Shown here: positions 1-64,000 of the stretch, one piece after another | Numbering within the stretch: position 1 is the stretch's first letter | How the letters are laid out: every line of letters starts with the position of its first letter | Assembly: GCA_944320495.1 (NCBI GenBank) | Contig: CALUHR010000013.1 | Location: forward strand, 160,001-224,000 | Source of the DNA: Candidatus Methanomethylophilaceae archaeon | Lineage (GTDB): Archaea; Thermoplasmatota; Thermoplasmata; Methanomassiliicoccales; Methanomethylophilaceae | Length of the DNA: 64,000 nt | Reading direction: 5' to 3' | Made by a program: the position numbers and the translations under genes | Notes under the pieces: model-generated | What the model saw: only the letters and a program-made list of their open reading frames with translations | Database searches by the model: none | Told to the model about the DNA's origin: nothing

Positions 1-508
1 CGCCGGGGGAGAGGATCTTCCTGTCCGGTCCCGCGACTGCGCGGATCGCCCTTATCCTGTCAGGCCTGGTGGCGGGGGCGATGAACCCGTCGGCCCCGCA
101 CTCGACGCCCATCCTCGCCATCTCCTCCGCATGCTTCGCAGTGAAGCATAGCGCACCGGGGTGGCTCATCTCGGTGACGGCGTAGATCTCCGCGTCGCCG
201 GACGCCTCCACGGCGGCCCTGAGGGAGTCGTCTCCGGTGAATGCGTGGACGATGACCGCCGACGCGCCCCTGGAGACCGCGTTCTCGACGATGAGGCGGA
301 CGGTGTTCGGGATGTCGGCGACCTTGAAGTCGCATATGACGTCGGTCAGGTCCGCCAGCCTGGTGATCATCTGCGGGCCCTCGGAGAGCACCAGGGGCCA
401 GTTGATCTTGACGGCGTCCACGACGTCCGCCACTGCCTCGGCCACCGCCATGGCCTTGTCGCCGTCTGTCTCATCCAGTGCCAGCACCAGTCTGCTCTCG
501 CGCCTCAT
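1..508 (-). CDS. pyrF: Orotidine 5'-phosphate decarboxylase (3' end outside window)
   Basis: Own translation from ATG at 508: MRRESRLVLALD...VKINWPL...ICDFKVADIPNT...IVHAFTG...APATRP; DxKxxDIPNT is the OMP decarboxylase signature. Confidence 0.93.
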   Translation of the reverse strand, partial: MRRESRLVLALDETDGDKAMAVAEAVADVVDAVKINWPLVLSEGPQMITRLADLTDVICDFKVADIPNTVRLIVENAVSRGASAVIVHAFTGDDSLRAAVEASGDAEIYAVTEMSHPGALCFTAKHAEEMARMGVECGADGFIAPATRPDRIRAIRAVAGPDRKILSPG

Positions 509-561
509 GAGCATCCGGACCTCCCGAAGCAATATAAGGGCATCGAGACGTGGCAGTCGTC

Positions 562-1608
562 ATGCTCAGGAGGATGGAGTGCGGATCCGCGCGCTGCGGC
601 AAGGTGTCCGAGGGATGCGTCAGATGCATCGAGGGGTCCAAGATGGTCCTGCTCGTTACGGGGAGATGCGGCTGGAACTGCTACTACTGCCCCGTGTCCC
701 TGGAGAAGAAGGGGCTCGACGTCATCTACGCCAACGAGGGGCGCGTCACCACCGACGAGGAGGTCATCGCCGAGGCCGAGGCCATGGACGCCCGCGGCAC
801 CGGCATCACCGGCGGGGACCCGCTCGCGGTGATGGACAGGACGCTCCACTTCATACACCTCCTGAAGGACCGCTTCGGCCCGGACCATCACATCCACCTG
901 TACACGGCGACCATGGACCCCGAGAAGTCGAGGGCGCTGGAGGAGGCCGGCCTCGACGAGCTGCGCATCCATCCTCCGGAGGACGTGTGGACCCGTATGG
1001 CCGACACCCGCCTCGCGGAGGTCGTCTCCGCGGTCCGCATCCCCGTGGGCATCGAGGTCCCCGCGCTCCCCCGCAGGGAGGCGGAGCTCCGCGCGATGAT
1101 CGAATATGCCAGATCTGTCGGGGTGGCCTTCGTCAACCTCAACGAGCTCGAGTTCTCCGAGAGCAACTGGGACATGATGAACGCCTACGGCTACGCTGTC
1201 AGGGACGACGTCTCCTCGGCCGTCGCCGGCTCCGAGGAGACCGCCATGGCCGTCATGAAGAAGGTGAGGGGGATCGACATCCACTTCTGCTCCTCGTCCT
1301 TCAAGGACGGGATCCAGCTCCGCAGGAGGCTCATACGCAGGGCGCTCAACACATGCCCGAAGTACCAGCAGGTCACAGAGGACGGCACCATCGTCCGCGG
1401 ATTCGTGAAGGGGGACCCCATCGAGGTCTCCGCCAGGCTCGCCGAGCTCGGCGTGCCTGACGATCTGATGTGCGCCGGGGAGGACCGCGTCGAGGTGGCG
1501 CCGTGGGTCCTCGAGGAGGTCTGCGGCGGCCTCGGGTTCAAGGCCTGGCTGTCCGAGCAGTACCCGACGGCCGACGGCCTCGAGGTCGAGAGGACCCCTC
1601 TGAACCGA
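562..1608 (+). CDS. Radical SAM protein, conserved archaeal family of unknown function
   Basis: CxxxCxxC motif (RCGWNCYYC), GITGGDPL, NLNELE; TATA-like AATATAAG near 531; in-frame CGA at 1606-1608 directly after EVERTPLN; standard-code stop TGA at 1626; start could be 562 or 574. Confidence 0.85.
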
Positions 1609-1634
1609 AAGAGCCAGATGATGTGAGAATGGCA

Positions 1635-1662
1635 CCCCGCACCCTCCCGTGGGGGTGCGGGG
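1635..1662. terminator. GC-rich hairpin between convergent radical SAM gene and nusA
   Basis: CCCCGCACCCTC-CCGT-GGGGGTGCGGGG, 12-bp stem with one G-T pair. Confidence 0.5.
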
Positions 1663-1697
1663 GCGATGGAAATCGTTTGGCGTCCCGCAAGGGACGA

Positions 1698-2126
1698 TCA
1701 CTCGACGCTGAGGCTCTGGATGTCGTGATGCCTGTTCACGATGTCCCTGGCCAGACGCAGGTTCTTGCCCGCCTTGCCGATCGCGCGACCCTTCAGCTTG
1801 GGGTCGACGGTCACCGTGGCATGGGTGATGTTCCCGCGCTGCTCAATCACGACCTTCTGGGGGCCGTAGATGTGGAAGACGTTCATCACGAACTGCTCCG
1901 GGTCCTCGGAGTACTCGACGACCTGGATGTTCTTCCCGGTCAGCTCCTTGAGCTTGATGACATGCTCGCCCTTCTTCCCGACCGCGATGTTGGCCTTGCC
2001 CTTCTCGACGATGAACACGAGCTTGTCCTCGGTGTCCATGCAGTCGATGGCGCTGGTCTTGGTCACGGTCTCGAAGAGGGAGATGTACCTCAGCGTGTCC
2101 TCTGTAAGCACGATGTCGGCGGGCAT
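1698..2126 (-). CDS. nusA: Archaeal NusA (KH domains)
   Basis: MPADIVLTEDTLRYISLFE...AVGKKGEHV...GRAIGKAGKNLRLA; follows rpl30e as in the conserved archaeal operon. Confidence 0.95.
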   Translation of the reverse strand: MPADIVLTEDTLRYISLFETVTKTSAIDCMDTEDKLVFIVEKGKANIAVGKKGEHVIKLKELTGKNIQVVEYSEDPEQFVMNVFHIYGPQKVVIEQRGNITHATVTVDPKLKGRAIGKAGKNLRLARDIVNRHHDIQSLSVE

Positions 2127-2131
2127 TCTGA

Positions 2132-2419
2132 TCACAGCGTAAGGATGTTGGAGCTGCCCTTGTCGATGACGACCAGAGCGGAGACGGAGAACGGCTTTCC
2201 GCACAGGGCGCCGAGCTCCATGTTGTTTCCGTCGAACACGTGGACCTTCACACCGATGTCGCCGGTGAGCTCCTTGCAGGGGCAGTTCCTGGCCAGGACG
2301 ACCATCTGGGCGTTCCCGTTCTTGACGGCCTTGAGGGTCTGGTCGACCCCGAACTCCACCTTTCCGGTGGTGATGGCGGATTTCAGCGCCCTGCTAATAT
2401 CGATCTTCTCGTCACTCAT
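2132..2419 (-). CDS. rpl30e: 50S ribosomal protein L30e
   Basis: [14 protein letters not shown]...[16 protein letters not shown]. Confidence 0.96.
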
Positions 2420-3861
2420 ATCTTGTCATCCCCGTTCTTCTTCTTGGGTGTGTAAATCAGGTTTACAGCGCCGGTACCGAGGGTGACCGGCTGTCCGACG
2501 ATGATGTTCTCGGTGACTCCCTCCAGGGGGTCGGTCTCGCCCACCATCGCGGCGTGCAGCAGATGCGCTGCGGTGATCTCGAAGGCCGCCCTTGCGAGCA
2601 CGGAGGACTTCTTTCCGGAGACTCCGTGCCTTCCGATGGCCTTCACGTATCCGTCGTTCGTCATGAGGTCGGCGACCAGCATGATGTGCCTTATGTCGAC
2701 GTCCAGACCGGCCTCCCCGAGGGTGCCCATGGCCTCATGGATGATCGAGTTCCTGGCGGCCTCGATACCCAGGACGTCGGCGACCTCCAGGATGCTGTTC
2801 GTCATGACGTTGTCCGCGTCGACGCCCTCCACCTTGAGCACCTCCTTGAGGTTGCTGCCCTCGGTGATGATCTTCCAGGTGCCCTCCGTCTTGGACAGGA
2901 TGGCCCTGGTGATGCCGTCGATCCCCTTGATCTTGGCATTCTTGATGGCGTCGAACATCAGCTGAAGCTTCTTGTAGGACGGTTCGTCCGAGGTCACGAC
3001 GATCTCGAACCCGTCCTTCTGGACCATTCCCTTGACCGCCTTCACCTTGCCGAGCCTCTCGACGATGTCGTCCTCGGTGATGCCCTTGGCCTCCATCTTG
3101 CGGGGCTCGGGCACGATGATGAGCCTCATGTTGGTGATGTCGGTCTCCACGCGGGCGACGTCCAGCAGGGTCGTGATCTCGATGTTGGAGGCCACGAACT
3201 TGGCGACCATCTCGTCCTCCGCGGCGGTGCCGATGAGGGGGATGTTCATGGACGGCGTGGAGGGTATGCGCCTGGCGTCGACGATCTCGATCAGCCTGGG
3301 CAGACCCTGGGTGACGTTCACGTTCGCGACTCCCGCGTAGTGGAAGGTACGCATGTTCATCTGCGTACCCGGCTCTCCGATGGAGTGCGCGGCCATGACT
3401 CCCGCCGACTCGTTCTGGTCCATCTTGTGCCTGACGTACATCTCGTTGGCGCGTCTGAGCAGCGCCTCGCACTTGTCGTCGGGCAGGTCGGCGTTCTTGA
3501 TGCGGGCGGCGATGTCGACGACGACCTTCAGCGGAAGCTCGATGCCGAGCCTGTCCCTCATCTCCTTGAGCCTGGTCTCGCCCTCGTTGAGGACGTACTC
3601 CTTGACGACCTCCTCCATGGGGGCGACTGGCTCGATCTCCTCGACCTCCTTCTTCGCCTTGGACGGCGCGGAGGCCTTCCTCTTGCCGATCTTGGCGAGA
3701 ACGGAAGCCGCCTCCTCCTCCATCAGACCGAGGTTGACGAGCTCCGCCTCGCCGGCGTTGGCGATGGCGGTGAGCGAGGTGTACTTGGTGAGCAGCAGCG
3801 CGGTGGTCTCCTCGGAGATCCCCCTGCTGGTCAGAGCCTTGATGGTGTCCTTCCTTGCCAT
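2416..3861 (-). CDS. rpoA2: RNA polymerase subunit A2 (Rpo1C) with N-terminal extension
   Basis: [51 protein letters not shown]; start taken at ATG 3861, 2 nt past the rpoA1 stop. Confidence 0.96.
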
Positions 3862-3862
3862 A

Positions 3863-6667
3863 TCACTCGCCTCCTCCCTCGTAGTCGAAGTCCATGTCGT
3901 CCTCGGACTCCTCGGACTCCTCCTCGATGTACTCCATCTCGTCCTTCTCCAGGGATCCGTAGTCCCCTCCGACATCCTTGGTGTCGAGGTGGAGCAGACC
4001 CTCGTAGTCGTCTCCGAGGACCTCGGAGAACAGGTCGTCGAGGTCGATCGCCTTTCCGCGCACGGCCTTGGACGGGTCGACCCCGTCCTCTCCGTAGTAG
4101 AACTGGACGATCGTGCCGGCGGTGTTCCTGACGGTTCCGTCGGCGGTGAGCTTCAGGTCCTCCAGCGCGGAGACGAGACGCCTCTGCATGTATCCGGACC
4201 TGGACGTACGGACGGCGGTATCGACCAGTCCCTCCCTGCCTCCCATGGCGTGGAAGAAGAACTCGGTCGGGGACAGTCCGGACTTGTAGGAGTTGGAGCA
4301 GAATCCCCTGGCGTAGGCGCCGAGGTCCCCCCTCTCGAAGTGGGGCAGGGTCCTGTTCCAGTATCCTCTGGAGAGCCTCTCTCCACGGACGGCCTGCTGA
4401 CCGACGCAACCGGCCATCTGGGACAGGTTGAGCATCGATCCGCGGGCTCCGGCCTTGGCCATGATGACCGCGGGGTTGGACATTCCCAGGTGCTTACCGG
4501 CGATCTTACCGGCTCCGTCACGGGCGTCTCCCAGGACCTTCATGACACTGACCTCCAGGGTCTCCCTGAGGGACCTTCCGGGCATCTGCTCGAGGGTGCC
4601 GTCGCGGTACGAGTCGACCAGCTCGGTCACCTTGTCGATGCAGTCCTGGGTGTTGTTGGCGATCTGCAGCGCCGCCTCCTCGGGTATGTCCTCGTCGCCG
4701 ATTCCGGTGCTGAACCCGTGGTTCATGATGGATCCGAGGGCGAGCCTCGTGACCTGGTTGATGAACTGGGCGGCGCGGTCGGCGCCGTAGCCCCTGGCGA
4801 TGCGGTCCAGGATCTTACCCTTGCTGTTCCCGATCCCCTTGACGTCGATGGTTCCGCACAGCAGCTTGCCGTCCCTGATCTTGACGTACGCGTCGAACTC
4901 GCACTGGTCCTTCTTGCAGACGGAGCAGTTCTGGCAGATGTTCGCCTTGAAGGTGGTGTTGAAGTCGTCCGGGAGGACGGTGGAGAACAGCTGCTTCCCG
5001 GTCCAGTAGTGCTCGCCGGTCTTCTCGTCGATGAACGGCTCGGGCATCTCGATGTCCCCGAGCTTGAACATGATGTTGGAGGCCTCGGCGGCGCCGAACC
5101 TGGGGTTGTTGTGCGTGAGGAAGTACGCCCCGGTGATGTGGTCGTGGATGGCACCGATTATGGGTCCTCCGTACCTGGGTGAGAGGATGTTCTCCTGGAC
5201 CAGCATGAGGATGCGCGCCTCGGCGCGGGCCTCGTCGGACTGGAGCACGTGGAGGTTCATCTCGTCGCCGTCGAAGTCGGCGTTGTACGGCGGGCAGTCG
5301 CACAGGTTGAACCTGAAGGTGCGTCCGGGCATGATCCTGACGCGGTGTCCCATGATGGACATCCTGTGCAGCGAAGGCTGCCTGTTGAACAGGACGATGT
5401 CGCCGTCCACGAGCTGCCTCTCGACCACGTAGTCGACCTCGATGCCCTCGGCCACGTCGGCCGCGTTCTTCTCGGTGACCCTGATCCTCCTGCCGTCGGA
5501 ACGGATGACGTAGTTGACGCCGGGGACGTAGGGGTTGTCCGGGAGCGGTCCGGGGCCGCGGGCCACGAACTCGCGCATCCTGTCGATGTTGTGGGCGTTG
5601 ACGTGCACGGGCACGGTCAGCTCCCTGGCCGCGATGACCGGCACGCCGACCTCGTTGATCGAGAGCAGGGGGTCGGGCGAGATGACGGTACGGGCGCTGA
5701 AGTTGACACGCTTTCCGGACAGGTTGGACCTGAAGCGTCCCTCCTTGCCCTTGAGCCTCTGGGCCAGCGTCTTGAGCGGGCGGCCGGACCTGTGCCTCGC
5801 GGGCGGGATGCCGGAGGTCTGGTTGTCGAAGTAGGTGGTGACGTGGTACTGGAGCAGCTCCCACAGGTCCTCGACGATCAGCTGCGGCGCACCGGCGTCA
5901 CGGTTCTCCCTGAGCCTCTGGTTGATCCTCAGGACGTCGACCAGCTTGTGGGTCAGGTCGTCCTCGGACCTGTCTCCGGAGTCGAGGGTGATGGACGGCC
6001 TCACGGTGACCGGCGGGACCGCCAGGGCGGTGAGGACCATCCACTCGGGCCTGCAGGTCTCGGGGTCGATGCCCAGGGCCCTGAGGTCGTCGTCGGGGAT
6101 GCGCTCGAGCCTCTCGCGGACCTCCTTGGCGGTCAGCTTGTGGTTGTCGTTGACCTCCCTGAAGGTGGTGGGCTTGTCGAGCTTGATCTTGATCTGCTCG
6201 GCGCCGCAGTAGGGGCAGATGCCCTTTCCGGACGCGTCCTTGGCGGTCTCCTTGGAGTAGTTCTTGAACTCGACGGTGTCCCCGCCGAACTCCTCCATCC
6301 TCTCCATGCTGTCCATGCGGGCCCTGATCTGCTCCTCGGAGAGCATCAGCCTGCCGCATTTGCAGCAGGTCGACTCCAGGAGCATCTTGATGTCCTTGAT
6401 GAACCCGACGTGGATGACCGGCATGGCCAGGTCGATGTGCCCGAAGTGTCCGGGGCACTCGTCGACCTTGCATCCGCAGGTCTTGCAGCGGAGACCGGGC
6501 TCGATGACTCCCATGTGGGGGTCCATGAGTCCCATCTCGATCGGGTATCCCTCGTCATCGTAGGTGTCCGCGGTGATGATCTTCGTCGCGGACATCCTCC
6601 TGATCTCGTCGGGCGAGACGCAGGAGAATTTGATGGATCCGATCCTCTTCGTGATTCCTGCTGTCAT
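3863..6667 (-). CDS. rpoA1: RNA polymerase subunit A1 (Rpo1N)
   Basis: Catalytic [46 protein letters not shown]; ATGA overlap with rpoB stop; acidic C-terminal tail. Confidence 0.98.
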
Positions 6668-9600
6668 CTCAGGTCCTCCAGCTGAAGCCTCATGGCGACA
6701 CCCATGCTCAGGAGCTCGTCCATCAGCAGCTTGAAAGCGTAGGAAGTTTGGACGGGATAGATGTGGGTGTGGTTCTTGCACACCGGGCAGTAGAGCGCAC
6801 CGTTCCTGTCCTTGATTGCTATGTGTCCGCACCTGGGGTTGCCGCAGATGTACTGGACGGTTCCGTCGGACTCGTCGAGCAGCCTGTCCTTGATGACCAT
6901 GGCCGCGCCGTGACCGATGAGACAGTCCCTCTCCATCTCTCCGAACCTGAGACCTCCCTGCCTGGAGCGTCCCTCGGTGGGCTGCCTGGTGAGGATCTGG
7001 ACGGGTCCCCTGGACCTGACGTGCATCTTTCCGCTGACCATGTGGTGCAGCTTCTCGTAGAAGATGACGCCGGTGTAGACCTCGGTCTGGATCATGCGTC
7101 CGGTCCTGCCGTCGTACATGACCTCCTTGCCGTCCCTCTTGAACCCGTTCCTCACGAGCCCGTCGCGGATGGAGTCCTCGTTCTCTCCGGAGAACGCGGT
7201 TCCGTCGATGATGCGGCCCTCCATGGACCCGACCTTGCCCGCGATCATCTCGAGCACGTGCCCGATGGTCATACGGGACGGGATTCCGTGGGGGTTGACG
7301 ACGAGGTCGGGGGTGACCCCGTCGGCGGTGAAGGGCATGTCGCACTGGTCGACGAGCCTTCCGACGACTCCCTTCTGTCCGAACCTGGAGCAGAACTTGT
7401 CGCCCAGCTCAGGGATCCTCTCGTCCCTGACCTTGACGCGGACCAGCCTGCATCCGTTCTCGGACTCGGTGATCATGACGGAGTCGACGTAGCCCTTCTC
7501 GCCGGGGCGCACGGTGACGGAGGTCTCCCTGCGCTTCTGCGGGGTGAGGAAGTCTGTGTCCTCCTCCAGGAACCTGGGCGGGGACGTCTTCCCGATGAGG
7601 ACGTCGGACCCGTGGACCTCGGACTCGGGGGAGATGAGACCGTCCTCCCCGAGCTCGGCGTAGGCCAGGTCCGCCCTGGCGCCCATGATGTCGGGCGAGG
7701 GGATCTCGAAGTGGTCCTCCTGTCCTCCGGGGTAGCGGCGCTCCTCGGCGCGGTAGGACCTCATGAAGGTGGACCTTCCGAGTCCGCGCTGGACGGAGCT
7801 CTTGTTCATGACCAGGGCATCCTCGATGTTGTACCCGTGGTACGACAGGACCGCGATGCAGAAGTTCTGACCGGCGGGCCTGTGGCTGTAGCCGATGTAC
7901 TTCATGGTCTGGGTCTGGACCATCGGGACCTGGGGGTACTGCATCAGGTGTCCGCGGGTGTCGGGCCTGATCCTGTAGTTGGCGGTGGGCACTCCCAGGG
8001 CCTGCTTACCCATTCCCGCGCCCATGGTGATACGGGGCGCGGAGTTGTGCTCCGGATAGGGGACGATACCGGCGGCCACGCCGATGATGACCATGGGGTC
8101 GATCTCCATGTGGGTGTGGGCCTCGGTGATCTTGGTGGGCACCTCGAAGGTGCCGTCGCACCAGGTGCACCTGAGCTCGACGTCCCCGTCCTTGCCGGGG
8201 TTCATCCAGTCGGCGTCGGTGACCGAGAGCGCGTGCCCGCAGCAGGGGCACCTCCTCGGGAGGTCGTAGGCGTCCACGGCGACGAACGCGTCCTCCTCCT
8301 CCTCGGCGTCGAGCCACTCGACGATGCCCTCGCGGAACAGGTCGTTCCATTTGACCCTGCCGTCGCGGATGCCCTCCAGGTGCTTCCTGGTGAGGACGAG
8401 CCTGCCGTTCTTGACGATGAGCAGGGGCCTCCTGAGGCGTCCCTCGTCGCAGTTGATGAGGATCTCGCCCATCTCGGCGTCGTAGCGGATGTTGATCTCG
8501 TTGGAGATGAGTCCGCAGCGCCTGCGCTCCCTGATGTCGCTGACGAGCTTGGCAGGGTCGGAGTGGGTGCCGATGAGGTCCCCGTTGACGTAGACCCTGG
8601 CGCCGGTACCAGACTTGACGGTCTCGAGCTCGAGCTCCCTGAGCATCCATTTGACGTCGCCGTCGGGGAATCCCTCGGACACGTCGATGATCAGGGCGGC
8701 GTTCTTCACCAGTCCGCAGTTCTGACCCTCGGGAGTCTCGGACGGGCACAGCCTTCCCCACTGGGTGGGGTGCAGGTCACGGGCCTCGAAGTGGGGCTGG
8801 CTCCTGGTCAGCGAGGACGTGACCCTCCTGAGGTGGGACATGGCAGAGAGGTTGGACGTCCTGTCGAGCAGCTGGGACACTCCCGCGCGTCCGCCGACCC
8901 AGTTCCCGGTGGCGAGAGCGTGGAGCAGCTTGTGGGTGAGGAGGTCGGGACGGATGGAGGAGGCGATGTTCATCTCGCTCTTCTTCCTGCCCCAGTTCCT
9001 CTCCAGCTGGTACTTCAGGTCCTTCATGAGGCTGCTGAAGCTGGTCCTGAAGAGATCCTCCATGAGGTCGCCGGACAGCTTGAGCCTCTTGTTGGCGTAG
9101 TGGTCCTTGTCGTCCTCCTTCCTCTTGCCGAGGGACAGCTCCAGGACGGAGTGGGCGATGCGGCCGAGGAAGATGGCCTTCTTCATGCGGTCCTCCTGGG
9201 TGTCACCGAGGTGGGGCAGCAGGGACCTGTCGAGGATGCTCTCGACCTTCTTGGTCCTGTACTCCTTCGCCTGACCGGCGGCGAAGTTCCTCTCCAGGAA
9301 CAGGATGGCGTCCTCCTGGGTGTGGTATCCGTTGGGGGCGTAGGTCTTCTTGTCGAAGGAGGCCTCGATGTTGGCGTAGACGATGTTCGCCATGGCCTCG
9401 TCGGACACGATGGTCTCGAAGATCTCCTCGTCGGACTCCATCCCGAGGGCCTTCATGAGGGCCACCAGCGGGATGCTTCCGGAGGCGACGGGCACGGAGA
9501 CCATGACCATGCCGTCCTTCTTCTTCTCCACGAGGGTGAGGGCGCGGTATCCGTCCTTCTGGGAGAACACCTTGGCGACCTCCACGGCCGCGCCGTACTT

Positions 9601-10266
9601 CTCGTTGTACTCGACCATGACCCTGTTGGGGGCCAGGTCCTCGAGCGTGATCAGGACCCTCTCGGTGCCGCCGATGATGAAGTATCCGCCGGGCTCCCTG
9701 GGGTCCTCCTTCTGCCTGATGAGCTCGTCCTCGTACTCCCTGTCGGTGAAGGCGCGCTCGGCGTGCCTCTCCATGACCTGGCGGTTGAGGTTGCAGCCGG
9801 AGGATTTGACCATCATCGGGAGATCCCCGACGTGGATCCACCTCTCGCTCTCGGGCACCTCCTTCTGCACGCCGTCCTCGTAGACGTCGAAGCGGACGTA
9901 GACGGGGGACATGTAGTTGAGGTTCCTGAGCCTGGCCTCCATGGGGGTGAGCTCGTGGCTGTACCCGTTGGCCTCCATGACCTTGGGCTCCTCGACGCGG
10001 ATGGTGGCCTTGCTCTGGGGGTCGACCTTCCCGTCGTCGTCCCTCGGCCTGCCGATGCGGATCTCGATGTTCCTTCCGCCGGTCCTCTCCGGGTCCAGCC
10101 TGATGATCCCCCTGTCCGCGTCGTCCGTGGGCACACGGATGTCGTCGACGATCCTCTGCATCCTGCTGTCCGGGTTGTCCGCGGTGGCGAGGAAGTCGTC
10201 GAAGGACGAGATGTGGTGGTTGACGATGTTGCGCTCCCTGAAGTAAAGATTTACCAGATCCCTCAG
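6664..10266 (-). CDS. rpoB: RNA polymerase subunit B (Rpo2, unsplit); probable CTG start
   Basis: [35 protein letters not shown]; frame is open upstream of ATG 10161 through (L)[24 protein letters not shown] to CTG at 10266; in-frame TAA at 10282-10284. Confidence 0.97.
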
Positions 10267-10270
10267 TCGC

Positions 10271-10534
10271 TCACCCCCTGGTTACGAGCCTGTAGACCAC
10301 GAACTCCTGCGCGGTCTCGCTCTTTCTGACGATCTTGATGACGCGACCCTCGTCGATGGGCCCGTGGATCGTCTCAAGGACCTTGATGCCGGGGTCGCTC
10401 TTCCTGATCTTCGGAAGCTGCCCCCTGGTGATGCCCATCTCCCCGAGCACCGCGTCCGCCTCCTCCTGAGAGAGGAGATGGTGCTCCGGAACGAGGACGT
10501 GCCTAAGCACATTGAAGCTAGTTTCTGCTGCCAA
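10271..10534 (-). CDS. rpoH: RNA polymerase subunit H (Rpo5)
   Basis: [27 protein letters not shown]; TTG start at 10534 preceded by AGGTGA (alternative GTG at 10543). Confidence 0.95.
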
Positions 10535-10646
10535 GTGACTCACCTACTTTTTCCCAGCCCGGTCAGCCGGTTAATCGGTTTCAGAGAAATGCTACGCATG
10601 CCTTCCTCATACTTGATCCGCCGTTCGATCGCTCATGAAGTCCATC

Positions 10647-10723
10647 TGGCGGGCCTGAAGGGATTCGAACCCTTGACCACCTGATTAAAAGTCAGATGCT
10701 CTACCTAGCTGAGCTACAGGCCC
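10647..10723 (-). tRNA. tRNA-Lys: tRNA-Lys(UUU) with encoded CCA
   Basis: GGGCCTGTAGCTCAGCTAGGTAGAGCATCTGACTTTTAATCAGGTGGTCAAGGGTTCGAATCCCTTCAGGCCCGCCA; cloverleaf, anticodon TTT. Confidence 0.97.
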
Positions 10724-10843
10724 ATGGATAGCTTAAAGCTTGTAAGTATCGGGCAACGGGTCATCCTATTTAACAGAATCGGCTATGCGCGGACACGGCC
10801 CGTCGCCCGATGCGTGCTTAACCTTGTTAAATCGCGCCTGCGA

Positions 10844-11644
10844 TCGGTTTTCGGACTCTCCGGCCCTCTCCGTGACCGGTGCGGCCCTCTTCCTGGCAAA
10901 GATGAGGTACGCCGTGTGGCCGAGGGTGTCGAAGGACGGCCTCACCCCTCCTGGGTGGACCTCCATGAACCTCTGGATGTTCTCCAGCGCACGGACGTCG
11001 GCGTAGCCCGCCTCGCGGAGGGCCGTGACTATGCTCTCCATCTGGTTCATGTTCGGCACGTAGGCGCAGAGCCTGCCGCCCGCCCTCAGGAGGGGATCGA
11101 GATTGGGCAGCGCCAACCACGGGTCTGGCATGTCCATGGTGAGCGCGTCCGCCTGCCAGTCGATTCCTGGATCGGCCTCGCGGGCGTCCCCGATGGAATA
11201 GGACCAGCGGGAGTCCAGCCCGGTGCGGGCGACGTTCCTCTCCGTGCGCTTCGCGTTCTCCTCCTTGAGCTCCATGGTGTGCACGTGGCCCGTCGGACCT
11301 ACGGCGGTGAGCAGAGCGGTGGTGAGGCCGCCGGACCCAGCGCCGATCTCGAGGACGCGGTCGCCGGACTTCACGTCGCAGTGCATGAGGATCGTGGCGG
11401 CGTCCTTGGGCGAGATGATCTGGGCGCCCCTCTCCAGCGAGCCGATGAGGTCCATCGCGCCGGGGCGGAACACGGTGTACTCGCGGCCGACCAGGGTCAC
11501 GCGGTCGCCGTCGTCCAGTCCCTTGAGCTTGGACCCGTCCATGGCGCCGAGCCCCTGGACCTTCAGCATGCCGAACGAAACCTTGAGCCAGTGCCTCTTC
11601 CCCTCGGCGTCCTCCAGGAACACCGTCTCGCCCTCTGCGAACAT
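10844..11644 (-). CDS. trmI: tRNA (adenine-N1)-methyltransferase TrmI
   Basis: GAQIISPKDA, VLEIGAGSGGLT, MDMPDPW, GVRP..TLGHTAYLIFARK; CGA at 10844-10846 gives 266 aa; standard stop at 10766. Confidence 0.92.
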
Positions 11645-11734
11645 GGACGGACGATTGGGCACCTCGTTTAATAGAATGACCCCGCCGGGACGCGTCCGGA
11701 CGGGTTCGCCGGGCACGGGGCCCGGCATGGTTTC

Positions 11735-11754
11735 CCGGGGGTCGGAGCCCCCGG
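11735..11754 (-). terminator. Hairpin immediately after proS stop
   Basis: CCGGGGG-TCGGAG-CCCCCGG, 1 nt from the proS TGA. Confidence 0.45.
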
Positions 11755-11755
11755 A

Positions 11756-13159
11756 TCACATGGTGTGCGCGGCGTACGCCGGCTGGTCCACGGGCTTGCC
11801 GCAGATTATGCACTTGCCGGAGTACTGCTCGGGGTGGTAGGGCCTGCCGAGGATCTTGAACCCGTAGGTGTCCTCGAACTTGTGGCCGCACTCCTCGCAG
11901 CCGCACCAGCCGAACCTGAGGATCTTGTCCTCGGGCAGGTTCTCGACCGAGTCCACGTCCTGGATGCGCGACTTCTGGATCTCGCAGGCCTTCTGGTACA
12001 TGTTCTCGGAGATGGCGTCGAGCAGGAGCTGCACGCCGGGCGCGAGGGAGTCGATGGCGATCTCGCCCTTCTCGCCGGTGTCCCTCCTGGCGAAGGAGAC
12101 CACGCCGTTCTCGATGTCCCTGCCGCCGAGCTCGATGCGCAGCGGGACTCCCTTCATCTCCCACTCGTAGTACTTGGCGCCGGGGCGCATGTCGCGGTCG
12201 TCCAGCTTCACGCGGATGCCTGCCGACCTGAGCACCTCGGCGATGCGCATGGTGGCCTCTGCGACGGCCGCCGCATTGTCCTTCTTGAAGATCGGGATGA
12301 TCACGCACTGGAAGGGGGCGATGCCCGGGGGCATGACGAGTCCCTGGTCGTCCCCGTGGACGCCGATGAGGGCGCCGACCAGCCTCTCGGACATGCCGAA
12401 GGTGGTCTGGTGGACGTGCTTGTGCTCGCCGTTCTCGTCCTCGTAGGTGATGTCGTAGGGGATAGAGAAGTTGGTGCGGTAGTGGTGGATGGACCCCATC
12501 TGCAGCGTCCTGCCGTTGGGCATGGACGTGTCGATGCCGACGGTGTAGTGCGCGCCGGGGAACTTGTCCCACTCGGTGCGGATGAGCAGGGTGTAGGGCA
12601 GGCAGATCTTCCTGGCGATCCTCTCGAGGATCTCGATGTCCTCCTCCACCTGGCACTGGGCGTCCTCCTCGGACACGTGGCAGGTGTGGGACTCGAAGAA
12701 GTGGATCTCGCGGACCCTGATGAACGGGCGGGTCTGCTTGGTCTCGTACCTGAAGGTGTTGACGATCTGGTACGTCTTCAGGGGGAGGTCCTGGTGGGAC
12801 CTGACCCAGAGGGAGAACATCGGGTACATGGCGGTCTCCGAGGTGGGCCTGACGACCAGCCTGACGTCGAGCTCGTTGAGGCCGGCGTGGGTGACCCAGT
12901 AGACCTCCTCGTCGAATCCCTTGATGTGGTCCTTCTCCTTGGCGAACTGGTCCTCCGGGATCATCAGGGGGAAGCAGACCTCGTCGTGCCCGGTGGCGTC
13001 GAACTCCTCGCGGATGTAGGAGTCGATCTGCCTCATGATCTTCCAGCCGTACGGCGTCCAGACGTTCATCCCCTTGATGGGGTACCTCTTGTCGCAGAGG
13101 TTGGCCTTCTCGACGATGTCGAGGTACCAGTCGGCGAAGTTGTCCTCTTTCATCGACAT
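11756..13159 (-). CDS. proS: Prolyl-tRNA synthetase (archaeal/eukaryal type)
   Basis: FADWY, RYPIKG, VRPTSET, RYETKQTRPFIRVREI, HQTTFGMSERL; C-terminal Zn motif. Confidence 0.97.
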   Translation of the reverse strand: MSMKEDNFADWYLDIVEKANLCDKRYPIKGMNVWTPYGWKIMRQIDSYIREEFDATGHDEVCFPLMIPEDQFAKEKDHIKGFDEEVYWVTHAGLNELDVRLVVRPTSETAMYPMFSLWVRSHQDLPLKTYQIVNTFRYETKQTRPFIRVREIHFFESHTCHVSEEDAQCQVEEDIEILERIARKICLPYTLLIRTEWDKFPGAHYTVGIDTSMPNGRTLQMGSIHHYRTNFSIPYDITYEDENGEHKHVHQTTFGMSERLVGALIGVHGDDQGLVMPPGIAPFQCVIIPIFKKDNAAAVAEATMRIAEVLRSAGIRVKLDDRDMRPGAKYYEWEMKGVPLRIELGGRDIENGVVSFARRDTGEKGEIAIDSLAPGVQLLLDAISENMYQKACEIQKSRIQDVDSVENLPEDKILRFGWCGCEECGHKFEDTYGFKILGRPYHPEQYSGKCIICGKPVDQPAYAAHTM

Positions 13160-13164
13160 GCAGA

Positions 13165-14019
13165 TCACTCCCTCAGCGCGTCGGCGATGAGGCCGGCGAC
13201 GGAGATGTGGGACACCTCGTTCTCGAGGGTGTTGCAGCAGAGCACCGCGGACAGAGCGGAGCCGGTGAGCCTCTCGATGGCGTTGTTCACGAAGACCCCG
13301 TGGGTGCAGGCGACCGCTACGGACGCGGCGCCGGCGTCCCTGAGGGCGGAGGCGGCGGTGACGATGGTCCCTCCGGTGGAAATCATGTCGTCCACGATGA
13401 GGACGTTCTTGCCCGCGACGTCGAATGTGGCGGGGGCGATCCTGACCTCGGTCCCGGAGAGGCGGGTCTTGTTCAGGTGGTCGCTGGGGACGCCCATCCT
13501 GTCACCGACGTCCTTGGCGCGCCCTGCGGCCCCGATGTCTGGGGAGAGGACCAGGTCGATCCCCTTGCCCTTGAAGTAGTCGGCTATGACGGCGGCGGCC
13601 TTGAGGTCGGTGTGCCTGCAGGGGAAGTAGTCGAGGACGGCCTCCTTGTGGATGTCGATGGTGATGACCCTGTCGCAGACCAGAGCGAGGTGCTGGCACA
13701 TTACCTTGGCGGACTCCGGCTCGCCGGGCTTGAAGACGCGGTCCTGCCTGGCGTACCCGAAGTAGGGGATGACCAGGGTGACGGACCTGGCCCCGAGCCT
13801 GCGGACGGCGTCCTGGATCAGGAACATCTCGATCAGGCTGTCGTTGGGGTAGGTGTTCTGGACGATGACCACGTCGTCATCGAGGGCCTCGGCGTCGATC
13901 CTGGTGTAGCACTCGCCGTCGGGGAACTTCGTGGACGCGGCCTGGATATAGGTGCAGTCGAGGATACCCGCCAGCTCTTTGGCAAGGTCCCTGGATGAGG
14001 AGCCGCCTACTATTATCAT
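13165..14019 (-). CDS. prs: Ribose-phosphate pyrophosphokinase
   Basis: FPDGE, PYFGYARQDR, SPDIGA, IVDDMISTGGT, CTHGVF. Confidence 0.96.
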   Translation of the reverse strand: MIIVGGSSSRDLAKELAGILDCTYIQAASTKFPDGECYTRIDAEALDDDVVIVQNTYPNDSLIEMFLIQDAVRRLGARSVTLVIPYFGYARQDRVFKPGEPESAKVMCQHLALVCDRVITIDIHKEAVLDYFPCRHTDLKAAAVIADYFKGKGIDLVLSPDIGAAGRAKDVGDRMGVPSDHLNKTRLSGTEVRIAPATFDVAGKNVLIVDDMISTGGTIVTAASALRDAGAASVAVACTHGVFVNNAIERLTGSALSAVLCCNTLENEVSHISVAGLIADALRE

Positions 14020-14271
14020 GATTCGCGTGTAAGTAATCGCGGTAATAAGGGTTTACTGGGACGGTGACCCAGAGCGTGGGTATGGCCGGGGGATGACCCC
14101 CGGAAAAGGAGAAAGGAGGACACGGGTAACCAACGCGTCTTCAAGGCAGGAGCGGGCCCGATCGTCCCGGGCCGGGAGTTCCCATGCTATTCTTGGATAT
14201 AGCATCCATCCATATAAAGGTGACTGCCCCCGACCGACACGGCGATATGCCCGGACGACCTGCGAGAGGCC

Positions 14272-14574
14272 ATGGCAGAAAGACAGGACGTCGTCACCGA
14301 CGAGCGGATGGACAAATACCTCGACATCACGGGCCGCGCCCTGGCGAAGCTCAGGATCGCGGCGCCGGAGAAGTCCTACAACCGCCGCCTGGCGGACAGC
14401 TTCCTCGAGATGGCCAACTGCTACTACTCGGACGCGAAGCACTTCAGGGAGTGCGGAGACCTCGTCACCGCCTTCGCGGCCGTTAACTACGCCCACGCCT
14501 GGCTGGACTGCGGCGCCAGGATCGGCCTCTTCGACGTCGGAGGGGACGACGTCCTCTTCACGCTCTTTGAACGA
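14272..14574 (+). CDS. DUF357 family protein
   Basis: FLEMANCYYSDAKHF...AFAAVNYAHAWLDCGARIGLF...DDVLFTL; CGA at 14572-14574; standard stop at 14604. Confidence 0.85.
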
Positions 14575-15421
14575 TCGCCTCGCGATGGCTCGAAGAGCAC
14601 CTGAACGTCCTCACGTGACCCCTGCCCAGCATGGACCAGAGGACCTCCTCCGGCGCGTCTGTGTAGATGCTGTTGCCCAGCATGCACATGCCGGCATGGA
14701 ACCCGCGGGACCTGAGGCCGTCCAGGACGTCCGACATGCGGGACGACTCCAGACCGGTCTCGCGGGAGAAGCGGTTGGACGCGACGAACAGGTTCTCGTA
14801 GGTGGGATCCGCTATGAACCCGTCCAGGGTGTCGGCCGCCGCGTCACGGACGGCCTCCATCCTCCCGGGATCGGCCAGGACGTCGCCGGTCTCCATGACC
14901 GGCCCGAGCACCGCCAGTGTAATCCTGGGGATCGTGAACCCGGCGTTCCTGACGGCCCCGTGTGGCGGCAGTCCCGCCACCGTGCGTATCGGCACGTCCC
15001 TGCCGCCGACTATGGCGCTGACGTCCCCGAGCCCCCCTCCGCAGCGGACCTCCGCCACGTGTGCGGCGGAGAACGCCTCGAACCTGGGCATGCCCGTGAC
15101 ATCCGCTATGGCAAGACCGACGGCGATCGCTCCGGCGGCGCTCATGCCGAACCCCTGGCTCACCGGCAGGTCGTTGTCTATCGAGATGTCGAACCCCGTC
15201 CCGGGCGCCATGATCGAGGCCACCGTGCGGGTGACGGGTGCGTCGGACTCCTCGCCGTCCATCCTCACGATGACCTCGCCGTCGTCCCTCGGGACGACGT
15301 CGGCGCGGGCCCCGAGGCTCAGGCGTATGCCCACCCCGCGGGACCCCGTCGACATCACGTCGTAGGACCTGATCGGCTGGAAGATGCACGACACGTGCCC
15401 GGGGCAGAACGCTCTCGCCAT
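14558..15421 (-). CDS. poK: Pantoate kinase (GHMP family)
   Basis: AFCPGHVS, GSRGVGI, PVSQGFGMSAAG, GLGDV, MCMLGNSI; downstream of coaBC. Confidence 0.88.
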   Translation of the reverse strand: MARAFCPGHVSCIFQPIRSYDVMSTGSRGVGIRLSLGARADVVPRDDGEVIVRMDGEESDAPVTRTVASIMAPGTGFDISIDNDLPVSQGFGMSAAGAIAVGLAIADVTGMPRFEAFSAAHVAEVRCGGGLGDVSAIVGGRDVPIRTVAGLPPHGAVRNAGFTIPRITLAVLGPVMETGDVLADPGRMEAVRDAAADTLDGFIADPTYENLFVASNRFSRETGLESSRMSDVLDGLRSRGFHAGMCMLGNSIYTDAPEEVLWSMLGRGHVRTFRCSSSHREAIVQRA

Positions 15422-15423
15422 GA

Positions 15424-16611
15424 TCGCAGCTTCTTGATGCAGAGGTCGAGGATCGCGTCGGAGACCTCGGCCTTCGTACCGGTGATGGCCCTGTCCTCGG
15501 TCTCGGTCACGAGGATGGAGGAGGAGGTCGTCCTCCCGACCACGTCGATGTCGTTGGCCACCACGGCGGCGAGGTCGTACCTCTGCAGACGGCTCCTCGC
15601 CCTGTCGACCAGCTCCTGCCTCGTGAGACCCGACTCGGCCTTGAAGCCGACGACCACGGGGCACCTCTCCCTGATGAGGGGCAGCACCTTCGGGACCGGC
15701 CCCAGATCGAGGTCGAACCCCGCATCGCTGGATATCTTGCCGGACACAGGCTCCAGCGGGGTGAAGTCCGCCAGGGCGGCCGGGACGATGACCGCATCGT
15801 GGTCTATCTCCGGGACCATCCCCACGAGGTCCGACACGGTGGCGAACCTCCTGGTGGGGATGTAGTCGGGCAGCTGCACGCTGCATCCGCCCATCCACAG
15901 CTCCACGTCCGCACCCCTCTCGAAGGCCCTCCTGGCGAGCTCCACGCTCATGGTCCCGGACGAGCGGTTGGTGATGATCCTCATCGAGTCGATTGGCTCC
16001 TCGCTCCTGCCGCCGATGATCAGCAGGCGCTTGCCCTGCAGGTAGTTCCTGGAGAGCAGCTTGAACGTGGATGCGACGATCTCCTCGCGGGATGCGACCT
16101 TCGCCCTGCCGTCGGAGACGCGGGGGCCGATGAAGGTGACGCCCCACGCCTTTAGTCTGGCTATGTTCGCGGAGACCGCGGGGTTGGTGTACATGGAGTC
16201 GTGCATGGCCGGCGCGATGGCCACCGGGATCCCGGATCCGAGGGCGACGGTGGCGAAGGACGTCACCGGTGTGTCGTCGATGCCGTTGGCCAGCTTGGAC
16301 ACGGTGTTCGCAGTCGCCGGGTAGATGAGGAGCAGGTCGGCGGAGCGGGCGGCCATCATGGTGATGTGCTCGGTCCCGCCGGTGAGGTCCGTGACCGGCC
16401 TGTGGCCGCAGGCGAACTCCAGGGAGTCGGGCGTGACGAGCTTCTGGGCCTCGCGGGTCATCACGACCCTGACCTCCGCGCCGTGCCTGACCAGCTCCCT
16501 TATGGTGCCGAAGCACTCGACGGCTGCTATGCTCCCGGTGATGCCGATGACGACCGTCTTCCCCCTGAGCTTGGTGCTCTTCTCGCAGTAGATCTCCTCC
16601 GAAGGATGCAT
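15424..16611 (-). CDS. coaBC: Bifunctional phosphopantothenoylcysteine decarboxylase/ligase
   Basis: GITGSIAA, PATANT, APAMH..MY, ITNRSSG, AALADF, VGFKAE; CGA at 15424-15426 then 2 nt then the poK ATG; standard stop at 15355 lies inside poK. Confidence 0.94.
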
Positions 16612-16612
16612 C

Positions 16613-17206
16613 TCAAAGAACCTCCCGAATGATTTTCATGACGTCGGCCAGGACGTCCTCCCTGGGGCGGGAGGCGTCGACGACCTCGAAGCCGTACCTC
16701 TCCGCCAGCTCCAGGTAGCGCTCCCTGACCTGGGTGAGGAAGCGGAGCTCCTCGAACTTGCTCCCCTCCTCTCCCCTGGAGCCCACCCTGGCGAGGGCCT
16801 CCGCGGGGTCCATGTCCAGCAGGATGACCGCGTCAGGGATGCCGACGAACCGCTCGGAGAGGGTCTCTAGCCAGCCCTCGTCCGCGGAGTCCCCGTCCAG
16901 GGAGGCGGACTGGTAGGCGATGGTGGACGCGTAGTACCTGTCGCACAGCACGACGGAACCCTCCCCGACCCTGCGCATGATGCGGTCGGTGTGCTCGATG
17001 CGGTCGGCGACGAACAGCAGCGACTCGGCCCTCTGGGATATCCTCCCTGCGGCGCCTGAGCGTATCAGCGCGCCCACGCCGGTGTCGGTGGGCTCGAAGG
17101 TCACCTCCGCGTCGCGCCCCTCCGAACGGAGGATCTCCGCCGCGGACCTGCATGCGGTGGTCTTCCCGGTGCCGTCGATGCCCTCCAAGACTATGAACGC
17201 GCCCAT
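16613..17206 (-). CDS. tmk: Thymidylate kinase
   Basis: FIVLEGIDGTGKTT, LFVADR, LCDRY. Confidence 0.95.
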   Translation of the reverse strand: MGAFIVLEGIDGTGKTTACRSAAEILRSEGRDAEVTFEPTDTGVGALIRSGAAGRISQRAESLLFVADRIEHTDRIMRRVGEGSVVLCDRYYASTIAYQSASLDGDSADEGWLETLSERFVGIPDAVILLDMDPAEALARVGSRGEEGSKFEELRFLTQVRERYLELAERYGFEVVDASRPREDVLADVMKIIREVL

Positions 17207-17232
17207 GTCGGCGTTGTTATGCCCCGAGCGAT

Positions 17233-17640
17233 TTAAACCTTCATCAGTTCGACGCGCTCCCTCAGGAGCCTGACCGCCGAGTCCAGCGACTCGACGTCCT
17301 TGGAGTACGGCCTGCAGAGGACCGTCAGGTCCCTGCGCACCGTGTCGTCATAATCCACGCAGAGCGACTCCAGGTCCCGCCTCAGCGAATCCGCGAGGTT
17401 CCCTCCGCGCCTGTCCCAGTCCGTCAGGATCACGGCCGGCCTCCCCTCGCGCCAGACGTGCTCCGCGGCCTTCAGCGGCCCTCCGCCGGACTGGACGCAG
17501 TAGAACTCCCCCTCGATCCCCAGCGCCCTCAGGGCGTCGACGTCCTTCAGGCCCTCCACCAGGATCACGTGGTCCTCCGCCAGCTCCGAGAGCCTGGCCA
17601 GGCACTCCTCGATGGACTCGAGGCGCTCGGCGTCGTCCAT
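17233..17640 (-). CDS. Small Toprim-domain protein (RNase M5-like)
   Basis: ILVEGLKDVDAL, VILTDWDRRG, DVESL. Confidence 0.85.
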   Translation of the reverse strand: MDDAERLESIEECLARLSELAEDHVILVEGLKDVDALRALGIEGEFYCVQSGGGPLKAAEHVWREGRPAVILTDWDRRGGNLADSLRRDLESLCVDYDDTVRRDLTVLCRPYSKDVESLDSAVRLLRERVELMKV

Positions 17641-17932
17641 CGACGGCCCCCAGCGAGGCGAGGATGGGATCGGGGTCGCCGCGGATGCGGACGGTCTTCT
17701 GCCTGGACGTCATCCCCGAAGAGACCTCGCACCTGCATCCGGTCAGATCGGAGAAGAACCTGCAGACCTCCGCGTTAGCGCGTCCGTCGAGCGGCGGGGC
17801 GGAGACCCTCAGGACCATGCGCCTCCTCCACTCGTCGTAGCCGTCCGGACCGGGGCGGCTGGACCTGGGTGAGACGGACACATCGACCTCCACCCACCCG
17901 TCGCCGCGGCGGCAAACATCCTGGACCCTCAT
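17633..17932 (-). CDS. DUF167 (YggU-like) protein
   Basis: VSPRSS, VSAPPLDGRANAE, SGMTSRQK; CGA at 17633-17635 gives 99 aa and an ATGGACGA overlap with the Toprim start; standard code adds 95 out-of-frame aa. Confidence 0.88.
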
Positions 17933-18017
17933 GACACCCGGATGGGTGCGGTGGAGTTGAACCCTCCGCCGGACGTCGCACCGAACGCTTTATAGCGCGC
18001 GCGTGATGGCGTCCCCG

Positions 18018-18881
18018 ATGAGCCCCGCGGTCGACCCTATGACATTCGATGAGCTGTCCGAGCTCTACAGGGTCGAGATGAAGAGCGCATCCCTCTCGCA
18101 GCCGAGGAGGGACCTCTACAGGGCGATGGCGAACCTCCTGACCTCCCTGCGCCAGGAGTACGACCGCCAGATGTCGAAGGACCCGGACTCTGTCATGACC
18201 GAGGGCGCGGAGCAGCGCCGTAAGAAGGCGGACCGCCTGTGCAAGGACATCATGGTCGTGCGCACCAGGAAGATCTCCGCCATGGCCATCCGCGGAGCGG
18301 AGGGCGGGCGCAACGCGCTGGACTGCCTCACGGACGAGGAGCGCACCTACTACGACGGCATCCTGGAGCTCACCAGGCGCCAGCTTTCGGAGGTCGACAG
18401 GCTCAGGGGCAAGAGGGTCACGGTCGAGACGCGCATCGACGAGCCCCCGGCCAGGGACGTGCCGCCGGCTCCCGAGCCGGAACCGGAGGAGATCCCGCTG
18501 GACGCCGTCCCAATGGACGACGAGCCATTCGACGACATACCCGAGGAGGACCAGTTCATCCCGGACGACGAGCCGGTCCCCGAACCGGAACCTGCGGTCT
18601 CCGAGGAGCCCCCGGTCGCGGAGACCCCCGTTCACGGGCCCGAGCCGGTCCCCGAGCCCTCTACAGAGCCCTTGGCCGCGCCGGAGGAACCCTCGGACAC
18701 GACCGTTCGGGAAGATGACCTCTCCCCCGAGCTCATAAGGATCCTCGAGGACCTGCCGCCCTTCGCGGGACCTGACAGGGACTACAGCCTCGCGAAGGAG
18801 GACCTGGTCACCCTGCCGAGGGTCCTGGCGGACGTCCTCGTCAACGCCGGCAAGGCCACCCGCATCACGCCTACGCCCTGA
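18018..18881 (+). CDS. GINS15/51-type replication protein (A domain, long acidic Pro-rich linker, B domain)
   Basis: Helical N-domain with RTRKI and LTDEERTYY; C-terminal IRILEDLPPFAG...KEDLVTLP...LVNAGKA matches the GINS B-domain pattern; start uncertain (18003-18039). Confidence 0.75.
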   Translation: MSPAVDPMTFDELSELYRVEMKSASLSQPRRDLYRAMANLLTSLRQEYDRQMSKDPDSVMTEGAEQRRKKADRLCKDIMVVRTRKISAMAIRGAEGGRNALDCLTDEERTYYDGILELTRRQLSEVDRLRGKRVTVETRIDEPPARDVPPAPEPEPEEIPLDAVPMDDEPFDDIPEEDQFIPDDEPVPEPEPAVSEEPPVAETPVHGPEPVPEPSTEPLAAPEEPSDTTVREDDLSPELIRILEDLPPFAGPDRDYSLAKEDLVTLPRVLADVLVNAGKATRITPTP

Positions 18882-19629
18882 GCGTCCTGGAGTCCCCCAG
18901 GAACTCCAGACAATCGATGTTCAGGCGGCGTATGCCTGTTATCTCGGAGACGGTCTCCCTGGCGATGTCTGGCTCGTTGTTGGTCCTGCTCAGGTGCGCC
19001 AGGAAGATCTGGCGCCCGGAGTCGGTCATCGTGCGCCTGATCGCCTTTGCCGTGTCCACGTTGCACATGTGACCGTGGTCGCTGCCGATGAGCTGCTTCA
19101 GCTGCGGGGGATAGGGACCCTCGGCGAGCATCCTGGCGTCGTAGTTCGCCTCGATGACCGCGATGTCCGCCTCCTTGAGGGCGGCCTCGATCTGGAACGT
19201 CAGCTTCCCGGTGTCGGTGGCGAGGAGCACCTTCTTCCCGTCCACCTGCGTGTAGTAGGCGCACGGCTGGACGGCATTGTGGACCGTGGGCAGCGGTGTC
19301 ACGTGGAACTGGCCGATGTCGAAGCTCCCCGACGGGTCTATGGGGACATAGTCCACGCTCCCCAGGTTCAGTGCCGAGAACGTCGCCTCGTTGCACATGA
19401 CAGGCACACCAAGCTTCCTGGCAGTGGCGCCGGCGCCGCTGACATGGTCGCTGTGCTCATGCGTGACGAGGATGGCTTTGACCATCTCCTTGTCGACGCC
19501 CTCCTGCTCCATCTGTTTGAGGATCTTTTTGCAGCTGATGCCGGCGTCGATCATTATGGCCTCGCCGTCGCTCTCTATGACGGTGCAGTTCCCGTCGCTG
19601 CCGCTGGCGAGGACGTGTACCTCCAGCAT
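18871..19629 (-). CDS. Metallo-beta-lactamase fold hydrolase (YycJ/PhnP-like)
   Basis: LASGSDGN, THEHSDH, TDTG, IEANYD, AHLSRTNN; ends TAG followed by GCG TGA. Confidence 0.88.
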   Translation of the reverse strand: MLEVHVLASGSDGNCTVIESDGEAIMIDAGISCKKILKQMEQEGVDKEMVKAILVTHEHSDHVSGAGATARKLGVPVMCNEATFSALNLGSVDYVPIDPSGSFDIGQFHVTPLPTVHNAVQPCAYYTQVDGKKVLLATDTGKLTFQIEAALKEADIAVIEANYDARMLAEGPYPPQLKQLIGSDHGHMCNVDTAKAIRRTMTDSGRQIFLAHLSRTNNEPDIARETVSEITGIRRLNIDCLEFLGDSRTLRA

Positions 19630-19635
19630 CCCGCT

Positions 19636-20121
19636 TCAGACCTTCTTCTTGTAGAGAGCGAAGATGATGTCGCCACGGGAGATGATCCCGACCACGACGC
19701 CCTTCTCGACGACGGGCAGGCGGTTGACCTTGAGCTCGATCATGGACTTGAGGACCTCCATGATCGTGGTGTCCGGGGTGGCGGTGAGGACGGTGCGGGT
19801 CATGACATCGGAGACGAGCTTGTTGGAGATCTCCTCGGAGATCTTCTTCAGCCTCTCGTCGGGCTCGCTGGCGGAGTCCATGGAATAATTGAGCATCACC
19901 GAGTCCGACTGCTCCCTGTCCAGGGCAAGCTGGTAGTGCAGGATGAGGTCGAGGATGTCGTTCTCGCTGAGGATTCCGAGAAGGTGGTTCCTGTTATCGA
20001 CGACGGGCGCGCCGGATACGTTGTCTAGAGCCAGCTTTATGACAGCCTTCTTGAGGTTGTCGTCCGGCTTGAGCGTGACCACCTGGGTCGTCATCAGATC
20101 CCTGACCTTCAACTTGGACAT
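19636..20121 (-). CDS. CBS domain protein
   Basis: VRDLMT, GAPVVD, LGILSENDI, LPVVEKG.VVGIISRGD. Confidence 0.9.
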   Translation of the reverse strand: MSKLKVRDLMTTQVVTLKPDDNLKKAVIKLALDNVSGAPVVDNRNHLLGILSENDILDLILHYQLALDREQSDSVMLNYSMDSASEPDERLKKISEEISNKLVSDVMTRTVLTATPDTTIMEVLKSMIELKVNRLPVVEKGVVVGIISRGDIIFALYKKKV

Positions 20122-20239
20122 CGGACGCGGGTATCGTAGTGACGCATATATTGGTTTGGTGGAGGGCTGGACAGACTCCGTCGGCCTCCGGCCCAATAGA
20201 TAGTTTTATGTACAAGCAGGATATGAGCATCTTTGTCGT

Positions 20240-20316
20240 GGGCCTGTAGCTCAGCTAGGTAGAGCGTCCGACTCTTAATCGGACGGCCAAGGGTTCGAAT
20301 CCCTTCAGGCCCGCCA
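20240..20316 (+). tRNA. tRNA-Lys: tRNA-Lys(CUU) with encoded CCA
   Basis: GGGCCTGTAGCTCAGCTAGGTAGAGCGTCCGACTCTTAATCGGACGGCCAAGGGTTCGAATCCCTTCAGGCCCGCCA; anticodon CTT. Confidence 0.97.
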
Positions 20317-20815
20317 CTTGTTTTCTATCACTGCCTTCAGTAACGATGGTCTTTTCGTTTCGTCAATTCAACGGAACTCCTGGTGTGCGACATGGACGAC
20401 ACGATACAATTGGGCGGTACTGCCTGAACGAACTGAGCTGCTCGTCCATCCTGCTGATGGCCTACATCTGTCCGCGCACATCCATGCTCTGAGACAGCAT
20501 GGGGTAGAACGGCACCTTCCTCCTGTGACGAACTGGATATCCAATCGGGCGGTAGAGCGAATAATCCTTCTTATTGTGGTAATTGGCCAGGATAATGATT
20601 GATTCTCGAATTTTTATTATATCAAATTTTTTCTATTATCATAATTTTTTATCGTAATTAACAAGCATTTATACAGAGACCTCACCGAAGATGACATGCC
20701 AGGTCTCAGCCAGACTATGGCATCAGTGGTCCGGATTCTGCGAAGGCATCCGGCGATCCCCCGATGGGATGGATGTGCCGGACCATAGATCGCGGACGAA
20801 GACGAGTCCTCCTGA

Positions 20816-22345
20816 TCGCAGGTCCTTCGCCATGTACGGCAGGTCGTACCCGTATCCGAGGGACGCGTAGTATCTCCTGACGCCCACCCCGCTCGTGACC
20901 CTGATCCTGCCGTACCCGCGCTCCCTTGCGAGGTCCTCGGCCCTGGCGACCAGCTCGCGGCCGAACCCGCGGTGCTGCCACTCCCCCTCGTCGCCAATCG
21001 ACGCGGCCTTCCCGAAGACCTTCAGCTCGCGGATGGTCGCGTTGGCGTCGAGCCTCAGGCGGGCGTATCCGATCAGGGAGTCCCTGTACTCGTAGGTGAT
21101 GAACAGCTCCGTGCCGCCGCAGGCCTCGTACTCGATCACCTTCGGCTCGGCGTCCGCCGGGTCCCTCAGGACCACGCCGGTGTGGCCGACCTCCCTGCAG
21201 CGGATGCACCTGCACGGGCGGCCCTCCGCACGCATGCGGTCCTCGACGAGCTGGCGGATGTTGCTGGTGGTTATGCCCGCGGCGATCTGCGGCGCGGGAA
21301 TGTCCCTCTGGATGCGCTGGATGCGCACGTACTCGGGGACGACGGACTTCATGTCGGCCAGCAGGCGGACGGCGGTCTCGGTGTCGTACGGCTCGTATTC
21401 CCCGGCCCTCCACATATCGTAGAGGCCGGTGCCATCGATCACGAGGGTCGTGTAGAACTTGAGCATGTCCGGACGGTACGCGGGGTCGTCGAACACCCTC
21501 CTGAAGCATTCCAGGTCGTGCTCCGGCGACGATCCCGGCAGTCCGGGCATGATGTGGTAGCAGACCTTCAGGCCGTGCTCCCTGCACTCGCGGGTACACC
21601 TGCGGACCTCTTCGGTCCCGTGGCCCCTGTCCACCCCCCTGAGTATGTCGTCATCGAGAATCTGCACGCCGAGCTCCACCCTTGTGGCCCCCAAGGCCAT
21701 GGCGCGCTCGATCTGCTCCGCCCCGAACACGTCCGGGCGGGTCTCGACGGTGAGCCCGACGCACCTGTGAGCGGAGGTCTCGTTCAGACGCTGCGCCTCC
21801 TCCAGCGTCCCCGAGTCGGTACCGTTCATGGCGTCGAAGCACCTGCGCACGAACCACTCCTGATAGTCGGCGTCGCGGCTGGTGAAGGTCCCGCCCATGA
21901 CGATGAGGTCGATCTTGTCGGTCGGATGGCCGATGTCCGTGAGCTGGCGTATGCGGTCGGTCACCTGCAGGAAGGGGTCGAAGTCGTTCCTTCCCGCGCG
22001 GCGTGCGGCCGGCTCCTTGCCCGTGTAGGACTGCGGGGAGCAGTTGCCCACCCCTCCGGGGCAGTAGGTGCACCTGCCGTGGGGGCAGTCGTGAGGAGAC
22101 GTCATCACGGCGACTACGGCCACGCCGGACATCGTGCGCATGGGCTTCTTGACCAGGAGCGGCAGCAGGAGGTCCCTGTCCTCCTCGCGGACGTTCGCCA
22201 GGATGCTGGAGTTGGGGGGCACGCCGGCGAGTCCGTACCTCTTGCAGAGCTTCAGCTTGAGGTTCTGCAGCTGGTCCCTGTCGCGGACGGTCCCGTCCCT
22301 CACCGCCTGGATGAGGTCGGCGGAGAGCTGTGAGACGTCATCCAT
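20816..22345 (-). CDS. elp3: Elp3 tRNA wobble-uridine radical SAM/acetyltransferase
   Basis: CPHGRCTYCPGG, MGGTF, ETRPD, HIMPGLPG, RIQRDIP, QHRGFG, SGVGVRRYY; CGA at 20816-20818 follows YMAKDL (509 aa); standard stop at 20723. Confidence 0.95.
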
Positions 22346-22592
22346 AGTAGGCGCTGCTGGTCTCCTTCTTCTCGGGCTCCTCGGGGGCGGCCTCTAGCTC
22401 GTCCATCACGGAGATGAGCGAGGCGACGACCATCCTCTTCCTCCCGTCGACGTCGAAGACGAGGGCGGTGTCCGACCCTATGACGGACATGCCCCTGTAC
22501 ACCCCCTCGAAGGTCTCCGCCTGGGTGGCGGTGATGCGGTGAACGACGGAATATCTGGAACCGACCGTGACCCTGTACTCCTGCTCCATCAT
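22338..22592 (-). CDS. Small hypothetical protein (84 aa) translationally coupled to elp3
   Basis: MMEQEYRVTVGSRY...SSAYYG; coding-like codon usage; ATGGATGA overlap with elp3. Confidence 0.7.
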   Translation of the reverse strand: MMEQEYRVTVGSRYSVVHRITATQAETFEGVYRGMSVIGSDTALVFDVDGRKRMVVASLISVMDELEAAPEEPEKKETSSAYYG

Positions 22593-22594
22593 GA

Positions 22595-23044
22595 TCACTC
22601 CTTGGAAACTAGGTCCTGGAAGTGGGCGATGGTCTTGCGGTAGTTCTCCATCGCCATGGACACATTGGCCTCGGTGAAGCTCCAGGCCTTGGAGAGGTCG
22701 CCGAACCTTATGCGGTAGCCCTTGCGGACCTGCCCGTCGTACTCGACATCCATGGCTTCCAGGAGGTCCATGGACTTCAGCTTGTTTATGTGGCGGTAGA
22801 TGGTGGGCTTGGTGGTGCCCAGGAGGGCGGCCAGCTCCTCCACCGTCCACGCCTTGGACGGGTGGGCCATGAGATGCTCCATGAAGAGGCGGTAGGGGAC
22901 GCTGTCCCTGATCGTGGTGACCCCCGTCTTCGGGTCGTAGCCCTTCGGCAGGTATCCGATCTGGACCAGGAACGTCTCCGCTACCACGTTGACGTCGTCC
23001 ACGCCGGACATTGGTGTGTTGCTGACGACCTGGAGCTCGAACAA
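22595..23044 (-). CDS. Winged-helix (ArsR-like) transcription regulator
   Basis: WTVEELAALLGTTKPTIYRHINKLKSMDLL. Confidence 0.8.
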   Translation of the reverse strand: MFELQVVSNTPMSGVDDVNVVAETFLVQIGYLPKGYDPKTGVTTIRDSVPYRLFMEHLMAHPSKAWTVEELAALLGTTKPTIYRHINKLKSMDLLEAMDVEYDGQVRKGYRIRFGDLSKAWSFTEANVSMAMENYRKTIAHFQDLVSKE

Positions 23045-23135
23045 ATTATAGCCTCCCTCGTGGCAGAGTTAAGCTAGAACTTAAACTTGATGCCATCCGG
23101 ATGCCTGGGCACCCGGAGGCCCCCGCGAGCGGGTT

Positions 23136-23648
23136 TCAGATCAGGTCCTTGAGCCTGTCGATGGCCTTCAGGATGCTGGCGTAAGGAATCGCGCGGGACA
23201 CCGGGATCGCCAGTATCTTCTCGATGGTGGGCGCCACGATGGGCGCGCACACGACTCCGAGGGCCCCGTCGCGCTCCGCGCGGACGGCTGCGATGATCGC
23301 GTCCTCCACCGTGGAGACGGGGTACTCGCGTATGCTGACCGTGAGGCCGTCCAGGTCTATGGTCTTCGGGAGGTTCTCGACGACCATGTTGCTCGCCACG
23401 ACGGCGATGAAATGGGACTCCTCCGGCTCCATTATGATCTTGAGGGATTTGATCACCTGGCGGACGGTGCGGAGGTTCGGCTCCCTCTTGTCCTCCAGGA
23501 TCTTGTACATCGTGCTCTGGGACACGCCGGAGATCTGGCAGAACTCGTTCAGGGACATGTTGAGCTCGTCCTCCAGGATGCTGCGGAAGGCCTTCTGGAA
23601 GCCTCCCTCCTCCCTCAGCATGCCGCTTATCAGATCAGATACTGTCAT
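23136..23648 (-). CDS. XRE/Cro-type HTH regulator, conserved archaeal
   Basis: MSLNEFCQISGVSQSTMYKILEDKREPNLRT; C-terminal VRAERDGALGVVCAPI. Confidence 0.8.
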   Translation of the reverse strand: MTVSDLISGMLREEGGFQKAFRSILEDELNMSLNEFCQISGVSQSTMYKILEDKREPNLRTVRQVIKSLKIIMEPEESHFIAVVASNMVVENLPKTIDLDGLTVSIREYPVSTVEDAIIAAVRAERDGALGVVCAPIVAPTIEKILAIPVSRAIPYASILKAIDRLKDLI

Positions 23649-24535
23649 CCCTTGGCCCCCTTGGCGAAGTCCGCGGCCTCCATGCCGGCGACACAGCCCT
23701 GGCCGACCGCCTTGGCGACCTGCCACGGCCTCCCGGTGACGTCCCCGCAGGCGAAGAGCCCGGGGACCCCCGCCACGCGGCAGGACGCATCGACCTTCAG
23801 GGTGTCGTCGATCTCGGGCATCGCGCCGAGGTCTAGCGCTATGTCCGCGGCCGACCTGGCGCCCAGCTCTATGAAGGCACCGTCCGTCGGGATCACTGTG
23901 CCGTCCTCCAGCGTCACTGACTCCACCCTCCCGTCCCCGTCTATGGAGACGGGCCTGGACCCGTGGACGATTGCGCCGGCCCCTTCCGCTCTCTTTGACG
24001 CGGCCTCGGTGGCCTTCAGGTCCCAGCGGACCCAGTGGGTCTCCGATGCGTACCCGGTCATGAGCTCGGCCGCGGCCGCGGCCTCGGAATCGTTGCCGAT
24101 GACGACGACGCGCCGTCCGCGGTAGAAGTTGCAGTCGCAGACCGCGCAGTAGCTGACGCCCTTGCCGAAGAGCTCCTTCTCGCCGGGAACGCCCAGCTTC
24201 AGGCGGGAGACCCCGGTGGCTATGACCACGGCCTTCGCCCTGACGGAGTCGCCGCCCTCCAGGCCGAGGACGAAAACACCGCCCTCGACGGATGCGGAAC
24301 CGACGTTCTCGGCCACGAACACCGCGCCGGTGGCCTCCGCCTGCTCCCTGCCGCGCTCCAGGAGGATGTCTCCGGACACGGGGCCGGCGCCGAAGTAGTT
24401 CTCCAGCTCGGTGCCGCTGATCGCGCTGCCCCCGGAGCGTCCGAGGACGACCGTCCTCGCCTTCTTCCTCGAGGACTGGATGGCCGCCTGGATGCCGGCG
24501 GGGCCGGCGCCTATGATCGCTACGTCGGCGTCCAT
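23645..24535 (-). CDS. trxB: Thioredoxin reductase
   Basis: IIGAGPAG, IATG, GVSYCAVCD, GLFACGDVTG. Confidence 0.9.
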   Translation of the reverse strand: MDADVAIIGAGPAGIQAAIQSSRKKARTVVLGRSGGSAISGTELENYFGAGPVSGDILLERGREQAEATGAVFVAENVGSASVEGGVFVLGLEGGDSVRAKAVVIATGVSRLKLGVPGEKELFGKGVSYCAVCDCNFYRGRRVVVIGNDSEAAAAAELMTGYASETHWVRWDLKATEAASKRAEGAGAIVHGSRPVSIDGDGRVESVTLEDGTVIPTDGAFIELGARSAADIALDLGAMPEIDDTLKVDASCRVAGVPGLFACGDVTGRPWQVAKAVGQGCVAGMEAADFAKGAKG

Positions 24536-24846
24536 CAGAGGGAGCTCACGTAGGAGACGAGGTCTTCCTTGGGCCTCAGACCGACGAGCGCGTCCACGAG
24601 GACCCTGTCCTTGAAGACCAGGAGCGTGGGGATGGCGTTGATGTTGAACCTGATGGCAATGGCCTGGTTGTCGTCGGTGTTGAGCTTGGCGAACGCGGCC
24701 TTGCCCTCGAGCTCAGCGGCAGCCTCGTCGACTATGGGGCCCATACGCCTGCAGGGTCCGCACCAGGGGGCCCAGCAGTCGATAACCGCGATGTGGTTGG
24801 ACTCCACGAAGGAGTCGAAATTAGTCTCGTTGAGTTCGGTCACCAT
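24535..24846 (-). CDS. trxA: Thioredoxin
   Basis: WAPWCGPC, IPTLLVFK; TGATG overlap with trxB. Confidence 0.93.
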   Translation of the reverse strand: MVTELNETNFDSFVESNHIAVIDCWAPWCGPCRRMGPIVDEAAAELEGKAAFAKLNTDDNQAIAIRFNINAIPTLLVFKDRVLVDALVGLRPKEDLVSYVSSL

Positions 24847-24897
24847 TGAATGAACACCGGGCACCGTATGGGCCCGGCTTGTATTTTAGAGAATGGT

Positions 24898-25479
24898 TCG
24901 GAGGATGTGCGTGCGCCTGGCGAGCTCCAGGTCCGGCATCTCCCCGATCCTGCGGGGGATGACGTCGAGGTTCTCGCCGTACAGCTCGGAGAGCTCCCAG
25001 TGAAGGGCCTCGACCCTGTCCGCGCCGCGGTCGGCGCCCTTGGAGCGGAGCTTCGACACGGAGTGCTCGTGGGAGACCACGCGGTTGTCGCTCACCATGT
25101 TGTCCGCATGGGCGACGATCTTCTCCTCGATGGTCCGGGGCATGTAGTCCGCCGGCGGGAGGCCCATCTCCGCCACGTCCTCGTCGTCCAGACCGGCGCC
25201 CGTGTGCTTGCGGACGATGTCCACCAGCGCGGGCGACAGCCCGTGCGCGGCGACGATCTGGGAGCCTATGTACGCGTGCATTATCGAATGGTCCACGGAG
25301 CGTCCGATGTCGTGGAGCAACGCCCCTGCCGTCACCAGGGCCCTGTCGGCGTCGATGCGCGTGAGCATCTCCTGCGCCACGGCGTTCACCGTGCAGCAGT
25401 GGATGATGACCCTGCGCTTGCATCCGGCGTCCTTCAGGAGCTCGATGCACTCCGCATCGCTGGGGATCGTGCTCGACAA
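24898..25479 (-). CDS. HD/HDIG domain protein
   Basis: IIHC, GALLHDIGR, HTGAG, EEKIVAHADN; TTG start; CGA at 24898-24900; standard stop at 24886. Confidence 0.85.
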
Positions 25480-25987
25480 CGGTCTTCCCCCTCTCGTTCG
25501 GGACCACCTCGAGGTGGCCCCCGCGGTCCTCGTAGAGGGCCTTCCCCTCTGTGAAGCGGTCCAGGAAGATTGCCAGCGCCGCTATCTCCGAGTGCGGCTG
25601 GTTGCCCACGGAGACGTTGAAATCCGCGCGCTGGTACACCTCGGCGGGCACCTTCTCGGCACCCACGACTATGAGTATGTCCTCGTCCCGCGGGATCTTG
25701 GGCAACGCCTCGTCGACCCTCTGCCCGTACATGGTCAGATGGACGACCTTCCCGGGGAAGTCCTTGATCTCCTGCTTCCAGGAGACCCCGGTCTTTATGG
25801 TGTAGTCCCCGCCGAACCTCTCCACGACGCTGCGGATGTTCTCCTCCAGCACCGGGTCCTCCGTGTCCACGAATATGCCTTTGGCACCGAGTGCGCGGGA
25901 GCTCAGGGCCACATGGGTGGTGACCCTCTTGTCCCGCTCCGGACGGTGGCCGATCCTCATTATCCAGATTCCGGCCAAATCCGTCAC
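25457..25987 (-). CDS. trm56: tRNA (cytidine-56-2'-O)-methyltransferase
   Basis: RIGHRPERDKRVTTHVAL, VHLTMYG, VVGAEKVP, NQPHSEIAALAIFLD; CGA at 25457-25459 gives 176 aa; standard code runs 212 further codons to 24821. Confidence 0.93.
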
Positions 25988-26484
25988 TCTTCGCGAATGA
26001 GTTCGATCCTGTGCCCGCGGTAGTCCATCTTCACGGACCTGCGCACCAGGCTCTTCAGCATGGTGGACGAGAGACCGAGCGCCTCGGCGACATCTCCGGA
26101 GAACCTTCCCTCCTTGCCGACCTCGGCGAGGATCTTCTCCTCGATGGCTGAATACTCCTCGTCGCTCATCATGGCTGCCGTGAGGACGTCACTGATCTCG
26201 TAAACGGGCCACTGGGCGTTGATGCTGAAAGACGTGTAGTAGGTGTGGTAGGACTTCTCGGGATATCCTCCGTCCTTGGAGAGCCAGCGCGTCTCGACCA
26301 GCTTCATCTTCTCGAAGAAGATGATTGCATCCCTGCCCTCGGGACCGAACTTGGCCTCGATCTCGTCGGCAGTCCTCCATTCCAAGGTCACCTCTTTCAG
26401 AACGTCCCTTTTCACGGGAGTATCAACGGACCTCAGCATCGGGACCAACTCCGACGGCTCGTTGATGACCTTGATCCTGTTCAT
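25984..26484 (-). CDS. Conserved archaeal ArsR-like HTH protein
   Basis: MNRIKVINEPSELVPML...YHTYYTSF...STMLKSLVRRS; GTGA overlap with trm56. Confidence 0.7.
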   Translation of the reverse strand: MNRIKVINEPSELVPMLRSVDTPVKRDVLKEVTLEWRTADEIEAKFGPEGRDAIIFFEKMKLVETRWLSKDGGYPEKSYHTYYTSFSINAQWPVYEISDVLTAAMMSDEEYSAIEEKILAEVGKEGRFSGDVAEALGLSSTMLKSLVRRSVKMDYRGHRIELIREE

Positions 26485-26679
26485 GAACAGACTGGATGCG
26501 GTCGTAGGTATATAATGGTTCAACGATTCGCAGGTATATGATATTTAAATCATGAATTATCGATTGCATATTTGATGCTATATTATCAACATAATTGAAC
26601 ATAATGGTCCATGTAAACGGGCATCCAGCACCGTGCCGCTGTAATAAGGTTTAATACGGACGCCCCCAATCCGCGCACA

Positions 26680-26847
26680 ATGAAAGCAGAGAAACAGCCC
26701 GAACTGGTCTGGCAGTGCCTGAACTGCTACAGGACCTACAAGGGCCCCGACGCGCAGCAGAAGGCTCTCGACTGCTGTGGCTCCGTCACTCAGGGCTGGT
26801 GGGCCAACTACAACAAGTGGGGCAAGCAGAAGTGGTACGGCCGCTGA
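26680..26847 (+). CDS. Small 55-aa Cys/Trp-rich protein (absent from ORF track)
   Basis: MKAEKQPELVWQCLNCYRTYKGPDAQQKALDCCGSVTQGWWANYNKWGKQKWYGR; optimal codons; AT-rich promoter-like TAATAAGGTTTAATA about 25-38 nt upstream. Confidence 0.7.
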   Translation: MKAEKQPELVWQCLNCYRTYKGPDAQQKALDCCGSVTQGWWANYNKWGKQKWYGR

Positions 26848-26900
26848 TCGGCCCCCAGAAACCCCTTACCGTTCTCATTTTCCTATAGGAGTGTGCGCGA

Positions 26901-27209
26901 TTGACCGAACCCAAGGACCCGGTCGAATCTGTCAACGACGACCTTGAGCTTCTCGAGAGGCACATCTCCATACTTCGGACCGTCCGTGACAACCAGCCCG
27001 TCGGGCTGATACGCCTGTCGGAGATGACCGGCATACCGAAGCACCGCGTCAGGTACTCGCTCAAGATCATGGAGCAGCAGGGCATCATCATCGCCACCCC
27101 CGAGGGCGCCATGGTCTCCGACGGCTACGACGCATTCATGGCCTCCATGGCCGAATCCGTGAAGAGGCTGGCCGAGAAAGTCTGCCTTCTGAGGGATGCT
27201 CTCCGCTGA
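26901..27209 (+). CDS. Winged-helix DNA-binding protein
   Basis: TTG start; PVGLIRLSEMTGIPKHRVRYSLKIMEQQGII. Confidence 0.78.
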   Translation: MTEPKDPVESVNDDLELLERHISILRTVRDNQPVGLIRLSEMTGIPKHRVRYSLKIMEQQGIIIATPEGAMVSDGYDAFMASMAESVKRLAEKVCLLRDALR

Positions 27210-27303
27210 ACCTGGACTCCATCGGCTGCCCACAGTGCGGGCACATGGAGAACGGCATTATGTCCGATATCTCCGCGCCGCAGAACTCGCACCTGTCGCT
27301 CAT
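27136..27303 (-). CDS. Small zinc-ribbon protein
   Basis: MSDRCEFCGAE...MCPHCGQPM (two CxxC); 3' end overlaps the convergent gene by 74 nt, so the true end is uncertain. Confidence 0.55.
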   Translation of the reverse strand: MSDRCEFCGAEISDIMPFSMCPHCGQPMESRFSGEHPSEGRLSRPASSRIRPWRP

Positions 27304-27823
27304 CGCCCCTCCTCCCGAACACGCTGACGAAGCGCTCCGCACATCCTGGATCCGCCGGGACGGCGGACCTGAAGCGGATCGTGTCCAGCGCCTCCACATA
27401 GTACGGCCGGAGATCCGCGCTGGCACTGACCCTCGGTCCCATGGGCCCGCGCTCCGACAGCACCTAGAAGAACCCGTCGGTGGCCATGCCGCGGGGCGTC
27501 CCGTGCCCGCGCATGAAGGCCATGACCTGCCGCAGGGGATCGTCCACGGGACGGTTCATCGGGACCATCGCGAGGATCGTGCCATCGTATCCGCCCAGAC
27601 CGTCGAGGCAGTACTCCGGGTCGCCGTAGCCGATTCCGCGCATCACCGGCATCACCAGCGTGCGCTTGGTCAGCTCGTACGGGGACTCGAACCCGGCCAG
27701 CCCCTTGAAGCCGGGAGTGAAACGGCCGGACACGGCCGCCCCGCACATCCTGACGCCCATGGAGCGGTCCAGCTCGCGCACCGCACCCATGCACACCTCC
27801 GACAGTGGATTCCCGTGGATCAT
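27296..27823 (-). CDS. Hypothetical protein with in-frame TAG at 27464-27466 (candidate pyrrolysine), ending at CGA
   Basis: 119 codons, TAG, then 55 more in-frame codons (ATDGFF-TAG-VLSERG...DLRPYYVEALD), then CGA at 27296-27298 overlapping the next ATG. Confidence 0.6.
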
Positions 27824-27928
27824 GCCTCTTCGACCCCGCAGGGGTTCATAAGCCGAAGGGGGTGGGTGCGCCGAATGCCATTCTTAAGGAGGAGAGAGCC
27901 AGCATCCGTGTTCCCCACCGTACTGTGA

Positions 27929-28221
27929 ATGGAACATTTGAATGAGCACACGAGCCTGCAGCATGAGGAGATCGATGCGGCGATCGTATCCTCGGATGGC
28001 AATGCGGGGATGTTCGTGGAATGCGGATACCGCGGCGAGACGACCGGTGCCGACGTGCTGAGGATCTCATTCGCAAATCCGAACCGATCGGCATGGGAGA
28101 TCGCAGATGCTGCGTCATGTCCGAATCAGGATTCTCACCGGGACTCGAGGACGAAGCGAGGAGGAGCGGCGCGATGCTCTTGACACTTGAGTACCTGGAT
28201 CCTCCGGAGTATGACGTCTAA
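27929..28221 (+). pseudogene. Frameshifted fragment resembling the C-terminal DUF234/PD-(D/E)xK domain of archaeal AAA ATPases
   Basis: EIDAAIV..MFVECGY..ADVL in one frame continues as DLIRKSE..CVMSESGF..LLTL after a frameshift near 28070; parallels EVDVLA..AECKY..LFSVSGF..VLVD of the 62451-63818 ATPase. Confidence 0.55.
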
Positions 28222-28272
28222 GCCCTTTTATATAGCGTCAAAAATCGTTCGGACATCCAGGAGACCGTACCC

Positions 28273-29037
28273 ATGACCGGAACCTGCACCATCGTGATCC
28301 CGACGTACAACGAGGAGCGGAACATAGCGAACATAGCCAGGGCCATACGCGAGGCGTACCCCGACTACAGGATCCTCTTCATGGACGACAACTCCACGGA
28401 CAGGAGCCGCCAGGAGGTCGAGGCCCTGAACGACCCGCTCGTGACGTTCTACGTCCGCGACCCGGATGCCAGGGGGCTCGGTGCGTCCGTCCTCCAGGGT
28501 TTCGCGCTGGCGCAGACCGACTACGCCATGTGCATGGACTGCGACTTCCAGCACCCTGTGTCCGCGCTCGGAGGCCTCGTCGCCGAGATGGACAAGGGCG
28601 CTGACATCTGCGTCGGGCAGAGGAACAGCAGGATGTCCATGGGTTTCAAGAGGGCCATGGGGTCCGAGGTCGTCGAGGCGTTCTGCAAGGTCCAGTTCTG
28701 GGTGCACGGGAAGCAGACCACCAAGGACATGATGAGCGGGCTGTTCGCGCTCAGGTGCGATGTGTTCAGGCCAATCATCGAGAACAACTGGGACCAGTTC
28801 GAGCTCCGCGGATGGAAGGTCCTGATGGACCTGCTCAAGTTCGCCGACCGCAGGATGAGCGTCTCCTACTACAGATACGACTTCGGCACCCGCGCGGAGG
28901 GCGAGTCCCACCTCAACCCGAAGGTCCCGATCATGACCTTCCACCAGCTCTGGGGGTTCGGGAAGTGGTGCGCCAGGGTCGTCGCCAAGATCTACGGCGT
29001 GGACTACTACGAGATGTACCCCGCCGAGAGGAGACGA
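28273..29037 (+). CDS. GT2 polyprenol-phosphate mannosyltransferase-like glycosyltransferase
   Basis: IPTYNEERNI, DDNSTD, MDCDFQHP, RAEGESHL; CGA at 29035-29037 shares its A with the next ATG; standard stop at 29052. Confidence 0.9.
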
Positions 29038-29801
29038 TGTTCGCCGATGTGAACGGCATATCCCTCCGCTACGAGGTGAGGGGTTCCGGGGAGCCCGTGG
29101 TGCTCCTCGGGGGATTCGGCGCGAACGCGGGGTTCTGGGAGCCGATGCTCGGGGATCTGGACGGCTTCCGCATCATCACCATGGACAACCGCGGGGTCGG
29201 GAGCACGCGGTACGACGGAGAATTCTCGATATCCGACATGGCGGACGACGTCGACGCGCTCCTTGAACGTCTCGATGTCGGGGATGCGCACATTCTCGGA
29301 TGGTCCATGGGGTCCCAGATCGCCCAGTGCATAGCGGTACGGCATCCGGACAGGGTGAGGACGCTGACGCTCGTTTCCTCGTATCTCGGATTCCCCGCGA
29401 GGGCGGATTACATCCTCCTCGGTCTGACTCGCATGGCGCTCGAGGGCACGGCGCCGGAGGACTGCCTGGCGATGGCCGTGAACGCCCTGTGTCTCCCGGA
29501 GTCTACGTTCGAGGAGCTGAGGCGGAAGGGACTGGAGATGCCCGTGCCCGAGGACATGGAAGGCCCCGAGGGACTGATGGACCAGCTGGACGCCATGAGG
29601 GCGTACTCCGGCGAGGGACTGGAGAGCATCTCCATCCCCGCACTCGTGATCCATGGGAGAAGGGACGCCATGATCGAACCGGACAACGGCGCGGCGGTGG
29701 CGTCGAGGATCCGCGGGAGCGAGCTCCTCATGGTGGATGCGGGCCACAGCGTCCCGTTCGGGATGTACCGCGACAGGTTCCTGGGATTCATCGGCCAGCG
29801 A
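29037..29801 (+). CDS. Alpha/beta hydrolase
   Basis: DNRGVG, GWSMGS nucleophile elbow, HGRRD, AGHSV; CGA at 29799-29801; standard stop at 29933. Confidence 0.88.
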
Positions 29802-29805
29802 CGGT

Positions 29806-30222
29806 TCGGAGCCTCTTCCGCATCATCACGTGCGGACAGTACTCGTCGAGGTACTCGTCGCCGAACGCCTCGTACCCCAGCGTTTCGTAGAACCCCTTTG
29901 CGCGGACCTGAGCGGAGAGCAGCGATTCCCTGAACCCCATGGACCGGGCCACGTCCTCGGCCTCGGTCACCACCGCAGAGCCTATGCCCCTGCCGCGGTA
30001 CTCCCTGACCACGGCGATCCTGCCTATGTGGCATTCGCCGCCCTCTCCGGGGATGATGCGGCAGACAGCGACGGGGACGTCTCCGTCATAGAGTACGATG
30101 TGCTTCGAGATCGCGTCGTCATCGTCGAACTCGACCACGAAGCCCTGCTCCTCGACGAATACGTCGGTGCGTATGCGGACCTCGTCGTCGGAGATCGAAT
30201 CGGACACGACCGGGCGGAGCAT
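29806..30222 (-). CDS. GNAT N-acetyltransferase (ElaA/YjcF-like)
   Basis: IRTDVFVEEQG, IGRIAVVREYRGRGIG, AQVRAKGFYETLGY, HVMMRKRL then CGA at 29806-29808; standard stop at 29788. Confidence 0.9.
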
Positions 30223-30344
30223 CGCAGGGGCCTCCTCGCCATGATGCGTGGTTGTCCGTCCTCGGGGTGCTCCTCCTCGAACACCGCCCCGCGCGTGGCT
30301 TCGGAATCCGGAGTTGTGGCAGAAGGCGTCTCGAAACGGAACAT
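30222..30344 (-). CDS. Possible 40-aa ORF ending in a CGATG overlap with the GNAT start
   Basis: MFRFETPSATTPDSEATRGAVFEEEHPEDGQPRIMARRPL-CGA; no recognised motif. Confidence 0.25.
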
Positions 30345-30484
30345 GGAATCACAGAATCAGGGGTATGAAGGTGGGCCCGCCCAGATTTGAACTGGAGTTA
30401 CGTGCACCCCAAGCACGAAGGATACCAAGCTACCCCACGGGCCCACTGAAAGGGTGGAACGGGTTTTGAATTAAAAGGTTATGC

Positions 30485-30502
30485 CTCGGGCCGGAGCCCG
30501 AG
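30485..30502 (-). terminator. Hairpin after rpoN
   Basis: CTCGGGC-CGGA-GCCCGAG; on the minus strand it is followed by ATAACCTTTT. Confidence 0.5.
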
Positions 30503-30512
30503 GGAGGGGAGA

Positions 30513-30704
30513 TCATCCCAGAGGGGCGATCTCCTTGATGAGGTCGGCATGTGAGACGATCATCCTGCGGCAGCAGTACCTCTCGAATCCGAGGTCGTCG
30601 AGGACGGCTTTCGGATCCTCGCCCTGCCTGACGCGCTCTATGTAGACGGGGTAGGCGGAGCCTACGACCTTTCCGCATGTAAAGCACCTGACCGGTATTA
30701 TCAT
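30513..30704 (-). CDS. rpoN: RNA polymerase subunit N (Rpo10)
   Basis: [12 protein letters not shown]...RYCCRRM. Confidence 0.97.
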
Positions 30705-30716
30705 GCCACCATCTCC

Positions 30717-31118
30717 TCAACGGTAGGACTTCTGCTTCTTGGCGCGGGCGCCGGGACCCATGGGGTTCTTGGGCAGCTTCCTCCTGTCGTCGTTAATCAG
30801 GAGGGTCCTGTCGTAGGCCCTGAAGATCGCCTCGAGCTCGTCGTCCTTGTAGAAGTCGACGAGGCCCCTGGCGATGGCGGTCCTGGCTGCTGCTGCCTGG
30901 CCCATGACTCCGCCGCCGTTGACGGTGACGGAGATGTCGACCTTCTCGGCCCTCTCGGGAACGAGTCCCAGAGGCTCCTCGATCTTGAGCCTGGCCAGCT
31001 CGGGGGTGAAGACCTCGATGGGGACCTTGTTGATGGTCACCCTGCCGGTGCCCTCCTTGACGACGGCCCTTGCGATGGCGGTCTTCCTCTTTCCGCTAGT
31101 GTTCACGCAGTCAACCAT
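30717..31118 (-). CDS. rps9: 30S ribosomal protein S9
   Basis: GKRKTAIAR, GGGVMGQAAAARTAIA, GARAKKQKSYR. Confidence 0.97.
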   Translation of the reverse strand: MVDCVNTSGKRKTAIARAVVKEGTGRVTINKVPIEVFTPELARLKIEEPLGLVPERAEKVDISVTVNGGGVMGQAAAARTAIARGLVDFYKDDELEAIFRAYDRTLLINDDRRKLPKNPMGPGARAKKQKSYR

Positions 31119-31122
31119 GGGA

Positions 31123-31548
31123 TCATCTCACGTTGGAACCCAGGAATTTGGAAACGGCTCCCAGGGTCGTGTACTTGCCGGTGATCTTCCTGCAGGCGTC
31201 CGTGGGCCTCTCCTTCTCGCAGTCCTGGAACTGCTTGGGGGTGCCGACGAACACGTGGAGCCTCCTGTAGGCCTCCCTGCCGGAGGTGGTGTTCCAGGGG
31301 ATCATTCCCCTGACGCACCTCTTGAACAGGAGATCCGCCCTGCGGGGGTAGAAGGGTCCCTTCCTCTTGGTGGTGTCTCCGCGGTCGACCTTGGCCTTGT
31401 ACGCGGCGAACACCTTGTCCTTGACGCCGGTGATGACGATGGCCTCGGCGTTCAGGACGACGATCTCCTCGCCATCCATGATCCTCTCGGCGACCACGCT
31501 GGCCAGCCTTCCGTGGATCAGGTTCCTTCCGTCGATTACTGTAACCAT
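31123..31548 (-). CDS. rpl13: 50S ribosomal protein L13
   Basis: IDGRNLIHGRLAS, VLNAE, GPFYPRR. Confidence 0.96.
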   Translation of the reverse strand: MVTVIDGRNLIHGRLASVVAERIMDGEEIVVLNAEAIVITGVKDKVFAAYKAKVDRGDTTKRKGPFYPRRADLLFKRCVRGMIPWNTTSGREAYRRLHVFVGTPKQFQDCEKERPTDACRKITGKYTTLGAVSKFLGSNVR

Positions 31549-31553
31549 TCGAA

Positions 31554-31913
31554 TCACCTCATGATCCTGACGCCGGTTCCCTTGGGGTTGGCCTCGGCCA
31601 GCTCCTCGATGGTCAGCGTCTTTCCGCCCGCGGCCTCGATGGCCTTGGCTGCAGCGTCCGAGAAGTCGTACGCGGCGACGGTGATCTTCTTGCTAATCGT
31701 GCCTGCGGCGAGAACTTTGCCCGGAACGAGGATGGTCTCCCCGTCCTGTGCATACCTCTCAAGTTTGCTGAGGTTCGCTTCGGCCCAGTTCCTCTTGGGT
31801 TTCTCGAGCCGGAGCGCTACATCTCGCCAGATGGCAGCTTCAGTCTCCCTCGTCTTCGCCTTGAGGTTGTCGATCAGGGCGATGAGCTGAGGATTAGTCT
31901 TAAAGCTCCTCAT
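31554..31913 (-). CDS. rpl18e: 50S ribosomal protein L18e
   Basis: KTNP, VPGKVL, KITVAAYDFS.AA..I..AGG. Confidence 0.96.
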   Translation of the reverse strand: MRSFKTNPQLIALIDNLKAKTRETEAAIWRDVALRLEKPKRNWAEANLSKLERYAQDGETILVPGKVLAAGTISKKITVAAYDFSDAAAKAIEAAGGKTLTIEELAEANPKGTGVRIMR

Positions 31914-31960
31914 ATTTCTGACTCTCCCGATGTCTCGGTAATTCGCGCGTATACGGGAGT

Positions 31961-31970
31961 CACTTATAAA
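31961..31970 (-). promoter_or_regulatory. Putative TATA box of the rpl18e operon
   Basis: TTTATAAGTG on the minus strand about 50 nt upstream of the rpl18e ATG, in GC-rich surroundings. Confidence 0.55.
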
Positions 31971-31985
31971 GGTATGCCGAACCCG

Positions 31986-32342
31986 TCGGCGAAGGCCGAC
32001 CTGCTCCTTCCACAGCCGCCTCGCCGTGATGTTTCCGTAGAGCCACAGCACGAACATCGCGAACACCATCAGGAATCCCGGGAGCGAATCCACACGGACC
32101 CCCATGGAACCGGGCTCGCTGTATCCGTACAGCGCTACCACGAGGACCAGGAGTATGACGCTCGGTATGAACACCTTCAGACCGCGGTCCCTGTCGCCAA
32201 GGTACACGAGGCCCATTCCCGGAAGGACCAGTGACAGTATCATCGCGACCACCTCGCTCTTGCCGCCGTCGACCCAGGTCCCGCATGACGGGCAACGGTG
32301 CAGATTGCTGGGTATCTCGGCTCCGCATTCCCTGCAATACAT
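31986..32342 (-). CDS. Zinc-ribbon plus TM2-like membrane protein (118 aa)
   Basis: MYCRECGAE..CPSCG, ILSLVLPGMGLVYLG, two further hydrophobic segments; CGA at 31986-31988; under the standard code it reads through into rpl18e. Confidence 0.82.
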
Positions 32343-32621
32343 CGCATCCCCATCTACGTATGGTTGCCGGGGGAATTAAATACATATGGGGGGCCAGATG
32401 TCCTGTCCCCCGATATGGACGGGGCGGCCTATGTGTTGGTGCCTGGTCCAAACGGAACAGGTCGTGCATCCTGTTCCGGACATGATGCCATCGTGTGTAT
32501 CCTCACAGGGATGATGCGCAGATGACTTCCGTACATCCGGAATTGATACGATGGGTGCAAAAACGCCCGAATCCTATTCTCATGAACGTTCGGACACAGC
32601 GCCGTGGAAGCGTTTGGGACC

Positions 32622-32644
32622 GCGAGGGGTGCAGACCCCCTCGC
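32622..32644 (-). terminator. Hairpin after ilvE
   Basis: GCGAGGGGT-GCAG-ACCCCCTCGC, 10 nt past the stop. Confidence 0.4.
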
Positions 32645-32654
32645 AGGTCCAGGA

Positions 32655-33584
32655 TCAGTTGACGTAGTACAGCCAGGACTCGTACTGGGGGTCCTTGCCG
32701 GTGGCGATGTCGCGGAACTTGTTGTGGATCCTGGTGGCGACCTCGCCGATCTTGCCCTCGCCGACGGGCTTGCCGTCGATCATGGTGACGGGGGCGATCT
32801 CCGCGGCGGTTCCAGTCATCCAGACCTCCTCGGAGGACATCAGCATGAACCTGGAGACGGGGCACTCGTCGACCTCGTAGCCCATGTCCCTGGCGACCTT
32901 GATGATGGAGTCCCTGGTTATGCCCTCGAGGATGCTCTCGGCGACGGACGGGGTGATGATCTTCCCGTGGCGGTACATGAAGATGTTCTCCCCGGTGCAC
33001 TCCGCGACGTGTCCGACGGAGTTGAGCATGACGGCCTCGTTGGCACCCTGCCTGACGGCCTCCCTCTTGGCGAGGGTGGAGGCGACGTAGGACCCGTTGA
33101 CCTTGGCCCCGGCGGGTCCGCACAGGTTGTCGGGCCTCTGCCACGAGGAGGTGATGAGCTTGGCTCCGGCGGAGGTGGACGGTCCGAGGTAGTCCCCCAT
33201 GTGGATGCAGGTGATCGCGAAGGACGCGGGGACGCCGACTGGGTTGAGGCCGACCTCCTCTCCGCTGAGGAAGACGCAGGGCTTGACGTAGTCGACGGTG
33301 TCGCCGTTGGCGCGGACGGCATCGCGGATGGCGTCCATGACGTCCTGGAGCCCGTACTCCTTGCCGTCGAAGACGAGGTCGATGCCCATGATCCTGCATC
33401 CGTCGAGGAGCCTCTGGGCGTGCTCCTTGAGCCTGAAGATGGCCATGCCCTTGGGGGTGTGGTAGACCCTGATCCCCTCGAACACGCCGGTCCCGTAGTT
33501 GAGGGCGTGTGCGAGGACGTGGACCTTGGCGTCCTCCCAGTTGACGAGCTTGCCGTTCAGCCAGATCTTCTCGGTCTTGTCCAT
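32655..33584 (-). CDS. ilvE: Branched-chain amino acid aminotransferase
   Basis: HALNYGTGVFEGIR, AKVNGSY, ECTGENIF, ILEGITR, TGTAAEI. Confidence 0.96.
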   Translation of the reverse strand: MDKTEKIWLNGKLVNWEDAKVHVLAHALNYGTGVFEGIRVYHTPKGMAIFRLKEHAQRLLDGCRIMGIDLVFDGKEYGLQDVMDAIRDAVRANGDTVDYVKPCVFLSGEEVGLNPVGVPASFAITCIHMGDYLGPSTSAGAKLITSSWQRPDNLCGPAGAKVNGSYVASTLAKREAVRQGANEAVMLNSVGHVAECTGENIFMYRHGKIITPSVAESILEGITRDSIIKVARDMGYEVDECPVSRFMLMSSEEVWMTGTAAEIAPVTMIDGKPVGEGKIGEVATRIHNKFRDIATGKDPQYESWLYYVN

Positions 33585-33668
33585 GGAAAATCACCGTTCG
33601 AAGCGCGTTCGGCGCCTTTAGTGTTCACACGCGCACGCGAATCGGTGTATATACACGTTTTCGGAGCT

Positions 33669-34700
33669 TCGCTCGCGGAGAATCGCGTCCACCGCATCGG
33701 AGAACGGGACATCCCCGCCGACGCGGAATGTGCGGCACCCCAGACGGCGACCGAACTCCATGTCGGAGTCGCTGTCGCCGACCATCCACGACCTGGACGG
33801 GTCTATGCCGTACCTGGCCATGGCGGCGAGCCCCATGCCTATCTCCGGCTTGCGGCACGAGCAGTTCTCGTCCGGCCGGTGGGGGCAGTAGAAGATGTCG
33901 TCGATGCGCCCGCCCCCGGCCTCGACGGTGCGCCGGAGCTTGGAGTGGATGGCATCGAGGGTCGCGAGGTCGAAGTAGCCGCGGTTGAGCCCGGACTGGT
34001 TGGTTATCACTATGACCAGGTATCCTGCGCGGTTGAGCCTGGCGATCGCCTCCGGGACGTCGGGGTAGACCTCGAACTTGTCCGGGTCGTCGCAGTAGGG
34101 GACGTTCCTGGCGACGGTGTCGTCCCTGTCGATGAATACGGCTCGGCTGCCGAAGAGCTCCCTCTCGACGATGCCGGCCACGATGTGGCAGGCGCAGAGG
34201 TAGCCCTCCTGGACGTGGGGGGTCTCGGTGGTGGGGATGACGACCGCGTGGTCCGCGATCTCCCTCATCTTCCCGCAGTCGCCGGTGAAGGCGATGGTCA
34301 CGCCTCCGCGGGCCTTGGCCTCCTCCATCGCGAGGATCACGTTCTTGGAGTTGCCGGATGTGGAGAGCCCGACGAGGACGTCCCCCTTCCTGCAGATCCC
34401 CTCGACCTGCCTCTTGAACACGATGTCGTAGCTGTAGTCGTTCCCGATGGCGGTCACGGGGGCGATGTTGGACAGGCACACGCCGGGGAGCGCGGGACGC
34501 TCCATCATGTACCTGCCGGAGAACTCGGCGGCGATGTGCTGCGCGTCTGCGGACGAACCGCCGTTGCCGCAGAATATGACCTGATTGCCGTTGCGGAACG
34601 CATCCCTGATGATGTCCGCAGCTTTCCTGATCTGGGCGGGATCGATCGCGGAGATCGCCGCAGCCGCCTTCCCAAGCTCCGCCGTAATCGCGTCAGTCAT
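33669..34700 (-). CDS. gmhA: Fused phosphoheptose isomerase (GmhA) / heptose-bisphosphate phosphatase (GmhB)
   Basis: CGNGGSSADAQH, GNDYSY, STSGNS, HVQE; then DRDDT, ITNQSG, CPH..C.CRKP, MVGD; CGA at 33669-33671; standard stop at 33618. Confidence 0.92.
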
Positions 34701-35709
34701 TTGGATATCTCCAGGATGTCACGCCCTGGGGCTCGAACATGAAGTCGGTGACCTTCGCGCCCATCTTCCCGAGCTCCTGCGCGACATTGTACTTGCGGTC
34801 GTATTCGCATATGAAGTACATGAACCCGCCACCTCCGGCGCCGGTGACCTTGCCACCTATCGCGCCGGCCGACCGCGCGGCGGAGTACATCGCATCTATC
34901 TGCGGATTGGTGATCTTGTTGGAGAACTGCTTCTTGTAGGTCCAGGCCTCGTCGAGGATCTCCCCGGCGGTCCTGATGTCGCCCCTCTCCATGGCCACGT
35001 TCATGGCCTTCGCCAGCCCCTTGGTCCTGTCCAGGGCCTCCTCGTTCTGACCCTTGTTGAACTTGGAGACCTGGCTCTCGATGATGGAGGCGGACTCGCG
35101 GGTGTGGCCGATGTAGCACAGGAGCGAGCAGTACTGGAGTTCATTGACGGTGTCCGGGTCGATCCTGACGCGGTTGACGTTGACGCCGCTGCTGTTGAAG
35201 AGCATGTAGTTGAAACCGCCAAACACTGCCGCGTACTGGTCCTGCTTGCCTCCCTTGAGACCTATGTCCTCCCTCTCCAGCTTGTAGGCCAGGCTGGCCA
35301 TCTCGTGGCCGGTGAGCCTGATGTTCTGCCACTCGCACATGGCAGCGATGATGGAAACGATGACCGTCGACGAACCCCCGAGGCCGGATCCGGGAGGGGC
35401 CTCGGACTGCAGGAACATCTTGAATCCGTCCGTGACCTCGAAGTGGTTGGTCACGGCCTTGATGAGGTCCATGTTGCCGTCGAGCTTGAGCGGTCCGCCG
35501 TCGAGGGACGCCTCGTACTTCCCGTAGTCGGTGGAGTGGACAGACATGGAGTGGTCGTCGGTCGGGGTTATCGTGCAGTATGCATAGCGGTTGATGGTCG
35601 TGTTGAAGACCGCTCCGCCCTTCTTCGACGCGTACGGGTCGACGTCGGTGCCACCTCCCGCGAGGCCTATCCTCAGTGGCGCCCTAGCCCTGTAGTGCGT
35701 ACCATGCAT
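34693..35709 (-). CDS. hddA: D-glycero-alpha-D-manno-heptose 7-phosphate kinase-like GHMP kinase
   Basis: RAPLRIGLAGGGTDV, PPGSGLGGSS, GGKQDQY, GKVTGAGGGGF; coupled to gmhA-gmhB. Confidence 0.85.
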   Translation of the reverse strand: MHGTHYRARAPLRIGLAGGGTDVDPYASKKGGAVFNTTINRYAYCTITPTDDHSMSVHSTDYGKYEASLDGGPLKLDGNMDLIKAVTNHFEVTDGFKMFLQSEAPPGSGLGGSSTVIVSIIAAMCEWQNIRLTGHEMASLAYKLEREDIGLKGGKQDQYAAVFGGFNYMLFNSSGVNVNRVRIDPDTVNELQYCSLLCYIGHTRESASIIESQVSKFNKGQNEEALDRTKGLAKAMNVAMERGDIRTAGEILDEAWTYKKQFSNKITNPQIDAMYSAARSAGAIGGKVTGAGGGGFMYFICEYDRKYNVAQELGKMGAKVTDFMFEPQGVTSWRYPND

Positions 35710-35881
35710 CCCATTTACCCCTAGAGACGCCCCGATGTAGACAGGGTGTCTGATTTCGCAATTCTATGGGTAATATATAACAATGAGCGTCGAACCCTGC
35801 GATTTCCACGTGCTGGCACATTATGCGGTAGCGCGAAAGGCCAGTCCTCGCATTTATAACATGGAAGACGATTGCCGACCG

Positions 35882-37030
35882 ATGCGGATCGCGATGATGA
35901 CCGACAGCTGGTACCCCACGAGGGACGGCGTCGTCACTTCTGTCACCATAATCAAGGAGTCCCTGGAAGCACTGGGGCACGAGGTGTTCATCATAGCCCC
36001 GGAGCCCGAGGAGGAGTTCAGGCAGGACGGGGTCTACTACTTCCCGTCCGTGCGCTTCAAGTCGTACGATGGGTACTACGTGCCGATCTACCCCTCCCAC
36101 AAGAAGAGGATCCTGAAAGAGATCGACCCCGACGTCATCCACATACACGGCGTGGCCACCATGGCCATAAGGGGCCTGATCAGCGGCCACGAGCTGGGGA
36201 TCCCCACGGTCATGACGTTCCACACCATGGTGGACGACGCCGCCCGCTACTATTCCCCGATCAAGATGTCCCCGCAGACCATGGAGAGGCTCATCTGGAT
36301 CTACCTCAGGCAGATCCTGAAGCGCGCCGACGTCGTCGTCACGCCCACGTCGTGCATCGGCAGGGAGCTCGCATCCCACGGCGCCGAGTGCAGGAACCTG
36401 GTGACCATCCCCACGGGGACGGACGTCGCGAAGTTCCACCCCGGGATCGAATCCGGGTACGTCAGGGATAGGTACGGCCTCGAGGGCAGGAGGGTCGTCA
36501 TCCACGTCGGCCGCATATCCTACGAGAAGGATCTGGACATGGTCGTCCGCGCCATGACGAAGGTCGACGCGGTGCTCCTCGTGGCCGGGAAGGGCCCGGC
36601 AAAAGAGGACATCGAACACCTCGTGGACGAGCTGGGCCTCCGGGAGAAGGTCGTTTTCGCCGGCTTCGTCCCCGACGAGGAGCTGCCGGCGTTCTACAAC
36701 GCGGCGGACATAGCCGTCTCCGCGTCCAAGTTCGAGACTCAGGGACTGTCCATCCTGGAGGCCATGGCTTCCGGGAAGCCGGTCGCCTGCAGGAACGGCC
36801 GCGCATTCGCGGAGATCGTGAGGGACGGCGAGAACGGGTACCTCTTCGACGACGTCGATGGGTGCGCCGCCGCCATGGAGAGGGCGTTCGACGCGCCGGC
36901 GGAGGTCCGCGAGGCCTCGTACCGCACCGCACTGGAGAACTCCCGCGAGAGGAGCGCCGAGCTCTACGTCGGGGCGTACGAGCTGGCGAAGAGGACGAGG
37001 GCGGAGAGGATCGGCCATGGGACTGAGTGA
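35882..37030 (+). CDS. GT4 glycosyltransferase
   Basis: MRIAMMTDSWYP..DGVVTS, GRISYEK, ETQGLSILEAMASG; an in-frame CGA at 35876 lies just upstream of the chosen ATG. Confidence 0.92.
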   Translation: MRIAMMTDSWYPTRDGVVTSVTIIKESLEALGHEVFIIAPEPEEEFRQDGVYYFPSVRFKSYDGYYVPIYPSHKKRILKEIDPDVIHIHGVATMAIRGLISGHELGIPTVMTFHTMVDDAARYYSPIKMSPQTMERLIWIYLRQILKRADVVVTPTSCIGRELASHGAECRNLVTIPTGTDVAKFHPGIESGYVRDRYGLEGRRVVIHVGRISYEKDLDMVVRAMTKVDAVLLVAGKGPAKEDIEHLVDELGLREKVVFAGFVPDEELPAFYNAADIAVSASKFETQGLSILEAMASGKPVACRNGRAFAEIVRDGENGYLFDDVDGCAAAMERAFDAPAEVREASYRTALENSRERSAELYVGAYELAKRTRAERIGHGTE

Positions 37031-37604
37031 GTGGCTGTTCGGGCTGTTCTCCGGCATGGGGGACCCTGGGATCGTCCTGTGCGTTTTCCTGCTCTTCCTG
37101 ATCGACGCCCTGTTCTTCCCCACCTTGCCGGAGCTGTTCATGGTCCTCGGCTTCGGGGCCAACCCCACATTGGAGTTCGCGGTCGTCCTGCTCGGGGTGG
37201 CGATAGTCGCCGAGCTCGTCGGCGTGTTCACGCTGTACTTCGTGGTATCGAGGATCAAGGTGCCGGAGCGCATATCGCGCATCGCGAAGAAATACATCGG
37301 ATTCCTGGTGGTCAGCGACGAGAAGATAATCCTGGTCAACCGCGTGGCGCCCATGATCCCCTTCCTCGGTGCGTTCATCGCCATGATAGACACGTGGGAC
37401 AGGCGCAAGTGCGCGCTGTACATCGTGATCGGCTGCGTGCTGAAGTACGGGGTCATCCTCGCCGCCAGCGGGTTCTTCCTCAACTATCTGGGAAGCGACA
37501 CGGCCCAGAGCGTCACGCTCGTCTTCATATTCGCAGTGCTCATAGTGAGCTTCGTCGCCTCCTTCTACAAGAAGAGGAAGGAGGGCCTGGAGGGATCCGA
37601 ATGA
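37017..37604 (+). CDS. DedA/SNARE-like membrane protein
   Basis: Several hydrophobic helices; FFPTLPE, NRVAPMIP. Confidence 0.6.
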   Translation: MGLSEWLFGLFSGMGDPGIVLCVFLLFLIDALFFPTLPELFMVLGFGANPTLEFAVVLLGVAIVAELVGVFTLYFVVSRIKVPERISRIAKKYIGFLVVSDEKIILVNRVAPMIPFLGAFIAMIDTWDRRKCALYIVIGCVLKYGVILAASGFFLNYLGSDTAQSVTLVFIFAVLIVSFVASFYKKRKEGLEGSE

Positions 37605-38677
37605 GATTCGTGGACGTCAACCCGTTCTTCTATCCGCATCACGGCGGCATCGAGACCCGTATGCACGACACCGCCAGACTGCTGGCCGCCAGAGGGCACG
37701 ACGTCACCATCCTCACCGGAAGGCTCCCGGACACGCCCGAGGAGGAGAGGACCGAGTACGGATACAGGGTCGTCCGCCTGCCCTCGAGGCTCATCAACGT
37801 ATACAACCCCCCGTTCATCTCGTCCAAGGGGGTGTTCGAGACCCTCGAGTCCATGGACGCCGACGTCGTGAACTACAACTACCGCTGGGCCCCGTCCTAC
37901 AACAAGGACCTGAAGAGGTACGACGGCAGGAAGGTGTTCACCTACCACAACATGTGGGGCGAGGGCATAGGCGTGCAGGCGAGGCTGTCGGAGATCAACG
38001 ACAACGGCTTCCGCTCCACCCTGGACACATTCGACCACATCGTCTGCGTCAGCGATTACGTGAAGGGGGACCTGATCCGCAGGGGGATCCCCGCGGAGAG
38101 ACTGACCACCATCCCCACCTGCATGGACATGCCCCCTCTGAGGAACGTCCCCGAAGGCGATTACATCCTCTCGCTCGGAAGGCTCGTGGCCACCAAGGGA
38201 TTGAGCTACCTCATCGATGCGATGGAGGAGATCGACTGTCGGCTGGTTCTCTGCGGCAAGGGCCCGGAGGAGAAGGAGATACGCCGCAGGATCGAGAGGC
38301 TCGGGCTGCAGGACAGGGTCGACATGCGCGGATACGTCCCCGAGGAGGAGAAGGACTCACTGATCGACGGTTGCAGACTGTTCGTCATGCCGTCGCTCTT
38401 CGAATCGTTCGGACTGGCCGCGCTGGAGGTCATGTCGCATGGCAAGCCCCTTGTCTGCACGGACGTCAACGGCCTGCCGGACACCGTCCGCGACGGCGGC
38501 GTCCTGGTGCCGCCGAGGGACTCCCGCGCCATAGCGTCCGCGGTGAACTCGCTGCTTGCGGACGATGGTGGGAGAAAAGAGAAGGGGATGCGGGCCAGGG
38601 CGGTCGCGGAGACCTACACCTGGGACCGCTGGATCCCCGTGTACGAGAAGGTCCTTGCCGACGTCACAGCGCGTTGA
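37601..38677 (+). CDS. GT4 glycosyltransferase
   Basis: FYPHHGGIE, LGRLVATKG, ESFGLAALEVM; ATGA overlap. Confidence 0.92.
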   Translation: MRFVDVNPFFYPHHGGIETRMHDTARLLAARGHDVTILTGRLPDTPEEERTEYGYRVVRLPSRLINVYNPPFISSKGVFETLESMDADVVNYNYRWAPSYNKDLKRYDGRKVFTYHNMWGEGIGVQARLSEINDNGFRSTLDTFDHIVCVSDYVKGDLIRRGIPAERLTTIPTCMDMPPLRNVPEGDYILSLGRLVATKGLSYLIDAMEEIDCRLVLCGKGPEEKEIRRRIERLGLQDRVDMRGYVPEEEKDSLIDGCRLFVMPSLFESFGLAALEVMSHGKPLVCTDVNGLPDTVRDGGVLVPPRDSRAIASAVNSLLADDGGRKEKGMRARAVAETYTWDRWIPVYEKVLADVTAR

Positions 38678-39026
38678 GCGCCTTGACGTAGTGGTCGGGC
38701 TTCATGCGGTCGATGACCTCCTCGACCTCGTCCGACCCTCCGACCAGACCGACGTTGCCGTTGCTGGTCGAGATGAGCGCGTAGGCGGACTGCCCCGACT
38801 CGGGGATGAGCTCCGCCTCGTAGACGTCCTGGAGCTTCTGGAGCCTTCCGATGGCGGTCTGCGCGGCATCGTGGCCGACGACGGACAGGACCATCCTGGA
38901 CTTGCCGGGGAGCTCGCACTTTCCGACGACGATGGTCTCGACGTTGATCTTGTTGCGGGTGAACTCCCCCATGACCCTCTGCATGACCCCGAACTCGTTC
39001 TTGACGATTAGAGAGATGACGTGCAT
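38664..39026 (-). CDS. ACT-domain protein (acetolactate synthase small subunit-like)
   Basis: ISLIVKNEFGVMQRVMGEFTRNKINVETIVVG...SRM. Confidence 0.7.
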   Translation of the reverse strand: MHVISLIVKNEFGVMQRVMGEFTRNKINVETIVVGKCELPGKSRMVLSVVGHDAAQTAIGRLQKLQDVYEAELIPESGQSAYALISTSNGNVGLVGGSDEVEEVIDRMKPDHYVKALNAL

Positions 39027-39085
39027 GTTTCCACCGTGGCCGCGAAGGGAATACAGATATATTTGGCTGTGCTGGGCGACACCGA

Positions 39086-40012
39086 ATGTCTGACGGGAGC
39101 ATGGACGGGAAGGGGTCCGCCGACCCCATTGGTATCTCCATCGGCATCTGCGCCTACAACGAGGAGGGCATCATCGAGAGGTCAATCCGCTCGATATACG
39201 ACCAGAGGCTCGACGGCATAGAGGTCAGGGAGGTGCTGGTCGTCTCCAGCGGGAGCACCGACCGCACCGACGAGATCGTCCGCTCCCTCATGACCGAGTT
39301 CGACAACATCGTGTTCCTTCCCCAGGAGAGGCGCGAGGGCAAGAACTCGGCGATCAACCTCTACCTGGACAACATGACCTCGGACATCGCCGTCATGCTG
39401 AACGCCGACAACCTCTTCGCCTGCGAGGACTCTCTCCAGCGCCTGGTCGAGCCGTTCAGGGACCCGGAGGTCGGGATGGTTGGCGGGCATCCCATACCAA
39501 CCAACGACCCGTCCGACAAGGTGGGATTCGCATCCCGGATGCTGTGGGCGATGCACCACAACGTCGCCATGATCTCCCCCAAGATCGGCGAGCTCGTGGC
39601 ATTCCGTGACATCGGCACCAGGCTCAGGACCGACCTCCAGTCGGACGAGGACATCATCCGTATGAACCTGGAGAAGGCCGGATACAGGATCGTCTACGCC
39701 CCGGATGCCACCATCTACAACCGCGGCCCCGAGACCGAGGAGGACTTCCTCAAGCAGAGGGTCCGCGTGAACATCGGCGAGATCACGATGAGGAAGATCT
39801 ACGGCGACGACTACCGGGTGTCCTCGTGGGACAACAAGGTCCTCGTCAGGGCCTACGTCCAGACGATGCGCGACCTGGGCTTCCATCCGCTGAAGATGCT
39901 CTACATGACCCGCCTGGAGCTGAAGGCCCGCAGGATGGCCAAGGAGCACGTCGCCCGCGGTGACGACAACATGAGCTGCTGGGACCCCGTCACCAGCACC
40001 AAGCGCCTCTGA
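39086..40012 (+). CDS. GT2 glycosyltransferase
   Basis: CAYNEE, SGSTDRT, GKNSAIN, NADN, QRVRVNIG. Confidence 0.9.
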   Translation: MSDGSMDGKGSADPIGISIGICAYNEEGIIERSIRSIYDQRLDGIEVREVLVVSSGSTDRTDEIVRSLMTEFDNIVFLPQERREGKNSAINLYLDNMTSDIAVMLNADNLFACEDSLQRLVEPFRDPEVGMVGGHPIPTNDPSDKVGFASRMLWAMHHNVAMISPKIGELVAFRDIGTRLRTDLQSDEDIIRMNLEKAGYRIVYAPDATIYNRGPETEEDFLKQRVRVNIGEITMRKIYGDDYRVSSWDNKVLVRAYVQTMRDLGFHPLKMLYMTRLELKARRMAKEHVARGDDNMSCWDPVTSTKRL

Positions 40013-40049
40013 GAAGGAGATGAAAGCGGTTTCTCGGGACGGACCCGGG

Positions 40050-41072
40050 TCAGACGCTGCGGCCCTCGTCGAGGACCTCCCCAGCCTTCACGACGGTCCC
40101 GTCCGCCAGGACCGAGTTGGACACCTTCGCGCCCTTCCCTATCCTGCATCCCTCCCCGAGGATCGAGTTGACGATCTCGGCGCCGTGCACCTCGCAGCCG
40201 CTCATCACGAGCGCCCTGTCGAGAGTGGAGTTCCTGACGGATGCTGAATCCAGGATCACCGTGTCGGTGAGCCTGCTCCCGTGGGCGGAGGCCCCGTGCC
40301 CGAGATAGAACGGCCCCTCGATGGCGCAACCGGGCGCCTTCCAGTCCCTGTCGCCGTACTCCGCCTCGGCGATGGCGAGGTTCGCCCTCAGCAGGTCCCT
40401 CGGGCGGCCGACGTCCATCCAGATGCCGTCGACGGTGTGACCCTGGATCCTGCGGCCCTCGGACATCAGCTTCGGGACGAGGTCCTTCGAGAAGTCGTAG
40501 AACGTGTGCTCGGGGACCTCGGAGAGCACGTCCTTCTGCAGGACGTACACTCCGGCATTGATGAGGTTGGAGAACACCTCCTCCGGCTTCGGCTTCTCCT
40601 TGAACTCGCTGATCCTGTTGTCGTCGTCCACGCGGGCGATCCCGAACTCGCACGGGTTGTCCACGGGGGTGAGGGCGATCGTCACGGCGGCGCCGGTCTC
40701 CTGATGGGTGCGGATCTCCGCGGACACGTCCATGGAGACGAACACGTCGCCGTTGGCCGCCACGAACGTGTCGTCCAGACGGTCCTCCACCAGCTTCATC
40801 GCCCCGCCGGTGCCCATGGGCTCGTCCTCATAGGAGTACTGGATGTCGATGCCCAGGTCCGAGCCGTCGCCGATCGTGCGGCGCATGAGCTCGGACTTGT
40901 ACCCGCACGCGAGAATGACCTCCTCTATGCCACCGTAGGCCAGCGACCTGAGCAGGTACCAGAGGCACGGCCTGTCCGCCACGGGCAGTATGATCTTCGG
41001 TCTCGTCTCCGTCAGAGGGAGGAGCCTGGTGCCCTTGCCCCCGACCATCACGACCGCCTGTCTCACCTTCAT
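40050..41072 (-). CDS. Sugar-phosphate nucleotidyltransferase (mannose-1-P guanylyltransferase/HddC-like)
   Basis: VGGKGTRLLPLT..RPK, EPMGTGGA, NGDV, INAGVY, WMDVG; C-terminal beta-helix repeats. Confidence 0.9.
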   Translation of the reverse strand: MKVRQAVVMVGGKGTRLLPLTETRPKIILPVADRPCLWYLLRSLAYGGIEEVILACGYKSELMRRTIGDGSDLGIDIQYSYEDEPMGTGGAMKLVEDRLDDTFVAANGDVFVSMDVSAEIRTHQETGAAVTIALTPVDNPCEFGIARVDDDNRISEFKEKPKPEEVFSNLINAGVYVLQKDVLSEVPEHTFYDFSKDLVPKLMSEGRRIQGHTVDGIWMDVGRPRDLLRANLAIAEAEYGDRDWKAPGCAIEGPFYLGHGASAHGSRLTDTVILDSASVRNSTLDRALVMSGCEVHGAEIVNSILGEGCRIGKGAKVSNSVLADGTVVKAGEVLDEGRSV

Positions 41073-41953
41073 CTGGATCCCTCCGGCATGACGACCTTCA
41101 CCACGTTTATGTTCTGCGGGACCCCGAGCGCCCTTGCCACCGGGGCGCACTTGGAGCGCAGGATGTGCACGACCGGGACTGGGATGCTCCTGCCGGAGGT
41201 GGCCTCGAAGTTGGCCATGCCCTTGGCGATGATGAGCCCGCATCCATCGATCTCCTCCTGGAGGTCCTGGGGGACGTCGTCCCAATCGATGCCGACGTAG
41301 AACTTCCCGGTGCTGAGCAGCCTGTCGGCGACCCTGTCGATGCCCACGCGCTTCGCGTCCTCCATGGTGACGTCGTTGAGGATCGGCGCTCCGCGGACCA
41401 CGCCGACGACGCGCTTGCCCATTTCCCTGAGCAGCCTCATGAGGACCATGTCCAGGCGGCTCTCGCCGCAGTTGTCGAACATGTAGACCACGCCGGGGAC
41501 CTCGGACAGCAGGTCCTCGAGCATGCCGACGTCGTCCAGGCCCAGGCCCTGCGCGACGATGTCGTCGTAGACCTCGGAGAAGAGGTCGGGATCGTCGATG
41601 GTCGCGCCGGACCCGAAATCCATGACGTTGCCCGCGACGGCTCCCATGATGGCCGTCCTGAGGGGCTCGTCCGATGCCTCGACCATCTCCTCCAGCTGGC
41701 GCTCGAACGGCTCAGCGACGGCGTCCGCCCTGCACTTGAGCTCGAAGTAGGGGTCCTCGGACCTGATCGCGCGGTAGGAGCGCCAGTGGACCTCCGATGA
41801 TATCTTGACGGAATCCACCTCGGGGTCCATCCTGCTGCCGAGGACCTCCGCGGCCGCCTTGACGGCGTCGAACTCCAGGCCGTTGCCGACCAGGCGGGAT
41901 TGGAAGAGGACCCGGCGCATGAGACAGGGTCCGCAGTCTGCGGTGAACTTCAT
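41069..41953 (-). CDS. DUF89/ARMT1-like metal-dependent phosphatase
   Basis: DCGPC, DPY...K, AGNVMDFG, DNCGE, AKGMANFE. Confidence 0.88.
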   Translation of the reverse strand: MKFTADCGPCLMRRVLFQSRLVGNGLEFDAVKAAAEVLGSRMDPEVDSVKISSEVHWRSYRAIRSEDPYFELKCRADAVAEPFERQLEEMVEASDEPLRTAIMGAVAGNVMDFGSGATIDDPDLFSEVYDDIVAQGLGLDDVGMLEDLLSEVPGVVYMFDNCGESRLDMVLMRLLREMGKRVVGVVRGAPILNDVTMEDAKRVGIDRVADRLLSTGKFYVGIDWDDVPQDLQEEIDGCGLIIAKGMANFEATSGRSIPVPVVHILRSKCAPVARALGVPQNINVVKVVMPEGSR

Positions 41954-42015
41954 GGAAAAACACGCTCCTATCGGAGAAAAGGTTGTGATGCGGGGTCTCC
42001 CCCGCGTTTACGGTC

Positions 42016-42285
42016 TCAGACGACCGTGTTGGAGACGCACTCGACGTTCTCGATCCCGGGGATGGAGCGGAGCCCGGCCTCGAGCTTTCCGCCGACCTCC
42101 TCGTCGGAGTCGTCGATGAGGAACCCGGCGTAGACCTTCATGAGTCCGAACGCGACGGGCTTGACCTCGGTCTCGAGGACCTTGACACCCTCGGGGACCA
42201 CGTTGTTGAGCTGAGCGATGACCTCATCGAGGTTGACCTCGGTGCTCTCGGGCATGAGGTCGTAAGCTGCGGCGATCTGTCCCAT
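42016..42285 (-). CDS. ef1b: Elongation factor 1-beta
   Basis: MPESTEVNLD, PVAFGL. Confidence 0.93.
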   Translation of the reverse strand: MGQIAAAYDLMPESTEVNLDEVIAQLNNVVPEGVKVLETEVKPVAFGLMKVYAGFLIDDSDEEVGGKLEAGLRSIPGIENVECVSNTVV

Positions 42286-42294
42286 GTACAGTCC

Positions 42295-52781: not shown

Positions 52782-53483
52782 TCACTCGTCAGCGGTGTTG
52801 TTCAGAAGGCCCCTGAACAGACATACATCCATGGGCGTCGTTATCTTGATGTTCTCGGGATTGCCCTCCACGGTGTGCAGGGCGCATCCATGACTCGTCA
52901 CTATCGTAGCGGAATCGATGCATGACGTCTGGCCGTTGGCTATGCATATCTCATAGTGCGATATTATCTCCCCGAGACGGAAGGTCTGGGGCGCACGGGC
53001 CATCTGGCACATGTTACGGTCCAGCACCTGCGTACCATCCCCGGATGCCAGGATCACCGTCTCCGTGCACGGGGACACCGTGATGGCGTTACCGAACTCT
53101 GCCGCCACCTGGAGATTCCTGCGGATCGTCTCCCTGCTGACCAGCGGTCTGACACCGTCATGGATCATGACAAGGGACTTCGGATCCAGTCCGGCATCCC
53201 TCATGGAGACCAGACCGTTGTAGATGGACATCTGCCCGGTCTCCCCGCCGGGGACTATGCTGATGACCTTGCGTATGCCGTGATCCGCGATCTGCTTCCT
53301 GAGCTCGTCGATCCAATCGGCGAGACAGACGACCTGGATGCCATCGATCTCGTCCATGCCGTCGAACAGCTCGAGCGTGTGGATGATGATGGACTTCCCA
53401 TTGACCTCTATGAACTGCTTCGGAACCGCCGAACTGTTCATGCGGACCCCGTGTCCGCCGGCGAATATGAGCACGTAATTCAG
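52782..53483 (-). CDS. IspD/TarI-family cytidylyltransferase; probable CTG start
   Basis: (M)NYVLIFAGGHGVRM...PKQF, IHDGVRPL, RAPQTF, NIKITTP.D. Confidence 0.88.
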   Translation of the reverse strand: MNYVLIFAGGHGVRMNSSAVPKQFIEVNGKSIIIHTLELFDGMDEIDGIQVVCLADWIDELRKQIADHGIRKVISIVPGGETGQMSIYNGLVSMRDAGLDPKSLVMIHDGVRPLVSRETIRRNLQVAAEFGNAITVSPCTETVILASGDGTQVLDRNMCQMARAPQTFRLGEIISHYEICIANGQTSCIDSATIVTSHGCALHTVEGNPENIKITTPMDVCLFRGLLNNTADE

Positions 53484-53598
53484 GTCATCACCCTCGCATC
53501 CAGGCCTGATGTCTATATCGGTCTGCGAGGAGCACGTTTACGTATCTATATAAAATACAATCGCACCGATAATCGGCGTTCTCGGAATCAAAAATATT

Positions 53599-53618
53599 GC
53601 AGGGGGGTGGCCCCCTGC
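53599..53618 (-). terminator. Hairpin plus T tract after malic enzyme gene
   Basis: GCAGGGGG-GTGG-CCCCCTGC; minus strand continues AATATTTTT. Confidence 0.55.
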
Positions 53619-53629
53619 GGTTTGTCAGC

Positions 53630-54988
53630 TCACTGGAGGGCGGAGCTGCAGTCCGGGATGTAGCCGTCCTTCATCATCTGGGCGGTGAGGTTCCTGGACC
53701 TGTTGATCATGAACTCGGCCCTGTCGAAGAGCTCCTGCCTGCTCAGCTTGAGCCTGGCGACTCCCTGCTCCTGGGCCTTCATGGCGACGGCGACGGCCTC
53801 CCTCGGGAAGACCTCGGCCTCGGCCATGGTCGGGATGATGTAGTCCTCGCTGATTCCCTTCTCCTCCGCGCAGGCGGCGAGCTCGCGGGCGGCGGCGATG
53901 CACATCTCGTCGGTGATGGTCTTGGCCCTCACGTCGAGCACTCCCCTGAAGATGGCGGGGAAGCCCATGGAGTTGTTGACCTGGTTGGGGAAGTCGGACC
54001 TGCCGGTGGCGAACACCTTGCATCCGTTCTCCTTGGCCTCCCAGGGCCACATCTCCGGGATCGGGTTGGCGGTGGCGAAGACGACCGGGTCGTCCGCCAT
54101 GAGCTTGACGTACTCGGCGGGGATGGTGCCGGGTCCGGGCTTGGATGCGGCGATGACGATGTCCGCGCCCTCCATGGCCTCCTTGATGCCTCCGGACTTT
54201 CCGGCCCCGTTGGTCTTCTCGCAGATCTCCCACTTCTGCCTGAAGCTGTCCTTGACGTCCTCCCTGGCGAGGTTCAGGATTCCCTTGGAGTCGCACATGC
54301 ACATGTGCTTGGGGCTGAATCCGGTGGCGAGGAGGAGCCTGGCGATGGCGATGGAGGCCGCTCCGGCGCCGATGACGGCGATCTGGGCGTCCTCGAGCTT
54401 CTTGCCGACGAGCTTCATGGCGTTGATGGCACCCGCGACCTCGACGGTGGCGGTTCCCTGCTGGTCATCATGCCAGACGGGGATCTTGCAGTCCCTCCTA
54501 AGCTCGTCGAGGATGTCGAAGCACTTGGGGTTCGAGATGTCCTCGAGGTTTATTCCTCCGAAGGAGGGGGCCAGGAGCCTGACGGTCTCGATGATCTTGT
54601 CGGGGTCCTTGGTGTCCAGGCAGATCGGGACGCAGTCCACGCCTCCGAGGTACTTGAACAGCATGGCCTTGCCCTCCATGACGGGCATGGCGGCCTCCGG
54701 CCCTATGTCACCGAGTCCGAGTACACGGGTACCATCGGACACGACGGCGACGGTGTTCCACTTGCAGGTGTGCTCGTACACCATGTCGGGGTTGGCGGCG
54801 ATGTCCTTGCAGGGCTCGGCGACTCCCGGGGAGTACCAGATGGCGAAGTCGTCGAACGACCTGACGCATGCCTTGGGCACGGTCTCGATCTTTCCGTGGT
54901 AGAACTTGTGCAGGACCATCGCGTCCTGTCCGGGCTTCTTCGCCTTCTCAAGGCGCTCCTCGACTGTCATGTTCATGTCGTATGCCAT
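53630..54988 (-). CDS. NAD(P)-dependent malic enzyme
   Basis: YSPGVAEPC, VVSDGTRVLGLGDIG, PVMEGKA, LEDI, HDDQQGT, GRSDFPNQVNN. Confidence 0.95.
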   Translation of the reverse strand: MAYDMNMTVEERLEKAKKPGQDAMVLHKFYHGKIETVPKACVRSFDDFAIWYSPGVAEPCKDIAANPDMVYEHTCKWNTVAVVSDGTRVLGLGDIGPEAAMPVMEGKAMLFKYLGGVDCVPICLDTKDPDKIIETVRLLAPSFGGINLEDISNPKCFDILDELRRDCKIPVWHDDQQGTATVEVAGAINAMKLVGKKLEDAQIAVIGAGAASIAIARLLLATGFSPKHMCMCDSKGILNLAREDVKDSFRQKWEICEKTNGAGKSGGIKEAMEGADIVIAASKPGPGTIPAEYVKLMADDPVVFATANPIPEMWPWEAKENGCKVFATGRSDFPNQVNNSMGFPAIFRGVLDVRAKTITDEMCIAAARELAACAEEKGISEDYIIPTMAEAEVFPREAVAVAMKAQEQGVARLKLSRQELFDRAEFMINRSRNLTAQMMKDGYIPDCSSALQ

Positions 54989-55071
54989 TTCTTGACCTCC
55001 ATAAACTCTGGAATCTACGAATTTCGTAGATTGACTGCGAAATCTAAGACGCACGATTGGCGTGCCCGTAT

Positions 55072-56454
55072 TTAATCGTTGACGGGAGCCCGACTATTCG
55101 AATCATCGCCTGGACGGCGCGAACGGATGGCGCGGAGAAGGTCGTCCCCGTGCATCTGCCACAGCACCATCACGATTCCGAGACACTGGAGAATCGAACC
55201 GAGCCCGAACTGGATGTTCCTCGGCGACAGACCGAGCAGGACCGGATCGTTCCACATGGTGAAGAACGACACCAGGGAGTCGACGTCGAACCATCCCTCC
55301 CAGACGCCCAGCGGGGTGAGGGTGGATGCATTGGACCCGAACACGCATATCACGGCGCCGACGGCCATGATTTTCCAGGACAGTATGAACCTGCGCTCCT
55401 CCGCCGCGATCCAGTATGCCAGGAACGGCACGAGGACGACCATGTACTGCGTGGTCGGCGGATAAACGAGGACCAGCGCCGAGATCAGGAGGCACGACTT
55501 CATCAGCACCCTCGTCGGATCGCCGTCCCTGTTGCGGTACATCACCACGGCCGCATACGCGGATATCACTAGAACGATCGCATAGACGATGATCCTGGAG
55601 AACCCTATGACCGTGTCGAGGAGGGAGCTGTCCACTCCGGACCCGGTGCGGTCGCTGAGGAACTGGAAGCATTCCTCTATGTTGCCCGCCAGGATCTGAG
55701 GCGCGAAGATGATCGCGGCCATCGCCCCGGCACCCACGGCCGCGAGGACCACGTGGGAGACGGCGCGCCTGCGGTCGTCCCTGTTGCGGACGAGGATGTA
55801 CGCGACCAGCACGAATATGAGGAACGCCGGGAAGAACTTGGTCAGGACCGCCAGAGAGAAGGTCATGCCGGCGATGAGCGGGTGGTCCTTCCTGAGCAGG
55901 ATGACCGTGAGCACGGCGAACATCGCCGATATCGTGTCGGGCATGGCGATGATGCCCGTGGACGCCAGGAGAACCGGCGAGAGGAATGCCAGTGCGAATC
56001 CGAGGACCGCCTTGCGGTCGTCTCCGGTGACGTCCCTCACCAGATACCATACGGCGAAGGCCAGCGCCGCGTCGAAGACGTAGAGCGGCACCTTCACCGA
56101 GTACAGGAACGCGACGGACGGGATCGTGGAGCTGAAGTACTGGCCCATCCCCTCGATCGGGATAATCTCCGCGACCTTCACGGCGACCTCGCCGAGATTG
56201 AGCAGCGCATCCTGCAGCACAGCCACCAGCCCCAGGATGTACCCCCACACCGGCGTGTAGTAGTAGCCCTCCACCCCGTAGAGGCCCTGGCCGATCTCGA
56301 TGTTCCTTATGACGAGGGCCCAGTACTCCGAGTCGTAGACTATGGACAGAGGGGCGATGGCGATCCTGATCAGGATCCCAACTACGAGGATCAGAAGCAA
56401 CGGATGCCTGACGTTGGCGATGCGGTCGCACACCTTTGAGAGGACCTCGGACAC
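55072..56454 (-). CDS. GT-C-like membrane glycosyltransferase, paralogue of 51519-52772
   Basis: GQGLYGVEGYYYTPVWGY, LTKFFP, TTQY; GTG start. Confidence 0.65.
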   Translation of the reverse strand: MSEVLSKVCDRIANVRHPLLLILVVGILIRIAIAPLSIVYDSEYWALVIRNIEIGQGLYGVEGYYYTPVWGYILGLVAVLQDALLNLGEVAVKVAEIIPIEGMGQYFSSTIPSVAFLYSVKVPLYVFDAALAFAVWYLVRDVTGDDRKAVLGFALAFLSPVLLASTGIIAMPDTISAMFAVLTVILLRKDHPLIAGMTFSLAVLTKFFPAFLIFVLVAYILVRNRDDRRRAVSHVVLAAVGAGAMAAIIFAPQILAGNIEECFQFLSDRTGSGVDSSLLDTVIGFSRIIVYAIVLVISAYAAVVMYRNRDGDPTRVLMKSCLLISALVLVYPPTTQYMVVLVPFLAYWIAAEERRFILSWKIMAVGAVICVFGSNASTLTPLGVWEGWFDVDSLVSFFTMWNDPVLLGLSPRNIQFGLGSILQCLGIVMVLWQMHGDDLLRAIRSRRPGDDSNSRAPVND

Positions 56455-57469
56455 GGAACGCGCCCCCGTACTTGGCGAACGTGCCGCCGATGTAGATGTA
56501 CAGCGTCAGATCGGTCGCGTCGCCCTCGAACCCGACGGATCCGGAGACCGTGCCGCGAACCACATCGCCCTCCGAATGCGACACTATCTCGGACGAGACC
56601 GTGATTCCGGATGCGATTATCTGGGTCAGATCGTCCACGCTGTCGAAGTTCTTCGGTCCGGAGACCACGAACATGGACCCCTCGCCGAACGGTATCCCCG
56701 AGACGGAGGCGTACTCCCCATCGGTGAATCCCATCTCGATGGACCCCTCGATCGATGACACGTCCGCGGCGAAACGGATGTTACCGTCCTTGAGGGTCAG
56801 CGCGTCCAGGAAGCCGTTGTCGATCTCGGAGTCCGCATACTCGGGACCGTCGCGGTTGAGGCACTCGGACCCGAAGAGCAGGACCTGGTTGTCCTCCACC
56901 TCGAAGAGCGTCTCCCCGTCTGTGTGGAACCTTCCGGCCTCGGCGGCCGTCCAGTAGACCGTCCCGCCTGCCCTGACCCATTGCAGGAGGAGACAGTCTG
57001 AGGTCCCGTCGTAGACGGATGACGGGAGCGCATAGGACGAGACCACCAGTCCGATTCCGACCGGATCGGCAATAGTCTCCCTGAGTGCGTCCTCCAATTC
57101 GGATGTCCCGCATTCGGAGACGTCGTGGAAGGAACGGACGGCGAGGGCCTCGACGACCTCGTGCGCGTACGGGGACTGCGAGCAGTAATCCACATTGCTC
57201 ATCCGATACGCCTCCCCGTACAGGTCGTCGTACGTCTCATCGACATAGACGAGGACCGAGGACACCGGCGTACGGCCGCCGTTGTCGATGAGAACCGCAT
57301 CATAAACATCCGACCCGGAGGAGCTGACTTCGTAATCCACCTCTCCGTCGGACCATTCGGCGTCGGCGCCGTAGCTGTGCACATCCGCATAGGTAAGCAC
57401 CTCTCCGGCGACGACGACAGCGCAGAGAAGGACTGCGACGATGGCGACGGCATCGGTGCGAATCCTCAT
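56447..57469 (-). CDS. Exported/membrane-anchored hypothetical protein (340 aa), paralogue of 50522-51532
   Basis: N-terminal anchor, LLQWVRAGGT, YIYIGG; CGA at 56447-56449 gives a GTGTCCGA overlap; standard code adds 448 aa over the next gene. Confidence 0.72.
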
Positions 57470-57638
57470 CGTCCCTCGTAGGGGGTTCTCGTATATAGGC
57501 GACCCTACAACACGCCCCGCCCCCTCTCCGATGATAGCCTGGCGCGCCAAGCGATGGGACGTGTCGGACGGACAATCCGCTGAAGTTGGCGGGAGCTGCA
57601 TCTTCCTTTTTATGTACCATAAGAGGATGACCGTCCAT

Positions 57639-58115
57639 ATGACGGGATGGGTAACACGGATGATGCGCGACCATCGCGAGGCGATGCTGTACATCATCAC
57701 CGGCGGATTCACCACCCTCGTCAACTACGCCGCCTACGGCGCCTTCGTCTGGTGCAACATCGACCCGACCATCAGCAACGTTCTCTCGTGGTTCGTCAGC
57801 GTATCGTTCGCCTTCGTCGTGAACAAATGGATCGTCTTCGAGAGCAGGTCCCTGGAGGGCCGCAAGGTGACGGCCGAACTGGTCGAGTTCTTCGGCGCGA
57901 GGGTGCTGACCCTCGTAGTGTCGGCAATACTGTTCGCGGTCCTCTTCGACCATCTCGGTTCGGAGATGGGCGTCCACATCCTGACCGACGAGCTCTTCGG
58001 CATCCGCGGATCGGAAGGATACGTCACCAAGCTCATCACCAGCTTCATCGAGATCGTCCTCAACTGGGTGCTCAGCAAGTACTGGGTCTTCAGGAAGGCG
58101 AAGTCCGAGGCCTGA
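57639..58115 (+). CDS. GtrA family protein
   Basis: YIITGGFTTLVNY, FAFVVNKWIVF, LNWVLSKYWVF. Confidence 0.88.
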   Translation: MTGWVTRMMRDHREAMLYIITGGFTTLVNYAAYGAFVWCNIDPTISNVLSWFVSVSFAFVVNKWIVFESRSLEGRKVTAELVEFFGARVLTLVVSAILFAVLFDHLGSEMGVHILTDELFGIRGSEGYVTKLITSFIEIVLNWVLSKYWVFRKAKSEA

Positions 58116-58157
58116 GGCCCGGCATCACATTTTAAGGACCGGACCAATCCCCCGACC

Positions 58158-59783
58158 ATGGGCAGAGAGATCTCCATCCTCCTCATCGACGGATACATCG
58201 ACGACCCGGCCGCGCTCGGCGTGCCGCCGTACATCTCGCCGATGTCCCGCGCCATAGCCGGCGCAGCGCTCGATGCCGGTGCGGACAGGGTGGAGTACCT
58301 CACGATAGACATGGTCCGCAGGGGTGCCAGGATACCCGACGCCGCGGTGAGCGTGGTGCTCTCGGGGAACACCGTCCCGGGGAAGTACCTGCGCTCGATG
58401 CCCATGTCCCAGAAGGAGCTCGTCGCCCTGCTCCCCAGGCTGAAGGGATGGAGGATGGTCGGGGGCTCCGCCGCCGCGTCCCCCGCGGCCGAGGGCTTCG
58501 ATTTCATAGTGAAGCGCGACCTCGCCGCGTCCCTGTACGACGGGATGGTCGGCAAGGAGGTGGGCGAGAGGCTCCGCACCCTCGACGAGTGGAACAGGTG
58601 GATGCTCCTCGGAGCGGACATCGTCACGTCCCATCAGGACTTCCCCGAGCCCCTCGTGGCCGAGGTGGAGTCCTACCGCGGATGCCACCGCTGGGCATCC
58701 GGAGGGTGCTCGTACTGCATCGAGCCCACCAAGGGCAGGCCCCTGATGCGCTCGCCCTCGGACATCATCGCCGAGGCCTCCAGGCTCAGGGAGCTCGGCG
58801 TCAGGAACCTCAGGGTGGGAGGACAGACGTGCATCGTGTCCTACGGCGCCGACCCCGACTCTCCGGTGCCCACCCCGGACCCGGAGGCGATCGGGGAGCT
58901 GTTCGAGGGATTGGCCGCGCTGGATTTCGACGTCCTCCACGTGGACAACGCCAACGCCGCGGTCATCGCGTCCCATCCCGAGGAGGCCGAGAGGGTTCTG
59001 GAGACGCTCGCGTCCAGATGCACCGACGGCAACGTGCTGGCACTCGGCATGGAGTCCGCCGACCCGCGCGTCGTGATGGAGAACAACCTGAACAGCACCG
59101 CCGAGCAGGTGCTCGATGCTGTCCGCATGATCAACCGCATAGGCGGCTCCCGCGGCCCCCGCGGCATGCCGAGGATGCTCCCCGGGATCAACATCGTCTG
59201 CGGGCTGGACGGCGAGACCACCGAGACCTACGACATGGACATGGAGCTGCTCGGGAGGATCCGCGATGAAGGCCTGATGGTCAGGAGGATCAACATCCGC
59301 CAGGTGCTCCCGATACGCAGGGAGTTCTCCGTCAGGGTGGACCAGCGCAGGTTCAAGCGCTTCAAGGAGGATGTCCGCGAGGACGTCGACCGCGTGATGC
59401 TGGAGAGGGTCGCCCCATACGGGACGGTCCTCCGCGACGTGTACATGGAGCTGCAGGACGGGAACACCACCTTTGGAAGGCAGATCGGCTCGTACCCCCT
59501 GCTGGTCGGCGTCCCGTACAAGGTCGATACCGAGCAGTTCCGTGACATCTTCGTCACCGACTGGGGCTTCCGCTCGATCACGGGCGTGACCTATCCGTTC
59601 GACATCAACTCCATGCCCATGTCGGCGCTGGAGGCGCTCCCCGGGATCGGTAAGAAGAGGGCGCAGAGGCTTGCCGCTGAGAGGCCGTTCGAGGGTTTCG
59701 ACGACCTGCTGAGGGTCCTGGAAGACCCGCACGTGGTCGACGGGCTCAGGGACCTGGTGGTGTTCGGGGAGCAGAATGTCCGA
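58158..59783 (+). CDS. Radical SAM protein with C-terminal helix-hairpin-helix (COG1031-like)
   Basis: DGYIDDPAALGVPPYISP, RGCHRWASGGCSYC, DNANA, LPGIGKKRA; CGA at 59781-59783; standard stop at 59849. Confidence 0.87.
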
Positions 59784-60039
59784 CGTCCGTTTTGCGGTTC
59801 CTTGAGGACCGACCGGACATCGACGCGGCGGCCTCCCGACCGCACGTAATGTCGGCGACGACCCACCATCCATGAGCCTTCATGGCCCCCGATCCCCAGC
59901 GTCTCGGCCGAGAGATCCGCGACGCTGTCGCAGATGTGGCCGCCCCGGATGTTCCCGGGACGGACAGAAGGCATACCAGGCCTGATGCGAACACGGGGCG
60001 ACGCAGTTATCTATCGGGACAGTCCTCGATTCCGACGCC

Positions 60040-61131
60040 ATGGACTCAGAGCTCATCGCCAAGTTCCCGTTCCTCGAGGAGGCCCGCCAGTTCGTCGACG
60101 ACAGCGGGGCGGACATAGCGGAGCTCATAACGTCTCCGTCCTACGAGCCGGCGCGCGCCCGCGGGGTCCAGCGCATCACCGACGCCCTCGCCCACTCCGA
60201 GGTGTCCTACGTGCCGATGGTCAGGGCCAGCGAGTACGACCGCCTCATGGAGGTGCTCTCCTACCCCTATGCGAGGATGATCGTCTCCGCCGTCGGGGAC
60301 AGGTTCCTCACCAAGCGCTACGCCCTGGCCGAGGCCGTGAGGATGAACCGGATCCTCGTGGGCGAGGGGAGGGAGAACACCATCGAGGTGTCCGAGCAGC
60401 TCAACGCGCCCTCCACGGCGGACGCCGACGGCATAATGCGCATCCGCTTCACCGACTACCTCCGCCTGGCTAACCGCATGAAGAGCGTGGACTGGAAGCT
60501 GATCAACAGCGACATCCACTCCGGCCTGGTGTACCTGCCCCAGGAGAAGTTCAGCCGTCTGATGCAGAACGCCCTCCAGGACCGCATCGAGTCGGAGCTG
60601 CCCCTCATGACCCCCGACGAGTTCAAGCCCTATCTGAGGGGGGACATCAACAAGGTGGAGATGGCCCTCGCCGAGACGAAGGCGAGGTTCAGCCCCACCG
60701 GTGGCGAGGGCATGAAGATTGAGTTCTGCCCGCCGTGCATCAACCACCTGCTGGAGATGTCCAGGCAGGGAGTGAACCTGCCCCACAGCGCCAGGTTCGC
60801 CCTGGTGACGTTCCTGAGCGCCCTCGGGCTCAGCTACGACCAGATCATCACGATATTCTCGGAGTCCCCGGACTTCGACGAATCCATCGCCGGATATCAG
60901 ATCAAGCACATCACCGGCGAGCTCAGCGGCGGGGAGGCGTACACGCCGCCGGAGTGCGCCACCATGAAGACCAACGGCATCTGCTACAACCCGGACAAGA
61001 TCTGCGAGCAGGAGTGGATGACGCATCCGCTGAAGTACTACAGGTTCAAGTCGAAGCCGAGGAGGGACGGCCAGCCGTCGAGGGATGCCGGCGGGAAGAG
61101 TCCGACGGATGCACGGAAAAAGGGCGCCTGA
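60040..61131 (+). CDS. priL: DNA primase large subunit
   Basis: KFPF, AEAVR, CPPCI, LPHSARF, YQIKHI, YTPPEC, HPLKYY. Confidence 0.93.
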   Translation: MDSELIAKFPFLEEARQFVDDSGADIAELITSPSYEPARARGVQRITDALAHSEVSYVPMVRASEYDRLMEVLSYPYARMIVSAVGDRFLTKRYALAEAVRMNRILVGEGRENTIEVSEQLNAPSTADADGIMRIRFTDYLRLANRMKSVDWKLINSDIHSGLVYLPQEKFSRLMQNALQDRIESELPLMTPDEFKPYLRGDINKVEMALAETKARFSPTGGEGMKIEFCPPCINHLLEMSRQGVNLPHSARFALVTFLSALGLSYDQIITIFSESPDFDESIAGYQIKHITGELSGGEAYTPPECATMKTNGICYNPDKICEQEWMTHPLKYYRFKSKPRRDGQPSRDAGGKSPTDARKKGA

Positions 61132-61199
61132 TTTTTTTGGCACGGAAAAAGAGTACATCCTGAATCGGGCACTCATTTTCCGTGTATCCGTACAAACGG

Positions 61200-61877
61200 T
61201 CACTCCGACTTCCCCTCGGGCGGATACATCCTCCCGAGGTTCCTCCAGGTGATGATGGCCCTCTGGATGGCCGTGAGGTTGCCGACGACGGCGAACCACA
61301 GCATCATTATCCCGAGCCAGGTGAGCTCGAATCCGAATATGTCGAACGAGGCGTACTGCCCGTCCGCGACGCAGAGCATCACGAACTGGATGAGCGGGAA
61401 CAGCGTCGACAGCACCACGCGATCGGCCCTCCCGAGCAGACCGGCGTAGAGCCTCGGGGCCCCGATGGCCTGGGCCTGGGTGCCCATGTACGAGGTGAGC
61501 AGCACGCCCACCAGAGCCAGCATGCCCAGGTACGGGTCGCACCACCTCACACAGAACGCGACGCCGCCGATCATGAAGACGTCGGCGTACCTGTCGAAGA
61601 CGTGGTCCAAGTAGTCCCCCTTGGGCCCGGCCTTACCGGAGAGCTTGGCGACCTTGCCGTCCAGGGCGTCGAAGTACCCGGAGACGATGACCATCACCGC
61701 CCCGAGGACGAGCATCCACTCGTTGCCCTCCTCACCGCTGAACCAGAACACCACGCCGCAGAGGAGCGCCAGGATCAGCCCGACCCATGAGATCGTGTTG
61801 GGGTTGACGTTTATCAGCTTCCGCGCGACGGGTGCCAGCGCGAAGTCCACGGTCGATCTCTTGCTGTCTAGAACCAT
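61200..61877 (-). CDS. CDP-alcohol phosphatidyltransferase (archaetidylinositol-phosphate synthase-like)
   Basis: NPNTIS, DALDGKVAK...GDYLDHVFDRYAD, GRADR. Confidence 0.88.
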   Translation of the reverse strand: MVLDSKRSTVDFALAPVARKLINVNPNTISWVGLILALLCGVVFWFSGEEGNEWMLVLGAVMVIVSGYFDALDGKVAKLSGKAGPKGDYLDHVFDRYADVFMIGGVAFCVRWCDPYLGMLALVGVLLTSYMGTQAQAIGAPRLYAGLLGRADRVVLSTLFPLIQFVMLCVADGQYASFDIFGFELTWLGIMMLWFAVVGNLTAIQRAIITWRNLGRMYPPEGKSE

Positions 61878-62401
61878 GCGTCCATCTCCGGCGTCCAATC
61901 GGTGCCGCCGGGAGGGTAATCCGAAGCGCCACCACTTATGATTTTCTCCGCGATGTCCGCAGCCTCGCTAACAGTCACGGACGTGCAGTCAATCTCCCCC
62001 ACGGGGATGTCCGTCTCCGCAGCCTCGCAGAGAATCTCGTCGAGTATCTCGGCCTGGACGTTCTCCCTAACCTTGTCCTCGGAGTAGCCGCGAGCGCGGA
62101 GGCGCTCCGCCAGGACCGACGGGGCACAGCGAAGGACCACGATCCCGCTGGAATCCATGAAGTGCGACAGGTGGCTGTCCAAGATGTGGACGTCCGGGTC
62201 CTCCCTGAGCGGCTCCAGCGCGTCGTTGAGGGCGTCTAGATCGACCTCGTAGGTGTCGCGCTCCGCGTCGTACTCCCCCAGCAACCCGTTCTCGCGGATG
62301 AACGCCTTCCCGTCGATCACGTCGTGTCCGCGGGACCTCAGCTCGGCGGAGAGCGTGGACTTCCCGGTCCCGGGGGTTCCCGTGAGTGCGAAGAGGACCA
62401 T
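61868..62401 (-). CDS. Archaeal adenylate kinase (AK6/Fap7-like)
   Basis: LTGTPGTGKST, DSHLSH, LRARGY..KVRENVQAE; ends TAG, next in-frame CGA at 61853-61855. Confidence 0.88.
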   Translation of the reverse strand: MVLFALTGTPGTGKSTLSAELRSRGHDVIDGKAFIRENGLLGEYDAERDTYEVDLDALNDALEPLREDPDVHILDSHLSHFMDSSGIVVLRCAPSVLAERLRARGYSEDKVRENVQAEILDEILCEAAETDIPVGEIDCTSVTVSEAADIAEKIISGGASDYPPGGTDWTPEMDAWF

Positions 62402-62450
62402 GCCCTCCGGAACGCTCCTGCCCGTATTAACCGTGTCGAGTCTTCGCCGG

Positions 62451-63818
62451 TCGGTGGTCCACCGGCACTCCCCGATCCACCAGGACCACGTCCCGCTCGG
62501 ACATCACCCTCTCGTCGAAGCCCGACACGGAGAACAGCCCGAGGGTCACGTCGTAGCCCTCCAGCTCCGGGATGGATGCGACCTTGCGCCTGAGGTGGTT
62601 CAGCACGTGGTTGTCGACGGGATTCCCCTTGTGGTACTTGCATTCGGCCGCGAAGGCCCTCCTCTCCGAATCGTTTATCGCGAGGACGTCCACCTCGACG
62701 ACCCTGGACCAGTACGACCCCACCCTCTCGGGCGTGAATCCGATGATCCCCGACATGGAGCGGGTCTGCTCCCTGCAGATGTCCTCGAAGACGAAGGCCG
62801 CATGGTCCTCCACGAAATGGGCGTCGAACCGGGACATCGCCCACTCGGTGTGCCCCAGCTCCAGCTCCGACATGTACGGGCGGACGAAGCGGAACCAGAA
62901 GGCCGTGTAGTTGTCGGCCACCGAGTACAGACCGCTCCTGCTCCTCTCCGGATTCCTCTCCGTGGCGGGGACCGTCCTCCTCAGGACGCGGATGTCGATC
63001 AGCCTCGAAAGATACGACGTCAGCGTCGTGGCGGGGACCTGGATCGCGGACGCGATGTCGGAGATCCTCCTACTGCCGCCGGCGACGGCCGCCACCACGG
63101 ACATGTACGTGGCGACGTTCTTCACCTCCTCGCCCAGGAGGACCTTCGGATCGTCGAACATCATCGCCAAACGATCCATGACGTTGTCCAGGACGTTCTC
63201 CCTCAGTGAGCGCCCGTCGAAGAGCTCCATATATCTCGGCACACCTCCGAGGACGGCGTATCTCTCCACCGCTTCGGTGAACTCTCCTCCAGTGCTCGCA
63301 TACACGGTGGCGAACGGCAGAGGGTTCACCACGATGTGCCTCGAGAACCTCCCGTAGAGGGGGCTGTCCCTGTCCTTGTCGAGGCTTTCCATCACGGTCA
63401 TGTGCGACCCGCACAGGATCACTGTGGTCGAGCTCTTGGAGAGCACCTCGTCCCAGACCTCCTGGAACATCGAGAGGAATCCCCCCTCTGTGCCGATCAT
63501 GTTCGGGAACTCGTCGATGACCAGGATCTTCCTCCCGTCCGAGGATTCGGCGAACGCCCTGAACGCATCCCTCCAGCGCACGAACTCCCCGTACGTCCTG
63601 CCAGTATGCCTCGAGAGCGCGGCGGAGAAGTCCCTCAGCATCATCGGACCGTTCATCTCCTGGGCGAAGTAGTACATCGCGCCCCTTCCGTCGATGAACT
63701 CCTTGATGAGCCTCGTCTTTCCAACGCGGCGACGTCCGGTCACCAGTATCAGGGAGCTCTCCCTCGCGAGCTCCCCCTTTAGGAGACCCAGCTCCTTCTC
63801 CCTGCCTATGAACTCCAT
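62451..63818 (-). CDS. Archaeal AAA ATPase with wHTH and DUF234 domain
   Basis: FIGREKEL, TGRRRVGKT, IDEF, LYGR, GGVPRY, DNYTAFWFRF, EVDV..ECKY; CGA at 62451-62453; standard stop at 62427. Confidence 0.9.
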
Positions 63819-63832
63819 GATGTCTACCGTTA

Positions 63833-63863
63833 TATTATCCAGATAATTATTATTTGGATAATA
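63833..63863. promoter_or_regulatory. AT-rich near-perfect inverted repeat upstream of the ATPase
   Basis: TATTATCCAGATAAT-T-ATTATTTGGATAATA: 15-bp arms, one mismatch. Confidence 0.6.
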
Positions 63864-63924
63864 ATGTTTTGAAAAATACTATGACCGAATGAAGACCTCA
63901 CGGCCGAGATGGATTGAGGGAGGG

Positions 63925-63999
63925 TCAGTGGACCTCTCCGAAGTAGGGCTCGGCCCTCTCCAGCGCCTGCTCCCAGGTCGGGACGTTGTTCAGGGCACC
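63925..63999 (-). CDS. 3' end of an unidentified gene (partial)
   Basis: ...GALNNVPTWEQALERAEPYFGEVH-TGA; coding-like codons. Confidence 0.5.
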   Translation of the reverse strand, partial: GALNNVPTWEQALERAEPYFGEVH

Positions 64000-64000
64000 G

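Follow-up and report, generated by a model that had tools for sequence, protein, structure and literature searches.

The window analysed here, meaning the whole stretch of 64,000 nucleotides, belongs to a gut methanogen of the Methanomethylophilaceae, placed near Ca. Methanoprimaticola. An earlier note on this DNA listed 21 in-frame CGA codons as gene ends. All of them are present on the strand given for them, and the coding signal ends there. The genes concerned are listed below with one small ORF additional to that list and with two genes that carry an internal CGA; the tail is the open frame following the codon, and +4 is the base directly after it.

550-1608, plus strand: radical SAM gene; CGA 1606-1608, TGA five codons later, A at +4
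10844-11662, minus strand: TrmI/GCD14 tRNA methyltransferase; CGA 10844-10846, 25-codon tail, GC3 falling from 0.89 to 0.60
14272-14574, plus strand: DUF357 gene; CGA 14572-14574, TGA in the same column in orthologues L011 and L016
15424-16611, minus strand: CoaBC gene; CGA 15424-15426, orthologues with TGA in the same column
17633-17893, minus strand: DUF167 gene; CGA 17633-17635, 94-codon tail with GC3 0.43 and six further CGAs
20816-22345, minus strand: Elp3 gene (Pfam match); CGA 20816-20818, protein end MAKDL
24898-25479, minus strand: HD-domain gene (Pfam match); CGA 24898-24900, orthologues with TGA, TAA or CGA at offset 0
25457-25978, minus strand: aTrm56 gene; CGA 25457-25459, Trm56 domain end five residues upstream, 211-codon tail with GC3 0.41
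27296-27397, minus strand: small ORF without a Pfam family match; CGA 27296-27298, a weak case
28273-29037, plus strand: GT2 glycosyltransferase gene; CGA 29035-29037, its CGATG overlapping the ATG of the next gene
29037-29801, plus strand: alpha/beta hydrolase gene; CGA 29799-29801, Abhydrolase match over residues 20-242 of 254, tail GC3 0.40
29806-30222, minus strand: GNAT acetyltransferase gene; CGA 29806-29808
31554-31913, minus strand: ribosomal protein L18e gene; internal CGA at codon 30 (31824-31826)
31986-32252, minus strand: small membrane-protein gene; CGA 31986-31988, L18e gene next in the same frame
33669-34142, minus strand: GmhB (HAD) part of the GmhA-GmhB ORF; CGA 33669-33671, relatives' stops 0-5 codons away
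34143-34700, minus strand: GmhA (SIS) part of the same ORF; junction CGA 34143-34145
45307-46659, plus strand: phosphomannomutase gene; CGA 46657-46659
46660-47664, minus strand: bacterial-type PGI gene; CGA 46660-46662, 139-codon tail; the abutting end codons of this gene and the phosphomannomutase gene form the palindrome CGATCG
50522-51532, minus strand: gene without assigned family, paralogue of the gene ending at 56449; CGA 50522-50524, 258-codon tail with GC3 0.51
51519-52724, minus strand: gene without assigned family; CGA 51519-51521, tail GC3 0.33
56447-57469, minus strand: gene without assigned family; CGA 56447-56449, 447-codon open tail
58158-59783, plus strand: radical SAM/HhH gene; CGA 59781-59783
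62451-63818, minus strand: gene with an end CGA at 62451-62453, tail of only 7 codons
62911-63174, plus strand: small ORF, the addition to the earlier list; CGA 63172-63174

CGA codons at gene ends in the window

At the 21 listed sites, GC3 (GC at third codon positions) lies between 0.77 and 0.97 over the preceding 100 codons; in the tail it is mostly between 0.33 and 0.78. Any other in-frame CGAs of these ORFs are located well upstream, ahead of where the gene probably starts. Gene calling in the window gave 57 confident ORFs, which end in TGA (39), CGA (15), TAG (2) or TAA (1), and the earlier estimate of 21 among about 70 genes is thus of the right order. The ends of the conserved domains lie close to the codon as well. 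In the GNAT protein, the final position of the 128-position Acetyltransf_10 profile aligns with residue 138 of 138, directly at the CGA (29808), and in PGI (46662), where the Pfam domain also ends with the gene, the last of the 151 positions of bact-PGI_C falls on residue 328 of 334. Domain ends are found near the CGA at 25459, 29799, 46657 and 17635. The sites 1606, 27298, 29035 and 62453 are weaker: either the tail spans just 4-7 codons or the ORF is tiny, and they lean mainly on the genome-wide statistic. Site 1606, taken alone, is ambiguous because of its short tail and the A at +4.

The comparison with related genomes proposed in the earlier note returned standard stops in the same column for 14572, 15426, 20818 and 24900, and at offset 0 or -1 for 25459. 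The clearest example of such a column is the end of Elp3, which reads MAKDL-CGA here and MAKDL-TGA in many relatives from independent assemblies; dozens of relatives have TGA, TAG or TAA in this column, and L001, L008, L010, L020 and L031 have CGA. The GT2 column (29035) is also CGA in L001. Relatives of the gene ending at 56449 keep CGA in the same column (L262-L264, L266, L267) or have a TGA 2-3 codons past the end of the alignment (L265, L270-L272).

These data bear on the reading in which CGA is an ordinary arginine codon and the proteins genuinely extend into the tails. A tRNA-Arg(UCG) gene does exist, and a few CGAs are clearly decoded. However, the coding statistics collapse at the codon, the tails overrun adjacent genes and reach 447 codons, and orthologues stop at the same column, which makes this reading scarcely credible.

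CGA gene ends across the genome

Among 1220 confident ORFs of the genome, 903 end in TGA, 244 in CGA, 42 in TAG and 31 in TAA, and CGA is the true end of about one fifth (~20%) of the genes. In a genome-wide drop test, the coding signal is lost after 94% of the in-frame CGAs that lie downstream of a strong coding signal (n = 157). The standard stops TGA and TAA give 94% and 91%, sense codons 6-32%, and the comparably rare codons CTA, CAA, TCA, CCA, GTA and ACA 14-19%. In genus g4, which serves as a negative control, there are 44 CGAs among 38194 aligned codons and a drop follows 7% of them, as is the behavior of a sense codon. In this archaeon TAG has lost its role as a stop and shows the behavior of a sense codon.

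The interior of genes is almost free of the codon. Only 4 in-frame CGAs in the genome are flanked on each side by 40 codons with a coding signal, and only two clear deep internal CGAs are found in alignments covering 176687 in-frame codons. CGA is thus strongly depleted inside genes, but not completely absent. The tails after CGA have a median length of 25.5 codons, compared with 29 after TGA, and 26% of them exceed 100 codons; in-frame standard stops were not seen to be enriched shortly downstream of CGA gene ends in the genome-wide tails. Because the tails match those behind TGA in length and no backup stops have accumulated, termination at CGA appears to be efficient. CGA stops are rarer in genes with the best codon scores, at 8 of 122 in the top decile and 114 of 366 in the bottom 30%.

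The base following the codon is strongly biased. A T stands at +4 in 142 of the 244 CGA stops (58%) and in 265 of the 903 TGA stops (chi-square p = 4e-17), and genome-wide it follows 23% of all CGA trinucleotides. In the message, U is thus favoured at +4 of the CGA stops, often as UCG or UGG, and CGATG is found at 25% of them. Decoded CGAs have C or G at +4. The same is true of 36% of the terminating CGAs, so the +4 base alone cannot set the outcome.

A sequence artefact, with TGA turned into CGA by T-to-C errors or a faulty consensus in a single metagenome assembly, deserves mention since the source assembly consists of 14 contigs and is 90.6% complete. It is exceedingly improbable: the same pattern is seen in single-contig genomes of the genus and in many assemblies from unrelated studies, and the CGA columns hold TGA, TAA or TAG in orthologues from many independent assemblies. 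Random errors would not be limited to stop positions, yet CGA is selectively absent inside genes, and the change in the tRNA described below is specific to the clade.

Decoded CGA codons, the cognate tRNA and the release factor

Three conserved in-frame CGAs must be decoded as an amino acid: codon 78 of aRF1, codon 30 of L18e and the GmhA-GmhB junction. Two of them lie in the window and contradict the statement that CGA never occurs internally. In aRF1, 8 of 8 genus genomes have CGA at codon 78, which aligns with the conserved Arg of the RLK motif in the human, Halobacterium and Aeropyrum factors; at only 22 of the 159 conserved 4-6-fold degenerate positions of aRF1 is one codon kept in all eight genomes. 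In L18e, the Pfam Ribosomal_L18 match runs across codon 30, which is CGA in 30 of 30 genomes from 10 genera at a mean codon identity of 0.59 over the gene. Since this CGA is also kept in genera that use the codon normally, its retention may reflect a nucleotide-level constraint and not regulation. The GmhA-GmhB ORF is fused across the family, with no standard stop between its parts. In the genus, 7 of 7 genomes have CGA at the junction; AAG, AAA or AGA is found elsewhere, and no conserved start codon comes after the junction codon.

The earlier note predicted the loss of tRNA-Arg(UCG). On the contrary, the gene is present in this genome (Rfam 55.7 bits) and is kept in 7 of 8 genus genomes; therefore, termination at the 244 sites must out-compete this tRNA. 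Its anticodon stem is altered. The 31-39 pair is non-standard (A.A, U.C or C.A) in all 7 genus copies, while the other four stem pairs are maintained through compensatory changes, and in other genera the pair is standard in 19 of 19 copies. The tRNA is also fast-evolving, with 83-91% identity within the genus.

A clade-specific relaxation of aRF1, also suggested earlier, finds no counterpart in the motifs: in NIKS and YxCxxxF no substitution separates the CGA-stop genus from neighbouring genera reading CGA as Arg. The aRF1 of the family has an Arg (Y-R-C) at the position aligned with yeast L123. The Y-R-C form is common to the CGA-as-Arg genera and Aeropyrum, and it is therefore not sufficient for CGA termination.

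Taken together, CGA quite probably has two meanings, being mainly a terminator read by aRF1 in competition with a weakened tRNA-Arg(UCG) and remaining an arginine codon at a few sites, with the context biasing the outcome. We infer that the single aRF1 would release the peptide at CGA, which is one first-base change away from UGA. The retained tRNA, having lost its 31-39 pair, would be a weak competitor that still inserts Arg at the handful of conserved sites, and the balance may be tilted by U after most terminating CGAs and by C or G after decoded ones. The in-frame CGA of the aRF1 gene could then provide negative feedback, in which more aRF1 leads to more premature stops in its own message. 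The proposed reassignment to termination would hold in part: CGA ends about one fifth of the genes at columns where relatives have TGA, TAA or TAG, but the CGAs of aRF1, L18e and GmhA-GmhB must be decoded, and a clean reassignment is not supported. A point against the dual-meaning interpretation is that L18e, highly expressed and essential, would have to escape termination at codon 30.

Alternatively, C-to-U editing of the mRNA could convert gene-end CGA into UGA by a single change under a standard genetic code. Such editing would agree with TGA in the same columns of relatives and would account for the ordinary look of the tRNA and aRF1, and the sequence preference common to the sites (U at +4, frequently within UCG or UGG) could act as a recognition context. 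To our knowledge, no C-to-U editing of mRNA has been described in archaea, which counts against it. The genome has 6424 in-frame xCG|A codon pairs where 7034 are expected (ratio 0.91), which is no depletion, and blanket editing of CGA is unlikely because it would alter amino acids at these pairs. Site-specific editing would have to act on more than 240 sites sharing little but one base, yet spare those of aRF1, L18e and GmhA-GmhB, and neither form explains the purge of internal CGAs or the altered tRNA stem. Editing is thus very unlikely.

Less remote, although still unlikely, is a starved codon, at which ribosomes stall for want of a scarce, weak tRNA-Arg(UCG) and are rescued by aPelota/ABCE1 with peptidyl-tRNA hydrolase or by unspecific aRF1. 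The broken 31-39 pair, the fast evolution of the tRNA and the unchanged aRF1 motifs fit this proposal, and a yeast study casts release at CGA as rescue of stalled ribosomes (PMC7379694). However, one fifth of the genes would then need slow rescue for normal termination, the tails show no enrichment of backup stops, and the strong +4 preference with the conserved CGA in the aRF1 gene points to the release factor as the reader.

Comparison with known systems

No description of CGA as a stop in this clade was found in the literature. CGA here would be the first sense codon with stop duty outside organelles, and the genus would again have three stop codons, TGA, TAA and CGA. Sense-to-stop codes of organelles (NCBI tables 2, 22 and 23) include AGA/AGG in the mitochondria of vertebrates, UCA in those of Scenedesmus and UUA in those of Thraustochytrium (see also PMC6821328). 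There, as here, a standard amino-acid codon ends genes and is purged from their interiors. The present case differs in that it concerns CGA on the chromosome of a free-living archaeon, which retains the cognate tRNA gene and still decodes the codon at a few conserved sites. Among archaea, the conserved domains of two Njordarchaeales assemblies lack CGA, for which a stop role was suggested; the assemblies belong to another phylum with ~50% GC, read CGG as Trp and reportedly lack tRNA-Arg(UCG) (bioRxiv 10.64898/2026.04.02.715157). Genetic Code 34 belongs to the same archaeal family as this genome, in which TAG is likewise sense-like; there, every TAG is pyrrolysine and two stop codons remain, and the paper does not mention CGA (bioRxiv 10.1101/2024.09.30.615893).

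[quoted passage not shown] A CGA-stall reporter strain grew better with UGA-biased eRF1 L123 variants, including L123R, a result that the authors interpreted as increased CGA release (PMC7379694). The factor is of the same eRF1/aRF1 class-I family, and the archaeal family has Arg at the L123 position, as in L123R. Release at CGA is a minor side reaction on reporters in yeast, whereas here it is apparently the regular end of ~20% of genes.

Bacterial RF2 (prfB) carries an in-frame UGA early in its own gene for autoregulation, which is escaped by a +1 frameshift. The aRF1 gene similarly has an early in-frame codon that its factor would read as a stop, and its abundance could be self-limiting; the escape, in contrast, would need no frameshift but only ordinary reading of CGA by tRNA-Arg(UCG), and the regulation is putative.

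Codons with two meanings are known from UGA (stop or selenocysteine), UAG (stop or pyrrolysine) and the context-dependent stops of Condylostoma and Blastocrithidia. As in these, one codon here would both terminate and be decoded, with the context and a change in the anticodon stem of the tRNA tuning the balance. Short anticodon stems are found in dual-meaning-codon systems (PMC13092985), where the broken pair is 27-43 at the top of the stem; in this genus it is 31-39, adjoining the loop. The direction is also reversed: in those systems a stop gains sense, while here a sense codon would gain the meaning of a stop.

Coding signal and gene ends at CGA

The genome under study (1.77 Mb, 14 contigs, 62% GC) belongs to a genus near Ca. 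Methanoprimaticola, referred to here as the CGA-stop genus. A search with its Elp3 protein matched assemblies of Methanomassiliicoccales and Methanomethylophilaceae; the sequence from the relative's locus L001 is 98% identical, and the identity to Ca. Methanoprimaticola sp. MG2 and Ca. M. hominis is 74–75%. One assembly of Ca. Methanoprimaticola (L009) derives from an isolate. In the window, an in-frame CGA was found on the expected strand at all 21 positions at which the earlier note had placed the end of a gene at this codon. GC3 is high 5′ of each CGA and lower 3′ of it, and the tails, which run from CGA to the next standard stop, span 3–447 codons. The further in-frame CGAs of these 21 ORFs all lie far upstream, ahead of the probable start.

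Because long spurious ORFs, including antisense ones, are abundant at 62% GC, a codon log-odds model was trained on high-GC3 ORFs instead, with CGA and the three stops weighted zero. The drop test considers codons that are preceded by strong coding signal, uninterrupted by stops, over 80 codons and asks if the signal persists over the next 40. Genome-wide, the signal is lost after CGA in 94% of cases (n = 157), as it is after TGA (94%, n = 669) and TAA (91%, n = 23). The corresponding loss is 6–32% for sense codons and 14–19% for similarly rare codons ending in A. The ending of the coding signal at CGA is thereby confirmed far beyond chance. The result is not produced by the method itself: applied to 200 kb from a genome of g4, another genus of the family, the drop test finds CGA to be used like any sense codon there, with 44 occurrences in 38194 aligned codons and a drop in 7% of cases. 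When ORFs are called with four stops, the 1220 confident genes of the genome end in TGA (903), CGA (244), TAG (42) and TAA (31), and those of the window in TGA (39), CGA (15), TAG (2) and TAA (1).

TAG behaves differently from the other three codons in the drop test, with a loss of signal in one of the five strongly coding cases (20%). Three-base periodicity persists 3′ of 42 in-frame TAGs, and G precedes TAG in 83% of these 42 cases. This fits TAG being a sense codon in this genome, as in Genetic Code 34, where TAG always encodes pyrrolysine. The TAG sites of this kind in the window are 18873 (−) and 27466 (−).

Comparison with orthologues, a check suggested by the earlier note, places standard stops at the CGA column. 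An example is Elp3, which ends with MAKDL-CGA in the genome under study; dozens of relatives have TGA, TAG or TAA at the codon that follows MAKDL or the corresponding residues, and five further assemblies from unrelated studies have CGA. The standard stops of DUF357, CoaBC, HD and Trm56 orthologues match the CGA position in the same way. Over the CGA-ending genes of the window, 62 of 162 orthologue ends fall at offset 0 and 121 within one codon, the majority being TGA. A gene of unknown family with a 447-codon tail has genus relatives that stop at the same column, at CGA or TGA. Pfam domains of GNAT, PGI, Trm56, the hydrolase and other genes finish at CGA or just before it. Therefore, the orthologous stops, the recurrence of CGA in assemblies from unrelated studies and the domain ends rule out both an artefact of a single assembly and the tails being genuine C-terminal extensions. 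One contig with such a CGA stop, L010 (CAVICI010000034.1), is labelled Dialister hominis; it holds a Methanomethylophilaceae Elp3 locus and was probably mis-binned.

The conversion of CGA into UGA by C-to-U editing was the second mechanism offered by the earlier note. That all CGAs are edited is unlikely: in-frame codon pairs of the form xCG|A, which such editing would also meet, are not avoided, with 6424 observed, 0.91 of the expectation. Site-specific editing, which would have to act on more than 240 sites, is formally possible.

The sequence around CGA stops differs from that around TGA stops. The base immediately following (+4) is T at 58% and A at 6% of CGA stops, versus 29% and 21% at TGA stops (chi-square p = 4e-17); genome-wide, T lies 3′ of 23% of all CGA trinucleotides. 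A methylation-motif basecalling error was considered and ruled out, as the sites have in common only CGA and a following T and many assemblies are concordant. CGATCG is present at 16% of CGA stops genome-wide, and CGATG at 25% of them versus TGATG at 7% of TGA stops. Both contexts can be seen in the window. At 46657–46662, the palindrome CGATCG forms the common CGA stop of the convergent PMM (+) and PGI (−) genes, and at 29035–29039, in CGATG, the last base of the CGA that ends the GT2 gene is also the first base of the hydrolase start codon ATG. The median tail is 25.5 codons after CGA versus 29 after TGA; as the CGA tails are no shorter, in-frame standard stops do not appear to be enriched close behind CGA. 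When genes are ordered by codon score, CGA is the stop of 8 of the 122 genes in the top decile versus 114 of the 366 in the bottom 30%. Its scarcity in the best-scoring genes is consistent with a terminator that is more recent or slightly less strong.

In-frame CGAs in aRF1, L18e and GmhA-GmhB

The clean reassignment of CGA proposed in the earlier note holds for the terminator role and fails for the exclusive use of the codon, which is nearly, not fully, absent from conserved sense positions. The same genome uses CGA at 244 gene ends and in frame in the genes of the archaeal class-I release factor (aRF1, codon 78), L18e and the GmhA-GmhB fusion. Two of these sites lie in the window:

31824–31826 (−), L18e codon 30, CGA; the Pfam match spans the codon
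34143–34145, GmhA-GmhB junction CGA; the ORF is fused across Methanomethylophilaceae

In aRF1, codon 78 of 410 lies inside the N-domain and aligns to the conserved Arg of RLK in the human, Halobacterium and Aeropyrum factors. The eight genus genomes all have CGA at this codon, and adjacent synonymous sites are variable; across all eight genes, only 22 of the 159 conserved positions with 4–6-fold degenerate codons keep the same codon. Among CGA-poor genera, each of the 29 aRF1 genes that were read has at least one CGA, at codons 11, 25, 50, 78, 123 and others. Another rare codon, CGT, encodes Arg186, just past the GGQ motif, in 8/8 genus genomes (L083–L090).

At the GmhA-GmhB junction, 7/7 genus genomes have CGA, where others have a Lys codon or AGA. 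As a conserved start codon is lacking 3′ of this position, translation of GmhB apparently requires read-through. In L18e, codon 30 is CGA in all 30 genomes of ten genera, with a mean codon identity over the gene of 0.59. The surrounding codons 28–31 (ATC TGG CGA GAC; window 31815–31835, −) are nearly invariant at the nucleotide level in these 30 genomes, with codon identities of 0.9–1.0, and this near-invariance extends to a genus with normal CGA use. An Rfam search of the invariant segment returned no match to a known RNA motif.

A genome-wide screen returned four in-frame CGAs flanked on either side by 40 codons of coding signal, among them aRF1 codon 78 and the GmhA-GmhB junction. The other two are less clear: one is probably a stop, with an ATG three codons later, and one lies ahead of a membrane anchor. 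The ORF at contig C5, 177965–179086 (+), has an in-frame CGA (+4 C) between a soluble part and two predicted membrane helices and ends at a second CGA, which makes the first a possible read-through site. Many of the CGAs listed by a filtered homology scan belong to in-frame leader 5′ of starts, and only those of aRF1 and GmhA-GmhB were counted as clear internal cases. Alignments over 176687 in-frame codons revealed no further clear deep internal CGA. The L18e CGA, only 29 codons from the start, was missed by the 40- and 20-codon screens, so the count of internal CGAs is a lower bound. The decoded CGAs are followed by C in aRF1 and by G in L18e and GmhA-GmhB, yet C or G also follows 36% of CGA stops.

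Decoding machinery and CGA use across the family

The earlier note predicted the loss of tRNA-Arg(UCG), which proved incorrect: the gene is present in the genome under study, passing the Rfam tRNA threshold at 55.7 bits, and in 7/8 genomes of the genus. In all seven genus copies, the 31–39 pair beside the anticodon loop is non-standard (A.A, U.C or C.A), and the remaining four anticodon stem pairs are maintained through compensatory changes. The genes of other genera have a standard 31–39 pair in 19/19. The broken pair within an otherwise compensated stem indicates that the tRNA is under selection, in an altered form. In genus g9, in which CGA is almost extinct, the tRNA (L138, L140) has instead a mismatch, C27.A43, in the uppermost pair of the anticodon stem.

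Each genome encodes one aRF1. No second paralogue that could serve as a dedicated reader of CGA was found, the sole other match per genome having low significance (E around 1e-6), being limited to residues 213–326 and taken to be aPelota. Two of the motifs that the earlier note singled out for inspection, NIKS and YxCxxxF (in this family Y-R-C-D-S-x-F), are identical between the CGA-stop genus and genera that read CGA as Arg, and the eight genus-specific substitutions all lie outside them. In yeast, eRF1/eRF3 compete with tRNA-Arg for CGA and can release the peptide there; a lone gene-end CGA is detectably read as a stop (PMC7379694). Such release by yeast eRF1 illustrates a route to CGA termination without any motif change in aRF1. 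In addition, UGA-biased eRF1 variants at L123, including L123R, improved the growth of a CGA-stall reporter strain, which its authors interpreted as increased release at CGA (PMC7379694). The Methanomethylophilaceae aRF1 has Arg at the residue aligned with yeast L123; since this Arg is shared with relatives using CGA as sense, it at most sets the stage.

CGA use across the family was sampled in 20-kb stretches around aRF1. There are 0–2 CGAs per 3500–4300 aligned codons in genera g1 (the CGA-stop genus), g3, g5–g9, g15 and g16, with 4 in the sample from G051, a high-GC genome of g15, and use is freer in g4, g11–g14 and g19. In most CGA-poor samples, the leftover CGA sits in aRF1, at codon 11, 25, 50, 78 or 123. 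A complete g9 genome (1,666,795 bp), analyzed with homology-based model training in place of a self-trained model contaminated by wrong frames, contains 2 CGAs in 79131 aligned codons, and CGA is the final codon of about 1% of its genes. The genome taken as Methanogranum has 7 in 34477. It seems that CGA was almost eliminated in much of the family and then re-emerged as a common terminator in the high-GC CGA-stop genus. In this genus, selection would tolerate T-to-C mutation of TGA stops.

A dual-meaning codon and its implications

Overall, the interpretation of the earlier note is partly supported, in that termination is one meaning of a dual-meaning codon. From the combined observations, we infer that aRF1 is the reader of CGA, that tRNA-Arg(UCG) is weakened and that the CGA in the aRF1 gene gives feedback. 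The full balance between these parts is a tentative reading, to which we give somewhat less than an even chance. According to it, aRF1 would take CGA as a stop and the in-frame CGA kept in its own gene would act as a sensor. The tRNA, deliberately weakened via loss of the 31–39 pair, would decode just enough CGA for aRF1, L18e and GmhA-GmhB. The wider family, in which CGA is almost extinct and not yet a common stop, may then preserve the intermediate stages.

To our knowledge, CGA is a stop in no NCBI translation table, and all the accepted sense-to-stop changes known to us are organellar. Methanomethylophilaceae are the source of PylRS/tRNA pairs used for genetic code expansion, which makes their termination machinery of applied interest. 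The literature searched contained no description of CGA stops in this family. The paper describing Genetic Code 34 does not mention CGA (bioRxiv 10.1101/2024.09.30.615893), and a 2026 preprint describes CGA as maybe a stop in two Njordarchaeales assemblies, with the tRNA reported absent (bioRxiv 10.64898/2026.04.02.715157).

The observed stages range from ordinary sense use of CGA in one genus, through near-extinction in others, to an ending of 20% of genes in the CGA-stop genus. Such a free-living archaeon with graded relatives makes two long-disputed routes of code change, by codon disappearance and through an ambiguous intermediate, directly testable, and it indicates that a sense codon can become a stop without the loss of its cognate tRNA. 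In public annotations of these methanogens of the human and animal gut, about one-fifth of genes would carry false C-terminal extensions or fusions that swallow neighbors, and gene callers need a dedicated table. If true, the feedback reading would make CGA the first sense codon to turn into a stop in a cellular genome, and aRF1 an archaeal parallel to the autoregulated RF2 of bacteria: likewise, the aRF1 gene carries, early, in frame and conserved, a codon that would be the stop signal of its own factor.

Follow-up and report, generated by a model that had tools for sequence, protein, structure and literature searches.

In the genome of a Candidatus Methanomethylophilaceae archaeon (G000; a gut methanogen, GC 62%), CGA is probably a fourth stop codon (rough probability 0.85, judged from sequence), and is for this reason found, like TGA, in the stop-start overlaps between genes of an operon, with matching geometries; the cause would be a general one, i.e., CGA would be a stop everywhere in this genome and not a device specific to coupling. 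For a window of 64,000 nucleotides (the whole stretch of DNA analysed, on contig CALUHR010000013.1), the original prediction had been that selection for termination-reinitiation coupling treats CGA like TGA. The test proposed with it, i.e., the distance from the first in-frame codon to the next start for CGA, TGA, and control codons, was run genome-wide, using a home-made gene caller that allowed four stops and whose start choices are approximate. The first in-frame CGA was located within −20 to +2 nt of the downstream start in 18.5% of genes, compared to 23.6% for TGA and 0–5% for CGG, CGT, CGC, and other controls. CGA-to-start distances were thus like those of TGA and clearly distinguishable from those of CGG and other rare sense codons. 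CGA and TGA were alike at the same-strand junctions as well, where the stop overlapped the next start in 83 of 247 CGA-ended (34%) and 311 of 887 TGA-ended cases (35%; P = 0.71).

Gene prediction with four stops resulted in 1693 genes, compared to 1555 with three, and in a higher total coding score. CGA terminated 415 of the 1693 genes (about a quarter), and many housekeeping genes were among those ending only at CGA. Third-position GC content (GC3) dropped from 0.80 to 0.59 past the first in-frame CGA and from 0.80 to 0.58 past TGA, and remained near 0.80 past the control codons CGG, CGT, and AGA. The frequency of CGA per 1000 codons was 0.3 in the gene middles of G000 and 0.02–0.65 in seven further family members, where it did not align with arginine in any genome having more than two such codons; in the outgroup G024, it was 1.07, with CGA aligned to arginine. 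With 100–200 kb sampled per relative, and the relatives not being independent samples, CGA was nearly absent within genes in eight genomes from five Methanomethylophilaceae genera. The codon is hence missing from conserved sense positions, and it is found where orthologues carry standard stops: CGA ends of G000 had an offset of 0 to ±2 relative to TGA or TAA ends of G015 in 32 of 43 cases, and CGA ends aligned with standard stops in the same way in G013 and G004.

At orthologous junctions, the geometry was kept while the stop changed from TAA or TGA to CGA. At the end of coaBC, for instance, CGA-TC-ATG and CGATG were each seen in one genus member, and three others have TGA followed by a TC or CC spacer and the ATG; a single junction was TAATG, TGATG, and CGATG across three genomes. 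The CGA of the DUF167 gene was kept in six relatives, one of which has a tandem CGA-TGA. In orthologue comparisons, CGATG junctions of G000 corresponded to TGATG in seven of 11 cases and to ATGA in two. In this sample, most CGATG thus originated by a T-to-C change of an ancestral TGATG, and some through conversion to CGA of the final sense codon at an ATGA junction. At one junction, the start was shifted by one codon (GTGA to CGATG) with the overlap preserved.

Among the 247 same-strand CGA junctions, CGATG was the main form (50, 20%), followed by overlaps of 8 nt (eight junctions), 11 nt, and 14 nt (seven junctions). As CGA cannot form ATGA, the most frequent geometry of TGA, the distribution is moved to CGATG and longer overlaps. 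In the histogram of overlaps, the spike at a distance of +2 rose far above the neighbouring spacings. Inside genes, 0.6% of the in-frame NNA codons were CGA, compared to 20% of the NNA codons that share their A with a downstream ATG (binomial P about 3e-55). At such shared positions, the next codon was TGA in 159 and another codon in 25 cases for sense NNA, compared to 14 and 32 cases for CGA (P = 2e-13). Shine-Dalgarno-like 4-mers preceded the start at 88% of CGATG and 68% of ATGA junctions and at 32% of starts more than 30 nt from an upstream stop; at CGATG junctions, the Shine-Dalgarno motif thus lies within the 3' end of the upstream gene.

These patterns may reflect selection for coupling, rather than near-neutral drift from T to C where junctions are tightly packed. 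A serious but less probable alternative accepts CGA as a stop and regards the overlaps as passive by-products of such drift under GC pressure, with no selection for termination-reinitiation; at tightly packed sites, a U at position +4 would make CGA as good as TGA. A +4 T was more frequent with CGA stops (54%) than with TGA stops (29%), and the CGA share was 72% at xGATG junctions and 28% elsewhere. In line with drift, the CGA share was 0.44 with a +4 T in general, and convergent stops placed back to back, which allow no reinitiation, had a share of about 0.71 (29 of 249 convergent pairs had a gap of 0, and 28 of these 29 include CGA). The share of xGATG was moreover similar in G000 and its relatives (14 versus 16 of 186 orthologous junctions), only the first base being different. 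Context-dependent neutrality could suffice for the CGA excess at xGATG without selection for coupling. It is, however, at odds with the CGA share in TG contexts, which is 72% if a start was called there and 48% if not (P = 0.002), and also with the +2 spike, the near-universal Shine-Dalgarno motifs at CGATG starts, and the start that moved by one codon in a way that kept its overlap.

All motif strings underlying the prediction are present in the window (Table 1). The sites were judged by our own gene calls, coding potential, and Pfam, and five of the seven CGA sites put forward as junctions were verified as real, the upstream stop overlapping or abutting a same-strand downstream start, while the site at 30224 is no gene junction and the one at 27303 is a possible junction. 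The four TGA comparison sites were correct. At 30224, the small ORF upstream of the GNAT gene (40 codons) is noncoding (score −1.9, no Pfam match) and starts 26 nt past a tRNA-Pro gene. The ORF pair at 27303 scored +7.7 and −20.2 and had sub-threshold Pfam zinc-ribbon matches only; this site reads CGA-TGA in another frame. The label Toprim for the gene following DUF167 found no backing in Pfam. Under translation table 11, the DUF167 gene would receive a tail of about 94–95 codons (−0.95 per codon, GC3 0.43), aTrm56 would be 212 codons longer, and the gene upstream of the 56454 junction would carry 447 additional codons (−1.13 per codon, GC3 0.40). The junction of the glycosyltransferase (GT2) and hydrolase genes and the one at 56454 are conserved in the closest relative, G018, and of the three more distantly related genus members that aligned at 24535, two keep the TGATG. 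Since DNA synteny is lost beyond the closest relative in the variable glycosylation region at 48–57 kb, the 51532 and 56454 junctions rest on coding potential and G018.

Table 1 Junctions, genes, and single sites in the window (positions counted from its first letter)
Feature	Position	Strand	Remarks
coaBC to GHMP-kinase junction	15419..15426	-	coaBC CGA 15426-15424, TC spacer, ATG 15421-15419
coaBC	15424..16611	-	395 aa, CGA-ended
GHMP-kinase (pantoate-kinase-like) gene	14558..15421	-	Pfam, gene calls
DUF167 to next gene junction	17633..17640	-	ATGnnCGA, 8-nt overlap; CGA 17635-17633, ATG 17640
DUF167 gene	17633..17932	-	99 aa; Pfam domain ends at residue 84
Gene after DUF167	17233..17640	-	no Pfam match
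aTrm56 to HD-domain gene junction	25457..25479	-	23-nt overlap, additional to the predicted sites
aTrm56 gene	25457..25960	-	CGA 25459-25457; Trm56 Pfam domain to residue 162 of 167
HD-domain gene	24898..25479	-	starts within aTrm56 gene
GT2 to alpha/beta-hydrolase junction	29035..29039	+	CGATG, 1-nt overlap
GT2 gene	28273..29037	+	CGA-ended
alpha/beta-hydrolase gene	29037..29801	+	ATG 29037 behind GGAGG; also CGA-ended
GT87-like membrane-protein gene to next gene junction	51519..51532	-	14-nt overlap; CGA 51521-51519
GT87-like membrane-protein gene	51519..52724	-	coding +0.44 per codon before CGA, -1.36 after
Gene after GT87-like membrane-protein gene	50522..51532	-	ATG 51532; CGA-ended
GTGnnCGA junction	56447..56454	-	8-nt overlap; CGA 56449-56447, GTG 56454
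Upstream gene at 56454 junction	56447..57469	-	CGA-ended
GT87-family gene	55072..56454	-	GTG start 56454; Pfam GT87 match
CGATG at GNAT gene start	30220..30224	-	not a gene junction; GNAT gene 29806..30222
CGATGAGCGA	27296..27305	-	possible junction of two 55-codon ORFs, downstream one zinc-ribbon-like
CGATCG, convergent genes back to back	46657..46662	.	both CGA-ended, no gap
Convergent pair at CGATCG	45307..46659, 46660..47664	+, -	gene calls
TGATG comparison junction	24535..24537	-	24535..24846 into 23645..24535
TGATG comparison junction	47664..47666	-	47664..48578 into 46660..47664
ATGnnTGA comparison junction	22338..22345	-	gene calls
ATGnnTGA comparison junction	34693..34700	-	34693..35709 into gmhA-gmhB ORF
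In-frame CGA, codon 186 of GmhA(SIS)-GmhB(HAD) fusion ORF (33669..34700)	34143..34145	-	not a terminal stop

CGA is not a pure stop, as at least three genes (aRF1, the GmhA-GmhB fusion, and a flavodoxin-like gene) require it to be read as sense, and CGA termination appears leaky and context-dependent. Read-through had been hinted at by 43 of 131 tblastn HSPs that seemingly crossed a CGA, but the relative mostly has a stop or CGA at this position or within a few residues; most of these HSPs reflect DNA-level conservation of the overlapping next gene, and only aRF1 and GmhA-GmhB survived. In both, an in-frame CGA is conserved and the downstream part is needed. The GmhA-GmhB protein has Pfam matches to SIS_2 (residues 17–140) and HAD (199–329), and its codon 186 is CGA in six genus members (G000, four others, and G013); outside the genus, 24 of 25 genomes have AAG, AAA, or AGA there, and the remaining one has GCC. 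No start codon was found between this CGA and HAD motif I in G000, and the CGA is probably a programmed read-through site. For aRF1, a single in-frame CGA at codon 78 was found in 18 of the 19 genus members examined, which suggests feedback through the release factor itself. aRF1 further carries genus-specific substitutions near its NIKS motif and, in G000 and G018, a G-to-S change in the GTx loop. The cognate tRNA has not been lost: a divergent tRNA-Arg(UCG) gene is still present in G000 (C13:413317-413390), and a 31:39 mismatch and G37 were observed in all 11 genus members where the gene was found, the tRNA of the outgroup G024 having a normal stem. In seven genus members, including two complete genomes, no match to the blastn query for this tRNA was obtained, the gene being absent or merely diverged.

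We infer that peptide release would occur at CGA. In the proposed mechanism, aRF1 would read CGA in competition with the weakened tRNA-Arg(UCG), termination would be most efficient with a U at +4, which CGAUG always supplies, and the ribosome released at CGA would reinitiate at the overlapping, Shine-Dalgarno-preceded start, as after TGA. Taken jointly, and with less assurance than for the stop function as such, we consider the following scenario rather probable from the genomes compared: CGA would be a family-wide, context-dependent stop (complete and cultured genomes included) at which aRF1 contends with a deliberately weakened tRNA-Arg(UCG); aRF1 would tune itself via its own early CGA; termination with +4 U would drive reinitiation at CGAUG; and, in this high-GC lineage, CGA would have taken over from TGA at the majority of junctions whose T can freely change.

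CGA could alternatively be an unassigned codon that is hard to decode, with gene ends arising from stalling and rescue (of the aPelota/ABCE1 type) or from slow, non-specific action of aRF1. The divergence of tRNA-Arg(UCG) and the unchanged NIKS and YxCxxxF motifs of aRF1 fit such a reading, as does the ability of yeast eRF1/eRF3 to act on the rare CGA codon that is described in passages of PMC7379694. It is unlikely, however, as routine stalling would be costly when a quarter of the genes, many of them housekeeping, end only at CGA, and as the conserved single CGA in aRF1 suggests feedback through the release factor. Even less probable is editing of mRNA from C to U, which would make CGA into UGA and leave the genetic code standard; CGA and TGA do differ by C/T only and interchange at orthologous stops, but CGA is purged from gene bodies, so that editing would have to hit every CGA and would be functionally equal to a code change, while the conserved sense CGAs of aRF1 and GmhA-GmhB would need to escape it. 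To our knowledge, C-to-U editing of mRNA is not known from archaea. The reading of CGA as an ordinary rare arginine codon, with CGATG and ATGnnCGA strings arising by chance at 62% GC, can draw on the frequency of the trinucleotide (97,784 copies on both strands) and on the chance CGATG at 30224, and is refuted by the control-codon tests, the GC3 collapse, the orthologous stops, and the enrichment of CGA at shared ATG positions.

Searches of open-access papers turned up neither a CGA stop in Methanomethylophilaceae nor a sense codon turned stop in any cellular, non-organellar genome. Prokaryotic coupling overlaps (ATGA, TGATG, ATGnnTGA) share with the CGA junctions the geometries, the frequency, the Shine-Dalgarno motif inside the upstream gene, and the preservation at orthologous junctions, and differ in the stop itself and in the dominance of the 1-nt CGATG over the 4-nt ATGA. 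Sense-to-stop changes are known from mitochondria, namely AGA/AGG in vertebrates, TCA in Scenedesmus, and TTA in Thraustochytrium (NCBI tables 2, 22, and 23). As in these organelles, the sense codon vanishes from coding sequence and marks gene ends, but here the setting is a free-living archaeon, whose chromosome has the codon at the end of about 25% of roughly 1700 genes, retains the cognate tRNA gene, and includes a few genes that still need sense CGA. The nuclear codes of Condylostoma and Blastocrithidia use context-dependent or ambiguous stop codons. A tRNA-Trp with a 4-bp anticodon stem reads UGA according to passages of PMC13092985. Both share with the present case one codon with two context-set meanings and a tRNA with an altered anticodon stem; in G000, by contrast, a sense codon would gain a stop meaning, and the odd tRNA is cognate to this codon and perhaps weakened instead of empowered. 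In bacterial prfB, the release factor autoregulates via an in-frame UGA and a +1 frameshift. The aRF1 gene likewise has a conserved early in-frame codon on which its product would terminate, but would use read-through by tRNA-Arg instead of frameshifting. A 2026 preprint by Melnykov, in the passages retrieved, describes CGA as missing from HMM-covered genes of two Njordarchaeales assemblies and "possibly a stop" (10.64898/2026.04.02.715157). These passages share with our case an archaeal CGA without inferable sense meaning; they differ in that they concern another phylum in which tRNA-UCG is absent and CGG is reassigned to tryptophan, present no gene-end evidence, and leave Methanomethylophilaceae unmentioned (10.64898/2026.04.02.715157).

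If the family-wide scenario is true, this change of a sense codon to a stop would be without precedent among free-living organisms. Methanomethylophilaceae are a source of PylRS/tRNA-Pyl pairs for genetic-code expansion, which makes their decoding rules of practical interest, and they would offer a chance to study a sense-to-stop change and how one codon is divided between a release factor and a crippled tRNA. If CGA ends genes, table-11 annotations of these gut methanogens are wrong for up to a quarter of genes, the consequences being downstream genes that are missed, long overlaps that do not exist, and spurious C-terminal extensions that can reach hundreds of residues. By the junction results, the CGA stop is fully integrated into operon architecture, which argues that CGA followed by U terminates efficiently, as opposed to being a defect that is tolerated.

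Two further candidates for read-through were rejected. The adjacent cfbC and cfbD (NifH-like and NifD-like) are not a read-through fusion but same-frame neighbours, with a start 16 codons past the CGA. A hint of TAG read-through from the first GC3 analysis was traced by its GC1/GC2 pattern to antisense shadows of real genes.

In the source genome G000 (Candidatus Methanomethylophilaceae archaeon; assembly of 1.77 Mb, 62% GC, 14 contigs), CGA very probably serves as a fourth stop codon and would hence enter the same stop-start overlaps as TGA, a reading to which we assign a probability of roughly 0.85 from sequence comparison; CGA would be found at junctions because genes stop at it. Counted across long ORFs whose GC3 is that of coding sequence, in-frame CGA occurred mid-ORF at 17–19 per decile, compared with ~104 for CGG, and accumulated at the ORF ends. 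In the second half of the ORF, GC3 fell from 0.80 to 0.59 past the first in-frame CGA (n = 421) and from 0.80 to 0.58 past TGA; it was maintained at ~0.80 past CGG, CGT, and AGA. Within genes, 48 CGAs were counted in 158,534 mid-gene codons (0.3 per 1000). A home-made gene caller, whose start positions are approximate, returned 1693 genes under a four-stop model (1204 ended by TGA, 415 by CGA, 54 by TAA, and 20 by TAG) and 1555 genes under a three-stop model, with a total coding score below that of the four-stop model. Under the standard code (table 11), the cfbC/cfbD-type (F430 synthesis) NifH-like and NifD-like neighbours, which lie in the same frame with CGA between them, would be merged into one 706-aa ORF. 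Three of the TAG-ended genes lay in the window (18871–19629, 27464–27823, and 61868–62401 (−)), and most long TAG-ended ORFs were antisense shadows of real genes; pyrrolysine is known from the order Methanomassiliicoccales.

Gene ends were also compared with those of relatives, which were sampled partially (100–200 kb per genome) and are phylogenetically dependent. In G015, a genome of the same genus of which 200 kb was used, an orthologous C-terminus was available for 43 genes that end at CGA; the orthologue ended in TGA in 37 cases, TAA in three, CGA in two, and TAG in one, and 32/43 ends lay within two codons of the expected position; the same picture was obtained with the same-genus genomes G013 and G004. 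At the end of coaBC, three species have TGA at the aligned position, and another three share the CGA of G000.

The comparison of CGA with TGA and with CGG-type controls put forward in the original prediction was run genome-wide on confident genes, by measuring the distance from the first in-frame codon of each type past the gene midpoint to the nearest other called start, and placed CGA beside TGA. The share of codons with a start within −20 to +2 nt was 23.6% for TGA and 18.5% for CGA, as against 0.9% for CGG, 1.0% for CGT, and 0.0% for CGC, with every control at ≤5%. The few matches of sense NNA codons were the last sense codons of ATGA junctions: at the junction position, sense NNA was followed by TGA in 159 cases and by something else in 25, and CGA in 14 and 32 cases, respectively (P 2e-13 vs sense NNA). 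Table-11 extensions past junction CGAs not followed by TGA ran for up to 96 codons. Among in-frame NNA codons, CGA made up 0.6% inside genes vs 20% at the junction position (P ~3e-55).

The 887 same-strand junctions after TGA included 251 ATGA, 19 TGATG, and 12 ATGnnTGA (overlapping total 35%), and the 247 after CGA included 50 CGATG, eight ATGnnCGA, and seven 14-nt overlaps (overlapping total 34%; difference P = 0.71). As ATGA is impossible with CGA, the load moves to CGATG and longer overlaps. All starts at CGATG junctions were ATG, and Shine-Dalgarno-like motifs preceded 88% of them, 68% of ATGA starts, and 32% of genes located >30 nt behind the upstream stop. Overlap rates were alike for CGA and TGA, as the original prediction implied; selection for coupling is a plausible but tentative reading.

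All strings quoted in the original prediction were found at the positions it gave, and its four TGA comparison sites were correct. Judged by our own gene calls together with codon-usage scores and Pfam, five of the seven CGA sites were genuine same-strand gene junctions. The site at 30224 was rejected because the upstream 40-codon ORF had no coding signal, that at 27303 lay outside the confirmed five, and the gene labelled Toprim had no Pfam match. In the DUF167 gene, the Pfam domain stopped at residue 84/99, and the table-11 extension (94 codons) had a GC3 of 0.43 and scored −0.95 per codon.

Coordinates of junctions and loci; positions without a contig (C) are window positions, the window being C13:160001-224000
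Feature	Position	Strand	Remark
CGA-TC-ATG, coaBC to GHMP kinase	15426-15419		Gene calls, codon scores, Pfam
ATGnnCGA, DUF167 gene end	17640-17633		Gene calls, codon scores, Pfam
aTrm56 to HD-domain gene, 23-nt overlap	25479-25457		Further junction, beyond the original prediction
CGATG, GT2 to hydrolase	29035-29039		Gene calls, codon scores, Pfam
GmhA(SIS)-GmhB(HAD) fusion ORF	33669-34700	-	In-frame CGA 34143-34145 at SIS/HAD linker
CGATCG, convergent genes abutting without gap	46657-46662		
14-nt overlap at CGA end	51532-51519		Gene calls, codon scores, Pfam
GTGnnCGA	56454-56447		Table-11 tail of 447 codons, GC3 0.40
aRF1	C2:85936-87165	-	
NifH-like and NifD-like genes	C5:79784-81901	-	Locus L269
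Flavodoxin-like gene	C8:55331-55837	+	Locus L270
tRNA-Arg(UCG)	C13:413317-413390		Outside the window

Orthologous junctions were followed in 186 comparisons with three genus members, in which CGATG comparisons are few and the relatives not independent. Junctions of the xGATG type (CGATG or TGATG) were about as frequent in G000 (14) as in the relatives (16); CGATG accounted for 11/14 and 0/16 of these, respectively. In the 11 CGATG comparisons, the relative had TGATG (7), ATGA (2), or a spaced junction (2). One junction is CGATG in G000, its G015 counterpart is TGATG, and a different family has TAATG there; another was GTGA in G015 vs CGATG in G000, with the start shifted by one codon, and at two junctions of the ATGA type the final sense codon had turned into CGA. 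This orthologous series indicates that the overlap was retained while the stop codon changed.

Among stops with a changeable T (ATGA excluded), the CGA share was 28% overall, 72% where xGATG formed a junction (odds ratio 6.7, P 2e-13), and 48% where an xGATG string had no called start (P = 0.002 vs 72%). For free stops, the share depended on the following base or bases (+4 T 0.44, +4 A 0.13, AA 0.01, TG 0.59), and genome-wide +4 T followed 54% of CGA stops vs 29% of TGA stops, which suggests the tetranucleotide CGAU as the stop signal. Where two convergent genes stop back to back (xGATCy, gap 0), the CGA share was ~71%, and reinitiation cannot explain the enrichment; such pairs made up 29/249 convergent pairs, and 28/29 involved CGA (CGATCG or TGATCG). 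In G015, TGATCA is often found at the corresponding positions. Given this context dependence and the convergent-stop share, the CGATG enrichment is partly due to context (+4 U, dense packing) and partly junction-specific.

Some CGAs appear to be read as sense. Six genus members have CGA as codon 186 of the GmhA-GmhB ORF, where 24/25 genomes of other genera have AAG, AAA, or AGA (GCC in 1/25; i.e., Lys, Arg, and once Ala). In G000, no start codon was found after the CGA and ahead of HAD motif I, so the HAD half would be producible only by read-through. In the flavodoxin-like gene, Flavodoxin_4 (profile 10–152 of 155) spans CGA codon 119, making it either a read-through gene or a recent pseudogene. 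The only gene found with PF03464, aRF1, has just one in-frame CGA, codon 78, kept in 18/19 genus members examined; much of the family has exactly one early in-frame CGA in aRF1 (loci L034–L062, L098–L125), in other genera at codon 11, 25, 50, or 78, and outgroup-family genes have one to four at varying positions, never codon 78. In these sense-type CGAs the next base is C or G (C in the flavodoxin-like case). The NIKS and YxCxxxF motifs of aRF1 are intact, with genus-specific changes flanking NIKS. RGRSTE occurs only in G000 and its closest relative G018, whose aRF1s are 100% identical, and RGRGTE (GTS-loop-like motif) in all others; of the genomes sampled, G000 makes the most use of CGA stops. 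The G000 aRF1 shares 91% identity with its counterpart in Candidatus Methanoprimaticola sp. MG2, and its close matches were all Methanomethylophilaceae/Methanomassiliicoccales MAGs of animal-gut origin. tRNA-Arg(UCG) was found in 11 genus members (L259–L268) and in every one combines a short D-loop with G37 and a 31:39 mismatch (A:A, U:C, or C:A), vs a regular 5-bp anticodon stem and A37 in the outgroup G024; blastn gave no match in seven further members of the genus, two of them with complete genomes. The aRF1 CGA, the tRNA defect, the sense-type CGAs, and the T context together point to a leaky, context-dependent stop, probably strongest as CGAU. At CGA, aRF1 would compete with the weakened tRNA-Arg(UCG), the outcome deciding between stop and sense, and aRF1 may tune its own level through its own in-frame CGA.

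Full-text searches of open-access papers returned no report of a CGA stop in Methanomethylophilaceae. A 2026 preprint (10.64898/2026.04.02.715157) speculatively raises a possible CGA stop in two Njordarchaeales assemblies, in the available part of its text without gene-end evidence, and yeast eRF1/eRF3 is able to act on CGA (PMC7379694). The new elements are a controlled junction census, the TAATG/TGATG/CGATG series of orthologous junctions, the dependence of CGA stops on context, the CGATCG ends that lie back to back, the defect in the tRNA anticodon stem, and signs of sense-CGA loss across the family, beyond the genus alone.

From CGA counts and gene-end shares, sense-CGA loss looks family-wide and heavy CGA terminator use looks like a trait of the high-GC G000 lineage; the code change seems to predate the genus. 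Genes ended by CGA amounted to ~25% in G000, 7% in G013, 5% in G004, 1% in G015, and 1–5% in other genera. In aligned coding sequence, in-frame CGA occurred at 0.02–0.04 per 1000 in G015, G013, and G004, and at 0.05–0.65 per 1000 in one genome from each of four other family genera (G089, G046, G034, and G039; G089, genus g17, is a complete genome of 1,666,795 bp), where, in each genome with more than two such codons, it did not align to Arg. The G024 genome, which belongs to another family, had CGA at 1.07 per 1000, Arg-aligned like other Arg codons.

Follow-up and report, generated by a model that had tools for sequence, protein, structure and literature searches.

An in-frame CGA codon probably separates an apparent fusion of a membrane protein gene and the L18e gene in a Methanoprimaticola-like gut methanogen

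Sense-to-stop changes of the genetic code have been described in organelles, namely AGA/AGG in vertebrate mitochondria, UCA in Scenedesmus and UUA in Thraustochytrium mitochondria (NCBI tables 2, 22 and 23), where a sense codon disappears from gene interiors, is found at gene ends in place of standard stops, and the cognate tRNA is lost. In ciliates and trypanosomatids (Condylostoma, Blastocrithidia), one codon has a dual meaning that is resolved by context and by competition between a tRNA with a short, 4-bp anticodon stem and an altered eRF1 (4-bp-stem literature is cited in PMC13092985), although there the stops became sense. Arginine CGN codons are the most labile in prokaryotes, as illustrated by the unassigned CGG of Mycoplasma capricolum and the reassignments found by Codetta and KACI (PMC8629427; bioRxiv 10.64898/2026.04.02.715157). 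In these cases, which are sense to sense or unassigned, loss or weakening of the tRNA precedes the change of meaning. The KACI preprint speculates that CGA might be a stop in two hydrothermal-vent archaea, which lack tRNA(UCG) and were not tested for termination. Yeast eRF1 is reported to misread the slowly decoded CGA codon as a stop (PMC7379694), as a low-level error or rescue event rather than a genome-wide way of ending genes. Lastly, the prfB gene for RF2 carries one in-frame UGA that is bypassed by +1 frameshifting and serves in autoregulation.

Here we analyzed a 64,000-nt stretch (the window) of a Candidatus Methanomethylophilaceae archaeon (GCA_944320495.1, contig CALUHR010000013.1, positions 160,001 to 224,000), in whose genome CGA ends about a fifth of the genes while a few conserved in-frame CGAs must be decoded as sense. 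In contrast to the organellar cases, this is a free-living archaeon with about 1,800 genes that keeps a (damaged) cognate tRNA and three conserved sense uses of the codon, and in contrast to the ciliate cases, a sense codon became mostly stop, in a domain that uses aRF1. The closest named records are Candidatus Methanoprimaticola (hominis Mx06 and sp. MG2) and Methanomethylophilaceae metagenome-assembled genomes from guts. We found no description of CGA termination in this clade in the literature searched, and neither the Codetta paper nor the KACI preprint mentions the clade in the passages searched.

A 262-codon open reading frame that holds two genes

The ORF at 31554..32342 (minus strand) is open for 262 codons under table 11. 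A sequence-only reading had described it as a Zn-ribbon/TM2 protein, 24 codons of intergenic appearance and a normal L18e, with CGA at 31988-31986 as the only candidate terminator between them, and had taken this as independent evidence for CGA as a stop. The layout it observed is confirmed. The in-frame CGA is codon 119, in the context CGC CGA CGG; the motif TTTATAAGTG lies at 31970-31961; and the L18e ATG is at 31913, with its TGA at 31556-31554. The CGA at 31988-31986 is not the only in-frame CGA, however, since a second one lies at 31937-31935 (codon 136 of the fused ORF) and a third one at 31826-31824 is codon 30 of L18e itself.

The upstream gene (31989..32342, minus strand) encodes 118 residues with an N-terminal CxxC...CxxC and three hydrophobic transmembrane segments. 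A Pfam search scored a zinc ribbon (Zn_Ribbon_1, PF13240) at residues 2-22 with only 21 bits against a cut-off of 25, and no TM2 domain was found at E<=0.01, so that the TM2 label is not supported and the protein is Zn-ribbon-like and membrane-bound only. The downstream gene (31554..31913, minus strand) encodes ribosomal protein L18e (eL18), 119 codons plus TGA, and is the first gene of the L18e-L13-S9-RpoN cluster. Pfam finds Ribosomal_L18 at residues 148-262 of the ORF (PF17135, 39.9 bits, cut-off 28), and residues 2-119 of L18e align end to end with solved, free-standing archaeal eL18 chains of 116-126 residues (E 8e-36). Structures or complexes were not predicted, as they would not bear on the question.

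The linker (31914..31985, minus strand) is the promoter and 5' leader of L18e, with the TATA box TTTATAAG at 31970-31963. We located L18e in 20 relatives and read the upstream sequence; the same elements, ACCTTTATA(A/T), then GTATA, then TTACC and ATGTCGGGAGAGTCAGAAA before the ATG, precede L18e in 20-28 genomes whose upstream gene is unrelated or on the other strand. TACCGA, which contains the second CGA, is conserved in the leaders of several relatives. GC by codon position (GC1/2/3) is 0.62/0.42/0.81 in the Zn-ribbon gene and 0.50/0.50/0.50 in the linker, and the coding signal of the Zn-ribbon gene ends at the CGA. There is no protein or RNA evidence for this locus, including any on the transcription start of L18e.

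Synteny with relatives that carry a canonical stop between the two genes had been suggested as a check on this reading, but no such relative was found. Only five homologs of the Zn-ribbon gene were detected, all in close relatives. The gene occurs only in the genome studied here (G000), its near-twin G018 and three closely related metagenome contigs, and all of them have CGA at this site. The CGA is invariant in the four independent sequences aligned (the window, G018, and the metagenome loci L051 and L052), although the flanking coding sequence has diverged (62% identity to L051, with 34/20/60 differences by codon position). A 6-nt indel follows the CGA in L051, and a 1-nt insertion just before the L18e ATG in L051 and L052 puts the two genes in different frames, where table 11 gene callers produce artefacts of 149 and 157 residues. 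Thus, the in-frame arrangement in the window is an accident, and neither in-frame linkage nor a coding linker, as expected of a natural Zn-ribbon-L18e fusion, is conserved in relatives.

CGA at gene ends and at conserved sense positions

In the 1.77-Mb genome (14 contigs), we used 999 long ORFs with GC3 of at least 0.8. CGA occurs at 0.6 per 1000 codons 100-150 codons from the ORF end and at 14.6 per 1000 in the last five codons, a 24-fold difference; the pattern is not chance. After the first CGA in the second half of an ORF, GC3 falls from 0.87 to 0.68 and the median remaining tail is 19 codons, while 11 other rare codons used as controls show no such fall and have median tails of about 100 codons. 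In a four-stop model the counts are TGA 744, CGA 203, TAA 33 and TAG 19. A frame filter based on G and purine content at codon position 1 let off-frame ORFs through in this high-GC genome, and its numbers for G000 were discarded in favor of the GC3 filter and the ortholog tests. Against proteins from 320 kb of an outgroup family (G024), 51,531 aligned codons of G000 hold only 11 CGAs, of which all but the one in aRF1 sit at alignment edges, at likely gene ends or in antisense frames. In 33 of 182 orthologs, CGA is the first stop after the end of homology, at a median of 2 codons from the expected C terminus, against 39 codons for the next standard stop. For 112 CGA-ended genes, the ortholog in a complete congeneric genome (G008) has TGA (101), TAA (8), TAG (1) or CGA (2) at the same place, with a median offset of 0 and 84% within 3 codons; the control value for TGA-ended genes is 89%. 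G008 itself has purged CGA but ends only about 1% of its genes with it, and termination capacity across the genus is therefore inferred rather than shown.

The sequence-only reading had pointed to a similar case at GmhAB, where the tail beyond a CGA crosses a palindrome upstream of ilvE. The GmhA (SIS)-GmhB (HAD phosphatase) fusion gene (33672..34700, minus strand) is read as ending at the CGA of codon 344 (33671-33669), and its standard-code tail then runs across the palindrome GTGTATATACAC, which lies at 33645-33656, one base off the position given earlier, to a TAA. Relatives end with TGA or TAA within 0-4 codons of this CGA, and two other genus members also have CGA there. The gene carries another CGA, missed before, at the domain junction (34145-34143). 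With no ATG, GTG or TTG between it and the catalytic DxD motif, the phosphatase domain can only be made by reading through. This codon is CGA in 13 of the 17 genus loci that cover the junction, a non-CGA Arg codon in 2, and TAG in one genus member (G017), while the three outgroups that cover the junction, in which the protein is a true fusion, have a sense K or P. The genomes G005 and G007 have TAA there, and in G005 the two genes lie in different frames.

The supposedly normal L18e also carries a CGA that must be decoded as sense. Its codon 30 (W-R-D) is CGA in 16/17 genus genomes and in 11/11 outgroup genomes examined, that is, in 27/28 genomes of the order, whereas other Arg positions of L18e vary in codon. 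The aRF1 gene has exactly one CGA, codon 77, at the conserved Arg of the RLK segment after NIKS, in 17/17 genus genomes; outgroups use another Arg codon there and scatter CGA over other Arg positions, showing that CGA is plain Arg outside the genus. In the comparison with G008, aRF1 and L18e are the only G000 genes in which homology spans a CGA (G008 also has CGA in L18e), and GmhAB has no G008 ortholog. The interpretation of CGA as a stop is thus partly supported: two separate genes, a promoter linker, the terminator-like behavior of CGA genome-wide and the GmhB end hold, while CGA as a plain stop does not.

The genome retains a tRNA with anticodon UCG, which is also present in G008 and 12 more genus genomes. 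In 13/13 genes of the G000-type subclade the 31:39 pair is broken (A.A, C.A or U.C) while the four pairs above it covary, so that the gene is under selection but has a 4-bp anticodon stem. In G008 the loop reads CCUCGAC, with C33 in place of the near-universal U33; because of this C33 and its T-arm, the gene was missed by a DNA search and an anticodon-loop pattern and was found by a whole-genome ARAGORN scan, which also showed a tRNA-Pyl in G008. Three outgroup genomes have canonical loops and a C31-G39 pair. These changes leave it undecided whether the tRNA is disabled, its activity not having been measured. The genus aRF1 has an unchanged NIKS motif but fixed substitutions next to both decoding motifs: S to A just before SNIKS, R to M after it, and T to A just before YxCxxxF. 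Peptide release at CGA was not assayed. The base after terminator CGAs is U in 57% and A in 5%, compared with 30% and 22% after TGA, while at the sense CGAs it is C (aRF1) or G (L18e, GmhAB). Any of the four stop codons follows in frame within five codons in 39% of cases after CGA, against 24% after TGA.

The L18e CGA lies in a conserved pairing between leader and ORF. The 15-mer ATCTGGCGAGACATT is identical in eight outgroup genomes with very different GC content and can pair with the leader, AAUGUC with GACAUU and GUCAG with CUGGC. In the window, the leader half (31918..31934, minus strand) reads GACAUC, the SD-like GGGAGA and GUCAG, and the ORF half (31818..31830, minus strand; codons 29-32) reads CUGGC, GA and GAUGUA; the C of the CGA pairs, and its G and A sit in the internal loop opposite GGGAGA. 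On 28 sequences, 96% of cells are paired against 24-39% with slid partners, and two adjacent pairs change on both sides (G-C to A-U and U-A to C-G) with G.U/U.G intermediates. Among 80 further loci, 46 of the 47 that carry the leader motif also have CGA, and more intermediates appear, such as AACGUC with GAUGUU. Loci without the leader motif, among them Methanomicrobiales, often use other Arg codons such as CGC, AGG or CGT, although several still have CGA. The loop can be drawn as a kink-turn-like motif, with a 4-nt bulge (the canonical motif has a 3-nt bulge) plus tandem G.A/A.G; with two helices supported but neither three-dimensional structure nor protein binding examined, this does not settle whether it is a kink-turn, and the drawing and any autoregulatory role are speculation. 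An Rfam scan of 30000-34000 gave no relevant match, only a sub-threshold CRISPR-DR hit.

A probable leaky stop and its alternatives

We consider it most likely (probability roughly 0.8) that the 262-aa ORF is an artefact of the standard code and that CGA is a leaky, context-dependent fourth terminator. In this view, the 118-aa accessory membrane protein is translated up to the CGA at 31988-31986, where most ribosomes would terminate; eight bases further on, the conserved BRE/TATA promoter and roughly 30-nt leader of the L18e operon begin, and L18e is made separately from its own ATG. CGA would have been purged from gene interiors in the genus, its use as a stop arising mostly by TGA-to-CGA drift, while a tRNA-Arg(UCG) with a weakened anticodon arm competes with aRF1, with the result that L18e codon 30, aRF1 codon 77 and the GmhA|GmhB junction are read as sense. 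Our analysis demonstrates where the coding signal ends, the stop positions of orthologs, the promoter homology, the frame shift in relatives, and the sequence features of the tRNA and aRF1; that aRF1 is the agent of release, that the tRNA is weak and that read-through at the three sites is efficient are inferences. Since the base after the Zn-ribbon CGA is C and not the favored U, read-through here may be appreciable; the second CGA 17 codons on would catch most of it, but read-through past both would give some fusion protein. The misreading of CGA by yeast eRF1, a class-I release factor of the eukaryote/archaeal type, offers a plausible origin for such a system.

Among the alternatives, the least unlikely, although still improbable, is that CGA is unassigned or very slowly decoded and that stalled ribosomes are resolved by a rescue pathway (Pelota/ABCE1 plus a peptidyl-tRNA hydrolase, or near-cognate misreading by unmodified aRF1), without evolved stop recognition. 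The anticodon arm damaged in two different ways, the purge without stop usage in G008, which looks like an unassigned stage, the yeast precedent and the intact NIKS agree with this, and genes would still effectively end at CGA. However, ending 20% of genes by stalling and rescue would be costly, the preference for U and the aRF1 substitutions point to factor-mediated termination, and the single CGA in aRF1 fits a feedback loop on the release factor.

That CGA is ordinary rare arginine and the fusion real is very unlikely. The frame is open, a tRNA(UCG) exists and CGA is decoded in L18e, aRF1 and GmhAB, but about 200 genes would need random tails, some more than 100 codons long and running through neighboring genes, while CGA is absent from conserved columns, orthologs stop at the CGA position, the linker is a conserved promoter without codon bias, and the two genes are out of frame in L051/L052. 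Even less likely is C-to-U editing of the mRNA to UGA, with interior CGAs escaping. CGA and TGA differ by one transition, orthologous stops are mostly TGA and the CGAU context is enriched, and in the absence of RNA data editing is not excluded; yet no mRNA C-to-U editing system is known in archaea, and editing would not explain the interior purge, the altered tRNA(UCG) or the CGA in aRF1. Assembly or base-calling errors of TGA, for example at a modified motif such as the palindrome CGATCG, which occurs 29 times among 203 sites, are the least likely and are excluded for this locus, because the same CGA recurs in four independent assemblies from different studies. CGA also recurs at the GmhA|GmhB junction in 13 genus loci, and the interior purge and tRNA changes are not error patterns.

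A more far-reaching possibility, which we hold only tentatively and at somewhat less than even odds, is that CGA in this genus is a dual-meaning codon whose efficiency as a stop is set by competition between a deliberately weakened tRNA-Arg(UCG) and a modified aRF1, held in balance by the conserved CGA in the aRF1 gene. As in prfB, the release-factor gene would carry one in-frame copy of a codon at which the factor terminates, but bypass would be plain decoding by tRNA-Arg(UCG), and the feedback is inferred only. The codon would also be exploited at two further programmed read-through sites: the GmhA|GmhB junction, giving GmhA alone or the bifunctional enzyme, and L18e codon 30, locked in place by an order-wide leader-ORF RNA structure that may be a ribosomal-protein autoregulatory switch.

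The locus is a local illustration of a genome-wide, unpublished code variant and a compact test bed, with one terminator CGA, one leader CGA and one sense CGA within 165 bases. Its most informative feature, missed in the sequence-only reading, is that a terminator CGA and a sense CGA lie 165 bases apart in one transcript region. The evidence is comparative genomics throughout, and protein-level proof is still needed. Standard-code annotation of these common human and animal gut methanogens gives hundreds of wrong proteins, including false fusions such as Zn-ribbon-L18e, false C-terminal tails and swallowed promoters, and such errors propagate into protein databases (the protein clusters we label P0001 and P0002 are examples). 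If confirmed, this would be the first sense-to-stop change of the genetic code in a free-living cell, caught in an ambiguous state in which the tRNA, the release factor and a few read-through sites still interact, making the ambiguous-intermediate route of code evolution directly testable.

The L18e operon and its neighbors

A long-range pairing between the L18e leader (AAUGUC-GGGAGA-GUCAG) and codons 29-32 of the gene (CUGGC-GA-GACAUU) is conserved across Methanomassiliicoccales, with compensatory changes (window positions 31918-31934 and 31818-31830, minus strand; loci L229-L274). The pairing, which can be drawn as a kink-turn-like element and encloses the Shine-Dalgarno-like sequence, is not in Rfam and is a candidate regulator of the ribosomal protein operon. 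Several public contigs that carry this archaeal L18e operon (loci L237-L239, L242, L245, and L246) are filed under bacterial names (Bacteroidaceae, Lachnospiraceae, Bacteroides ovatus, Prevotella hominis, and Bifidobacteriaceae) and are probably mis-binned.

The L13 ORF as listed starts at the GTG at 31557 and has CGA as its third codon (31546-31557, minus strand), while the real start is probably the ATG at 31548, right after the TGA of L18e. This is another case where CGA marks noncoding sequence. The Zn-ribbon gene was found to be frameshifted (window ~32080-32140) in G018, the near-twin of the genome under study (locus L001), and in several metagenome variants (proteins P0003-P0005), with one of the shifts located at a G5 run (ATGGGGGTC). 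The frameshifts give products of 90 to 93 residues, so the gene looks dispensable or phase-variable.

Sequence context of proposed terminator CGA codons, and TAG sites

Genome-wide in G000, the genome under study, terminator CGAs are often followed by TCG (CGATCG, 29 of 203) or by TG, while A is strongly avoided as the next base. In the case of a following TG, the resulting CGATG could allow an ATG of a downstream gene to overlap the CGA, as in TGATG. In a comparison of orthologs between G000 and the complete congeneric genome G008, 10 of 11 G000 ORFs whose first in-frame “stop” is TAG have TAG at the same place in G008, consistent with conserved TAG sites (pyrrolysine or stop). G008 has a tRNAPyl gene at 1290439-1290509.

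GmhAB, tRNA-Arg(UCG), and aRF1

The codon at the GmhA|GmhB junction (window 34143-34145; loci L197-L215) is CGA in 13 of the genus loci that cover it, a non-CGA Arg codon in two, and TAG in one, while the three outgroups that cover the junction have K or P. G005 and G007 have TAA there, and in G005 the two genes are in different frames. The position looks like a tuned read-through point. In G011, a CGA also sits inside the DxD motif region (FVD-CGA-DD).

The tRNA-Arg(UCG) gene is retained but atypical (G000, contig C13, 413317-413390; G008, contig C1, 762581-762657). In one subclade the tRNA is 73 to 75 nt long and has a short D loop, a 4-nt variable loop, and a 31:39 mismatch, while in G008 it has C33 and a 27:43 mismatch. 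These are two different lesions of the anticodon arm within one genus.

Outside the window, the aRF1 gene (G000, contig C2, 85933-87402, minus strand; loci L021-L037) carries exactly one CGA, at the conserved Arg after the NIKS motif (codon 77), in 17 of 17 genus genomes, while 12 outgroup genomes use another codon there. Genus-specific substitutions are also present beside the NIKS and YxCxxxF motifs. The single conserved CGA in the release factor gene is a possible RF2-like feedback.
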